From Eledone cirrhosa (taxonomy: Eukaryota): a stretch of 64,000 nucleotides of DNA. The stretch covers positions 35,774,001 through 35,838,000 of the forward strand of contig OZ024747.1 of NCBI GenBank assembly GCA_964016885.1. Reading direction: 5' to 3'. A program made the position numbers and the translations under genes. How positions within the stretch are numbered: the stretch's first letter is position 1; each line of letters opens with the position of its first letter. This document shows positions 1 to 64,000 of this stretch, one piece after another. The notes beneath the pieces were generated by a model. The model had not been told where the DNA came from, did no database searches, and saw only the letters and a program-made list of their open reading frames with translations.

Positions 1-1911
1 TAGGGTCGACCATCGGTATCTGGAGTTTGTCCTCAAAGCAGCTGGCTTCGGCCCTGTCTTTAGAAGCTGGATCGTTGCAATGCACAGCGGCACACGCTCG
101 GTGGTCAAAGTTAATGGCCACCTCTCGGAAACATTTCGGCTCTCCCGATCGGTCCGTCAAGGGTGCCCTCTCTCTTCCCTTCTGTACGTATTGACTCTCG
201 AGCCTTTACTGCGGAAGCTGGAGCTGTTGCAGGGCATCCCGCTCGAACCGGGACATGGAAAGGCGGTGTCGGCTTATGCGGACGACATCACCGTGATGGT
301 GTCGAACACCTCAGAAATCGAGGTGGTCGGCACCTTATTGAAAGAATATGAAAGGTTGACAGGAGCCAAACTTAACCCGGAAAAGTCGGTGGGCTTGCAG
401 CTCGGAACCTGGAGAGGCAAGCCCATGCCGTCCAACAGCGTCGTGGGGCGCTGGACGGACGGACCAGTAAAGTTGCTCCGGGTTTGGTTCGGGCCAGACC
501 TCCAGGTGGAAAAGAATTGGGACGAGGTAACGAGCAGAGTAGCCAGTCTCACCCAAAAATGGGCTGGGAGGAAGCTATCACTGAAAGGTCGCGCGGAGGT
601 GGCGAATGCGTACATCGCGTCCGTCATCTATTACCGCCTAACCGTCGTGCCCTGCCCCCGTCCGCGCCTCGTCAAGCTGGAATGGCTCCTCCTCAAATTC
701 TTGTGGAGGGGACAAGTTCCGTTGGTGAGGTGGTCCATCTGCTGCCAGCACCCTCTACACGGAGGGCTGGGCATGCCGTGGCTAATGATGCGCAGACATG
801 CGTTGAGGCTGCGACATCTCCAGATATTCTGCCTCAATGGTGAACAGGTGTGGTCGCCGTTTATCAGACGGGCCTTTCCGCAGCTCATTTCTTTGACTGA
901 GCTGCAGTCCTGGGTCAAGAAGAGACCGAGACTGGATGACTGGCACCTGGAATGTTGCCAGGCACTCACTGCCCTCTACCAAGCGGGCAATGCGATCAGT
1001 AGAACTTCCACTCTCGAGTTTTATAGAGGATTATTGGTGGGCGAAGCTTTGGGCCTCGACGAAGTCGAATTGACCAGTCTGTACCGGAGGACTTTTGAGC
1101 CGGGGACGATGGACAATTTCCAGAAATCCCCCGCTTGGCAGTGCAACCGGGGGGCACTGCCAGTTCGGGATAAACTCTACAGGCACGGAAGTGCTGTCAG
1201 ACGGACCTGCCCAAGATGCGCACAGAACGACGAAACCGTTCTGCACGCACTTGTCCAATGTCCGTGCATTACTGACTTGTGGAGTTATGTCGAACAGCTA
1301 CTGTCGCGTGTGGAACGAATCCAGTTATCGGCCGAGTCCATAGTGAAGATCGAGCTGCCACCTTCCTTAGGTCAGGAAGAGCAGGACATTTTCCTCTGTC
1401 TGTTGGCAGTTGCGAAACAGATTATATGGTGGACCAGGTTGAAAGGACTAAAGACAGACACTTTTCTCTTCGGCCAATCCCTCATCAACTTCTTCAAGTT
1501 TCACATGGAAAGGAGGGTGAGGGTGGAGAGAGAAGTGCTGCCCCCCAGTACATTTGCTAAAAGGTGGGTGAATGTGGCAAGAATGGCTCGTGACCATGCG
1601 CCTATAGGCAAGAATGGCTCTGACCATGCGCCTATAGGCTAGCTAACTTGAGGAGAGGGGTGCTCTCCTGGGTGCCCTAGAAGCGCAGGGTGGTTCAGGA
1701 TTGGTGGGGTACCCGAATCACCCCATGGTCGTCCACCCCCTATCGGGGAATTTATTTTGTTGTATTTTGCATAGTTTATTTTATATTTTATATTTTCATT
1801 GTTAAATTAGTCTTGCCATTGTGCACTTTTACTCGACCTTATTGTAAACCCCCACTGTCCCTGTCTTTGTATTGTCCCCTACATGTCGGCCCTTGTGGCT
1901 AATAAATGAAA

Positions 1912-1913
<2 letters not shown>
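1..1913 (+). mobile_element. Tx1-type (L1 clade) non-LTR retrotransposon, 3' part (copy T1, subfamily A); 5' part lies outside the window
   Basis: ORF 80..1642 has RT motifs (VRQGCPLS, SAYADD) and a C-terminal CPRC..ET..H....C zinc finger. AATAAA at 1901 is followed by an (ATT)n tail. Confidence 0.92.
80..1642 (+). CDS. Tx1 ORF2 C-terminal portion (RT + zinc finger), open from the window edge
   Basis: 520-aa ORF with YADD and CPRCAQNDETVLHALVQC. The C-terminus is altered by a ~30-bp tandem duplication near 1577-1638. Confidence 0.85.
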   Translation: MHSGTRSVVKVNGHLSETFRLSRSVRQGCPLSSLLYVLTLEPLLRKLELLQGIPLEPGHGKAVSAYADDITVMVSNTSEIEVVGTLLKEYERLTGAKLNPEKSVGLQLGTWRGKPMPSNSVVGRWTDGPVKLLRVWFGPDLQVEKNWDEVTSRVASLTQKWAGRKLSLKGRAEVANAYIASVIYYRLTVVPCPRPRLVKLEWLLLKFLWRGQVPLVRWSICCQHPLHGGLGMPWLMMRRHALRLRHLQIFCLNGEQVWSPFIRRAFPQLISLTELQSWVKKRPRLDDWHLECCQALTALYQAGNAISRTSTLEFYRGLLVGEALGLDEVELTSLYRRTFEPGTMDNFQKSPAWQCNRGALPVRDKLYRHGSAVRRTCPRCAQNDETVLHALVQCPCITDLWSYVEQLLSRVERIQLSAESIVKIELPPSLGQEEQDIFLCLLAVAKQIIWWTRLKGLKTDTFLFGQSLINFFKFHMERRVRVEREVLPPSTFAKRWVNVARMARDHAPIGKNGSDHAPIG

Positions 1914-1970
<57 letters not shown>

Positions 1971-1977
1971 GTTATTA
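1914..1977. repeat. (TTA)n microsatellite shared by the 3' ends of Tx1 T1 and Dong D1
   Basis: Read directly; one TTG variant unit near the Dong end. Confidence 0.98.
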
Positions 1978-4423
1978 CTCCTTGAGTCTCAGTCATTGAT
2001 GTTAGTTAACTGGAAAGTTTGTTGGAATGAATATCAAGCCACTACCTGCAGCTTCAGATATTCAGGACGTATCGGAGGGTTCTTGCTGTTCCCAGCAAGC
2101 ATGCCTTTTGAAGCGTTCCAAAAAGCGTGAAGGGGCCGATTTTCTTTAACCATCCCTGGAAACTTTTGGAGAGGTCCCCAGTGCGCCTATGACAATCGGG
2201 ATCACTTTGACTTCATGGCAGTTCCAAATCCTTTTTACCTCCCACTTTAAGTCCTGGTATCGGTTAATTTGCTCCCTCTCCTTCTCTTGCACTCTCGTGT
2301 TGAATGGGCAGGCCACATCCACAATCAGGCACGATCTTTTTTCTTTGTCCACAACCACCAGGTCAGGTCTATTGTGTTCCAGTTTTTCTTCCGTCTGTAT
2401 CCTTAAATCCCACAGCACCTTCACCTGATTGTTCTCCATCACCGCCTCTGGCCTATGCTCATACCATTTCTCAGAATGTGGTGAATTGTTTACTTTGCAC
2501 AGGTGCCAGTGGATCACCTTGCCCATCACATCATGTCTCCAGCCCTTATAGTGGGTCTGGGCTAGGTGTTTACACTCGGACACAATGTGAGCCACAGTCT
2601 CCTCTCTCTCTCCACAGATCCTGCACAGTGGGCTAGCCTCCTCCTTGTAAATATGGTGCTTCAACCACTTCGTTTTGAGGGCCTGCTCCTGCGCAGCCAT
2701 TAGCATTCCTTCTGTAGCCTGTTTGAGGTCTCCTCTTCTCAACCAGTTCCATGTCTGTGGATCTCTAAATTCAGTTTTCTCAAAGAAGGTACTATGAAGG
2801 GATTTTCCCTTAAGGCTGCTCTTCCTCCTTGATGTTATTTCCTCCTTGGACATCCCCTGGCCTACTGTCCCCTCCTTCAGTACAGTTCTGAGCATTGGCT
2901 CCTTACTATAGGTCACGTATTTGTATAGGTTGTTTTTCTCCATCTGAACACAGTCCTCTATGCTGATAAGACCTCTTCCACCCTCAGATCTCCTTAGGTA
3001 GAGTCTATCGACATCACTCCTCTTGTGGAACATGTTGTAGATAGTCAATAGCTTCCTAGTCTTCCTATCCGTTTCTTTTTGTTCAGCAACATTACATCTC
3101 AGAATTCCCGCACTGTACTTAATAATAGACACAGCTCGGGAATTTACTGCGCTTATGACATTTCTGCTGTTCAGATGTGACTTCAATACGCTCCTTACTC
3201 TCCGAATGTATTCAGTTCTTAACAATTCCTTCATTTTTTTGTTCTTTATGCCATCAGCCTCCAGAACGCCCAAATACTTGTACCCTTCCTCAGAGTCAAT
3301 TTCCTTTATCATCTCACCTGTTGGTATCTGGATCCCGTTACTTCTGCTCAACCTACCCTTCTTCATCACAATGACTCCACATTTACCAATACCAAACTGC
3401 ATACATATATCACTGCTGAAAATACGGACAGTGTCAACAAGCACATCCAACTCCTTCTCACTTTTCCCGAAGAGCTTAAGATCGTCCATGAAGAGGAGGT
3501 GATTGATGGTAAGCTCTCCCCTTCCCAACTTGTATCCTGCTCTCACTTTTCGCAGCATAATGGTCAAGGGCATCAGGGCAAGGACAAACAACAGAGGGGA
3601 CAGGCTATCTCCCTGGAAGATACCTCTCTTGATCTTCACGCTTCCCAAGGATACTCCAGTTGATGTCAACTCTGTCTCCCAGGACCCCATACTCCTGCCT
3701 AGCAACTGTCTGATGTTATCTGCCACCCTGAAGATCTCCAGGCTTTTGGTGATCCAGGAATGAGGCACCATGTCAAATGCCTTTCTGTAGTCTATCCATC
3801 CCATGGCAAGATCAGTGTGTCTCCTCCTGCAATTCCCCATTACCATCTTATCAATAAGTAACTGGTCCTTTGTACCACGTGACTTCTTTCGGCATCCTTT
3901 CTGTTCGTCCGGTAACAAGTTGTTTGTGTGGAGGTGATGGTAGATTTCCTCAGACACAATGCTCGTCAACAGTTTCCACATAACGGACAGACATGTGATA
4001 GGTCTATAGTTGGTAACATCATTACACTTGATTCGGTCTTTCATTATCAGAACTGTGGTACCTTTTGTCAACCACTCTGGCACCTCACCCGACACCAAGC
4101 AGTCATTGAACATGGCCGTCAGCTTCGGGTGGAGGGATGTTAAATGTTTAATCCAATACCCCTGCACACCATCTGGGCCTGGTGATTTCCAGTTGGTTAG
4201 TTTTTTGGCCTGCCCCTTAAGAGTTTCAACTGTGATACTCAAATCAGTTTGTTGTTGTGCCTGCTCACCGATCTCCCTCTGTACTGTCTCAATCCACCCT
4301 GCCTGGGCATTGTGTCTAACATCCTGCTCCCATATTCCTCTCCAGAATGTTTTAGTTTGCTCCGCCCCAGGGATCAAGTCGTTGCCTTTTCTTTCCCCTC
4401 AAGCTGTCCAAACAGCATCTTCT

Positions 4424-4424
<1 letters not shown>
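1978..4424 (-). mobile_element. R4/Dong-type RLE non-LTR retrotransposon, 5'-truncated (copy D1, family A)
   Basis: ORF 2146..4377 (-) has RT (KSPGPDG, YRPITCL, DYRKAFD, QGDSLSP, FMDD), a CRIC..ET..H....C finger, RHD and an RPDLVV..IVDV restriction-like endonuclease motif. The 3' end runs into (TAA)n. Confidence 0.93.
2054..4377 (-). pseudogene. Dong RT-RLE ORF, 5'-truncated, with a 1-nt frameshift near the C-terminus
   Basis: The natural end ...ACLLGTARTLRYVLNI* (TGA at 2054-2056) is out of frame with ORF 2146..4377. Confidence 0.8.
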
Positions 4425-4455
<31 letters not shown>

Positions 4456-4461
4456 ATTATT
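4425..4461. repeat. (TTA)n between the 5' end of D1 and the 5' end of T2
   Basis: Read directly. Confidence 0.97.
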
Positions 4462-4670
4462 GGCAACCTACGTAGGAAATCGTATTATCGTGAGCTCCGC
4501 AAAGGTTTGTTATTTCCGTTTGTTTAAAAATTGCCATTTATGGAAAATTTTATTGTAAACTGTTTATAAGCACACATACATTGTTTTCCGAAAAGGACAC
4601 CCAAAAACATTGGGGCCTTGTGCCCAAAATTTTAACTTTTATTATTATCCAAAAATTTATTTGAAAAAAA

Positions 4671-6661
4671 ATGGCTAATTCCCCTCTGCACGAAGCAGCT
4701 GAAAGCCTTCCTCACAAAATAACACCTCACACCGACACCACCATTGTAAATGTTACTACGTTTGCCAACACAAAAAAAAATATAAGCAATAGCAATATTT
4801 TAAATTTGTCTCAGGCAGACATTCATTTCCCGCCATTACCAATGACTGCAGGTGTTAAACCCTCCACCACCACCACCACCACCGCGACAACCACCACCAC
4901 CACCACCACCGCGACAACAGAAACAAAAGAAGAAAAAAATAAATTAACTCGTGACGTCGAAATGAAATCAAGCAAAATGGACTCTTCCCCACCAAAGACG
5001 ACTGACGCCACCACCACCACCACAACTGAAAATAAAATTAATATTAACGATAGCAACAACAACAACAATGACATTATAAAACCGACCCTCAGTTTCGCCA
5101 TCGTAGCAAAACAATTCGAAGCGTTCACGGTAACTCAAGAAGATTTAGAAAATGCCAAACAAATGGTAAAGAAAGATGGGTACAGGGTCAGCCGACCCCC
5201 CCCCCCCCACCTAATAAAATGGAGCATCGGCGCCTGTGCACCGTGTCGTATAGAACAATAAATGTAAAATCGCGCCGAGTGGAACGGGCATCCGAGTCCC
5301 AAATCCAAAAAGCTTTGGGACATGTGTGGGCAAGAAAAACCCACATCAGACGTGGGCAAAAGTATGGAACCGTGGATGTGTTCTTTGAAACACCAGAGGA
5401 GGCTAGAGAACACTCCATGGCCCCATTAAAAAGTGACGACTTCACACTCGTCCCAAGCTATTGTGGCCAGAGACTCGTAAAGATCAGGGTGACCCATGTT
5501 CCACCGGCCATCGAAATTCCCTGGCTAATAGCGGCTGTCATCGCCGGCATCGAGGCCAACACGAAAATAATAACAATAGCAAAAGAAAAGCAGGAAAACT
5601 GGTCCGGATTTGGGATGGAGCTCCTGATCCAAGCGGACCAAAAAAGCATTGAGGAGATCCCAGAGGTAATAGACCTCACTGACGGCAGCCACCTCACGGT
5701 AATTGTCGAGGGCAGAAGACCTAGGTGTGTCGTTTGTGGTGAAGGAACCCACCTAAGGGCTTTCTGCCTTCAGGCTAAAAGGTTGAGGCCACCTCTCCTA
5801 CCCACCCCAGTGACACAACCATCAACACCACCAGTAGCAGAGATGCCAGCAACAACTGTAGCAGCAACAACCGAAGCAACTATAACAGCAACAACCCCAG
5901 CAACAGTAGCAAAACCAACACCACTACCACCAACAGCAAAACTAACACCACCACCACCCAACGCTTCAGAACTAGCACCAGCGCCTACACCATCCACCAC
6001 ACCACAATCAAAACTAACGGCTGTGGAGGATTTTCCACGGCCTATCACAACTGGAGACAGATTGTGACGACGAGGAGTGGGAAACGATATCCGGAAAAAA
6101 AAAAGAAACCAAAAAAGAAAAAATTCTCTTCCTTCCCCCTCCAAAAACAAAATACAGAGGGAAACAAATAAACTAAGAAACAAAAAAGTTAGGACAGATA
6201 TGCCACCATCCACACCAGCATCACCAACCCCATCAACCCAAACACCAACACCATCACCATCATTAACTCCAACACCACCATCACCTACACCACAAAAGTC
6301 ACCAAATTGCGAAACAGAAACAAACCCACAACAAACGCAAACAAAACAAAACAACCAAAACGATACACACTACACAGCATTAAATTTGAACAACAAGCAA
6401 TTATTGCACTACATCCAACACAACACCAGCATCACAGAAAAAGACTACACAACAACCCCAAAATTCACACCACCTCCACACATACAAATCACTCGCATCA
6501 CACAGAAAACGTACATGACACTAAAACAAAAATTCCCCAAAGACATCGGAGACTTCCGACAAGCACTCTCCAGGAGGATTTATAAGGACATCCTTCCTGA
6601 GGAGGCCACAAGCAGTGAAAAGGATGGAAAAGCCGTCCTTCCCCTACGAGAAGTAAGGTAA
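4671..6661 (+). pseudogene. Tx1 ORF1 (gag-like, CCHC zinc knuckle), split into three ORF pieces
   Basis: ORFs 4671..5261, 5219..6067 (CVVCGEGTHLRAFC = CX2CX4HX4C) and 6077..6661. The first break is at the poly-C run ~5196-5208. Homologous to 32870..35024. Confidence 0.85.
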
Positions 6662-6695
6662 GTGGTCTTTCCCATCTTTTCCACTCCTTTTCAAC

Positions 6696-9600
6696 ATGAC
6701 CTCACTCAGAATAGGCAGCATAAATGCGCGTGGCTTGGGGTCGTCATGGAAGCAGGGCCACCTGCTCAACGACCTCAGGTCACTAAACATAGATGTAGTG
6801 GCCATCAGCGAGACCAGAATCTCCGAAGCACAGGCTTTCGCACCGATCTTCGGCGGCTACGATGTGTACGCATCTCCCAGCCGTCCGGGATCGGGGGGAG
6901 GAGTTGCTGTGCTTTTTCGGAGAGGTTTGGATCTTGCCATACGGGCCATCTTCATGGACCCAGAAGGTAAGTTGGTGGTGCTGGACGTGACCAGCGGAGA
7001 CGGGCAAGCTTTCAGGTTAGTGGCCGTCTATGCCCCGACAGGAGCAGGGCGGCCTGATTTCTTCCGGCGTCTGGAGACCTTTCTTGGAACGTCCCGCTCT
7101 TTAGTGTTAGTGGGCGACTGGAACGGGATCTTAGATGCACGCTGGGATTGTGTGGGATTAGTGGATAGGGAAGGAGGGTGCAAGAGTCTCACCAACCTGC
7201 TCAGACGTTTTCAACTGGCTGACAGGTACCGAATGGATTTCCCGAATGTACCAATGTGGACTTGGACAAATCGCATAGGGTCATCCAGATCATATCTAGA
7301 TAGAGTATTTTGTAGGGAAATAGATAGGTCTAGCATAGGCTGTCCACAATTCAAGATAGTCAGCTACACGGACCACAAATTCGTGATCTGTGTGCTTGAC
7401 TTAGATAGGCTTCATAGACGAGGACCCGGCTACTGGAAGCTAAACGCGTCCTTACCAGCGCGCAAGGCCTACAGAGACCGGATTAGCGAACTAGTTAAGC
7501 GGGCGTTGACGGGGGCCATCGTCAACAACAAGTGGTGGTTTGCTCTGAAAAGAGCAATTAGAATAGAGTCCATTAGGTTTAGTAAGACTTTAGCAATAGA
7601 GAAAAATAGAGCAGAGGGAGAATTAGTTAGAAAATTAGATGAGGCGCTTAGCAAAGGCATCGCGACCGACGTACTTGCGGCGAAATTGGCCCTTGACCAA
7701 TTCTTCAATGCAAAGCACGAAGGCTGCGTTGTCAGAGCTAGGGTGCGTGCTCTCAGACACGAGGGGACGAAAGCCGTTGAATGGGCCCGAGTGGCGGAGG
7801 CGCGTCGTGGCAACAAAGCCACGATCCGGTCTTTGGTGGACCACGACGGGCGCATGCTACTCGATCCCGGGCAAATGTGTGAAGCTTTTCAGCGACACTT
7901 CGCTCAACTGTTCGGGGGCAGTGGCGGGCCGGATGGAGGGATGGACTTTAGTGTCTACCTCGACGGACTGCCGCGGCTTTCGGCCACTGAGGCGGAGTGT
8001 TGCGAAAAGCCGATAACAACCGCTGAAGTACGGGATGCAATGACTAGTTGCACAAGGGGCAAATCGCCTGGTTTGCATGGTCTGCCCTATGAACTTTACG
8101 TACAAATGCCAAACTTGTTCGGAGGCCTCTTGGCGGACGTCTACTGCAACTGGCAACAGAACGGGAGAATTCCCAGCTCTGTGAGCCGAGGAGCGGTGGC
8201 GCTGCTGAGAAAGGATCCGAACAAGGGGGATAACATAGATAATTTTAGGCCCATAACTCTGCTAAACACAGAGTTCAAGATTTTGGCCAAGGTGCTAGCA
8301 AAGAGGTTGGCGCTTGTCGTTGGTGGTCTGGTGGGAGAGGCACAGACATGCGCCATTCCCGACAGATCCATCCACGACAACCTCCACCTCATGCGATACA
8401 TCGTAGAGAGGGTAGCTAGGGAACCTGGCACGGGTGTGTCTTTGATCAATTTAGATCAGTCGAAAGCCTTCGATAGGGTCGACCATCGTTACCTAGCGGC
8501 AGTCCTGAGGGCCGCTAGCTTTGGGCCCGTCTTCAGAGGCTGGATCGCTGCCATGCACAGCGACATCTGCTCTGTAGTGAGAGTGAACGGTCACCTTTCG
8601 GAACCGTTCAACATCATGCGCTCGGTCCGCCAAGGATGTCCCCTCTCGTCCCTATTGTACGTATTGACTGTCGAGCCATTACTGCACAAACTGGAGACGT
8701 TGAGGGGGTTCCGCGCGAACTAAGATGCGGAAGATCCGTGTCAGCATATGCCGACGATGTCACCGTAGTGGTGTCGAACGCCAAACACATCGAGGCGATC
8801 GGCACTACACTAAGAGAATACGAAGCGGTGACAGGAGCAATGATCAACCAGAAAAAGTCAGTGGGCCTGCAGCTCGGCACCTGGAGAGGCAGGTCCATGC
8901 CGTCCAACAGCGTCGTCGGGCGCTGGACGGACGGACCGGTTAAATTGCTAGGGGTCTGGTTCGGTCCAGACCTCCAGACGGACAAAAACTGGGACGAGGT
9001 GACGAGCAGGGTGGCTTCTCTCACCCAGAAATGGGCCGAGAGGAAGATATCCCTAAAAGGTCGAGCGGAGGTGGCGAATGCGTACATCGCATCCGTCATC
9101 TACTACCGCCTGACCGTCGTACCTTGTCCTAAGCCCCGCCTGACTGCGCTGGAGCGTTTGCTCTTTCGCTTCTTGTGGAAGGGACGCGCTCCGATGGTCA
9201 GGCGGTCCATCTGCTGTCAACACCCGCTACGTGGAGGGCTGGACATGCCGTGGCTGATGATGCGCAGACACGCGCTCAGGCTACGACATCTCCACCTCTT
9301 CCTCGACGGTGATCAGGTGTGGTCGCCGTTTGCAAGACACGTTTTACCCCAGCTCGTCTCCTTGACGGAGCTGCAGTCCTGGGTCAAGCGAAGACCGAGA
9401 GGGAGCGCTTGGAGACTGGAATGTCTTCAGGCGCTCACAGCCCTCGACCAATCGGGCAATGTGATCGGTGGAAACTCCACCTTGGCGTTCTATAGGGGAT
9501 TAGTAGAGGGGAAGAGCGACGACGTACTTGGAGAAACTCTAGGCGTCGACGAAAATCAACTAGCCAATCTCTTCGGAAGGACTTTCGGGCCGGGGCCTAT

Positions 9601-10114
9601 GGACAACTTCCAGAAATCCCTGGCCTGGCAGTGCTACCGAGGAGCTTTGCCAGTTCGGGATAAACTCTACAGGCATGGAGGTGCCGTCAGCCGGGCATGT
9701 CCGAGATGCGCGCAGGGCGACGAAACCGTCCTGCACGCACTCGTCCAGTGTCCGAGCATTGCTGACTTGTGGGTTTATGTCGAACACCTGCTGTCACGTG
9801 TAGGACGGATCCAGCTATCAGCTGAGTCCATCGTGAGGATTGCCCCACCCCCTTCCTTTAGCCTGGAAGGGCAGGCAGTTTTTATCTGTCTGGTGGCCAT
9901 GGCGAAAGAGATAGTATGGTGGACACGTTTGAAAGGGCTGAGGACGAGCACTTACCTCTTCGGTGATGCCCTGATTAACTTTTTCAAATTTCATTTGAAA
10001 AGGAAAATCAGGGTAGAGAGGGAAGTGCTCTCTTCCCAGCATTTTGTTGAAAGATGGGTGAGAGAAGCAAGTATGGCCCGAATGAATGGGCCTTCTCTGA
10101 GTATGTGTCTGTAA
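6696..10114 (+). pseudogene. Tx1 ORF2 (APE endonuclease + RT + zinc finger) with one frameshift near 8706
   Basis: APE motifs SINARG, SET, VYAP, GDWN, YLDR, TDH; RT motifs FRPITLLN, DQSKAFD, RQGCPLS, YADD. ORFs 6696..8723 and 8636..10114 overlap at a G run. Confidence 0.92.
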
Positions 10115-10356
10115 ATTAAAGGTGGAAAACTGGGAGAGGGCACTTGCCCTGGTGGTCAGGGCCACTGTGGTCTTTTAATGGGCTTTCTCCACAAATGTCC
10201 CTTGGAAGTCTCCCCCCTATTGGGGAATTTTTCTTTGTTATTTTATTTCAACCTCTGTTTTTTTACACGCAGAAATGCCCATTTGTACCGTCCTGTATTG
10301 TCCTGTACTGTCCTTAATGTCTACTTTATGTGAACCCTTGTGGTTAATAAAGAAAA

Positions 10357-10357
<1 letters not shown>

Positions 10358-10402
<45 letters not shown>

Positions 10403-10409
10403 GTTATTA
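10358..10409. repeat. (TTA)n shared by the 3' ends of T2 and D2
   Basis: Read directly; same TTG variant unit as 1914-1977. Confidence 0.98.
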
Positions 10410-13400
10410 CTCCTTGAGTCTCAGTCATTGATGTTAGTTAACTGGAAAGTTTGTTGGAATGAATATCAAGCCACTACCTGCAGCTTCAGATATTCAGGAC
10501 GTATCGGAGGGTTCTTGCTGTTCCCAGCAAGCATGCCTTTTGAAGCGTTCCAAAAAGCGTGAAGGGGCCGATTTTCTTTAACCATCCCTGGAAACTTTTG
10601 GAGAGGTCCCCAGTGCGCCTATGACAATCGGGATCACTTTGACTTCATGGCAGTTCCAAATCCTTTTTACCTCCCACTTTAAGTCCTGGTATCGGTTAAT
10701 TTGCTCCCTCTCCTTCTCTTGCTCTCTCGTGTTGAATGGGCAGGGCACATCCACAATCAGGCACGATCTTTTTTCTTTGTCCACAACCACCAGGTCAGGT
10801 CTATTGTGTTCCAGTTTTTCTTCCGTCTGTATCCTTAAATCCCACAGCACCTTCACCTGATTGTTCTCCATCACCGCCTCTGGCCTATGCTCATACCATT
10901 TCTCAGAATGTGGTGAATTGTTTACTTTGCACAGGTGCCAGTGGATCACCCTGCCCATCACATCATGTCTCCATCCCTAATAGTGGGTCTGGGCTAGGTG
11001 TTTACACTCGGACACAATGTGAGCCACAGTCTCCTCTCTCTCTCCACAGATCCTGCACAGTGGGCTAGCCTCCTCCTTGTAAATATGGTGCTTCAACCAC
11101 TTCGTTTTGAGGGCCTGCTCCTGCGCAGCCATTAGCATTCCTTCTGTAGCCTGTTTGAGGTCTCCTCTTCTCAACCAGTTCCATGTCTGTGGATCTCTAA
11201 ATTCAGTTTTCTCAAAGAAGGTACTATGAAGGGATTTTCCCTTAAGGCTGCTCTTCCTCCTTGATGTTATTTCCTCCTTGGACATCCCCTGGCCTACTGT
11301 CCCCTCCTTCAGTACAGTTCTGAGCATTGGCTCCTTACTATAGGTCACGTATTTGTATAGGTTGTTTTTCTCCATCTGAACACAGTCCTCTATGCTGATA
11401 AGACCTCTTCCACCCTCAGATCTCCTTAGGTAGAGTCTATCGACATCACTCCTCTTGTGGAACATGTTGTAGATAGTCAATAGCTTCCTAGTCTTCCTAT
11501 CCGTTTCTTTTTGTTCAGGAACATTCCATCTCAGAATTCCCGCACTGTACCTAATAATAGACACAGCTCGGGAATTTACTGCGCTTATGGCATTTCTGCT
11601 GTTCAGATGTGACTTCAATACGCTCCTTACTCTCCGAATGTATTCAGTTCTTAACAATTCCTTCATTTTTTTGTTCTTTATGACATCAGCCTCCAGAACG
11701 CCCGAATACTTGTATCCTTCCTCAGAGTCAATTTCCTTTATCATCTCACCTGATGGTATCTGGATTCCGTTACTTCTGCTCAACCTACGCCTCTTCATCA
11801 CAATGACTCCACAATTACTAATACCAAATTGCATACATATATCACTGCTGAAAATACGGACAGTGTCAACAAGCACATCCAACTCCTTCTCACTCTTCCC
11901 GAAGAGCTTAAGATCGTCCTTGAAGAGGAGGTGATTGATGGTAAGCCCTCCCTTTCCCAACCTGTATCCTGCTCTCACTTTTCGCAGTACACTGGTCAGG
12001 GGCATCAGGGCAAGGACAAACAACAGAGGGGACAGGCTATCTCCCTGGAAGATACCTCTCTTGATCTTCACGCTTCCCAAGGATTCTCCAGTTGATGTCA
12101 ACTCTGTTTCCCAGGACCTCATACTCCTGCCCAGCAACTGTCTGATGTTATCAGCCACCTTGATGATCTCCAGGCTTTTGGTGATCCAAGAATGAGCCAC
12201 CATGTCAAATGCCTTACTGTAGTCTAACCATCCCATGGCAAGATCAGTGTGTCTCCTCCTGCAATTCCCCATTACCATCTTATCAATAAGTAACTGGTCC
12301 TTTTTACCACGTGACTTCTTTCGGCATCCTTTCTGTTCGTCCGGTAACAAGTTGTTTGTGTGGAGGTGATGGTAGATTTCCTCAGACACAATGCTCGTCA
12401 ACAGTTTCAACATTACAGACAGACATATGATAGGTCTATAGTTGGTAACATCATTACCCTTGATTCGGTCTTTCATCATCAGAACTGTGGTACCTTTTGT
12501 CAACCACTCTGGTACCTCACCTGACACCAAGCAGTCATTGAACATTGTTGTCAGTTTCGGGTGGAGGGATGTTATATGTTTAATCCAATACCCCTGCACA
12601 CCATCTAGGCCTGGTGATTTCCAGTTGGTTAGTTTTTGGCCTGCCCCTTAAGAGTTTCAACTGTGATACTCAAATCAGTTTGTTGGTGTGCCTGCTCACC
12701 GATCTTCTTCTGTACTGTCTCAACCCACACTGCCTGGTCATTATGTCTAACATCCTGCTCCCATATTCCTCTCCAGAATGCTTTAGTTTGTTCCGCCCCA
12801 GGGATCAAGTCGTTGTCTCTTTCTTTCCTCTCAAGCTGTCCAAACAGCATCTTCTGGTTGTTGTCGAACATGCGGTTCTGTTTATACTGACTGACTCTGT
12901 TCTCGTATCGCCTGATTTTTGCACTCTTTGCTACAATGCGTTGCTTCAGTTCCTCTATGATCATATTTAGCTTTTTACTCCTAGTTTTGTACTTTATTTC
13001 CAGTCTATTTTTAGTGTCTATGTTTTTTAGTGTCCCATTCAGTAGGGACTCAAGGTTTCTAATGTCATTTATCATTTCCCTGATTTGACCACTCAGTCGT
13101 TTCTTCCACCAAGGCTCTGCTCTTTCTCGTCTGTTGTTTCCTCTCGCTTTTATACCAAGTAGTTTCCTCACCGTATTTGCTGTTGCGTTGAGGATATTGT
13201 TGCACTGGTGAAGGCTCCTCGCCTCAAGGTATGGGATGACTTTGTTTACCTTAGCTGTTGTTTCTTTTAACTTTTTCCTGTCTACAAATCTTAGGTTCAT
13301 AGATCTCCCACTATCATTGTTCAATTCATCTACCACTAAGTTTAGTATATCTTCCAAATCTTGTCCTAGCCCGTCAGCATTCATCTCCTCAGTGGCCGTA

Positions 13401-14947
13401 TCTCTGTTCCAGGTATTATTTATCTCAGCATTCAGATCATTGTCTGTTTCGGGTGGTTCCTCCGTTCTCTCGACCTCTTCACCTTCATTTCCCACTGGCT
13501 CGTTTGCCTGGCATACTCCACCCGCCATCTCCAAGCTAATCTCTTTGTTCAGTTCCTCCAGTTCCAGCTCGCTTATCCACCCATTAGTTCTTATTACACG
13601 AGCCTGCCCGGCCAGTTTTTGTTCATCTAATTTAAATAGACCAATCTCGTTCCAGATGTTATGCATCCGTCTCCTGTAGCCCCTCTCCTTGGGGTTACTT
13701 TATAGGTAACATTGCATAACAGTTCTATTCAATTCTTTCGTCCAGTTGGTTCTGGCCCCTTTCCTTCTTCTTCTTCCTCCAACATCAGCAGTATTTGGTT
13801 GACAGTCAGGTTCCTGCTGCTGAGCCAGGGGGGCACCTGTTGGGTGAGAGTCTGTCACATGACGTTCTAGTCTCCATTTCACCGTTATTCGAACTGTTTA
13901 TGTTCGATATTTAAACACTCTTATCGAGGATTGGCGAATGTATAGTTACATAGCTATCTGTGGATTCGCCGTTCCACTTGGCCCTTGTGTGGCATTATCA
14001 CCACGCTGTATACGAACACACATAAACAAACAAACACACAGGCAGAAAGGGCCCCAAAAATGAATAAGCATAAGTTTCATTGTATTGTAGTGTTCGAATG
14101 TCTGACTTAGTTTTTGTTTTTTTAGTTTTAGTTCTTCCCCCCCTCTTCTCTGTCCGTCCGCCTGCTTCTCTCTTCATTCTTATTTTCTTTACGTTTTTTG
14201 TTTTTTTTTTGTTTTTGTTTTTCTCTGTTTGTTTTTCTCGTTTTTTGCTGTTGTTGCTGTGCTGCTTTGGTTTTGTTGTTTGTTTTTTCTTTTTTTCTTT
14301 TGAGTCTATCTATATATTTTGATGCCTTCCTCTTTTTTAGTAGTAGGAATTCTATAATGTGGTGGCAGCCGCCAGCTGGGTGAAGTGGGTGACTGGCGGC
14401 GGTAGCGATACTGAGACAGTGGTGGTGGTGATGTCGATACCGAGGCAGTGGTGATCAGTGAAGGAGTGAAGAGTGGTGGCGGCGGTGATGAGATAGTGGT
14501 GGTAATGATGGCAGTAGTGAGCGGTGGTGGTGAAATTGCCGTTATCTGGCTATTGTGTTTAGTGTACACAGGTGATGAGGTGGGTGGTGTATCTAGTTTC
14601 TGGTGTTGGTGAGTTTGGCTGTTCCATATAGTGTATCTAGTTTCTGGTGTTGGTGAGTTTGGCTGTTCTATATAGTGTAGACATAGGAGAGGAGGGGGGG
14701 GGGTTCTTCTTCCATTTATAGCCATTTTCTTTTTTGGATATACAGTGTACAATACAAAGTTGAATATTTGAATATATGAGCCTTATAACAATATATTTTG
14801 GGTCCGAATTTTTTTGGGCTCAAGCCGGGTGCTTTACGTAGCATTTGTACTAAGAGTTGTTATTTCACAAATGATTTAAATATGTTAAAAATTCAAAACT
14901 TACGGGAGCGATTTCATGACCTCCGCCACCTCGTGCGTCTTCTTCCC
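10410..14947 (-). mobile_element. Apparently full-length R4/Dong-type LINE (copy D2, family A) with a ~1-kb 5' leader
   Basis: ORF pieces 13700..13882 (RTNWTKELNRTVMQCY), 12629..13666, 10977..12599 (RT, catalytic motif FKDD) and 10578..10961 (RLE). Bounded by (TTA)n at both ends. Confidence 0.9.

Positions 14948-15013
<66 letters not shown>
14948..15013. repeat. (TTA)n
   Basis: Read directly. Confidence 0.98.
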
Positions 15014-15014
<1 letters not shown>

Positions 15015-15415
15015 AGTTGCATATATCTTGCTTTATGTTCGTACGAGTTATCACCAAGTCACAACCAGTCACCTCAAGAGACAACAAGGTCCGCCATGTT
15101 CAAGAAGGAACATACATACTCACACATGCATCTTTAGTGTTTAGACTTGTGATGTACTTATATTGACAGAATCTTCCTTAGTATATGGGCAGTTCCCATT
15201 AGTACTATCTTTTGTATTTCTCTTATACGCGGGTTTCCTGGGATTTGCGATAAGTAATCACTAGACCCCTTAGCTATAGGACTGCACATTGAAATTATAT
15301 GGTCAATGGTCTCTGGTTGTTTTTTACATACAGGGCATAATGGGCTGCATCCATTTTTTATTATGTTGGGTTGGTAATTTTTTGTTGGCAGATCTTGTGC
15401 TGATATAATCATATA
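15014..15415 (-). mobile_element. 3' fragment of a second Dong/R4 family (family B), internally deleted
   Basis: Translates to SAQD..CPVCKKQPETIDHIISMC..IQKIVLMGTAHILRKILSI*; nearly matches parts of 23017..23640; 3' end abuts (TAA)n. Confidence 0.85.
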
Positions 15416-15488
15416 TTCTTCTTCTTCTTCTTCTTCTTCTTCTTCTTCTTCTTCTTCTTCTTCTTCTTCTTCTTCTTCTTCTTCTTCT

Positions 15489-15535
<47 letters not shown>

Positions 15536-15563
15536 TTCTTCTTCTTCTTCTTCTTCTTCTTCT
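15416..15563. repeat. (TTC)n/(GAA)n tract, probably the tail of the adjacent RTE fragment
   Basis: About 49 units read directly. Confidence 0.95.
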
Positions 15564-16020
15564 TTGGACACTTATTTCTGAGAGGGTGGTGTGGCGGCAG
15601 ACTCCTCAAACACACCTTCCTCTAAGTTCTCTTAGAGGCAACCGTTTTCGACAGATCCGATTCGAATCCCAAGCGAGACCAGCCGTGCTCATGGATGTTA
15701 TCCGACCACTTTACTAGCAGTCTACCTCACTGTCATCTTCCGACTGGTTTTGCCTGTAAAATCTGTCCATCGATACGTACCGGAGACATTCTAACCGCAT
15801 ACCCGTCATAGCTGTGATGTCTCAAATCGGAGTAGTAACATCTCCGCTTGGAGTTATTCTCTGAACACCGAGTTACGCACTCTATCAAGTAATGTTACTC
15901 CAAAGATCCTTCGGAGGAAAGCCATTTCGGCCGCTTGTATTCGCCATCGTAATCTATCGGTCATTACCCAAGTTTCATGACCATATGTAAGTGTTGGCAC
16001 GAATACCAAATTGAAGTATC
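15564..16020 (-). mobile_element. RTE-clade LINE 3' fragment, decayed
   Basis: Manual minus-strand translation VFVPTLTYGHETWVMTDRLRWRIQAAEMAFLRRIFGVTLLDRVRNS is typical of the RTE post-RT region; ends in (GAA)n. Confidence 0.8.
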
Positions 16021-16444
16021 ATAATATTAAAAACAAAATTAAAAGTACATTTTTTGTTTTATATTAGACTAGATAATTTTGGAGAATGTAAAGTTTTCGC
16101 CTACATAAACAGGTGTGTGTATGTGCGCGTGATATATGTTTGTGTATATATGTGCAATGCTGCATATTCATATGTGTTTGCACTTGGCTATATCAAAATC
16201 GATGTTAGAATGCACGTATAGATGGGACGTTGCTAATGGCAAACATTTAGTCGACTAAAGGAATTCGTTGTTGTTAAGTATTGTGCATTTGTTTTAATTT
16301 AATTTAATTTTTTTTTTGCAATGCTATTGCCAAACTCTAAATTTTGTTGAAGAAATCGTATGGAGAAGTACTGATTTCGCCATAAATTTTCAAGCTGTTC
16401 AACTGTCTTCGTTTTTGTAGTTGTTGGTGCTAGTACGGAGTTAA

Positions 16445-17216
16445 ATATCATAATGAAATAACAGGTGGCTGGAGTTGTGTAAATCCTTGAAAGGTTTATT
16501 ATACTATGATCATTTCAATGACCCGGTTTCGTATGAAGCCGGTGATATCATCAGGTAGTCGCAATATAATAAATGAATGTAATAGATAAAATCCATGGGG
16601 CTGAAGATCATAGACCCGAGGATGACCGACCATCTAGCACCCTCCACTTTAGCCGGTCGCCCTCAAGTGCTGGCAATTCGGTCTACTTGAGGCCATCTGG
16701 TGATGGGCCAATGGTTATAGTGTGCTACTACACTCCCGGTCAAATAGAAGAAAAACAGAAAGGAAGAGGAAGACCAGTCAGCGTTAATATCACGCTACAA
16801 GAAAAAAGACAAAAAGAAAGAGGAAGAAAAAGAAGAAGAAAAGTCAGCGTTAGTGTCAAGCTACAAGAAGAAAGACAGAAATAAAGAGGAAGAAAAGTTC
16901 GTCCTGATGTACTGCTACAGTCAGGCCAGGAATGCCGCGAAAAAATTTATTCTAAAGGACCCGTATCTTAACAGAGGTATATATTATAATAGAGGTAAAT
17001 ATAGTGGGCGAAGGCTAAAGTGGAGGATGCTAGATGGTCGGTAGTCCTCAGGTCTATGGTTTTCAGCCCCATAGATTTTATCTATTACATTCATTTATTA
17101 TATTTCGATTACCTGATGACATCACCTGTGTCATACGGAACCCGGTCATTGAAATGATCATAGTATAATAAACTTTTCAAGGATTTACACAAGTGCAGCC
17201 TCCTGTTATTTCATTA

Positions 17217-17222
<6 letters not shown>
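16445..17222. repeat. Fold-back element with ~218-bp inverted arms (16445..16662, 17006..17222) containing a hammerhead-like motif
   Basis: Arms are imperfect reverse complements. The left arm minus strand reads CTGATGA..GAAACCGGGTC. The right arm ends in (TA)n. A third family copy lies at ~38855..38985. Confidence 0.85.
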
Positions 17223-17300
<78 letters not shown>

Positions 17301-17305
<5 letters not shown>

Positions 17306-17587
17306 GGTACTAACATGTGCTTACACTGTATTTGACTAAATAGAATTAGTCAGTTTGTTGGGATTCCCAAAATACCTCTGAATGGAAAAAAAGTATGACT
17401 ATTAACATTCAGTGGTAACGAGCACTCATCTTTGGTCCGGCAAACGAAAGATGTGTTTTCATGTTCCATATACGTCAATACTCATCCTTTTTTTTGTTTT
17501 CATTCAGAGGGTTCTTTTCTAAATCCCACCGAACAGACTAATTCTATTTAGTGAAATACGGCGTAAGCATATGTTACTACCTAATTT
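17301..17587. repeat. Imperfect inverted repeat (~105-120-bp arms) next to (TA)n 17219..17300; MITE-like or fold-back
   Basis: AATTAGGTACTAACATGTGCTTAC... pairs with ...GTAAGCATATGTTACTACCTAATT. Confidence 0.8.
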
Positions 17588-17797
17588 TCAAATTTGCTAG
17601 CCGTTTCTAAGCAAAGCCTGCTTTGTGTCTCCCAGTATACAGCCCCCCCCCCCCCCCCCACACACACACTCACACGTTTCAACAGCTAGATTTATCTGTT
17701 GAAACGGCCGGAGCTCAGTTGTCAGGGACCTGAATTTGTTCATATTACCCTCTCTACTACACCAAGTATCGCGTACTCTGGTGTATAATGATCTAAT

Positions 17798-19127
17798 GCG
17801 GTGTTTCTCAACGAGGCCCTAGGTCCTCTCTCGTAGTCATATGGAAATGTTGTTGGGCATAGGAAATGTTGGGTGGCCATATGATATTAATGGAGCATTT
17901 TAAACAATAAAGTGTAAGAATACACCTTATTGTTTCAAATGCTCCAGTAATAGCATATGGCCACCCAATTTAGGGAGAAAGTTTGCTGACATGTGATGTT
18001 TGCCAGAACGCATGTGATTGCTAAGAAACTTGCTGACGTACGAGTGTATGCACGCTTTCTGTCTTCATATCCAGCCACAATGCGTGACCATGACCGTAAC
18101 GTCGTGAAACTTTCTGGCCAATATGTAACGTCAACCTGTGGCTGCAGCTCATGAATATCGACTGACCTGCTTAGATGACTGCTGATTTCAAACCACGCCG
18201 AGTTTAACTTTGCCTTTCATCCTTACGGGGTCAATAAAATAAAGTACCAGTAATATACTGGAATACTTGCTGGCCTTGTGCCAAAAGTAGAAACAATTAT
18301 TAACCCATCACATTTCACAAATATAAGGATCGTCCATACCAGTGGAGACATTTAACATCCGATTGCTCACAAATATCTTACCTATGGCATCAAATAAGAA
18401 TAAAGTACGGCAATATAGAAACGATTATTTGAAATTCGGTTTCACTGAGGCACCTCATGATTGTCGATTGCCTATGTGTTTTCTCCGACATCAAACTCTG
18501 AGCAACGACGACTCTTACAACACTTCAATGCGAAGCATGGAGACAAGTCATCAAAGCCACTTTCATACTTCCAAGATCTTCAAAGGAAAGTTTGCTGCCT
18601 GTATCTCAATGTTTTTTCTAAAGTAGCCGAAAAGAAGGATAAATCATTAATAGCGAGCTACGAACTTTCAAAATCGATTGCCAAGTGTGGAAACCCCTAT
18701 ACGATAGGTGAGCAGTTAATTAAACCAGCCATTTCTGTGTTTTTACACACTTATATATCACGTAGACGGCTCAGTGCTCCGGCTTATGCTGCTCAGTAAT
18801 GACATAATATGGCAACGAATCTTTAAGATGTCCTTTGATGTGGAACATCAGTTTTACAAATATATTCGAGAAATACGTTTTTCACTTCAGCTCGATGAGT
18901 CAACCTTTTGTGGAAGCCGGTCTGTACTTCTGGCATATGTCAGATTCCAAAACGATGATGCTTTTCGAGAGGAAATAATTTTTTGTCGTGCTTTTGAAAC
19001 TACGAGAGCTTCAGATGCATACGACCTTGTGATGTCGTACTTATCAGAAAACAAGATTCCTATTGCATCCGTTACATCATGTGCAGCAGAAGGCGCACTC
19101 GCAATGTTGGGTAGACACAATAGCTGG
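17798..19127 (+). mobile_element. hAT (Charlie/Buster, ZBED5/SCAND3-like) DNA transposon remnant, 5' half
   Basis: Broken ORFs from 18384: MASNKNKVRQYRNDYLKFGF, YTIGEQLIKPA, FSLQLDEST. TIR-like CGGTGTTTCTCAAC at ~17799 and a ~100-bp subterminal hairpin at 17869..17968. Cut off by the RTE at ~19128. Confidence 0.8.
18140..18301 (+). mobile_element. tRNA-derived SINE with Nin/Deu-like core, inserted in the hAT remnant
   Basis: Core GCCTTTCATCCTTACGGGGTCAATAAAATAAAGTACCAG and 3' end GGCCTTGTGCCAAAAGTAGAAACAATTATT; same family as the copies at 46.4-46.9 kb and 51.5 kb. Confidence 0.8.
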
Positions 19128-21990
19128 GTAGGGATTTTAACACATGGAATGTAATGGGAAGGCAAGGTGGGAAAGTGTAACAACAATGGTATGCTCCTGC
19201 TGTAGATGTGTGAGGAGCTGGATCTGTGTGTTACCAACATCATGTTCCAACAAAAGGCCAAATTTAAGAATACATGGATGCATCCTGCATCTAAGCAATG
19301 ACATCTTTTGGACTACGTCCTAGTCACGATGCGTGACAGACAGGATATGCAGTGTGTTCGTGCTCTTCGTAGAGCTGAGTGCTGGACGGACCACCGCCGG
19401 GTACGCGCAAAAGTGAAACTAATTACTAAACGTAAAATCCGGGCTCCTGGTGCTGCCCTGACCAGAGTTTGAATGCGGCTCGTCTTAAGGATGAAAATGT
19501 GAAGAGGACATTGCGAGAAGAGATACAGGTTGCAGAAATTGGTGAGGATTGGCCGACCCATAAAAAGTCAGTTTATGATGTAGGCAGGCGTGTTCTAGGA
19601 TTGGTGCAGAGAAAACATCAATATTGGTTTAATGAGAATGATGAACATATAGGAGACTTGTTGACTGAGAAGAGGCGTGCTGCCACGCTACTTGACAGAA
19701 AACCACAGGAGAAGAATATGTTCCACGAGGAACTAAAGGATGTGAAATCACGTGTTAGGCGGAGACTTTCTCAGATGAAGGATCAGTGGTGGAGTGAGAA
19801 GGCTGATGAGATACAAACTGCGTCAGATTCCAATAACACAAAGCTGTTGTACTGTCTCTTGCGTGGTGAAGTTTGTGGACCGTCTTCTTCTCTGGTGACA
19901 CCGCCTCGCAGCAAGGATGGCAAAGAAATTCTTCGTGACTCACAAGGAATTATACGAAGGTGTCGAGAGCACTTTCATGGGCTTTTGAATTAGCCATCTG
20001 TCATCAATGAAGATTTCCTCAATCTCATTCCAGAAAGTCCTGTGAAAGTAGCTCTCGCAGAACCTCCGAAACCTTTGGAGGTTGCTGTGGCTATCTCAAA
20101 GCTGAACAGTGGAATGTCTCCAGGTATAGATGGCACACATGCAGAGCTCCTGCAATATGTTAGTGAGAGACTCCTGCAACATCTTCACTCTTTGTTTGGC
20201 AGGATATGGGCTAATGAATCCGTACCTGAGGACTGGAGAAATGCAGTAATGGTGGTCTTGTATAAGGAAAATGATAACAGGAATGATTGTGGGAACTACA
20301 GAAGTATATCATTGCTTTCTGTCGTAGGGAAAGTTTTATGTAGGGTGCTTCTGAACCGTCTGCTGACACATATTGCAGATTTTGTTCTTCCTGAAAGTCA
20401 ATCTGGTCTGATCTTCCCAGCTAGACAGCTCCAGAAGTACACGGAACAATGTTTGGATCTGTATCAGGTTTTTGTCGATCTGACAAAAACTTTCGATACT
20501 GTTAACAGAAATGTATTATGGAAGGTTCTCTAGAGACTTGGTTGCCCTATGAGTTCCTTGCTTTAGTTAGGTCTTTCCATGACGACATGAAGGTTTGGGA
20601 TAATGTCGGAGCCTATCTCAGTAAAAAATGGAGTGAAACAGGGGGATATTCCAGCACCGACCCTGTTTGCCATATACTTTGCATTGGTTTTCTATATTGC
20701 ATTCAGGAATTGCGAGGATGGTGTTTACATCCGATATCGAACCTCAGGCAGCATATTTAACATCAGGCGCGTTGCTGCAAAATCAAAAGTATTTACATCA
20801 ATCATAAGAGACCTCTTGTATGCAGATGATTGCGATCTTGTAGCGTACACAGAGAGTGATATGCAGCACATTTTGACTGCATTTTCTGATGCTTCCAGTT
20901 CCCTAGGATTGACTCTCAGTCTCAAGAAAACCGTCGTCATGTACCAACCTGCCCCTGGTAAGCAATACAGTGAACCTAATATCTAAGTGTATGGTAAACG
21001 ACTGGGAGTGGTTGATCAGTTTATCTACCTGGGAAGCACTGTCAATCGATACAGCAACCTTGATAATGAAATCCCACTCAGGATTAGGAAACAATTGATG
21101 CTTTCGGAAAGCTAGAAAGGCGACTATGGTGTCGGCGAGACATATGCAAGAAGACAAAGGTAAAGGTGTACAAGACATGTGTGCTCTCTTCTTTTATTTA
21201 TGCCTTCGAAACCTGTGTCACATATCGACAACAACTTAAGCAATTGGAGCGTTTCTATCAGATGTGTCTCAGAGGGATCCATGACGTTCACTGGAGGGAG
21301 CACGTCAGTGATGTCGAGACTTTGGGAAGCTCTCTGTGTGACAGCTTAGAAGCTCTTGTGCTTAAGCAACGACTCCGTTGGAGTGCTCACCCTGCCAGGA
21401 TGAAGGATACTAGAATACCAAAACAATACATTTATGGAGAGTTAATTAAAGCAAAACGGCCACCACATAAACACAAAAAGAGGTATAAGGATTTCTTAAA
21501 AGCCTCTTTAAAAGACGGTAACATCTCTGCTGATAAATAGGAAAATGTTACTGCTGATCGTAAGAAATAAAAGCTATATATGATAGGAAAGTTGCCTCTG
21601 AGGCCTGTCGAATCGCATACGAGAAAGTAAAGCGGGATGTGAGGAAGGGCATTGCTGTTGCACTTCCTATGGTGCTGACATGCAGCATCTGTGCGAGACT
21701 CTGCCTAAGCAAAGATGGACTCGAAAGTCATCTTTGCAGTCATAAAGTAAGACCAGTGGTTGACTACCAGGATGCTGTTGGAGATGCTACTCATCGTGCT
21801 TGCCAAGCATATGGTAGAGAATGTAAATCAGCAGGAGGGCTCAACCAACATGCAAAAGTACAGGAACTCCAACCACAGCCGGCTATTCCCAGTGATTGTT
21901 TTGGTTGCCAACACTAAGCGAGACATTTTAGATCATTGGCTGAGCTAAAAAGCCACATTCGATCGCAGCGCTGTTAATTGCTATCGTGTG
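19128..21990 (+). mobile_element. RTE (BovB-like) LINE, 5'-truncated and decayed
   Basis: APE tail (GKCNNNG..TWMHP..HLLDY), RT (NYRSISLLS, FVDLTKTFD, GVKQG, LYADD) and C-terminal C2H2-like fingers (CSICARLCLSKDGLESH); many stops and frameshifts. Confidence 0.88.
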
Positions 21991-22039
21991 TGTAGATATG
22001 TTTATGTGAGTGCGTGTGTGTGTATATATATATGTATAT

Positions 22040-22102
22040 TATTATTGTTGTTGTTGTTGTCATTATTATTATTGTTGTTATTATTATTATTATTATTATT
22101 AT
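22040..22102. repeat. Mixed (TTA)/(TTG)n tract at the 3' end of D3
   Basis: Read directly. Confidence 0.93.
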
Positions 22103-23010
22103 CATTTTTTGAGTCTCAGTAAATGATGTTATTTTACTGGAAAATTTGTTGAAATTAATATCAAGCGCTACCTGCAGCCTCAGATATTCAAGACGTATCG
22201 AAGGGTTCTTTTTGGTCTCAGCAAGCATGTCATTTTAAGTGTTCCAAAAAGCGGGGCTGGACTAATTTTCTTTAACTATCCTTGGAAACTCTTTGAGATA
22301 GTACCTAGTGCGCCTATGACAATCGGGACGACGCTGACTTCATGGCAGCTCCAAATCCTTTTTACCTCCCATTTTAAGTCCTGGTATTGTTTAATTTTCT
22401 CCCTCACCATTTCTTGCAGTCTCTTGTCAAATGGGCAGGCTACATTTACAATAAGGCACGATCTGTTTTCCTTGTCCAAAACCACCAGGTCAGGCCTATT
22501 GTGTGCCCGTTTCTTGTCCGTCTGTATCCTAAAATCCCATAGCACCTTCACCTGATCCTTTTCTATCATCCACTCTGGCTTCTCAGAATGTGGTAAATTG
22601 TTTACTTTGCATAGGTGCCAGTGGATCACCATTCTTATCACATCATGTCTCCAGCCTTTATAGTGAGTCCGGGCTAGGTGTTTAGACTCGGATACAATGT
22701 GAGCCATAGTCTCTTCTCTCTCTCCACGGATCCTACACAGTGGGCTAGCCTCCTCCTTGTAAATATGGTGTTTCACCCACTTCGTTCTGTAGCTTTTTTA
22801 AGGTCTCCTCTTTTTAACCAGTTCCATGTCTGAGTATCTATAAATTCAGTTTTCTCAAAGAAGGTACTATGAAGAGATATTTCATGAAGGTTGCTCTTCC
22901 TCCTTGTTGTTATTTCCTCCTTGGATATCCCCTGGTCTCTTGTCCTCTCCTTCAGTACAATTCTGAGCATTGGCGCCCTACTGTCAGTCACGTATTTGTG
23001 CAGGTTGTGA
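22103..23010 (-). mobile_element. Dong family A 3' fragment (copy D3), diverged
   Basis: ORFs 22276..22776 and 22773..22991 are homologous to the D1 zinc finger/RLE region; same 3'UTR. Confidence 0.9.
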
Positions 23011-23015
23011 TGTAT

Positions 23016-24730
23016 TTATATTGACATAATCTTCCTTAGTATATGGGGAGTTCCCATTAGCACTATCTTTTGTATTTCTCCTATACGCGGGTTTCCTGGG
23101 ATTTGCGATAAGTAATCATTAGACCCCATAGGTATCATTCCTAGAGCGCCTACAACCACTAGTATTATTTTAGTTCTCAATTTCCACATTTTTCCAATTT
23201 CTATCTCCAGGTCCTTATACTTGCTCAATTTTAGTCTATTGGAACGGACATATCAATCAGCAGGCTTACCCTATTTTTAAACTCTTTCAATATTATATCA
23301 GGTCTATTTGCATCTATTTTTCGGTCTGTTTGGATGCAAAAGTTCCACAAGATTGAGATGTAATCTTTTTCAAGTATGGTAGATGGTTGATGCTCCCACC
23401 AATTCTTTTGATGGGGCAGGTCAAAATTCTTACACATTATCCAATGTATGTATTGTGCAGTTCTGTCATGCCTGTTTAGGTATTCGGTTGGAGCTATAGG
23501 ACTGCACATTGTAATTATATGATCAATGGTCTCTAGTTGTTTTTTACATACACGGCATAATGGGTTGCATCCATTTTCTATTATGTTGGCTTGGTATTTT
23601 TTTGTTGGCAGACACTGATCTTGTGCTGATATAATCAGTCCTTCAGTCTCCGATTTCAGTCCAGAGGATGTTCAACCACGGATGTGTTAAAGTGTTGTCA
23701 ACATCAGGATCGTTCGCTCTTTCAGGGTATTTTCCATACAGAGGCTTTTCTTGCCATTTCTTAGCCAGTTTCTATAGTATTTCTTTCTTTGCAGTTACTT
23801 TTACCTTGTTTTTCTGTGTTTTCCATTTCAGCAGTAAATGGGACTTCTGAAATTTGTAGTCCATTACTGTATCTTTGTGCATCTTTTGTAATGGAGTATG
23901 ATCTTTTGATGCTTTCGTGTTTCAAAACGAGTTTGATCATCCAATCATGTGATTCCCTTAAATATGTAGATAATCCAATTGTTGCAGTTTTCAACGCAAC
24001 ATCTAACTGGATTAACTCACGCCCTCCTTCTTTCCTAGGGAGATATATTCTATCTGTATCTGCCTTAGGGTGATGCATTTTACGCATGGTTAAGAATTTC
24101 TAATGTTTTTGTATCGAGCCTACGGATCTCTGTGATTGACCAGTTGATGACATTGTAACTGTAGGTTACTACTGGTATGGCAAGATTGTTTATGGCATCG
24201 ATCCTATTCCTTGCATTCAATTCCGTTCTTAAGAATGCTCATAATCTGTGGTAACATTCCTTCCTTATCCTTACCTTCATTGTCGAGTGCTTCATTCCGT
24301 CTCCTTCACAAACACCTAGATATTTGTAAGTTTCCTCTTGATCAAGTTCTCTTATCACGTTCCCCCGATCAAGATTAATATCTGAACTCTTCAGCAGCTT
24401 TCCTTTGGTGAACGTTGCTTTAGAGTATTTATCTTGTCCAAACTCAATTTTAATATGATCACTGAACTGCTTCGCAGTGGATAATATATCTTGCAATTGT
24501 TCATCATTTTTGCAAATAGTTTCAGGTCATTCATGTAGAACAAGTGATTAATGGTTTTGTCATAGACTTTATATCCATGTTTTGTTTCATTGAGCATTTT
24601 ACTTAATGGTATAAGTGCGATGCAGAATAAAAGCGGTGATAAAGAATCACCCTGAAAAATTCCATAATTAATATTAACTTCTCCAACTTCCAGTGATTCC
24701 TTTTCACTATTCAAAAGGGTAGAAAGGATT
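23016..24730 (-). mobile_element. Dong family B fragment (RT C-half + RLE), decayed
   Basis: GIFQGDSLSPLLFC, HLFYMNDLKLFAK, RHD, RPDIIL, KYKDL..VVGALG. Confidence 0.88.
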
Positions 24731-27700
24731 AGTCCGGGGTTGACCTGGAGATCCTTCTCCAGATCAGGCCCGAGAATGTGAAGACAATCCCGGACTACAT
24801 CCGCCTTCAGAATGGGACGGTCATTCACATTATGACCGAAAGCAAAAGGCCGTAGTGTTTTGTTTGTGGGGAAAAAACCCATTTGCAAGCCATCTACCCT
24901 CAACTGCTGAAAGGGGTAGGGGGTCGAAAGGCTCCACTGCTGCCGACGCCAGCAAAGGCCAAACCACCAACAACAACACCAATAGAATGACCACCACCAA
25001 CGAGGAAAGCTGTTAAATTCCCCCTCCCCCAAAAAATACACACACCAATAAAACCATAAACATACATAGAGACACACTTACAGATACCGACCCCTCATCC
25101 ACCAGTAGTGAAGATGAGGGAAAACCAAAATCCCCAAAATAAAAAAAAAAATAAAAAAAATAAAAAAAGCACAAAATCACCCCCAATAAAACATGTAGAC
25201 ACCACCCACGCAAACATCTCTCCAATAACACCAACATCAACACCACCATCACCAGAATCCCCCAAACGCAAACAACCTAAACAGACGAAAGAACAAACAT
25301 CTGAAACATCTGAAACCACCGACACCGCACTCACAACAAATACAGACGCAACCGAAACAACACCACCAAAACCATCACCACCACAGCCACGCAAACAAAT
25401 AAAATCACACGAAAAAAACATACAAAACTTCGTGCTCGTCAGGAGGGCCAACAAGTAACTGATGGCCCTCGTAGCACAAAGTGAAAATATACAAAAAAGG
25501 GGGAAATTTCTAAATCGAACACCTTTCGCGTGCCGGAAGATTTGATTTGGTGCGAATGTCGATCGATTTATTCAAGGAAATACGAGACAGCTTTCCTCAG
25601 GACGTGGGAACCCCGAACGTAAATCCCACTTCAAGTCTTTTAACGGTGTTTCCAAAAGAAACCCCACCAACTATGGAGGTCGAACAACCCGACCTTCACA
25701 AGAGACCGGAAGGTAAGTAAACCTTCCTCTTTCTCTTTTTAACCTGCCAACATGGTCGTATTAAGAGTAGGATGTTTAAATGTTCGAGGCCTGGGTTGGT
25801 CCTGGAAGCAGGGTCACCTGCTCAACGACCACAAGTGTATAGAAATGGATGTAATTGCAGTCAGCGAGACCAGGTTTTCCGACACGCGCGCACTAGCCCC
25901 CATTTTCGATGACTATCAGATCTTTGCATCAGTTAGCCGGCGTGGAATGGGAGGCGGGGTGCCAGTGCTGTTTAGGAAAGGCCTGGATCTCGAGGTAAGG
26001 TCGATCATCCGCGACCCGGCCGGGAAGTTGGAGGTCCTGGACGTGAACAATAACAAGGTGGTTCCTTTGGACTGGTGGCCGTCTATACTCCCACTAGGGC
26101 AGGACTGCCGGACTTCTTTAGACGCCTGGAAGCCTTTCTGGGTATGTCTCGCCCTTTACTGTTAGCGGGGGACTGGGACGGCATCTTAGACGCACGCTGG
26201 GACTGTGTGGGAGTATCCGATAGGAGCGGGGGGGTGCAAAAGCCTCAAGAACCTGATCAGCCAGTTCCAACTGTCTGACAGGTACCGACTAGATTTCCCT
26301 AATGCGCCAGTGTGGACCTAGGCTAACCGGATAGGGTCATCTAGATCGTATATAGACAGGATATTCATTAGGAAGATAGCCAGAAATAGTGTAAGCTGTC
26401 CACGTTTTGAAACGGTCACCTATTCAGATCACAATTTTGAGATCTGTATGGTCGACCCAGATAAGACGCGTAGGTTAGGATCTGATTACTGGTAGCTAAA
26501 CATGTCATTTCCGGCACGTAAGGCTTACAGGGACCAGGTCAACAATTTAGTGAAGAAAAAGTTGACAGGGGTAGTCGTCAACATTAGATGGTGGGGGGCT
26601 CTCAAAAGAGAGATTAGAGTAATGTCGATAGAATTTAGCAAAGAAGTAGCGTTAGGGAAAAATAGAAAGGAGGGGAAGTTGGTAGATAAGTTAGACGAGG
26701 TTATTGGTAGTGGCATTGCAACTGACGTGCTAGCTTCGAGAATGGCATTAGACCATTTCTTCAATGCGAAACACGAAGGTTGCATTGTCGGAGCTAAGGC
26801 GCGTGCTCTGAGAAACGAGGGAACCAAAGCTGTTCAATGGGCCCGCGTGGCAGAGGCGCAGCGTGGTAATAAAACCACGATTCAGTCTTTCACGGACCGA
26901 GACGGGCACGGGCTGAACGATTCCGAGAGGATGTGTGAGGCCTTTCGCCAACATTTGGCTCGGTTGTTCGGGGGAAGTGGCGGGTCAGAGATGGTCGCGG
27001 ACTTCAGTCCCTACCTCGATGGCTTGCCGCAACTCTCGACGGATGACGCTGGGCGCTGCGAAAGGCCAATTACTTCAGCCGAGATTCAGGATGCCCTTGT
27101 CGGCTTCATGAGGCGCAAGTCACCCGGTTTTGATGGTCTGCCCTACGAGCTTTACGTAAATATGCCAGACTTGTTCTCCAATCTCCTCGAAGCCCTCTAC
27201 AGCAACTGGCAGCAAAACGGGAGTATTCCCAGTTCTGTGGGCCGGAGCGTAGTGACGCTGATAAGGAAAAATAGAGAACAAGAGTGACACATTAAACAAT
27301 TTCAGGCCCATAACACTGCTCAACACAGAGTTTAAGATTTGGGCGAGGGAGTTAGCGAAGAGGTTGGCGCTTGTCGCCAGGGATTTGGTTGGGGAGGCGC
27401 AAACTTGCGCAATCCCAACCAGGTCGATACACGACAACATCCACCTAATACGATACATCATAGAGAGGGTAGGGTGTAAACCTGGCTTCAGTGGGGCTCT
27501 GATCAATTGAGATCAATTGAAAGCATTCGATAGGGTGGACCATCGGTACCTGGAGGCTGTTATCAAGGCGGCTGACTACGGCCCCGTCTTCAGAAGCTGG
27601 ATCGCTGCAATGCACAGCGGCACCTGCTCGATGGTCAAAATTAATGGCCACATCTCGGAACCGTTTTAGGTTTGCCGATCGGTCCGTCAAGGGTGCCCTC

Positions 27701-29415
27701 TCTCCTCCCTTTTGTACGTATTGACTCTCGAGCCTTTACTGCGAAAGCTGGAGCTGTTGCAGGGCATCCCGCTCGAACCGGGGCGCGGAAAGGCTGTGTC
27801 GGCTAATGCAGACGACATCACCGTGATGGTTTCGCACACCTCAGAAATCATCGTGGTCGGCAACTTATTGGAGGAATATGAAAGGTTGACGGGAGCAAAA
27901 CTTGGGCTTGCAACTCGGCACCTTGAGAGGCAAGTCCATGCCGTCCAACAGCGTCGTTAGGCGCTGGACGGGCGGACCGGTAAAGTTGCTAGGGATTTGG
28001 TTCGGGCCAGACCTCCAGGTAGATAAGAATTGGGACGAGGTGACGGGCAGGGTAGTCAGTCTCACCCAGAAATGGGCTGAGATGAAGCTATCACTGAAAG
28101 GTCGGGCGGAGGTGGCGAACGCGTACATCGCCTCCGTCATCTACTACCATCTGACCGTCGTCCTTTGCCCCCGTTCGCGCCTCGCCATCTTGGAGCGGCT
28201 CCTCTTCAAATTCTTGTGGAGTGGTCAGGTTCCGCTGGTGATGGCTGGGCATGCCGTTGCTAATGATGTGCAGGCACGCGCTGAGGCTGCGGCATCTCCA
28301 GATATTCTGTCTAAACGGTGAACAGGTGTGGTCGCCGTTTGTCAGACCTTTGTCAGGGCCTTTCCGCAGCTTGTTTCTTTGACTGAGATGCAGTCCTGGG
28401 TCAAGAAGAGACCGAGGCTGGCTGACTGGCATCTGGAATGTTGCCAGGCACTCACTGCCCTCTACCAGGCGGACAATGCTGTCAGTGGAACTTCCACTTT
28501 CGAGTTCTATAGAGGATTAGTGGTGGGCAAGTGCGACGACGCACCACGGAAAGGCTCTGGCATCAACGAAATCGAACTAACCAGTCTGTACCGGAGAACT
28601 TTCGAACCGGTGACGATGGATAATTTCCAAAAGTCCCTCGCTTGGCAGTACTACCGGGGGGGGGGGGCACTGCCGGTTCGAGAGAAACTCTACAGGCACG
28701 GAAGTGCTGTCAGACGGACCTGCCCGAGATGCGCGCAGAGCGACGAAACTGTTCTGCACGCACTCGTCCAGTGTCCGTGGATTACTGACTTGTGGAGTTA
28801 TGTTGAACAGCTGTTGTCCCGTGCAGAACGGATCCGGCTATCGGCCGAGTCCATAGTGAAGATCGACCCGCCGCCTCCTTTTGGCCAGGAAGGGCAGGCA
28901 ATTTTCCTCTGTCTGTTGGCAGTTGCGAAACAGATTATATGGTGGACCAGGTTGAAAGGACTGAAGACTGACACTTTTCTCTTCGGCCAATCCCTAATCA
29001 ACTTTTTCAAGTTTAACTTGGAAAGGAAGGTGAGGGTGGAGAGGGAAGTGCTGCCCCCCAGTACATTTGCTGAAAGGTGGGTGAATGTGACGAGAATGGC
29101 CCGTGTGAGTGGGCCTACTCTGGTCATGCGGCTGTAGGTAGGTAAATTTGAGGAGGACAGGGGTGCCCTTCAAGGGTGCTCTCAAAGCGTCGTGTCGTTC
29201 AGGATTGGTGGGGTACCTGAGCAAACCCTAGGTGGTCATCCCCCCCTATTGGGGAGTTTTTCTTGTTGTAATTTTATTGTTACTTGATTGTTACTTTGTT
29301 ATTGTTACTTTGTTATTTTTATACATATTGTTTACTCGATTTTTCTGTAAAACCCCACTGTCCCTGTCTTTTGTATTGTCTCCTATATGTCGGCCCTTGT
29401 GGCCAATAAACTAAA

Positions 29416-29417
<2 letters not shown>
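24730..29417 (+). mobile_element. Tx1-type LINE (copy T3, subfamily A), 5'-truncated inside ORF1, decayed
   Basis: Knuckle remnant at ~24850, ORF1 end at ~25720, ORF2 25752..29137 in many pieces (closest to T1: LELLQGIPLEPG), AATAAA at 29405, then (ATT)n. Confidence 0.9.

Positions 29418-29453
<36 letters not shown>
29418..29453. repeat. (TTA)n shared by the 3' ends of T3 and D4
   Basis: Read directly. Confidence 0.97.
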
Positions 29454-32400
29454 GATCTTTGAGTCTCAATCATTGATGTTAGTTAACTGGAAAGTTTGTT
29501 GAAATGATATATCAAGCCACTACCTGCAGCCTCAGATATTCAGGACGTATCTGAGGGTTCTTGCTGTTCCCAGCAAGCATGCTTTTTGAAGTGTTCCTAA
29601 AAGCGGGGCGGGGCCAATTTTCTTTCACCATCCCTGGAAACTTTTTGAGATAGTACCTAGTGCGCCTATGACAATCGGGACCACTTTGACTTCATGGCAG
29701 TTCCAAAGCTTTTTTACCTCCCACTTTAAGACTTGGTATCGGTTAATTTTCTCCCTCCCCTTCTCTTGCACTCTCGTGTCGAATGGGCTTTATTTGTTCC
29801 CCTCTTCATTACAAAGACTCCAAACTTACTAATACCAAATTGCATACATATATCATTGCTGAATATACGGACAGTGTCAACAACCTCATCCAACTCCTTC
29901 TCACTCTTCCCGAAGAGCTTAAGATCGTCCATGAAGAGGAGGTGATTGATGGTAAGCTCTCTCTTTCCCAACTTATATCCTGCTCTCACCTTTCGCAGTA
30001 TAATGGTCAGGGGCATCAGGGCAAGGTCAAATAACAGAGGGGACAATCTATCTCCTTGGCAGATACCTCTCTTGATCTTCACGCCTCCCAAAGATTCTCC
30101 AGCTGATGTTAACTCTGTTTTCCAAGTCTTCATACTTTTGCTCAACAACTGTCTGATGTTATCTGCCACCTTGAAGATCTCTAGGATTTTGGTGATCAAA
30201 GAATGAGGCACCATGTCAAAGGCCTTTTTGTAGTCCATCCATCCCATGGCAAGACCAATGTGGTGTCTTCTCTCGCAATTCCTCATTACCATCTTATCAA
30301 TAAGTAACTGGTCCTTTGTACCACGTGACTTCTTTCGGCATCCTGTCTGTTCGTCCGGTAACAAGTTGTTTGTGCGCAGGTGATGGTAGATTTCCTCAGA
30401 CACAATGCTTGTCAACAGTTTCCACATTACGTACAGACATGTGATAGGTCTATATTTGGTAACATCATTACCCTTGATTCGGTCTTTCAGTACCAGAACT
30501 GTGGTACCTTTTGTCAACCACTCTGGTACCTCACCTGTCATCAATCAGTCATTGAACATGGTTGTCGGTTTCGGGTGGAGGGATGTTACATTTTTAATCC
30601 AATACCCCTGCACACCATATGGGCCTGGTGATTTCCAGTTGGTTAGTTTGTTGGCCTGCCCATTAAGAGTTTCAACTGTGCTACTCAAATCAGTTTGTTG
30701 GTGTGCCTGTTCACTAATCTCCTTTTGTACTGTCTCAATCCACACTGCCTGGTCATTATGATTAACATCCTGCTCCCATATTCCTCTCCAGAATGTCTTA
30801 GTTTGTTCCACCTCAGGGATCAAGTCGTTTCCTCTTTCTTTCCCTTCAAGCTGTCCAAACAACATCTTCTGGTTGTTGTCAAACATGCGGTTCTGTCTAT
30901 ACTGACTGACTCTGCTCTCATATCGCCTAATTCTGTATTCTCTGCTACGATGCGTTGCTTCAGTTTCTGTATGATAATATTTAGCCTTTTCCTCCTAGTT
31001 TTGTAATTTATTTCCATTCTATTTTTAGTGTCTATGTTTTTTAGTGTCCCACTCAGTAAGGACTCAAGCTTTTCAATGTCATTTCTCATTTCCCTGATTT
31101 GACCATTCAGTCGTTTCTTCCACCAAGGTTCTGATCTTTCTTGTTTGTGTTTCCTCTCGCTTTTATGCCAAGTAATTTTACCGCATTTGCTGTTGCTTTG
31201 AGGATATTGTTGCACTGGTTCCTCGCTTCAAGGTATGCGATGACTTTTTTACCTTAGCTGTTGTTTCTTTTAACTTTTTCCTGTCTACAAATCTTAGGTT
31301 CATAGGTTTCCCACTATCATTGTTCATTTCATCTACCACTATGTTTAGGTTATCAACCAAATCTTGTCCTAGCCCGTCAGCATTCATCACCTCAATGGCC
31401 GTATCTTTGTTCCAGGTATTATTTATTTCAGCATTCAGATCATTGTCTGACTCGGATGGTTCCTCCGTTCTCTCAACCTCTTCACCTCTATTTCCCACTG
31501 GCTCGTTTGCCTGACATACTCCACTCTCCATTTCCAACCTAATCTCTCTGCTCAGTTCCTCCAGTTCCAGCTCGCTTATCCACCCATTAGTTCTTATTAC
31601 CCGAGCCTGCCCGGCCAATTTTTGTTCATCTAATTTAAATAGACCAATCTCGTTTCCTGTAGCCCTTTTCCTTGGGGTTACTCTTCAGGTAACATTGCAT
31701 AACAGTTCTATTCAATTTTTTCGTCCAGTTGGTTCTGGTCCCTTTTCTTCTTCTTCCTCCGACACCAGCAGTATTTGGTTGACAGCCAGGTCCCTGATGC
31801 TGAGCCAGGGAGCACCTGCTGAGCCAGGGAGCACATGACATTTTAGTCTCCACTTCACCATTATTCGAACTGTTTAGTTTCGACATTGAAACACTCTTAT
31901 CGAGGATTGGTGAATGTATGGTTACATAACCACCGGTGATTTGATCACCCTCGGTGATTTTAGCGTGGCACTATCACGCTGTAGACGAACATAAATAAAC
32001 AAACAAACAAATAGGTACGCCCCCCCCCCAAAAAAAAAAAGCATAAGTTTCATTGTAATGTAATGTTTGAATGTCTGACTTAGTTTTTTTGCTTGTTTGT
32101 CTGTCTGTTTGTTTTTCTTTTCATTTTTCTTTTCTTTACGTTTTTCGTTGCTGCTGTGCTGTTTTGATTTTGATTTTTGATTTTTTGTATCTTTGACTGA
32201 GTCATCAAATCAGTCTATTTATATTTTTTGATACCATCTCATTTAGTGGGAATACTATGATGCCTGTCTTAGCAGTGGAAAAGAATAGTGGCGGTAGCAA
32301 TAATGAGGCAGTGGTGATGGTGATGTGATCGTAGTACTGTAGTGATGGCGTTGAAGTTGAAGTAAAAATAGAAGTTGAGGTAACTTGACTAGAGTTTTAG

Positions 32401-32672
32401 GCGTGGTAGTGGTGGTGTTGATGGTGAAATTAATTGCCTGTCTGTCCACTTAGCCATTTTTCTCTTTTTCGACGATAACATTTCTGATCCAAAATTAAAT
32501 ATTAAATATTGGGGCCCTATGCCGTAATGTGCTGCGTGTCGCCTGCTGAGGGTCAAAACTGTAATCTTATATTTCATTTGTAATAAAAATTATTCTATCA
32601 CAGTTGTTTTAAATAAGTAAAATCAAAAACTTACGGGAGCGATTCCATAACGATATATATCCACCATGTGCG
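29454..32672 (-). mobile_element. Dong family A copy D4: 5' end retained, ~1-kb internal deletion near 29790
   Basis: ORF start MSKLNSSNNGEV at 31886; RT in 29726..30544 joins directly to the RLE tail; leader homologous to the D2 leader. Confidence 0.88.
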
Positions 32673-32689
32673 TTATTATTATTATTATT
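32673..32689. repeat. (TTA)n between the 5' ends of D4 and T4
   Basis: Read directly. Confidence 0.93.
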
Positions 32690-35600
32690 GAATGCTATGG
32701 TTGACGGAGGCTCGGCTCTGTAAGGTATTGTAAATTTTGAATACTATAACAATTGTAAATTGTTTAAAACTTTAACGAACTTGTAGACAAAAACACCCTC
32801 CTCCTCGTGAGAGGGGTCTTTCTGCACGTTATTTGGCCCTTCGGGGTTAAATAGCTGCTTATTGGGGTTTTGGACCCAATATTTATTTTAAACAAAAAAA
32901 AAAACAACATAGCTACGAAAAAGAAATTTCATAGGTCACTCCCACTCATTCCGTCTTCTTCTTCCTCAATCATCACTACAACAGAGAGAAGATTGTCTCT
33001 CTCCCTCCCTTCTTTAATAAATGTGTCTCTCTCCCTCCCTTCTCTTTCGCAAGCGACGAAAGAAAAGAAAAGTCTCGTGCAAAGCGTGCAAGGTTTGTCC
33101 ACGACGACGACGACAGCGACGAAACAGGTGTGCGGGAAATATGAAAACCCAGTTCATTCGTCTGACGTCAGGAATAATAGCAGTAGCAGCCGTAATAACA
33201 ATAGCAACAGTGACAATGAAAACAACAGTAGCAGCCGCAACAGCATCACCAGCAGCATAAACAACAACAGCAATAGCAGCAGCAACACCAACAACAACCA
33301 CAGCAACAGCGGCGGAGGCAGTAGTCGTAGTACCTGCAGCAACAACAAAAGTAACAGCAGCTCTGACAACAACAGCAACAACAGCAGCAAAGAAAAACCA
33401 ATCTCATTTGCAGGTATTGCGAAAAACTTGGAAACAATCCTCATAACAAATGAGGAATTAGAGGAAGCGAAGAAGATGGTGACAAAGACTGGACACCGAG
33501 CAATCTGCAAAGCTGCGGAAACATTTTTCGAAACCCAACAGCACTGTACGGTCACGTACCGTACAGCAAGTACAAAATCCCGTAGGGTGGAAAGAGCCAC
33601 AGAGTCTCAAATACAAAAAGCCTTGGGGTCTGTGTGGCAGCGGAAAACGCACATCACCCGAGGCAAAAAATATGCCACCGTAGACGTACTTTTTGCCACA
33701 CCCCAGGAGGCAAAGGCCCAATCCGTAGTGACCCAAGGAGTGAGGAAATGGTGTTGGTGCCCTCCTACTGCGGGCAAAATAATTGTGAGGGTCAAACTGA
33801 CCCACGTCTCCCCCGGGATGGCCCCTTCTTGGCTGGTCGCGTCTGTCCTCGTCGGAATCGAGGACAAAACAACAGTACTGCAAGTACAGAAAAAAGTAAG
33901 AGAAGATTGGGTCGGCACCTCCATTGAGATGCTAATCCAAACCAACCAGGAGTGCATCGAAGCTATCCCGGATGTGATAGACTTCGATAACGGCACTCAA
34001 CTGCCCATAAGTGTTGAGGGAAAACGCCCGAAATGCTTTCGCTGTGGATCGAAGACTCACCTCAGGGCCTTCTGCAACGAGAAGACCCTGAGAAAGGAGA
34101 AAACCCCCCTCCATCCGAAACCGGCTCCACGGCTACCAGCAACAGGACAAGCGGCAGCCAGGAACGATAGGTCCGTGGCACCCGTACCCACGCCACGGAA
34201 ATCAAAGACAGCAGTAGCAGTGGAAATATTAACAACAACAACAGCAATACCAAATGCAGCTGCAACAGAGACTCCAGTGCAAACATCACCAACAACAACA
34301 AGTGAAAGAGTGGAGCTGGTAGCCCTCCCCGACCTCACAGAATCAGACATGCAGTGTGAGGTGGGAGAGAGATGGCAAAAGGTCGTAAGAAGGCACAAAC
34401 GCAGAAGCAGCGCATCGTCGCCTTTGAAAAGGGAGGAAAGAAATAAAAAAAAGCGTAAAGTCTACTGCAAAGAGACCCACAGCAGCAACACCACCAACAC
34501 CATCACCACCAACACTAGCACCACCATCACCACCGGCGACAACCCCACCGCCAACAACACCTTCAACACCACCAACACCACCAACACAAGCACCAACATC
34601 GCAAACACAACAACAAAACACACACACCCAGCAACAACGACAAGAAAATAGCAGAACCACACCCCACCCCCAGAAAAACAAATGCACGGCAATAAATACA
34701 CACAACAAGAAACTAATGACTTACATAATTGAACACACAGACATTTCACAACACGACTACATAATACCAGCACCAATCAAAACGCCAACTAACATAAGAC
34801 TGCTAAAAATAGCACAGAAACAATACACAAACATTAAAACGAAATTCCCCAACGCAGTTGGTGATTTCAGGGACCTAGGAGGAACTATCAATCGAAGAGT
34901 ATATTCAGACATTCTCATAGAAGAGACGACGACCAGCCGAAGGGACGATTCAACGGTCCCTTCACCAGACGATCAAGTGAAAAGGGATGTAAAAACCATC
35001 CCTCCTCTACGAAAAGTACGGTAAGTAGTCTTTGCCATCTTTTCCACTCTATTTTAAACATGACCTCACTCAGAATAGGCAGCACAAATGCGCGTGGCTT
35101 GGGATCGTCATGGAAGCAGGGTCACCTGCTCAACGACCTCAGGTCACTAAACATAGATGTAGTGGCCATCAGCGAGACCAGAATCTCCGAAGCACGGGCC
35201 TTCGCACCGATCTTCGGCGGCTACGATGTGTACGCATCTCCCAGCCGTCCGGGATCGGGGGGAGAAGTTGCTGTGCTTTTTCGGAGATGTTTGGATCTTG
35301 CCATACGGGCCATCTTCCTGGACCCAGAGGGTAAGCTGGTGGTGCTGGACGTGACCAGCGGAGACGGGCAAGCTTTCAGGCTAGTGGCCGTCTATGCCCC
35401 GACAGGAGCAGGGCGGCCTGATTTCTTCCGGCGTCTGGAGACCTTTCATGGAACGTCCCGCTCTTTAGTGTTAGTGGGCGACTGGAACGGGATCTTAGAT
35501 GCACGCTGGGACTGTGTGGGATTAGCGGATAGGGGTGGAGGGTGCAAGAGCCTCACCAACCTGCTCAGGCGTTTTGAACTGTCTGACAGGTACCGATTGG

Positions 35601-38600
35601 ATTTCCCGAATGTGCCAATGTGGACTTGGACAAATCGCATAGGGTCATCCAGATGATATCTAGATAGAGTATTCTGTAGGGAAATAGATAGGTCAAGCAT
35701 AGGCTGTCCACAATTCAAGATAGTCAGCTACACGGACCACAAATTCGTGATCTGTGTGCTTGACTTAGATAGGCTTCGTAGACGAGGACCCGGCTACTGG
35801 AAGCTAAACGCGTCCTTACCAGCGCGCAAGGCCTACAGAGACCGGATTAGCGAACTAGTTAAGCGGGGGTTTACGGGGGCCATCGTCAACAACAAGTGGT
35901 GGTTTGCTCTGAAAAGAGCGATTAGAATAGAATCCATTAGGTTTAGTAAGGCTTTAGCAATAGAGAAAAATAGAGCAGAGGGAGAACTAGTTAGAAAATT
36001 AGACGAGGCGCTTAGCAAAGGCATTGCGACCGACGTCCTTGCGGCGAAATTGGCCCTTGACCAATTCTTCAATGCAAAGCACGAAGGCTGCGTTGTCAGA
36101 GCAAGGGTGCGTGCTCTCAGACACGAGGGGACGAAAGCCGTTCAATGGGCCCGAGTGGCGGAGGCGCGTCGTGGCAACAAAGCCACGATCCGGTCTTTGG
36201 TGGACCACGACGGGCGCATGCTACTCGATCCCGGGCAAATGTGTGAAGCTTTTCAGCGACACTTCGCTCAGCTGTTCGGGGGCAGCGGTCGGCCGGGTCG
36301 AGGGATGGACTTTAGTGTCTACCTCGACGGACTGCAGCGGCTCTCGGCCACTGAGGCGAAGTGTTGCGAAAAGCCGATAACAGCCGCTGAAGTAAGGGAA
36401 GCAATGACTGGCTGCACAAGGGGTAAATCGCCTGGTTTGGATGGTCTGCCCTATGAACTTTACGTACAGATGCCAGACTTGTTCGGAGGCCTCTTGGCGG
36501 ACGTCTACTGCAACTGGCAATAGAACGGGAGAATTCCCAGTTCTGTGAGCCGAGGAGCGGTGGCACTGCTGAGAAAGGATCCGAACAAGGGGGACAACAT
36601 AGATAATTTCCGGCCCATAACTCTGCTAAACACAGAGTTCAAGATTTTGGCCAAGGTGCTAGCAAAGAGGTTGGCGCTTGTCGTTGGTGGTCTAGTGGGA
36701 GAGGCGCAGACATGTGCCATTCCCGACAGATCCATCCACGACAACCTCCACCTCATGCGATACATCGTAGAGAGGTTAGCTAGGGAACATGGCACAGGTG
36801 GGTCCTTGATCAATTTAGATCAGTCGAAAGCTTTCGATAGGGTCGACCATCGTTACCTAGCGGCAGTCCTGAGGGTGGCTGGCTTTGGGCCCGTCTTCAG
36901 AGGCTGGATCGCTGCCATGCACAGCGACATCTGTCTGTGGTGAGAGTGAGCGGACACCTGTCGGAACCGTTCAACATCATGCGCTCGGTCCGCCAAGGAT
37001 GTCCCCTCTCGTCCCTCTTGTACGTATTGACTCTCGAGCCATTACTGCACAAACTGGAGACGTTGAGGGGCGTCCCGCGCGAACTAGGTTGCGGAAGATC
37101 CGTGTCAGCATATGCGGACGATGTCACCGTAGTGGTGTCGAACGCCAAACACATCGAGGCGATCGGCACTACACTAATAGAATACGAAGCGGTGACAGGA
37201 GCAATGATCAACCAGGAAAAGTCAGTGGGCCTGCAGCTCGGCACCTGGAGAGGCAGGTCCAAGCTGTCCAACAGCGTCGTCAGACGCTGGACGGACGGAC
37301 CGGTTAAATTGCTAGGGGTCTGGTTCGGTCCGGACCTCCAGATGGACAACAACTGGGACGATGTGACGAGCAGGGTGGCTTCTCTCACCCAGAAATGGGC
37401 GGAGAGGAAGCTATCCCTGAAAGGTCGAGCGGAGGTGGCTAACGCGTACATCGCGTCTGTCATCTGCTACCGCCTGACCGTCGTACCTTGTCCTAAGCCT
37501 CGCCTGACTGTGCTGGAGCGTTTTCTCTTTCGCTTTTTGTAGAAGGGACGCGCTCCGATGGTCAGGCGGTCCATCTGTTGTCAACACCCGCTACGTGGAG
37601 GGCTGGGCATGCCGTGGCTGATGATGCGCAGCCACGCGCTCAGGCTACGACATCTCCACCTCTTCCTCGACGGTGGTCAGTTGTGGTCGCCGTTTGCTAG
37701 ACACGTATTTCCCCAGCTCGTTTCCTTGACGGAGCTGCAGTCCTGGGTCAAGCGAAGACTGAGATGGAGCGCCTGGAGACTGGAATATCTTCAGGCGCTC
37801 ACAGCGCTCGATCAATCGGGCAATGAGATCGGTGGAAACTCCACCTCGGCGTTCTATAGAGGATTAGTGGAGGGGAAGAGCGACGACGTACTTGGGGAAA
37901 CTCTACGCGTCGATGAAAATCAACTAGCCAATCTCTTCGGAAGAACTTTCGGGCCAGGGCCTATGGACAACTTCCAGAAATCTCTGGCCTGGCAGTGCTA
38001 CCGAGGAGCCTTGCCAGTTCGGAATAAACTCTACAGACATGGAGGTGCCGTCAGCCGGGCATGTCCGAGATGCGCGCAGGGCGACGAAACCGTCCTGCAC
38101 ACACTCGTCCAGTGTCCGAAAATTGCTGACTTATGGGTTTATGTCGAACACCTGCTGTCGTGTTTAGGACGGATCCGGCTATCATCTGAGTCCATCGTGA
38201 GGATTGCCCCGCCCTCCTCCTTTAGCCGGGAAGGGCAGGCAGTTTTTATCTGTCTGGTGGCCATGGCGAAAGAGATAGTATGGTGGACACGTTTGAAAGG
38301 GCTGAAGACGAGCACTTACCTCTTCGGTGATGCTCTGATTCACTTTTTCAAATTTCATTTGAAAAGGAAAATCAGATTAGAGAGGGAAGTGCTCTCTTCC
38401 CAGCATTTTGTTGAAAGATGGGTGAGAGAAGCAAGAATGGCCCGAGTGAATGGGCCTACTCTGAGTATATATCTGTAAATTAAAGGTGGAAAACTGGGAG
38501 AGGGCACTTGCCTTGGTGGTCAGGGTCATTGTAGCTTTTTACTGGGCTTTCTCCACAAATGTCCCTCCGAAGTCTCCCCCCTTTTGGGGAATTTTTCATT

Positions 38601-38731
38601 GTTATTTTTTGTTACACCGTCTGTTCTTCCTTCTTTTTTTACACGCAGAAATGCCCATTTGTACCGTCCTGTATTGTCCTGCACTGTCCTTAATGTCTAC
38701 TTTATGTAAACCCTTGTGGTTAATAAAGAAA

Positions 38732-38733
<2 letters not shown>
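32690..38733 (+). mobile_element. Full-length Tx1-type LINE (copy T4; ORF2 of subfamily B, divergent ORF1)
   Basis: ORF1 32870..35024 (CFRCGSKTHLRAFC); ORF2 35060..38478 with several stops and a frameshift; 3'UTR like T2; (TTA)n tail 38734..38790. Confidence 0.94.
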
Positions 38734-38781
<48 letters not shown>

Positions 38782-38978
38782 GTTACTATTATGTTTTTTT
38801 GTTTTTTTCTCGTGCAATGGCCATACTCGATAATGAGGGTACAACCATCATATATATTCCTTTATTATATTTCGAATACCTAACGATGTCACCGGCTTCA
38901 TACTGAACCCGGTCATTGAAATGATCATAGTATAATAAAACTTGTATGGAATTATACCAATATCCAATCTCCTGTTAT

Positions 38979-39034
<56 letters not shown>

Positions 39035-39055
39035 TGTGTGTATGGATGGATGTAA

Positions 39056-39115
<60 letters not shown>

Positions 39116-39582
39116 GGATTGCGTGTCTGTTTGTGAGTAATTAATATATAAACATGTATTTATAGCGACGGCTATATGGCTCGAATTTGAAATAATATAT
39201 GAACTGTATAGCATGCCATTTCAAATGTACTTATGTAAGTGTATCGTTTGTATTAATGTGTGATTACATGACTAATTTATTAGGATGCTATAGTCACATT
39301 CACCAAGTCATGAATACTATTCCCATAATATGTGGCACAATTAGTTGTTTGAAGAAATAGTGCATAAACTATTTTGCTAGTCCTTATTTAGAACAAGGAA
39401 CTTTAATAAATACATTCTAACTAGCAATAATCTTTAAATATTTCACATTGACTAAAACATCGTTTATTTTATCTCATGTATTTAACAAACTGCTGGTGAT
39501 TATGAGGATAAATATTTAAAATCTATTAACACACACACACACACATACACACACACACACACAGACACACACACACACACAG

Positions 39583-39654
<72 letters not shown>

Positions 39655-40879
39655 GGGAGGGTCGAAAAAGAGAGAGTGAGTCAGAGTCAGGCAGAGAGAA
39701 ATAGAGAGTGTTCGTTATATATTCATAACGTATGTATGTGAAAGTTCCTGTTCTGATTCACGAGTAAATGCATACAAATAAAGTATAAATATATAAACAT
39801 ACTTTTACAATTCTATTTAAAATTGTCATAGATTGAATGAATTTGAAAATAAGTTGATAAGCAGAATATTTATATCATCTCAATAAATCATGGCCATATG
39901 ATATAATTTATATTTCATTAATATACAATTATATAAAAAAATTATAATAAAAAAATTATATTTCATAGATTTGTTCAGAGTGATACGACACTCATTGTAA
40001 ATAGTAAATATTTGAGGATGCATCTAAACGACTGCAGATATATATATATACCTTTATAATATATGCTTTCATAATTTTTCAAGAATATGACAGCACTATA
40101 TTAGCGTGAAAATTATCTTTTATTCTACATCGATTTGTATATTCAATATTGAATTTCAAATGGACAAGTCTCAAAATGGCGAAGTACTTCCTCGCAAGCA
40201 TCATTGTTTATTACAGAATTAATAGCATTTGTTCCTGACAATTTAGAAATCAAAACGAAAACGAAGAATGTGTATGTATAGCAAATATATTTCTGTACAA
40301 TAATTCAGACATTAATACATGTATAACTACATACTTACTTAGACATATACATGCTGAAAGATAGATACACATATTTAGAAATATATGTGTATTTAAAATA
40401 TATTATGCGGCAACATGCAATTCTCTGAAACCAGTTAAATTTCCCCTATACAGTTCTAGTTGTTACCGATTACTCAATGATAAATGGTGCCTTACATGAA
40501 GATGTCATTCTCATTACTTACCCACACTATCTTATTTTCTCCATCTCACTATATATACGGTCATGGTGTGATAGATAGGGGTTGAATTCCTCGGAGTCAC
40601 TTCTGTTGATTCATTCCGGTATTCTCAACTAGTATTTATCTAGGTTGCACGGCAAGCTGCAGACATGTTTTCTACAAAAAATGCAATTTAGACCTACAAA
40701 ATCTACATATTTAAATGAACGTATCATTTAATAAATATGTATCAAGGGAAAGATGCGTGTGAAATTTTCAGAGATTTTGTATAGGATACTCTATAGATAT
40801 TTGTTTCTCTAAATGGCATTTAGAAAGACCAACATTCATTGAGATGTTATGTATATTCGGGACAAAGTTTATTATGTGA

Positions 40880-40923
<44 letters not shown>

Positions 40924-40970
40924 AAGTAATTAAGTCAAATATTTAAAATGTGGCTTCGCTTATAATGGAT

Positions 40971-41031
40971 GGACTGCTATATATATATTTCGGTGACAGC
41001 CAGCATTGTCTGTGACCTCTTCAGGCAGTCC
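40971..41031 (-). ncRNA. Type I hammerhead ribozyme with canonical core
   Basis: Minus strand: GGACTGC-CTGAAGA-ggtcacagacaatgctggctgtcacc-GAAA-TATATATA-TA-GCAGTCC. Perfect 7-bp stem I, pairable stem II, AUA cleavage triplet. Confidence 0.82.
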
Positions 41032-41177
41032 GAATTGTTGTGGTAGAGACAGGTACACATGTTGTTAAAGTGTTTTACTCTGTCAATACTCCGATATGTC
41101 CAGGTCCTGGTTCGGTTGTTATTTCTCTGAGGAACTTGAATCATATGAATTCTAACAAACGAATTGCGGCATCATAG

Positions 41178-44100
41178 TACACTCTCTCCACCCATTGGTC
41201 AGTTGTGAGAAAATTCCTCAGTGAAAAGTCTATAGAAATTGGTTTCTGAGGCAAGATAATCTGCTGTGGTTGTTTTGTTAAGTATAGCTGACCTCCTCCC
41301 TTGTGTTTATTGGCGTTAGGGGGTTAGCTGGCAGGTCAGCCTTAATTCTACTGCTGCTGTCTTCAGAAGAATGGGTGTGTGTGGGTTGACATCAATCCTA
41401 CCACCCATTCACCTGGTGGGGGTGCCAAACAGATAATGAAATAAGATAAAGTAAAACGAAGAAATAAAACATAAATAAAAAAATAAAATAATGAAATAAT
41501 AAGATAAGATACAATAAAATGAAGAAGTAAAACAATAAATAAATAAATAAAATAGACTAAAATGCGTGTTTGTTATAGCCAATATCAAATATCAAAGAAG
41601 AATAAAGTGCATGTGTGTTATAGCAAATATTCAGGTTTGAAAGATTTGGAAAATATTGACTGAAGAAGAAAGGCTATGTGTCAGAATCAGGAAATGCAAA
41701 GGATTACGATCTTTACACTATCATGAGGGTGGTGCGTTTTAAGAGCAAATGAGGCAGGAGTGGAGTGTAAAACACAATAACCTGAGTGTCAAAATCCGGA
41801 AATGCAGAGGACCAGAGTTTTAATTCGGCATAGAGTACATATGCGTGTATGTCAACCCACATCGTTGCAAGCCCACACGCACAGATATCGGCACAGGTAC
41901 ATCCCATAATCACACACACACAGATTATGCAAACACACACACACACCCTTATATGTATATGTATATATACACGCGCACACACACGCACACACACATACGC
42001 ACGCGCACACACAAACACACGCACGCACACATATGTAAGTATCAGTGCATGTACAATCATACATAACAGGATCTATGTATGGACATATGCATAAGTCTGT
42101 GCTGCCATAGGAGTCGATCGAGGCTGGGGTAGGGGTGGGGAAAGTGTAGGGAGTGGTTTACTGTTGGCTCGGTGTGGCGGGGCTACTGTCCCTATAGCTT
42201 GAGGGAAGTTCCCTTCCCAATGCGTTGTTGTGGCCCATATAGTTAGAGGAAAATCCCGGCCCTGAGGGGTCTACATGTCCCAGGGAAGTCCCTATATCTT
42301 GAGGGAAGTTCCCATCCCAAAGTGTTGTTATTGTCGGTAAACAACCAACATATACTCAGAATTTATGTAGCTCCACCACGTGTAGAGCGCTTCAAACAGT
42401 AGCGGACATAGTCATTATGGAAAAACTGCGAACCTTGGCATCACTGAAGGATATCCCCCTACCTGGCAAACAAGAATACACCAGTGAGCTCATCAGAAGT
42501 ACGGACTCCCTTGTCCATAGGATGAGATGGAAAGCGTTCCACTTTCAAAGAGGAACGCCTAAAATTACCAACACCTAAAACATGCATATCATTTTTAGAT
42601 CAAGGAGGAACCCTCCCCACAACAGGCTAATGGAGGAGTTCGAAAACGAGATGATCAACATTATCACCAACATCAAATTCTCCGGAAACCCACCCAGAAG
42701 TCCGGTGTACCTCAGACACCTGGGAAACGGGATTACAAAACTTAAAGAGACAACTGGAATACTTGTCCATGCCGATAAAACCAACAACATCTACAACATG
42801 GACATTGGACTGTAAAATAAGCTAATTCTCTGGGAACTGAGGAAATGCGACAAAAAAATACCTGGAGTTACCCTGGATGAGATCAACGCCACGGGTTACA
42901 GGATTATATCAGGACTCGGCATAGATGATAGGACAGCCCCATACCAACCAAGGGAGCCCTTAAGGACCACAAGCCAAACTTTGAGTCTGAACTCCCGGTT
43001 AGTCTAATAGCCCCTTCCAGATCAGACCTAGGGATCGTCAGTAAAAGAATACTAGATAAGATTTTGCCCAAGCTTCGGAAAAAAACTAGATTACAGCAAT
43101 GGTCATGCACGGGAGAGATAATAGAATGGTTTAAGATACTACCTGAGAAAAGTAGGACCAGCTTTATCCAACTGGATATTGCAGGCTACTACTCCACAAT
43201 CTCTCCCATAGTACTCAATAAGGCCCTTATTTTAGCGATGTCCAATACAGATGTAACACGCGAGGAGGTGGGCATCATCCACGCTGCCCGAAACACCGTG
43301 ATCAGTTTCGGTGGATACCTTTGGACCAGAATGATTGGCAAAATAACTTGGACATCACGATGGGCTCCAGCGACTCGGCACAGGTAACGGACTTGGTCGG
43401 GCTATTCCTGCTGAAGCAGATAAAAGATGAAATCCCTTGCCTGGGCGAAGGATTGTATCGTGACGATGCACGCTTCACAGTCTATGATCACAGCACCACT
43501 ATGGTGGAGAGAATGAAGAGGCGTATTCGGCATTTGTTTAAGAACCATGTGCTCAATATCGAACTAGACCCAAATAGAAAGGTAGTTAACTTCCTAGACA
43601 CCACCCTAAACCTGAACACGGAGTAATACTACACCTACCACAAGCCCAACGAAAAACTGGTATATGTTAACGCCAAGTCACACCACCCTAGATGCATAAT
43701 TAAGGCCGTAGTGAAGAGTGTCACGGACAGGATCTCCAGCCTGTCCGCAAATAAGGAGATCTTCGATAGCAACGTGGAATATTAAAACGCAGCTCTAAAT
43801 AAGGCGGCGCATATCATACAATCCGAAGCACCATGACGGTGATAGCCCAACGGATACACCGACCCACGGGATCTGGGATGGGGGAACCCTAACAATACAA
43901 GCAGAGTGGAAACAACTAAACACCATGCACCCGACACCACCACATTGGCGAGGGGCACGCGTACCATGGGAGGAAACCTGGTTCGAGTAGCGGTCTCAGG
44001 GGTGATATCAACCACCCCGGGCCCGACGCTTCCAAACGCAAGACACGAAGCGGACCGATGGAAGACCATCCCATCGTAGAACTCCCAGCGTGGATAATAA

Positions 44101-46204
44101 CCACCCCAGAGATACGGGTCGGGAGTTTAGCAGAACACATAGCGCCCAAAGGGGAAGCATCAATGCGGGAACCACTAGGAACCCAACAACTCCCCAACAG
44201 CCCACGACACGCTCAACCCACCCACATAGGAGTAGACACAGAAAAATCACGTGGTACAACCCACCATACTCAGCGGCCCTAACGAACAGCATGGCCCGCA
44301 CATTCTTTAGAGCACTAGATAAATGCATCCCGAAGGACCATAGATACGGCAAGATCTTCAACAGACACACTGTAAAGTTCTCATATTCTACCACGCGAAA
44401 TGTGGCCAAGCACATAGCTAGCATCAATAGGGGTAGACATAAAAACCACACAAAACCGGAAGCTGGCAATATAGGCACCCGGCGGAACCATGTTGAGGGA
44501 AAGAAGCGTGGACCCAGTAACCCAAACAGACTTAGGGACACCCCACCGGGCCCGGGGGGCGGGGGACCACCAAATAATACGCAACAGGAACCCCACATTA
44601 GGCACACGGAGGTCGACCACCTCCTGCAACTGCAGAAGCACAGCATTATCCCCCCCCCTAGTAATGAATACCTAAAGAACTTAATATACCGATGTAGAGT
44701 AAAAACCCCAATTCTGAACACATATACATAGGAGGCACACCAACGAGCTTTAATGACCGATGGTATAAACATCGCCATTCCTTTAATAGGGAGGACAAAA
44801 GGAAAAGTACGGCTCTTTCCGAACTGATCTGGAAGCTCAAGCTGTGGGGATCTGGCATCTGCAAACTATGTCTCAGTGAGACCCGCGAGATACTCAGCGG
44901 TGGAAGCAGCCTGATACACCTCAGTACTGACTTCTTCGGGACATGTAGATACCTCAGGGCTGGGACCTTGCTCAAGCTATATGGACAATAACAACACACC
45001 GGGAGGGGAACTTCCCTCAAGCTTTAGGGACTTCTCCGGGACGTGTAGACACCCCTGGCCCGGACCTTCCTCGAGCTATATGGGCAATAACAACACTTTG
45101 GGATGGGAACTTCCCTCAACCTATAGGGACTTCCCCGGGATATATAGACCTCAGAGCCGGGTCTTTCTCTAACTATATGGGCAACAACAACGAATTGGGA
45201 AGGGAACTTCCATCAAGCTATAGGGACAGTAGACCCGCCACACCGAACCCACGGTAAACCACCCCTACACTTTCACCACCTCTACTCCAGCCTCGATCGA
45301 CTCCTATGGCAGCACAGACTTATGCATATGTCCATACATAGATCCTGTTATTTAAGATTGTACATGCACTGATACTTACATATGTGTGTGTTTGTGTGTG
45401 CGCGTGTATATATACATATATATATATATATGTGTGTGTGTGTGTTTGTATAATCTGTGTGTGTGTGGTTGTGTGTGATTATGGGATGCATCTGGGCCCG
45501 TATTTGTGCGTGTGGGCTTGCAACGATGTTGGTTGACATACTCCATGCCGAATTAAAACTCTGGTCCTCTGTATTTCCGGATTTTGACACTCAGGTTATT
45601 ATGTTTTACACTGCACTCTTGCCTCATTTGCTCTTAAAACGCTCCACCCTCATGATAGTGTAAAGATCGTAATCCTTTGCATTTCCCGATTCTGACACAT
45701 AGCCTTTCTTCTTCAGTCAATATTTTCCAAATCTTTCAAACTTGAATATTGGCTATAACACACACGCACTTTATTCTTCTTTGATATTTGATATTGGCTA
45801 TAACAAACACGCATTTTATTCTATTTTATTTATGTATTTATTTATGTGTTACTTCTTCAATTTATTGTATCTTATTTCATTATTGTTTATATTTTATTTC
45901 TTCATTTTACTCTATCTTATTTCATTATCTCTTTCGCCCCCCCCCCCCCCCTACCACCACCACCACCACGTGAAAGGGTGGTAGGATTGATGCCAACCCA
46001 GACACACCCATTCTTCTAAAGACAACAGCAGTAGAACTAAGTCTGACCTGCCAGCTAACCCCCTAACGCCAATAATCACAAGGGAGGAGGTCAGCTGTAC
46101 TTAACAAAAACAACCACAATAGATTGTCTTGCCTCAGAAAAAAATTTCTATATACTTTTGACTGAGGAATGTTCTCACAACTGACCAATGGGAGGAGATA
46201 GTGT
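41178..46204 (+). mobile_element. Decayed Penelope-like element (P2) with ~1.1-kb terminal inverted arms
   Basis: Broken ORF from ATG 42417 (MEKLRTLASLKDIPLP..RMRWKAFHF; ITMGSSDSAQVTDLVG; GLYRDD; ITWYNPPY; YIGG). 41178..42335 is the reverse complement of ~45080..46204. Confidence 0.88.
44931..45227 (+). repeat. Three diverged ~100-bp tandem units in the P2 3' region
   Basis: Units start at 44931, 45031 and 45130 (CTTCYYCGGGA...GCTATATGG.CAAYAACAAC...GGGAACTTCC.TCAA). Confidence 0.85.
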
Positions 46205-46409
46205 CCTAAGATAAAGTACAGAACCGAATGTGCAGCATTAGGTGTGTCCACGTGCCCACACGACATACATAGTCATCAGAGGTATGATACCGGACCCCAT
46301 AGACCTGCACCGCCACCCCGACTGACTTCCGCGCCCCCGTATGGATCTAGTTGGAACCATCAGGGGATTCCCATGTGAAGGGTGTGCACTTTCGTTGGTG
46401 TTTACATGC

Positions 46410-46905
46410 AATGCTGATCTCCGATTTCAGGTTGACTGCGTCATCCTTTAATCTCACAATCTAATGTACTGGGATAATTACTGGCCTTGTGTCAAAAGTA
46501 GTAACAATTATAATCTATTATATCATATATAATTGTTTCTACGTTTGGTACAAGGCCAGCAATTATCATAGTGTATTACTGGTACTTTATTTTATCGACC
46601 TCGTTAGGATGAAAGGCAAAATTAACCTCGGCGGGATTTGAACTCAGACCATAAATGGACGTAACTTTTTGCTGCAGAGCATGGCGTCAGCCCCTCTACC
46701 AGTACTACAATGTAATATATTATAATTTAATATAATATAATTGTTTCTAATTTTGGCACAAGGCCAGCAAATACCCCGTAAATTACTGGTACTTTATTTT
46801 ATCGACCCCGTAAGGATGAAAGGCAAAGTTAAACTTGGCGGTATTTGAACTCAGATCGTAAAGGGATGTATATCTTTTCATCAAAGCATGGCGTCTGACC
46901 CTCTA
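46410..46905. mobile_element. Cluster of three Nin-core SINE copies (46410..46510 +, 46529..46710 -, 46738..46905 -)
   Basis: Repeated CTGGTACTTTATTTTATCGACC..GGATGAAAGGCAAA..GATTTGAACTCAGA; the + copy is more decayed. Confidence 0.82.
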
Positions 46906-47970
46906 TAATTTAATATAATATAATATATAATATATAATATTTCGCCTACAATTTACAAATTTGTTAAATGTAACCATCATCCATATGGCTGTGATTTCCA
47001 TTAAAATCATAAATCAATGTTTCCAATCAGAAAAATTAATAATTGAGAAAGAAGCAATCACTTTAGTTCTAGTCTACACAACTGATTGATTCAAATGCCA
47101 AATAATCTATACAGATTGTCTGTCCACTTTCTTTTTGCACCGGTTTCCGTCAGGCATTCTCAGACACCACACAGCTGAACCCTTCCATAAAATTGGATTG
47201 ATAGCAACCCGTCTAAGGAAGCAGCCCCGCGAGGTGGGTGGCTGTTGGGGCGAGGCACAGCCGAATCACCGCTCTGATCTAGATGTAGGGTCTCTCACCT
47301 ACTCCCTTTTGCGCTTTCTTTCTTTTTCTTTTTTCTAGTAGCCCCCCCCCCCCCCCCCTCCTTTCATTTGTGGCATTGGTTGTCCTTTAATATGCTGCTT
47401 TCTTTTTATGCATGTTCAAGCAATTTATAATAATGACAAGACGTTAATGTAAACGCGAATGTTAGGAATTTAGACGTATGTTAATTACTATTAGATTCCC
47501 AAGGAACTGCAACGTCACAGAGTTAATGACAGGTTTTTCGTTTAACTCGGTTAAAGTGAGACATAGAGGAAGTCATGTGACATGTAACAAACTTTTAATG
47601 CATGTTCGATTATTTTATTATCGGAATACTACTACTACTACTACCAATATTACCATCAATACTACAGTTGTCATCCTCATGCTCCTCCCCTCCACCCCAC
47701 CCACCCCTTTACCCCATTGATATTAACGGGAATAATGTCGAAAATGATCCAGCTAATGGTTCTGAAATTATTGGGATTGTTAGCCTCAGTATAAAGGATA
47801 TCATAATGATGGACTTCATGAAACTGAATGGCGAAAGAGAAAGGAGAGTCGTGAATACATTTATTAATATACAGTTTCAAGTTAATGTTATACTGTAATA
47901 TACAAAAAAATAATTCAGATCATAATTTCTGGTGTTTATCTCAAGTTATTTTCTTTCTCTTTATCTCTCT

Positions 47971-49267
47971 ATTCTCTCTCCATGTATATTTGTTTACTAC
48001 AACCATTTTATGAAAGACATGGGTATTTGCAGCACATAAAGAATTGCGCCATATAAAATGCAGTTGTATCTTTAATATGAAATCCCTATCAACGACGGAA
48101 AATAAAATTAAATGACACGAAACTAAGTAGTAATAATTCTAATAATTTTACAGCGACATTCCCGTTAATGATTCTTCATTAATTTGTATATATATATATA
48201 TATGTAAATATCTTTAAGTCGTTTGGAAGCCTCGACAATGCAAATGGGTAAATCTCCAGGTAACAAGATCCGGTGGTGGAGAAAGAGATGTAAGTGGGTG
48301 TACGATGAGATGCGTGGTGTGTATAAGATGTGTAAGATGAGTAGAAGAATGAAGGGAAGAGTATAAAGGATAAAATTAAAATAACACCACAAGAGAGAGT
48401 TACCTTGGGAGAGATTTAATAGTCCCTACATATTTCGGATTCACATCCATCAACTGGGGTTTTTTTCCGGGGTGGGGGAAAAGTTGTCTGTCGGACAGGT
48501 GCGAAAAGAGTCCTCCGCTGTTTGTTGTTTTGAATATCTGAGGTATTCGGCAGAGCGTGCGTGCGCGTGAAATGGGGTCGGTCAGGAAGAGGTCAGCGGC
48601 CGAATGAGGGAGTGGGGTGACGCTAGCTGTCAGTCCATTCTCTGCCTGTAGCAGTAGCATACCACCATACGAACATACTACACTGCCAATACAGAGGAAC
48701 AAGGCAACAACACACGCACACACACACACACACACTCAAGCGAGACAACAACACACGCACACACACACAGTAACATTTAACATACAGGCAGAGAATGGAC
48801 TGACAGCTAGCGCCAACCCATTCCCTCATTCGGCCGCTGACCTCTGCCCGATCGACCCTATTTCACGCGCACGCGTGCTCTGCCGAATACCTCAGATATT
48901 CAAAACAACAAACAGCGGAGGACACGTTTCGCACCTGTCCGACAGACAACCTTTCCCCCACCACGGAAAAAACCCCAGTTGATGGATGTAAATCCGAAAT
49001 ATATGGGGACTATTAAATTTCTCCCAAGGTAACTATCTCTTGTGTTGTTATTTTTATTTTATCCTTTATACTCTTCCCTTCATTCTTCTACACATCTTAC
49101 AAATCTTATACACATCACACATCTCAACGTACACCCACTTACATCTCTCTCTCCAACACCGGATCTTGTTACCCGGAGATTTACCCATTTGCATTGTCGA
49201 GGCTTCCAAACGACTTAAAGATATTTACTTATTATTCCACAATGCTTCAAGCAAATTTCAATACTCT

Positions 49268-49327
<60 letters not shown>

Positions 49328-49530
49328 GAAGAATCATTAACGGGAATGTCGCTGTAAAATTATTAGAATTTTTACTACTTAGTTTCGTTTCATTTAATTT
49401 TATTTTCCGTCGTTGATAAGGATTTCATATTAAAGATACAACTCTTATATGGCGCAATTCTTTCTGTGCTGCAAATACCCATGTCTTTCATAAAATGGTT
49501 GTAGTAAACAAATATACATGAAGAGAGAAT
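47971..49530. repeat. 1.56-kb palindrome with arms 47971..48650 and 48783..49530, each made of two modules split by (TA)n
   Basis: Arms are imperfect reverse complements around a 132-bp (CA)-rich spacer. Confidence 0.92.
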
Positions 49531-49606
49531 TACCCACTCTACTACCCTAAGTATTCAGTACTTTGGTGCGTTATCGTCCATCTGGTTCCTTACCACTTTT
49601 CCTTCG

Positions 49607-49665
<59 letters not shown>

Positions 49666-49668
<3 letters not shown>

Positions 49669-50016
49669 TAATTCAAAATATTAACGAATATAGACATGCG
49701 TGTGATCAAGTATATTTTATTATACATATTTCAGAGGTACTGAGCTATCTTCAACAGTACGTCCCCATCAGATAAAATAAGATGATGCTATTTTCATGTC
49801 TCAATGTTACGGTATATAAATATTGAGTTTTGTCCTATCTTATTCACTACCATTACTGAATTTTAACCATCTACTTAGTCAGGGTATGTCAACCATCATC
49901 GTATTTTATCTGATGAGGACGTACTTTTGAAGATAGCTCAGTACCTCTCAAAATATGTATAATAAAATATACTTGATCACACGAATATCTATATTTGTTA
50001 ATATTTTGAATTAATA
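49666..50016. repeat. Fold-back element with ~120-bp inverted arms containing a hammerhead-like motif
   Basis: Arms 49666..49786 and 49894..50016; CTGATGA at 49910. Confidence 0.85.
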
Positions 50017-50212
50017 TTAATAATTCAGGAAAATCATTGCTGTGGAGTGCTTCTTATCTATTGTAAAACTTTATTCATTGATTCATTCATTGAACATTGT
50101 TTAACCTTTAAATAAATATATATATATATATATATTGTGAAGACAGACAAAAACAAAGATGGCGTAGGACTGGAACAAAGGAGAGGCACAAAAACAAAGA
50201 AATTAATCCCCA

Positions 50213-50255
50213 GTCACTGAAGAGGTCACAAAATGTGTGACGAAAGAACTTTGAC
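50213..50255 (+). ncRNA. Minimal type I hammerhead motif in a short repeat (second copy at ~51401..51440)
   Basis: GTCA-CTGAAGA-g-GTCACA-aaatg-TGTGAC-GAAA-gaac-TT-TGAC. The host repeat ~50164..50340 recurs at ~51353..51515. Confidence 0.72.
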
Positions 50256-50393
50256 AATATATGAACAACCGTCCCGTTATGGAACCAACCAACCAACCGG
50301 AAATTGATAAATTCTTAAATTTAATTTATAATAAATTGGAGTGAACAAGTGGTGCGTGTGTTTCTTATTGGCAGCATAACCCTGCCAAAGCAT

Positions 50394-50456
<63 letters not shown>

Positions 50457-50463
<7 letters not shown>

Positions 50464-50588
50464 GGTTACACAACAGTTAGTTCACCATACCGAGAACAAT
50501 TGTTTCACCTCAGCGCATCTCTGAAACTCCGCTAAGGTGAAACAATTGTTCTCGGTATGGTGAACTAACTGTTGTGTAACCAATTCTA
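50457..50588. repeat. Near-perfect hairpin with ~60-bp arms between (TA)n tracts
   Basis: GGTTACACAACAGTTAGTTCACCATACCGAGAACAATTGTTTCACCT and its reverse complement flank a short loop. Confidence 0.93.
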
Positions 50589-51061
50589 CCTAACTCGTCC
50601 CTTGGAATGAGTGCTCTACCACTACGGATATTACCTTCAAGTGTTCCACCACAATATATATATATATATATATAAATAGAAAAAAATGAAACGAAATTTC
50701 ATTTCTCACTCTTAGTACGGCTGATACCTAAATATAAGTATGTATACGTACATACATATATGTGTACAGACGCACAGTAGTATGTATATATATATACATA
50801 CATGCATATATATATATATATATATATGTACGTATAATATATAATGTGTACTGCGTAATTTGGGCTGTTTGTATACAAACAAACCGAATAATATAATAAA
50901 TGTTCGGTAAACCCATACGTACATATATATATATATGAGTGCATGTATGTATATATATGTATGATAATATATATGTATGATTAACTCACTCGATATGCAA
51001 ATTAGGCTGCTCAGCCGTTAATATGCATAAGGAAAGTATAAACTTTCAGAAAAAAAGGTAT

Positions 51062-51104
51062 ACGATGCTGACAATAGCTAATAAGCTTGAAACTAGTACA
51101 TCGT
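51062..51104 (+). ncRNA. Minimal hammerhead-like motif with a variant core
   Basis: ACGATG-CTGACAA-t-AGCT-aata-AGCT-t-GAAA-CTAG-TA-CATCGT. Palindromic stem III, GUA triplet; core is CUGACAA rather than CUGANGA. Confidence 0.6.
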
Positions 51105-51298
51105 TCCTGTGTCAGTGTTGAACGAAAGGGCGACGATAGTTACCGAGCACCGTACGGCGTAATTTAGACTGTTTCTTTACAAACAAACCGAACATTATAA
51201 TAAATGTTCGGTAAACCCATACGTGCATATATATATGTGTGCATGTATATATATAAATACATACTACCATGCGTCTGTACAAATATATGTATGTACGT

Positions 51299-51353
<55 letters not shown>

Positions 51354-51518
51354 TAGGACAGAATAAAGGAGAGGCACAAAATTAAAGAAAATAATCCCCA
51401 GTCACTGAAGAGGTCACATAGTGTGTGACGAAAGAACTTATATGAAAAACCGTCCGTTTATGGAACCGAGCAACCAACGGGAAATTTATAAATTCTCAAA
51501 TTTATAAATGTAATTCAT

Positions 51519-51730
51519 AATAATGCTTTCTTTTATCGGCACAAGGCCTGCAATTTTGGTGGAAGGGAAAGTCGATTAAATCGACCACTGTACATTACTG
51601 GTACTTTATTTTATCGACCCCGTAAGGATGAAAGACAAAGTTAACATCGGCAGGATTTGAACTCAGATCATAAAGGGCCGTAACTCTTGCTGCAAGCACG
51701 GCGTCCAACCCTCTACTGATACTGCCAATT
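51519..51730 (-). mobile_element. Near full-length tRNA-derived Nin-core SINE
   Basis: Minus strand: A-box-like TGGCAGTATCAGTAG, B box GAGTTCAAATCC, core TTTCATCCTTACGGGGTCGATAAAATAAAGTACCAG, 3' end GGCCTTGTGCCGATAAAAGAAAGCATTATT. Confidence 0.85.
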
Positions 51731-51769
51731 TATAATATAATATAATATATATCTATATCTATATCTATA

Positions 51770-51935
<166 letters not shown>

Positions 51936-52756
51936 AAATATTAAACAAATAATGAATAAAACAATGAAACAGTTCCTTATATTAAACAAAAAAAGTTCAT
52001 TATTTAACGATCGTTTCTAGGATATATATGTGTTAGAATTGGCATGCATATTCAACAGATCTATGTACAAAATTATACAAACTATCAAGATTAAATAAAC
52101 ATAACAAACACACATATACGCCGTCTTCAGAAATAATGAAATATATTTATTGATAATAACAACAATTCAAAATTTCAGGTCCGTTTGGGAACAGAGTTCA
52201 AAATTGACCAATGAAAATACAAAAGGTTTTATGCAGTTTGGTGTGTGTATATACATGTAACTACCCCGTACACATATTTATACAAAGATATATGCTCAAC
52301 ATGCATACGCATGCCAAAAAGATGCATGCAAATACAAAATTTCAAGGCTAATACCTCTGTAAGTTTATAATGCACAGATAAAATGCGTATAGACACATAA
52401 ATATGAAATAAGTGTATACACATATTCTCATACTCACACATATCCGTACACTCACACACATGCGCGCGTATATGCATAAACATACACATAATTACGAACA
52501 TACATACACACACACACCCCCACACACATATATATGTGGATATAATATTATCATAAGCACATGGATATTAATTCACTCACATAAACACTGCCACACACAT
52601 TTAGATCAAGATACAGAAATTAGGTGGGAGGGGGGGAGAGGTCAGTATTCAACGGTTTGGGCAGACTGCTTATTTATAGATGTATCTATAAACTAAGAAA
52701 TAAAAAATAAAAAGGAAAGAAAAGAAAAAGAAAAAAGAAAAAAGAAATATATCAAG

Positions 52757-52837
<81 letters not shown>

Positions 52838-52902
52838 CTACACATAGAACACACACACACACACATATATAAACATATACATATACATACATACACACAT
52901 AT

Positions 52903-52951
<49 letters not shown>

Positions 52952-53233
52952 TACACATATAATCACACATATATATATAGACACACATATATATACACAT
53001 ACACGCACATATACATACACATACATACTTATATACATACAGACATACACATACATACCTATATATACACACAAATACATACAGACATACATACATACAT
53101 ACACACAAATACTTACGCATCCATATATCGGTATATACATACAAACACCACTACACTCTCACACAACTCAGACATAGAAAGAAAAAGGTATATACATATA
53201 CACATATAGACATACAAATAGAGAAACATATAC

Positions 53234-53270
<37 letters not shown>

Positions 53271-53469
53271 CATACACATATACACATATATATATACATA
53301 TACATACATACATGTACACACACATACACATACATACATACACACACACATACACACATACATATATAGTCATACACACACATACACCTACACGAACATA
53401 CACATACACATATATAAAGATATATATACACACACACACATACACACATCACATATATATAAAATAAAG

Positions 53470-53518
<49 letters not shown>

Positions 53519-54447
53519 CATACACATATACATACACATATATGTACATACATACACATACATACATACATATACACACACATATATATATATATATACA
53601 TACACACATACATACATATACACACAACATACATACACACACATATATACTCATACATAGACATAGATATATATTCATACATACATACGCACTTACATAT
53701 ACTCATATATACAAATACATACGCATCCATATATGCGTATATACATACAAACACCACTACACTCTCACACAACTCAGACATACAAAGAAAAAGGTATATA
53801 ATATACATATATACACACATTAATAGAGATACATATACACATATATATATATATATATATACACATACATTTATATATATACCCACACACACATACAACC
53901 ATAAACACACATACAAACACATACATACACACATATATACATACATATATATACACACACACAAAAAACACACATACACATATATATTTTTACACATATA
54001 TATATACATATATATACATATACACACCCTCACATATATACACATACAGATAAGTTATATTATAATAATAAATAATATATATATATACACATACGAATAT
54101 ACACATATATACACACATAGATATACATATATATATATATACACACACACACACACTCACATATATATGTGCGCACACGTACATATATACACATACACAC
54201 ATATACACATAAACATATACATGTGCATACATGTACATACACACATATACCCACATAGATACGAAGATAGACATATATATAGAGAGACATACATATATAT
54301 ACACATATATACATACACATACATACACACATATATATATATACATATACACACACACATACCTTTTGTATTTTCATTGGTCAATTTTGAACTCTGTTCC
54401 CAAACGGACCTGAAATTTTGAATTGTTGTCATTATCAATAAATATAT

Positions 54448-54602
54448 TTCATTATTTCTGAAGACGGCGTATATGTGTGTTTGGTATGTATATTTAATCT
54501 TGATAGTTTGTATAATTTTGTATAATTTTGTACATAGATCTGTTGAATATGCATGCCAATTCTAACACATATATATCCTAGAAACGATCGTTAAATAATG
54601 AA
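54448..54602 (+). ncRNA. Hammerhead-like motif in the P1 pLTR with a very long stem II (copies 60320..60473 +, 51996..52140 -, ~60896..61050 -)
   Basis: TTCATTATTT-CTGAAGA-(116 nt)-GAAA-CGATCG-TT-AAATAATGAA. Perfect 10-bp stem I and palindromic stem III. Confidence 0.7.
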
Positions 54603-54952
54603 CTTTTTTTGTTTAATATAAGGAACTGTTTCATTGTTTTATTCATTATTTGTTTAATATTTTATCTTGACTCTGTATACCGTTTATCTTTCACCGAAAG
54701 TGATTTTTCATTACATCTCTTCTTTCCATGATATCCGGAATACATTGAGTTCTTCATACGGATTGGACACTACCGTAAACTTTTGGTAGATTTATCTACA
54801 TAATTTTGCTCCTATTTTCACGGAAATATTCGTATTTTTGTACTGTATGTGTGTATTAATTTTATATTTATGTATATACATATATATGTATGATTTTATA
54901 AACCCATATACATTTAGTTGAGCTCTTTCAATTGTCCATCATCCATATCACA

Positions 54953-57394
54953 ATGGAAAAACAATATTTGGGAACCTCTTTAAAAAACATACCAATACCT
55001 TCTAAGGATGACTTCTTACTCCTTATGATTCAAAAAACTAATAATTTTATCAGAAGGGTTAGATGGCGAGCCTACCACTTCGATAAAAAATCTAAACAAG
55101 CAGATCGGAAATATATGTATGATTTCAATACTTACAAGAATCCACCACACAACTTTTTACTTGAAGACTTCGAGAAAGACCTTTTTAATTTAATTAAACA
55201 CCTCAAATTTAAAAAGTATAAATCCGTCTTTCAAAAGGACCTTGATTCTACCCTATTGGACCTAAAAAAGTCTAAAAAAATCCATGTCCACTCGGACAAA
55301 ACTGGTAACTTGTATCATATGGATATTGAACATTATAATGAGTTCATATATAAAGAACTCAGAAAAAATTATAAAAAATCTAATAATGCGTCACTCACCA
55401 ACATCAACAACAAAACACACAACATAGTAAAAAAACTAAACATTGAAGATAGAACTGAACCTTTGGCATTGAAAAGACCACACTTCAACCTGAAGGATCA
55501 TAAATCAAACTTTAACTCAAATCCTTCTATAAGACTTATATGTCCCTCCAAATCAGATATTGGAATAATTAGCAAAAAAATTTTGGATAGAGTCATCCCA
55601 CAAATAAGAAAACACGTTATTTTACCACTCTGGGAAAACACCTCCCAGGTAATTAACTGGTTTAAAAATATTAGATGTAAATCTTCTGCTTCATTTCTAC
55701 AATTTGATATAGATAATTACTATTTTTCTATATCACCTATACTCCTGAACAAAGCATTGATATTTGCTAAAAATAGATCTAACTTAACTTTGGATGACAT
55801 TAATATTATTACACATGCTAGACTAACACTTATTGAATTTCAGAATGAATACTGGACCAGAAACACATATAGTAATCTATTTGATATTACTATGGGTTCA
55901 AGCGATTCCGCCCAAATTACTGATCTTGTGGGCCTCTTTCTCCTTTTCAACATAAATGCCTCCTTTCCCCACCTCAAAGGTGGTTTATATCGTGATGACT
56001 GTCTTCTTCTTTCTAACAACCTTAGCCTTTCAGAAATTGAAAAAAACAAAAAACATATTAGAACTTTCCTTAAAGACTATTATAATCTTCATATTACTTT
56101 TGAAAAAACAAGTAAAGTAGTAAATTTCCTAGATATAACTTTAGATTTAGCTACGGGTATCTACCAACCTTACCATAAACCAAACCAAAACTTACATTAC
56201 ATACACTCACAATCTAATCACCCTAAATCTATCCTTAAAAACCTTGCATATAATATATCACTTAGAATTTCTAACCTTTCTTCTAACCAAGATGTATTTG
56301 ATAAAAATGCGACCTTCTATAACGAAGCTCTAGATAGAAGTGGCCACAAAAATAGATTAGAATATATACCTTCTACTAAAAATACTAAAAGCATACAACC
56401 TAATATTACCAACAAACACCAAATGAAAAGTACACACCTAAATGCCACCCACACTATACCCCAAAATACCAAATCTTCTAATATAAAATATAGTAACTCT
56501 CAAAAAACTACTCATCATACAACTCTAATAAATATTAATAATAAAACTCCTAATAAAAAAGATAAAACACCTAAATCTACAAATATAACTAAAAATGGTT
56601 GTGGTGAGATCATTAACATTAATCCTCCTAGTAAACATCACGATACAACCTATAAAAATAATAAAAATAATAAACAACATAGAAACCGTAATAGACGGGT
56701 TACTTGGTATAATGCTCCATTTAATTTACAAATTAAGGATAATATTGCTAAAAAATTTTTTTATATCCTAGAGAAAAACTTCCCGCCAAACCACAAATAC
56801 CATCAAATCTTAAATAGGTCTACAGTTAAATTCTCATACTCAACAACAAATAACATAAAACAAAATATAAGTGCCTATAATGCATATAAATGTAAGAAAA
56901 CCATAAGTATACCACCAGTACATCAAATTAACCATAATATCTCCTCAAATACAGAATTAACGAAAGGTTGTAACTGTAGAAACAAAGCAAACTGCCCATT
57001 AAAAGGGAATTGTCTTGTTAACAACATAGTCTATAAATGTAATGTTAAGACTAAAGATTCTATTTGCTCATATATAGGAGCTACTTCTAACAATTTTAAG
57101 ACAAGGTTTAATACCCACAAGCATTTTTTTAAAAATGCCGCACTGGCTAATACAACATCTCTAGCAGAAAAAATCAATAGTTATAAAAATAAGAATATAG
57201 AATATGATTTGACCTGGAGTGTGCTCAAAAGAGCCACCCCTTATCAAAATAATAGAAATGAATGTAGATTATGTTCCCAAGAACTATTTGAAATAATGAA
57301 ATCTAAGGATATCCTATTAAATAAACGACAGGAATTAATTATATCGTGTAATCATAAACTAAAAAAAACATTTAAATATTATAAACCTAATTAA
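54953..57394 (+). CDS. Penelope-like RT + GIY-YIG endonuclease polyprotein, uninterrupted
   Basis: SLKNIPIP N-terminus, SDKTGN, FLQFDI, ITMGS, GLYRDD, CNCRNKANCPLKGNC linker, IVYKC..SYIGAT..FKTRFNTH, CRLC. ATG 54953 aligns with the P2 start. Confidence 0.93.
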   Translation: MEKQYLGTSLKNIPIPSKDDFLLLMIQKTNNFIRRVRWRAYHFDKKSKQADRKYMYDFNTYKNPPHNFLLEDFEKDLFNLIKHLKFKKYKSVFQKDLDSTLLDLKKSKKIHVHSDKTGNLYHMDIEHYNEFIYKELRKNYKKSNNASLTNINNKTHNIVKKLNIEDRTEPLALKRPHFNLKDHKSNFNSNPSIRLICPSKSDIGIISKKILDRVIPQIRKHVILPLWENTSQVINWFKNIRCKSSASFLQFDIDNYYFSISPILLNKALIFAKNRSNLTLDDINIITHARLTLIEFQNEYWTRNTYSNLFDITMGSSDSAQITDLVGLFLLFNINASFPHLKGGLYRDDCLLLSNNLSLSEIEKNKKHIRTFLKDYYNLHITFEKTSKVVNFLDITLDLATGIYQPYHKPNQNLHYIHSQSNHPKSILKNLAYNISLRISNLSSNQDVFDKNATFYNEALDRSGHKNRLEYIPSTKNTKSIQPNITNKHQMKSTHLNATHTIPQNTKSSNIKYSNSQKTTHHTTLININNKTPNKKDKTPKSTNITKNGCGEIININPPSKHHDTTYKNNKNNKQHRNRNRRVTWYNAPFNLQIKDNIAKKFFYILEKNFPPNHKYHQILNRSTVKFSYSTTNNIKQNISAYNAYKCKKTISIPPVHQINHNISSNTELTKGCNCRNKANCPLKGNCLVNNIVYKCNVKTKDSICSYIGATSNNFKTRFNTHKHFFKNAALANTTSLAEKINSYKNKNIEYDLTWSVLKRATPYQNNRNECRLCSQELFEIMKSKDILLNKRQELIISCNHKLKKTFKYYKPN

Positions 57395-57898
57395 TAACAT
57401 TATTTTAGAAATTAATATATAATTTAATTTAAATGATAGTTAACCTATAAATTTAATTTAATTAAAATTCTACTACAGATGAGAATATAAAATATTGTGT
57501 AATCATAAATTGTGAAAAACCTTTAAATATTACTAATATATACTTAGTAATTTAATTTATAGATTAATTTTAATTTATTTAAACCTTTTATTAAAATTCC
57601 TTTACAGATAAAATATAACAAAATATCGTGTATCCAATGACAGAGAAATAATTTTTAGTATTATAGACCTAATTAATATACATTTTAGAAATATATTTAT
57701 AATTTGGTTTTAAATTTAGTCAACCTAAAAATTTAATTTAATTGGCTTAAAATTAGTATCCTAATACAGACGGATTGCAGAGTATCATGTAATCATAGAA
57801 TGGGATGTGTTTTGGATGTATACCTGGTTAATATATTCTTTGCAATTTTTGAAAAAATATGTATATGTATGTATGTATATGTGTGTGTATGTATGTGT

Positions 57899-57974
<76 letters not shown>

Positions 57975-58963
57975 ATGTATATGTATATGTATATGTATTA
58001 ATTTTGATTTCTATTTGCATATAATTATATTCTGCTATTGATAAAATACAATATCTGTTTTATTTATTATATACCTAATTAACATATACTATAGAAATTA
58101 ATATATAATTTTTAATTTAGTTAACCTATAATTTATATTCTACTACCGATGTAATACTTTATTTGTTTTTTCCCTATTACTAAATTCATTTCCTAATATT
58201 GATACCATAACGTTAATAACTTTAATTTAGTTATACTATAATTAATACTCTACTACTATTTAACTTCAAAATTCTGCTTCAAATATTATAAACCTAACTA
58301 ATTTACACCTTAGAAATCAATATGTTAACTATCTTTAGTTTAGTTAACATATAATTAATGGTATACTTATTTTGAAATGCATAATTTTGCCTTATTTCTT
58401 GCATTTCCTAACACTGAAACTATGTAAAAACATATATTGGGATCCAGATACAGATTAATATTCTATGTTTCTTGAAACATATATTTACTATAATCCCCTT
58501 CTCCACCCCCCCTTCCCCCCATACTATTATCATCTGTGTTTGTAAGCGTGTATGTATGAATATATATGTAGGTAGGTGTATATATGTTTGGGTGTTTATA
58601 TCTGAGTATAAAAATACATATATGCGCATGCAAATAAGAATGTATGATTGTGTGTATATATATGTGTGTATATATATATGTGTATATATGCATGTGTATA
58701 TATATGTGAATATGTATATATATATATATGTGTATATGTGTATATGTGTGTGGGCGTGTATGTGTGTGTGTATATGTATATATATATATGTGTGTATGTA
58801 TGTGTATGTATATATGTGTATATATATGTATGTCTCTCTATATATATGTCTATCTTCGTATCTATGTGGGTATATGTGTGTATGTACATGTATGCACATG
58901 TATATGTTTATGTGTATATGTGTGTATGTGTATATATGTACGTGTGCGCACATATATATGTGA

Positions 58964-58995
<32 letters not shown>

Positions 58996-59254
58996 GTATA
59001 TCTAGGTGTGTATATATGTGTATATTCGTATGTGTATATATATATATTATTTATTATTATAATATAACTTATCTGTATGTGTATATATGTGAGGGTGTGT
59101 ATATGTATATATATGTATATATATATGTGTAAAAATATATATGTGTATGTGTGTTTTTTGTGTGTGTGTATATATATATATGTATATATGTGTGTATGTA
59201 TGTGTTTGTATGTGTGTTTATGGTTGTATGTGTGTGTGGGTATATATATAAATG

Positions 59255-59285
<31 letters not shown>

Positions 59286-59568
59286 GTGTATATGTATCTC
59301 TATTAATGTGTGTATATATGTATATTATATACCTTTTTCTTTGTATGTCTGAGTTGTGTGAGAGTGTAGTGGTGTTTGTATGTATATACCGATATATGGA
59401 TGCGTAAGTATTTGTGTGTATGTATGTATGTATGTCTGTATGTATTTGTGTGTATATATAGGTATGTATGTGTATGTCTGTATGTATATAAGTATGTATG
59501 TGTATGTATATGTGCGTGTATGTGTATATATATGTGTGTCTATATATATATGTGTGATTATATGTGTA

Positions 59569-59619
<51 letters not shown>

Positions 59620-60668
59620 ATATGTGTGTATGTATGTATATGTATATGTTTATATATGTGTGTGTGTGTGTGTTCTATGTGTAGATGTGTATATATATAT
59701 ATATTTTCTTGATATATTTCTTTTTTCTTTTTTCTTTTTCTTTTCTTTCCTTTTTATTTTTTATTTCTTAGTTTATAGATACATCTATAAATAAGCAGTC
59801 TGCCCAAACCGTTGAATACTGACCTCTCCCCCCCTCCCACCTAATTTCTGTATCTTGATCTAAATGTGTGTGGCAGTGTTTATGTGAGTGAATTAATATC
59901 CATGTGCTTATGATAATATTATATCCACATATATATGTGTGTGGGGGTGTGTGTATGTATGTTCGTAATTATGTGTATGTTTATGCATATACGCGCGCAT
60001 GTGTGTGAGTGTACGGATATGTGTGAGTATGAGAATATGTGTATACACTTATTTCATATTTATGTGTCTATACGCATTTTATCTGTGCATTATAAACTTA
60101 CAGAGGTATTAGCCTTGAAATTTTGTATTTGCATGCATCTTTTTGGCATGCGTATGCATGTTGAGCATATATCTTTGTATAAATATGTGTACGGGGTAGT
60201 TACATGTATATACACACACCAAACTGCATAAAACCTTTTGTATTTTCATTGGTCAATTTTGAACTCTGTTCCCAAACGGACCTGAAATTTTGAATTGTTG
60301 TTATTATCAATAAATATATTTCATTATTTCTGAAGACGGCGTATATGTGTGTTTGGTATGTATATTTAATCTTGATAGATGTATAATTTTGTATAATTTT
60401 GTACATAGATCTGTTGAATATGCATGCCAATTCTAACACATATATATCCTAGAAACGATCGTTAAATAATGAACTTTTTTTGTTTAATATAAGGAACTGT
60501 TTCATTGTTTTATTCATTATTTGTTTAATATTTTATCTTGACTCTGTATACCGTTTATCTTTCACAGAAAGTGATTTTTCATTACATCTCTTCTTTCCAT
60601 GATATCCGGAATACATTGAGTTCATCATACGGATTGGACACTACCGTAAACTCTTGGTAGATTTATCT

Positions 60669-60707
<39 letters not shown>

Positions 60708-60711
<4 letters not shown>

Positions 60712-61821
60712 GATAAATCTACCAAGAGTTTACGGTAGTGTCCAATCCGTATGAAGAACTCAATGTATTCCGGATATCATGGAAAGAAGAGATGTAATGA
60801 AAATCCAATTTCGGTGAAAGATAAACGGTATACAGAGTCAAGATAAAATATTAAACAAATAATGAACAAACAATTCCTTATATTAAACAAAAAAAGTTCA
60901 CTATTTAACGATCGTTTCTAGGGTATATATGTGTTATAATTGGTATGCATATTTAACAGATCTATGTACAAAATTATACAAAATTATACAAATTATCAAG
61001 ATTAAATATACATACCTAACTCATATATACGCCGTCTTCAGAAATAATGAAGTATATTTATTGATAATAACAACAATTCAAAATATCAGTTCAAAATTGA
61101 CCAATGAAAACACAAAGGGTTAAAAAGCAGTTTGGTGTGTGTATATACATGTAAAAACCTTACACATATTTTACAATAATGTGTGTATAATTTGTATGTG
61201 CATACTAAAAAGATGGATGCAAATACAAAATTTCAAGGTTAATATCTCTGTAAGCTTAATGCGCTGATAAGATACGCAATGATACTTATGGAGTCAAGCA
61301 TATAAATATATTTTTTTCATACTCACACATATCAGTATAATCACACATACATGTGCGTATATGTATAAATATACACATAACCACGAACATACAAACACAC
61401 ACACTCCCCCACTCACATTTATATATGTGGATATAAAATCATAAGCAAATAGAAATTAAGTCACTCACATAAAAACACTGGTACACACATTTCAAGATCA
61501 AGATACAGAAATTAGGTGGGAGGGGGGGGGGAGGGGTCAGTATTAGATTGTCAGACCAGACAGCCTAATATAAATGTATCTATAAATTAAGAAAAATAAA
61601 AAAATAAAAACAATAAAATATAATACATATAATATAATGTACATACGCATACAGATATACATACACATACATACATGTACGCGCACATAGAGATATCTAC
61701 ACATACATACATACACACATACCTATACTGTCATACACACACATACATTTACACGAACATACACATACACATATAAAAAGATATAAATACACACACACAC
61801 ACGCGCAACACATACACACAT

Positions 61822-61862
<41 letters not shown>

Positions 61863-61970
61863 TATACACACACACATAGACTCATATATATATACATACA
61901 TATACATACACATATACAAACATATATATCCCCACACTCATACCACCATAAAAACACATACAAACACCCA

Positions 61971-62009
<39 letters not shown>

Positions 62010-62218
62010 ACATACACACACGTACACATATATGTATATATACATACACATATACACACATACACATATATATATACACACACACATAAAATACAGACAT
62101 GCACATATATATATATATATATATATTTCATTACTCTTATATATACACATAGTATATATACATACACAACCTCACTTATACACATATACACATAAGTTAT
62201 ATTACAATAATAATAAAG

Positions 62219-62271
<53 letters not shown>

Positions 62272-62392
62272 TATACATACATATATATACATACACATAC
62301 ATACATACACATACATACATACACCTAAATATATACATATATAAATACACACATACGAATAAAGACATATATTCACACATAGACACCTATAT

Positions 62393-62426
<34 letters not shown>

Positions 62427-64000
62427 CTATATACACACACATACACATACATACACATATATATATATATACACATACATACACACACACACAACCAGAC
62501 ACACATACACACTCACATATATATATATATATATATATATATGTGTATGTGAGTGTGCGCAAATACATATATATATACACACACACATACAAACACACAC
62601 AAACACATACATATGCATACGTGCACACACACACACATATATCACATAGATACGAAGATAAACATATAAATAGAGAGACATACAAATATATACAGAACCC
62701 ATATACACATACATACAAACACGCATATACATATATATACATATATACACATATATATATTCCTATATACAAGCATACACATACACACACGTATATACAT
62801 ATACATAGACATATACATACCACACATTCACATACACATACATATATAATACATATATATACATATATATACATACATATGTATGTACAATCATATATAC
62901 ACACTCAATCTTACATTCATATTTACATGCTCATATATGTATTTTTATATTTAGAAATAAATACCAAAACCTATATAGACACGCATCTACACATATATTC
63001 ATACATATACGCTTACAAAAACAGATGATAATAGTATGGGGGAAAGGGGGGGTTTGGAGAAGGGGATCAAAGTAAATATATGTTTCAAGAAACATATAAT
63101 ATTTTCCATATCTTAATTCAATGTATGTTCTTACATATTTTCAGTGCTAGGAAATACGAAATCTATGCATCACAAAATAAAAAAGTATACCATTAATCAT
63201 ATGTTAACTAAACCAAAGATAGTCAACATATTGATTTCCAAGGTGTAAATTAGTTAGGTTTATAATATTTGAAGCAGAATTATGAAGTCAAACAGTAGTA
63301 GATTATTAATTACATTATAACTAAATTAAAGTTAATAATGTTATGGTATCAATATTAGGAGATGAATTTAGTAATAGGGAAAAGAAAACCCAAATAAAAA
63401 TAAAATAAAGTATTACATCGGTAGTAGCATATAAATTATATGTTAACTAAATTAAAAATTATATATTTATTTCAATAGTATACGTTAATTAGTATATGTT
63501 AATTAGGTATACAATACATAAAGCAGATATTGTATTTCATCAATAGCATAATATAATTATATGCAAATAAAAATCAAAATTAATACGCATACATATACAT
63601 ATACATACACATACACATATATATACATATACATACACATATATATATATATATATACATATATATACACATACATACATATATAGTCACATAAATATAT
63701 ACAGAAACACATACAACACACACATATACATATACATATAGATATACATATCTTTTTCAAAAAATTGCACAGAATATATTAATTAGGTATATATCCAAAA
63801 CACCTCCCATTCTATGATTACATAACATTCTGCAATTCGTCTGTACAAGGATACTAATTTTAAGCAAATTAAAATTAAAGTTTTAGGTTGATTAAAACTA
63901 AAACCAAATAATAAATATATTTCCAAAATGTATATTAATTAGGTCTATAATACTAAAAATTCTTTCTCCGTCATAAAAATTCTTTCTCCTACAGTTTGAT
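60708..64000 (-). mobile_element. 3' region and pLTR of a related Penelope-like element (P3), tail-to-tail with P1; its ORF should lie beyond the window
   Basis: Reverse-complement homology to 57640..60672 with clear divergence; the two pLTR ends meet at (TA)n 60673..60707. Confidence 0.9.

Follow-up and report, generated by a model that had tools for sequence, protein, structure and literature searches.

Tx1-type and Dong-type LINEs occupy (TTA)n microsatellites in fixed opposite orientations in the Eledone cirrhosa genome

TRAS and SART are R1-clade elements with an APE endonuclease, and R1 and R2 occupy different sites within one gene, in the same orientation and without regenerating their target. 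In Bombyx mori, TRAS and SART are two LINE families that use opposite strands of one simple repeat, (TTAGG/CCTAA)n, and run in opposite directions (available text of PMC7265360), an arrangement resembling the one described here. Unlike the mostly telomeric TRAS and SART, the present pair combines an APE with an RLE element and uses a trinucleotide microsatellite that is dispersed over the genome. R1 and R2 in 28S rDNA are likewise an APE and an RLE element that meet at one target locus, and B. mori Dong (R4 clade) and Rex6 are, like our Dong-type elements, RLE elements that insert into TAA repeats (PMC1635306, in the part available). On the APE side, Kibi at (TC)n, Koshi at (TTC)n and crocodilian Tx1 at (TTCC)n/(TTTC)n are, like our Tx1-type elements, microsatellite-specific, APE-encoding members of the L1 group; (TTA)n differs from the targets given in the text of PMC4494074, whose figure 3 and supplements may name more, and the literature searched yielded no Tx1 described as (TTA)n-specific.

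The window, a stretch of 64,000 nucleotides of contig OZ024747.1, contains four APE/RT-type (Tx1-type) copies, all on the plus strand, and six Dong-type copies or fragments, all on the minus strand, as identified by tblastn and Pfam (Table 1). This inventory matches that of an earlier note on the same DNA, as do the tail-to-tail junctions at 1914, 10358 and 29418, the head-to-head junctions at 4425 and 32673, and the common polarity of the junction tracts: within 1-38,790, all eight perfect TTA runs of at least four units lie on the plus strand, and there are no TAA runs. The note had further read this interval as one array grown from one microsatellite. Its antiparallel copies are confirmed, but the single array and the single origin are not, because the copies form two trains 6.6 kb apart, with unrelated sequence at 15,416-22,036; the first train begins ~9.1 kb left of the window start (locus L151), and the joins at ~23,005 and 24,712-24,724 lack TTA. 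The Dong pieces represent two families with 36-57% amino acid identity between them.

Table 1. Features of the two trains and the DNA between them, in window coordinates. The RTE, MITE and SINE labels are our presumed assignments.
Feature	Position	Strand
3' part of Tx1-type LINE copy D, with RT, zf-RVT and 3' UTR; 5' part left of window	1..1913	+
(TTA)18 tract between Tx1 and Dong tails	1914..1977	+
Dong1 copy A, 5'-truncated; 750-codon open frame (RT, CCHC knuckle, PD..D RLE motif)	1978..4424	-
(TTA)9 tract between truncated 5' end of Dong and Tx1 head (head-to-head)	4425..4461	+
Tx1-type LINE copy A, full length; CCHC knuckle in ORF1; ORF2 (APE-RT-zf-RVT) broken into two frames	4462..10357	+
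(TTA)14 tract between Tx1 and Dong tails	10358..10409	+
Dong1 copy B, full length, frameshifted	10410..14947	-
(TTA)22 tract, Dong1 head to Dong2 tail (Dong-Dong tandem junction)	14948..15013	+
3' fragment of the second Dong family (Dong2) with internal deletion; closes train 1 on the right, next to (TTC)n tract	15014..15411	-
Outside both trains: RTE-like, MITE-like, SINE-like and decayed LINE pieces; no TTA junction	15416..22036	.
(TTC)50 tail of RTE-like LINE 3' end	within 15416..22036	-
Inverted MITE-like pair and SINE-like piece	within 15416..22036	
Decayed LINE bearing RT	~19.4-21.9 kb	+
Degenerate (TTA)n tract bounding train 2 on the left	22037..22101	+
Dong1 copy E, old 3' fragment; direct join to Dong2 without TTA	22102..23009	-
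Dong2 copy without both ends; direct join to truncated Tx1 copy C without TTA	23005..24724	-
Tx1-type LINE copy C, 5'-truncated in ORF1, decayed	24712..29417	+
(TTA)11 tract between Tx1 and Dong tails	29418..29453	+
Dong1 copy C with its two ends retained and an internal deletion at ~29,790	29454..32672	-
(TTA)5 tract between Dong and Tx1 heads	32673..32689	+
Tx1-type LINE copy B, full length; 5' end and ORF1 unlike copy A; ORF2 region ~95% identical to A	32690..38733	+
(TTA)15 tract bounding train 2 on the right	38734..38792	+

The Tx1-type copies of the window and an intact 1,139-aa ORF2, copies of which are present in the genome, match Pfam PF03372, PF00078 and PF13966 (N-terminal APE, RT and C-terminal zinc-binding domain), and the endonuclease matches L1 EN structures. 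A separate ORF1 with a CCHC knuckle is a trait of the Tx1 clade; such a gag-like knuckle (C-X2-C-X4-H-X4-C) was read by eye from the sequence in ORF1 of copies A and B, and Pfam gave no knuckle match in Tx1 ORF1. As homologue searches returned no named reference, "Tx1" is a structural assignment. The Dong-type frame of 750 aa carries RT followed by CCHC and PD..D motifs, which we take to be a knuckle and a restriction-like endonuclease, and lacks PF03372. Its best PDB matches are R2 proteins (E 3e-31), and none of the best 120 homologues listed has an informative name. One long ORF of this composition, with R2 proteins as nearest solved relatives, is also what Dong has. Our elements differ from Bombyx Dong in their at least 7,345 dispersed Dong1 tails, in a second family (Dong2) with the same head as Dong1, in some GAA targets and in their co-occupancy with Tx1. 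For silkworm Dong, an HDV-like ribozyme has been shown (PMC3774820, in the part available), whereas Rfam gave six weak, unrelated matches in 1-40,000 and none to a ribozyme family, and the heads fold no better than shuffled sequences (z -1.25 to 0.30, for folds without pseudoknots). Tx1 tails number at least 13,204 genome-wide, and Tx1-like and Dong sequences make up ~4.2% and ~1.6%, respectively, of 560 kb sampled. A look-up of expression listed no RNA that carries the elements, an outcome that speaks neither for nor against their transcription.

Both families sit in (TTA)n/(TAA)n tracts throughout the genome, in fixed opposite orientations, and the preference holds at both ends of the elements. 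An ATT tract lies upstream of all 100 Tx1A heads listed among 1,781 matches, 99 of them in the phase ATT|GG, and 30/30 Tx1A tails end in (ATT)n; a (TTA)n-specific Tx1-type family thus exists. Among 100 Dong heads listed and counted by eye, ~88 follow TAA, 6 GAA and 1 ATT, and 30/30 Dong1 tails end in TAA. The opposite polarity is obeyed by 176/178 element ends at tracts. The two also lie together much more often than by chance: in C1:1-37.1 Mb, 17/45 Dong1 tails adjoin a Tx1 tail, whereas uniform placement would predict 0.06. Truncated copies are informative on the target because what lies upstream of them cannot be leader sequence belonging to the element itself. After removal of same-family joins read as internal deletions (11 Dong, 13 Tx1), a tract of the family's own polarity precedes 60/74 5'-truncated Dong copies and 14/26 5'-truncated Tx1 copies (absent in 14/74 and 12/26), with opposite-polarity tracts at 0 and 1, respectively. 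The window locus is typical of this genome, which contains ~70,000-155,000 TTA tracts: trains of 10-30 kb occur in the window and elsewhere, in line with the tens of kilobases that the note had envisaged (a train at one other locus measures 28.6 kb).

We propose, with a probability of about 0.85, that a Tx1-type APE LINE and two Dong/R4-type RLE families independently nick opposite strands of (TTA)n/(TAA)n and that serial insertion into leftover tracts builds the trains. The opposite orientations probably arise because the unrelated endonucleases nick opposite strands; we infer this strand-specific nicking from the orientation of the copies. Under the TPRT model, Tx1 copies, which read along the TTA strand, would require a nick on the TAA strand, and the phases ATT|head and tail|ATT would place it at AAT^AAT; the Dong RLE would nick the TTA strand. 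One insertion would split one tract into two, leaving tracts on both sides, and since each insertion leaves two tracts, a locus would gain targets as elements accumulate, whichever family they belong to. Deletions and local recombination would later edit the trains. Ages vary within one train: nearest-neighbour identities of the window copies range from 89.6 to 99.75%, Tx1-type copy A being the youngest, and the younger partner at a tail-to-tail junction may belong to either family (small sample).

A different account dispenses with endonuclease specificity and supposes that (TTA)n tracts, being fragile, are broken in some other way and that target-like RNA tails then anneal to them, this pairing setting the orientation. 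In its favour, the tails of both families do match their target, base pairing by itself would suffice to fix the polarity, and the tails of a sister Tx1 lineage in the same genome are (ATCT)n, so that the tail changes along with the target. The fixed phase of Tx1 heads nevertheless fits a defined cut, catalytic motifs, whose roles we presume, appear to be kept in both endonucleases, and an endonuclease swap between TRAS and SART swapped specificity (PMC7265360, in the part available); we therefore consider the account very unlikely, although RNA-DNA pairing may aid targeting. That the array owes its origin chiefly to tandem or segmental duplication of a Tx1-Dong unit, or is an assembly artefact, is extremely unlikely. 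The 3' 1.1 kb of Dong copy A matches that of copy B at 99.4% identity (best other match, 97.4%), from which it follows that recombination also acted at this locus, and no read or contig among the raw reads and contigs of the species spanned the examined stretch. Outside the 1.1 kb, however, A and B differ by ~4-5%, and among the four Tx1 copies pairwise identity is 73-95% and the heads differ, so that unit duplication was rejected as the copies are too divergent. The junction classes of the window recur at 22 other clusters and in raw reads, with the join of a Tx1 tail to a Tx1B head found in 1,580 reads (72 starts) from another sample of the species. A mobile Tx1B-Tx1A dimer from one source received no support from the two loci checked out of 17, where the upstream copies are 4% different and the more distant neighbours are not the same.

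Independent use of the repeat must also be weighed against an obligate or facilitated partnership, in which Tx1 and Dong favour each other's tails or co-insert, for example when a single break primes the two RNAs, one on each strand, and so produce alternating trains. Such a special relation had been suggested in the earlier note. In the window and L151, 5/7 two-sided TTA junctions are mixed; short truncated Dong-Tx1 head-to-head fusions without TTA occur at L027, L083, L106 and L020; and Tx1C and Dong heads have a 14-of-15-base motif in common (5/2000 shuffles). Yet elsewhere mixed junctions account for 24/52 (Tx1-Tx1, 9; Tx1-Dong, 14; Dong-Tx1, 10; Dong-Dong, 19), the types being independent (Fisher p = 0.78) and same-family tandems no rarer than mixed junctions, in 22 of 34 C1 clusters mapped (the last in part), chosen for at least two tails. 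Pure Tx1 trains and pure Dong trains both occur, and tract loss is no commoner beside the other family than beside unique DNA (Tx1, 4/10 versus 8/14; Dong, 6/25 versus 7/26). A small null sample, taken from evenly spaced stretches that total 760 kb, contains 27 tracts. Compared with it, a Dong tail lies to the right of 10/30 young Tx1 tails versus 7/27 tracts (p = 0.58), and the youngest Tx1A heads lie behind another Tx1 tail in 17/29 cases versus 3/27 random tracts (p = 0.00025). This excess over the random-tract share means that tracts are not chosen entirely at random, a point that weighs against the proposed model, and the youngest Tx1A heads mostly follow another Tx1, contrary to alternation. 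Co-insertion by two-RNA twin priming was rejected, direct Dong-Tx1 fusions not being in excess, and an obligate or facilitated partnership seems very improbable.

Beyond independent nicking and serial insertion, we tentatively entertain a wider and rather doubtful hypothesis of self-amplifying landing pads. Acting on opposite strands, the APE and RLE LINEs might be the source of much of this genome's stock of long (TTA)n microsatellites and accumulate in polarised trains by the thousand, whose convergent and divergent transcription might yield dsRNA or piRNA sources silencing both families; a 5' module (a promoter or self-cleaving RNA) may even be exchanged between the unrelated elements, freeing copies from read-through transcripts.

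The proposed nicking is directly testable with young intact Tx1 copies. It would extend the opposite-strand, shared-repeat scheme of TRAS and SART to two unrelated endonuclease classes and tens of thousands of dispersed sites, and it would add (TTA)n to the targets of Tx1-type APEs, beside an (ATCT)n sister lineage in one genome, the two lineages forming a natural test of APE specificity change. TTA microsatellite markers in this species often sit between mobile elements, and serial insertion into shared tracts would provide a simple mechanism for LINE hotspots in its genome.

By translation, tblastn and Pfam, the window holds four elements with APE, RT and zf-RVT domains on the + strand (Tx1, a structural assignment) and six Dong-like pieces on the − strand, the same inventory and orientation that the earlier note had read from the sequence. 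All eight perfect TTA runs of at least four units in 1-38,790 lie on the + strand, and there are no TAA runs. The earlier note took this whole interval to be one grown microsatellite, but it comprises two trains (runs of Tx1 and Dong elements linked by (TTA)n tracts) of ~24.5 kb and ~16.8 kb, since 6.6 kb of unrelated DNA separates them and train 1 extends left of the window, where the adjoining 10 kb carries a Dong fragment, then TTA22, a full Dong and the Tx1D head, with no perfect tract at the join between the full Dong and Tx1D. The intervening DNA begins with a (TTC)50 tract, which is the tail of an RTE-like LINE 3' end. As Dong uses GAA tracts too, the (GAA)n tail of the RTE-like LINE may be a former target of the adjoining fragment of Dong2, one of two Dong/R4-type families (Dong1 and Dong2). 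Head-to-head fusions of truncated Dong and Tx1 with a few-base overlap and no tract were also seen, at a frequency no higher than that of ordinary tract loss.

Features of the two trains, of other repeats in the window and of comparison stretches (L-numbers, from the same genome; coordinates without a prefix are window positions)
Feature	Location	Detail
Window	C7:35,774,001-35,838,000	
Train 1, left to right		Tx1D, TTA18, Dong1A (truncated), TTA9, Tx1A (full), TTA14, Dong1B (full), TTA22, Dong2 fragment
Train 2, left to right		degenerate TTA tract, Dong1E, Dong2, truncated Tx1C, TTA11, Dong1C, TTA5, Tx1B (full), TTA15; Dong1E-Dong2 and Dong2-Tx1C joins direct
RTE-like LINE (GAA)n tail	15411-15564	right end of train 1
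Near-identical 3' 1.1 kb of Dong1A and Dong1B	1978-3030; 10410-11460	
Unrelated 5' ends on related Tx1 ORF2	4462-4700; 32690-32960; L151:6054-6340; L279-L281; L296	types A-E
Tx1C heads compared with Dong head	L296; L301-L302	
Dong head	14885-14947	− strand
Dong-Tx1 fusions, tract absent	24712-24724; L027; L083; L106; L020	head to head
Pure Tx1 trains	L032-L060; L321; L322	young head-to-tail tandems
Sister Tx1 lineage	L185:2200-8050	ATCT tract also ahead of next copy
Pair of MITE-like inverted repeats containing (AT)n	16442-16662; 17006-17301	related copy at 38853-39096, just right of train 2
1.2-kb inverted repeat arms	41171-42333; 45085-46212	85% identical
97-99 bp tandem repeat	44929-45227	at end of the 1.2-kb inverted repeat
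AT/ATAC low-complexity sequence	51933-63974	large inverted and direct repeats, e.g., 53410-54362 vs 58758-59700, 91%

The target specificity of both elements, which had been proposed as insertion into (TTA)n with opposite fixed polarity, is genome-wide, and polarity was obeyed at 176 of the 178 element ends adjoining tracts in the mapped clusters, window included. In this 3.0-Gb genome, the head of copy Tx1A matched 1,781 times with a pattern that constrained the upstream sequence at one A/T base only; among the matches listed, an ATT tract lay upstream in 100 of 100 and the phase ATT/GG held in 99 of 100. Tx1A 3' ends ran on into (ATT)n at 30 of 30 loci, and 30 of 30 Dong1 tail loci ended in TAA; genome counts were 13,204 for Tx1 tails with ATT (tail pattern) and 7,345 for Dong1 tails (exact pattern). 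Dong heads numbered 1,504, and by eye ~88 of 100 matches listed were preceded by TAA, 6 by GAA, 1 by ATT and 5 by other sequence. Because a head flank could be cotranscribed with its element, 5'-truncated copies were examined: Dong lay at a tract of its own polarity in 60 of 74 cases and at the opposite polarity in 0, and Tx1 in 14 of 26 and 1, respectively, counts that exclude same-family joins read as internal deletions (11 Dong, 13 Tx1). A sister Tx1 lineage has the same 3' motif but (ATCT)n tails and makes up ~16 of 100 3' ends listed (eye count, contig C1); its endonuclease (L185) is 58% identical to that of Tx1A, and this genome thus likely harbors a Tx1 specificity for a second microsatellite.

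Trains are common in this genome. In C1:1-37.1 Mb, 70 adjacent tail pairs lay ≤15 kb apart vs 8.2 expected, and 17 of 45 Dong1 tails abutted a Tx1 tail vs 0.06 expected under uniform placement. Among the clusters mapped there (22 of 34, the last one in part), the longest uninterrupted TTA-linked train was 28.6 kb; other computed lengths span gaps of ≤2.6 kb and are bounded by the ends of the stretches taken. The junction classes also occur in raw reads from another sample of the species (e.g., Tx1 tail into Tx1B head, 1,580 reads with 72 starts), in which no read or contig spanning the window locus was found. The feature is real, occurs genome-wide and is more general than the earlier note saw, but the window locus is ordinary for its genome. 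Tx1B and Dong1 pieces find matches of ≥95% in contigs of run X4 (organism B), which shows that a relative has these families too.

Two accounts of how such trains arise were rejected. Unit duplication is excluded at the window locus since its Tx1 copies are 73-95% alike and carry different heads. A Tx1-Dong partnership had been implied by the earlier note, and in the window with its left flank five of seven two-sided junctions, a small sample, are mixed and near-alternating. Outside the window, neighbor type is independent (Tx1-Tx1, 9; tail-to-tail, 14; head-to-head, 10; Dong-Dong, 19; Fisher p = 0.78), and Dong tails were not significantly commoner to the right of young Tx1 tails (10 of 30, one via a short SINE piece) than to the right of tracts in a sample of 10-kb stretches taken at even intervals (76 stretches; 7 of 27 tracts; p = 0.58). 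Either family can appear younger at tail-to-tail junctions, the apparent younger partner at 10 of these being Tx1 in 2 and Dong in 3, with 3 within one point and 2 giving no estimate. The departure from random tract choice favors like with like, not alternation: the youngest Tx1A heads stood behind another Tx1 tail at 17 of 29 loci vs 3 of 27 tracts taken at random (p = 0.00025), 10 of the 17 upstream tails being very young as well, and the same arrangement accounts for 9 of 30 Tx1 heads in the mapped clusters. This excess may stem from long, pure tracts or from template jumping.

With nearest-neighbor identity among the copies compared as a rough age proxy, window copies range from 99.75% (Tx1A) to 89.6% (Dong1E), and train 2 is older than train 1. 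Dong1A and Dong1B differ by 5 mismatches over their 3' 1.1 kb, where other copies compared are ≤97.4% identical, so that this near-identity is private to the locus; beyond it they diverge by ~4-5%. From this pattern we infer a crossover or conversion between alleles, one with Dong B beside Tx1D and the other with the later Dong A and Tx1A insertions. At least five unrelated 5' ends occur on related Tx1 ORF2, and Dong1 and Dong2 have heads in common despite 36-57% protein identity, which suggests that 5' ends were exchanged repeatedly. In a post hoc shuffle test, Tx1C and Dong heads had in common the motif TCGCTCCC(A)GTAAGT near +23 to +50 (5/2000 shuffles) and Tx1B and Dong heads also aligned (3/2000), while the remaining 13 of 15 head pairs did not; the Tx1C/Dong motif may be a promoter or RNA element in common.

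Among published systems, TRAS inserts into one strand of (TTAGG)n and SART into the other, the two running in opposite directions (PMC7265360); Dong and Rex6 have TAA repeats as insertion targets (PMC1635306); and within the Tx1 clade the microsatellites (TC)n, (TTC)n, (TTCC)n and (TTTC)n serve as targets for Kibi, Koshi and families from crocodilians (PMC4494074). Octopus accounts give Dong-R4 and L1-Tx1 as abundant or recently active, and the available portions of these accounts contain no mention of TTA targeting (PMC13282606, PMC8967140, PMC9115989). Neither a Tx1 specific for (TTA)n nor trains of Tx1 with Dong came up in our literature search, which did not extend to Repbase, so an earlier report may exist.

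APE motifs in Tx1 and RLE motifs in Dong are present, and intact Tx1 ORF2 copies of 1,139 aa exist in the genome. In target-primed reverse transcription, copying starts from a nick in the strand opposite to that along which the element reads. On that model Tx1, which reads along the TTA strand, would start copying where the TAA strand is nicked, and the junction phases ATT/head and tail/ATT would place its cut at AAT^AAT, a TpA step like that cut by L1 endonuclease; Dong, whose junction phase is looser, would nick the TTA strand. The main rival to strand-specific nicking is that orientation is set by annealing between tail and target, and such annealing may in any case assist insertion. As each insertion would keep tract on both its sides, targets for these elements would multiply locally.

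Follow-up and report, generated by a model that had tools for sequence, protein, structure and literature searches.

R2/R1 hybrid SIDEs of Drosophila appear, by analogy, to be the closest precedent for the leader described here. They are described as RLE/APE chimeras that share a target locus and join a 5′ expression module to a foreign 3′ part (PMC3414825). They are short and non-autonomous, combine an R2 ribozyme with the 3′ end of R1, and are proposed to have arisen by template jump or recombination (PMC3414825). The same source reports that R2 template jumps occur in vivo and judges DNA-level recombination likelier for the R2/R1 hybrids. L1 families are described as recruiting new 5′UTRs (PMC3600994). 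R2 itself is transcribed from its target and freed by a ribozyme, as described in PMC7650587. A microsatellite offers Dong/R4 elements no such target promoter. Dong-R4 is reported to be the largest recently active LINE class of O. vulgaris by coverage (PMC13282606) and, among molluscs, to be largely cephalopod-restricted (PMC10294476).

The window analyzed here is a 64-kb stretch of DNA in which two Dong copies carry a long leader. The preferred reading, with a probability of about 0.55, is that a Dong/R4-type (RLE) lineage long ago acquired a Tx1-type (APE, L1-group) 5′ end and kept it as this leader.

Dong and Tx1-type elements of the window

Non-LTR retrotransposons nested in (TTA/TAA)n arrays make up the first 39 kb of the window. 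Tx1-type copies lie at 1-1913 (T1), 4462-10357 (T2), ~24720-29417 (T3), and 32691-38733 (T4), all on the forward strand and all with (ATT)n at the 3′ end. Copies of the main Dong family lie at 1978-4424 (D1, 5′-truncated), 22107-23008 (D2, truncated), 10410-14947 (D3), and 29454-32673 (D5, internally deleted), all on the reverse strand and all with the array at the 3′ end. Dong elements insert into (TAA)n with fixed polarity. D3 is 4538 nt long, and its ORF is full-length though broken. The D3 body (10410..13877, reverse strand) consists of this single ORF (RT, CCHC, RLE; inferred ATG at 13877) and a short 3′UTR. The D5 body (29454..31857, reverse strand) has an internal deletion near 29788/29799. 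A (TAA)n target array (14948..15013) adjoins the 5′ end of D3, and the array at 10358..10409 is common to the 3′ ends of T2 and D3. The T4 5′UTR (32691..32916, forward strand) stands head-to-head with D5 across a 16-nt array.

The Dong ORF, as read in D1, contains RT, a CCHC knuckle, RHD, and PD..D endonuclease motifs; a regex search of the D1 ORF for the final Lys motif of the endonuclease found none. Pfam detected RVT_1 without Exo_endo_phos in both Dong pieces (D1 and D3). Against PDB, R2 proteins ranked above L1 (E 3e-31 vs 1e-14). T2 and T4 encode two ORFs, with APE and RT domains in ORF2 (Pfam), and the best match of this type of ORF2 among PDB structures is L1 ORF2 (E 6e-37). Tx1-type ORF1 has a CCHC knuckle, and its core falls near CCHC/ZCCHC3-like clusters at 0.90-0.93. 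Structure and target suggest the Dong/R4 label; structure and microsatellite targeting suggest the Tx1 label for T2 and T4. Database gene models P0018, P0063, and P0086 combine a Tx1-type ORF1 core with host domains unrelated to it. These fusions are probably mis-predicted exons and possibly exonisation. A word-index search with T4 ORF1 found no match among 619 candidates.

D1 and D3 (1926-4424 vs 10358-12856) are 97% identical overall and 99.7% identical over the last 333 nt, with a common array variant at the junction. They may be recent sibling insertions or products of local duplication or conversion. A second, more divergent RLE (Dong/R4-like) family is present as fragments at 15014-15411 and 23005-24720 (reverse strand), in the polarity of the main Dong family. 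One fragment adjoins the 5′ array of D3, and the other is joined directly to D2 where its 5′ end is truncated. The window also holds a 1.2-kb inverted repeat pair (41171-42333 and 45085-46212; 85% identical) that terminates in three tandem units of 99 bp (44929-45227), a MITE-like 100-bp palindrome (17869-17968), an inverted pair of 93-95% identity (47971-49530), and multi-kilobase inverted microsatellite-rich repeats (51933-64000).

The leader as an integral part of Dong

The first-pass annotation described a homologous leader in both 5′-complete Dong copies. All motifs it quoted were found in place, including the shared block starting at 14068/32041, ACTTACGGGAGCGATT at 14898/32629, and the motifs of T2 and T4. 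Homology of the D3 and D5 leaders was confirmed by nhmmer (E 5.5e-12 for the head, 2.6e-55 for the remainder). The D3/D5 alignment runs from the 5′ array into the ORF, and the leader spans 0.8-1.07 kb. The Dong frame from near ATG 13877 aligns with the N-termini of seven full-length relatives, leader not included; these seven were aligned out of nine relatives found. The Dong ORF is complete without the leader, and the leader is therefore a 5′UTR, of 1070 nt in D3 and about 815 nt in D5. Recently active Dong-R4 insertions of O. vulgaris average 4.19 kb (division of figures in Table 1 of PMC13282606), a mean that indirectly fits the 4.54 kb of D3 better than a leaderless 3.47 kb, provided that the host is an octopus. 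The repeat content of the window hints at a cephalopod.

All parts of the D3 leader are read on the reverse strand. The Tx1-like head (14719..14947) begins at the 5′ terminus and reaches the AAAATGGCTA start context, with its ATG at +223, and is the putative captured internal promoter region. It includes a conserved block (14895..14917) that is identical to D5 at 22 of 23 positions and holds GCTCCCGTAAG, a perfect donor-like GTAAGT (GT at 14903), and a 5-codon uORF. The ACC-rich stretch (14350..14725) contains a 44-nt tandem duplication at 14587-14679 and starts a Thr/Pro-rich ORF that reaches 14306. The A-rich stretch (14116..14349) is 61% A, is alignable between D3 and D5, and contains no AATAAA or ATTAAA. 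A second conserved block (14068..14115; 45/48 identical) might mark where Dong originally started or serve as a branch-point region. The T-rich tract (14006..14067) ends in CAG at 14006, an acceptor-like site, and is followed by 128 nt of proximal 5′UTR (13878..14005). The D5 leader (31858..32673, reverse strand) has its head at 32451-32673, a donor-like GT at 32634, the second block at 32041-32088, and the acceptor-like CAG at 31979.

A chance juxtaposition, in which an independent Tx1-derived non-autonomous element (HAL1- or SINE-like) came to abut the Dong 5′ end, is very improbable as the origin of the leader. The composite look of the leader would suit such an element, with a head, an ACC-rich part, an A-rich part interpretable as the remains of a tail, and a sharp conserved block at 14115. 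Nevertheless, neither a (TAA)n array nor a poly(A) signal was found at the internal junction of D3 or D5. The 64-kb window contains no stand-alone copy, and profiles of three leader parts were significant only at D3 and D5. The flanks of D3 and D5 differ, so the two copies inserted independently. The leader also runs opposite to the Tx1 polarity, as first noted, with all four Tx1 copies on the forward strand and all four Dong-family copies on the reverse. The suggestion that the leader travels with Dong is thus upheld in both 5′-complete copies, where it forms one continuous alignable unit.

Two other origins were rejected. Simple segmental duplication of D3 and D5 conflicts with their unlike flanks and with the unequal divergence of ORF and leader. 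A Tx1 3′UTR remnant in the 3′ part of the leader was sought with a profile of the four Tx1 3′UTRs, which matched the leaders on neither strand. The leader motif and Dong relatives had no matches in prokaryotic genome contigs, as expected.

Similarity of the leader to Tx1 5′ ends

The 5′ ends compared were those of two Dong copies (D3, D5) and two Tx1 copies (T2, T4) only. The proposed resemblance to a Tx1 5′UTR held for the first ~220 nt of the leader, chiefly between D5 and T2; for D3, it depended on scoring and would not have passed by itself. The D5 head is best matched by the T2 5′UTR and ORF1 start (4462..4677, forward strand). With the ATG context removed, this pair scored above 616/616 real background windows in all three scorings and above 300/300 order-2 Markov controls (z 5.5-7.1; Gumbel p 6e-5 to 5e-3). 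In the three scorings, the last being the strictest, the D3-T2 score was reached by 0, 3, and 49 of the 616 background windows and the D3-T4 score by 4, 0, and 0. The D5-T4 score was reached by 0, 0, and 69, failing the strictest scoring, and the T2-T4 score by 14, 4, and 13. The alignment score of D5-T2 is 147, vs 110 for T2-T4, and the D5 head appears closer to the T2 UTR than the UTR of the other Tx1 copy is. When the T2 5′UTR was compared with 363 non-self windows, the 5′ ends of D5, D3, and T4 were the top three under lenient scoring, and D5 alone remained top under strict scoring.

Profile methods gave modest signals with bias. With the T2 5′ 2.2 kb as query, nhmmer recovered the D5 head (E 4.4e-4; composition bias high, 20.7). 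Searching in the other direction gave only E 0.056-0.07, and profile searches gave E 0.036-0.078 with large bias terms. D3 had no link to T2 or T4 by nhmmer or blastn, and blastn did not report the cross-family Dong/Tx1 head match.

AAAATGGCTA occurs three times in the window (T2, D3, and D5), where the chance mean is 0.26 and three occurrences were reached in 0/100 shuffles. Four landmarks, picked after the sequences had been seen, are colinear at similar offsets in all four ends. In D3/D5/T2/T4, they lie at +39/34/33/25, +68/61/62/73, +146/161/162/185, and +223/217/210/219. The head ends in an ATG at +210 to +223, with ATA instead in T4. Head sequences are about 67% AT, and the global identities of all six head pairs fall within a narrow band of 58-67%. 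The first ~220 nt of the leader are moderately supported, on these comparisons, as related to the resident Tx1 5′UTRs.

Convergence would give Dong a long 5′UTR of its own with an internal promoter, made Tx1-like by common host factors, an AT-rich nucleosome-free stretch, and a common start context. AAAATGG is an ordinary start context in invertebrates and presumably also resembles a YY1 site, so it may arise by convergence. The Dong/Tx1 head matches are short and AT-rich, the links of D3 to Tx1 are marginal, ORF1 homology is absent from the downstream 600 nt, and the identity band is narrow. This explanation is nonetheless unlikely. About 200 nt are colinear end-to-end in all four ends, from the 5′ end to the ATG position at +210 to +223, and D5 is nearer to T2 than the two Tx1 UTRs are to one another. 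A single-ORF element also has no use for an ATG-led Thr/Pro-rich frame.

The first-pass annotation had read the rest of the leader as a collapsed ORF1. This was not borne out: the match is confined to the start context and base composition, with no protein similarity. BLASTP of the leader against Tx1 ORF1 gave best E values of 0.62 (T2) and 1.6 (T4). By tblastn, the best E against the ORF1 pieces of the window (T2, T4, and T3) was only 0.055, and 150 of 367 ORF1 relatives gave no leader matches at E<=0.01. At the DNA level, several leader-vs-ORF1 pairs scored above window shuffles of single bases. Triplet shuffles abolished significance in 20/20 of these DNA comparisons (score reached by 41-285 of 300), whereas the scores of true homologues (T2/T4 ORF1 tails and D3/D5 middles) were reached in 0/200. 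The D3 and D5 leader frames show no third-position bias, and most of their indels are not multiples of three. The ATG-led Thr/Pro-rich frame has 139 codons in D3 and 22 in D5. No leader ORF relatives were found among 652 candidates, and an Atlas search gave no usable match. The order of ATG, Thr/Pro-rich, and A-rich parts is reminiscent of the low-complexity arms of ORF1. At most, the remainder of the leader would be an ORF1 N-terminus decayed beyond recognition.

Leader age, splice-like signals, and origin

The ORFs of D3 and D5 are 7-9% divergent, with no codon position more affected than another, and 3/92 and 8/95 four-fold sites differ (3-8%). Such even divergence looks like post-insertion decay from nearly identical masters. 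The heads of D3 and D5 differ at 65/174 positions (about 35%; P 2e-24 at 9%), and identity climbs to the ORF level only around 13960-13810. How identical the ACC-rich part is varies with the gap cost: one alignment gave 59% for it, and another, with 21 gaps, gave 78% for everything after the ATG. The head aligns with 4 gap columns and is therefore the basis of the age argument. Identity in the two conserved islands does not surpass that of the ORF, and either selection or patchy conversion could have kept them. The leader appears to be much older than the ORF it precedes, which argues against a fresh chimera. Two leader types on one ORF type suggest recombination near the ORF start, the alternative being very fast leader evolution.

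T2 and T4 show the same mosaic. Their ORF2 sequences are 96% identical, vs about 37-71% per 100 columns in the 5′UTR and ORF1, and their ORF1 proteins are about 38-51% identical in alignable parts. The switch is sharp and lies near 6620, ~40 nt upstream of the ORF1 stop (4462-6660 vs 32691-35024). The pattern points to swapping of 5′ modules (UTR and ORF1) within the Tx1 family. Informative sites group D3 with D5 in all three alignments (17-24 vs 6-8 and 0-4). On these sites and the homologous middles (0/200 shuffles), two independent captures were rejected. Since the D3 and D5 heads group together, the best fit is a single old capture whose products later diverged.

The shared segment could also have come from a third donor (a two-ORF LINE or the 5′ end of a host gene) with Tx1 as a fellow recipient, or have passed from Dong to Tx1. 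Such histories are helped by the swapping of 5′ modules between T2 and T4 themselves and by the heads of D3 and D5, which form their own group and are not nested with T2 or T4. L1 is also described as taking 5′ sequence from varied RNAs (PMC13174262). They are distinctly unlikely. ORF1 relatives P0010 and P0013 have, by eye, a T2-like N-terminus (Met-Ala start, FPPL motif), which makes the start region look like an original part of the Tx1 lineage.

Conserved GT-AG signals bracket the Tx1-like part of the leader in both copies. GTAAGT lies in the first island at +45 in D3 and +40 in D5 (GT at 14903/32634). In each leader, no other site matches the donor consensus better; the hexamer occurs 27 times in 128 kb. 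On the otherwise A-rich strand, a T-rich tract leads to the CAG at 14006/31979, 128 nt before the ATG, and a 96-nt AG-free zone precedes this CAG in both copies. Seven sites in 128 kb pass the acceptor filter, including both leader CAGs. The donor and acceptor filters follow the splice consensus and were set post hoc, after the sites had been seen. The predicted intron is 898 nt in D3 and 656 nt in D5, and contains 9 of the 12 upstream ATGs of D3. It is tentatively proposed that splicing from the GT at +45 to the AG 128 nt before the ATG would yield a translatable mRNA, while unspliced RNA would keep the promoter. Neither of the two leader copies in the window is spliced. A conserved uORF after splicing was rejected, as the frames, read by hand, are unlike between copies. 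Spliced L1 copies are described as losing promoter activity and as dead ends (PMC5860796), so such an intron would persist in a retroelement. The same source describes a human L1 5′UTR donor that is kept owing to overlap with a RUNX3 site, so the GTAAGT block need not splice.

GTAAGT also overlaps the ORF1 stop in all three Tx1 copies that retain the region (6658, 25713, and 35021; forward strand), among them T3, a 71%-identical copy. An acceptor-like T-run and CAG lies in the T4 3′UTR (38648), with an identical sequence in T2. Together, these donor and acceptor sites could produce an ORF1-only spliced RNA.

Alternatively, the Thr/Pro-rich frame might be a live mini-ORF1, with ribosomes that terminate on it re-initiating at the Dong ORF; the splice-like sites would then be incidental or factor-binding. 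L1 ORF2 is translated by re-initiation after ORF1 termination. AAAATGGCTA is kept at 10/10 positions in both copies despite ~35% divergence, and D3 has 139 open codons. The human L1 donor retained for a RUNX3 site (PMC5860796) would be a parallel for a factor-binding role. A live mini-ORF1 is nonetheless improbable: the D5 frame has just 22 codons, codon-position bias is absent, indels are mostly not multiples of three, and no relatives of the leader ORF were found. It can be compatible with acquisition of a Tx1 5′ end.

The proximal 5′UTR folded more stably than shuffles in D5 (31858-31978; z -3.8) but not clearly so in D3 (13878-14005; z -1.4). A stem closing just upstream of the Dong ATG is compatible with both copies, with two-sided changes at 3/26 predicted pairs; two sequences are too few to show covariation. 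The leaders had no Rfam match, and no Rfam ribozyme was found in 1-40000 at E<=1. A custom descriptor of HDV-like ribozymes had no match in D3 and matched D5 only through a poly-T/poly-G artefact; divergent folds may escape it. The T4 5′UTR (32780-32915, forward strand) folds with z -3.8 and has no Rfam match.

Acquisition of a Tx1-type 5′ end by Dong remains the preferred reading. Tx1 donor and Dong recipient would have met at a common (TAA/TTA)n target, and the leader belongs to the element in both 5′-complete copies. Transfer would have run from Tx1 to Dong, because the ATG at the end of the shared segment starts ORF1 in Tx1 and is superfluous in Dong. Fusion probably occurred by a reverse-transcriptase template jump onto Tx1 RNA, because the families always run in opposite orientations, so that a plain deletion joining adjacent copies would not leave them in one sense. 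A same-sense Tx1/Dong fusion needs an RNA-level jump or an inversion. The event would be old: at least two diverged leader types sit on nearly identical ORFs, with modules swapped near the ORF start. The captured head would act as a promoter. The full picture of an autonomous, high-copy RLE lineage with an L1-group promoter module, an RLE/APE pool of 5′ modules, and a captured part held in a spliceable intron is doubtful. If true, a captured L1-group promoter would explain the Dong-R4 expansion, and target sharing would let the two deepest non-LTR groups trade regulatory modules in autonomous elements.

The open-licence literature searched contained no description of Dong with a Tx1-like leader, nor of an RLE/APE chimera that is autonomous. 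Domain order and microsatellite targeting of D3 are like those of the Dong (Bombyx)/Rex6/R4 clade. Kibi and Koshi are described as microsatellite-specific Tx1 elements of (TC)n and (TTC)n (PMC4494074), and Tx1 in this window targets (TTA)n. Tx1-Mar families are autonomous and have a fixed U1/U2 snRNA 5′ head, proposed to derive from template switching (PMC4494074). There, an snRNA head sits on a Tx1 recipient; here, a Tx1-like head would sit on an RLE recipient. As in mammalian L1 mosaics, where co-active families exchange 5′ termini and old modules occur on young ORF2 (PMC3600994), old leaders appear on young Dong ORFs. The L1 exchange is described within one clade (PMC3600994), whereas exchange between Dong and Tx1 would cross the RLE/APE divide. 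The leader signals resemble L1 intra-5′UTR splicing and SpIREs, with a donor near the 5′ end and an acceptor upstream of the ORF (PMC5860796). Splicing is described as a cost in L1 (PMC5860796), whereas predicted splicing in Dong could allow translation behind 12 upstream ATGs. Like the R2/R1 SIDEs, Dong would be an RLE/APE chimera formed at a common target. Unlike them, D3 retains the whole RLE ORF behind an APE-type 5′ part, its partners lie in opposite polarity, and a ribozyme was not found. Recruitment of 5′ sequence and RLE/APE hybrids are already known; the two copies suggest, as a new case, an autonomous RLE element with an L1-group-like head.
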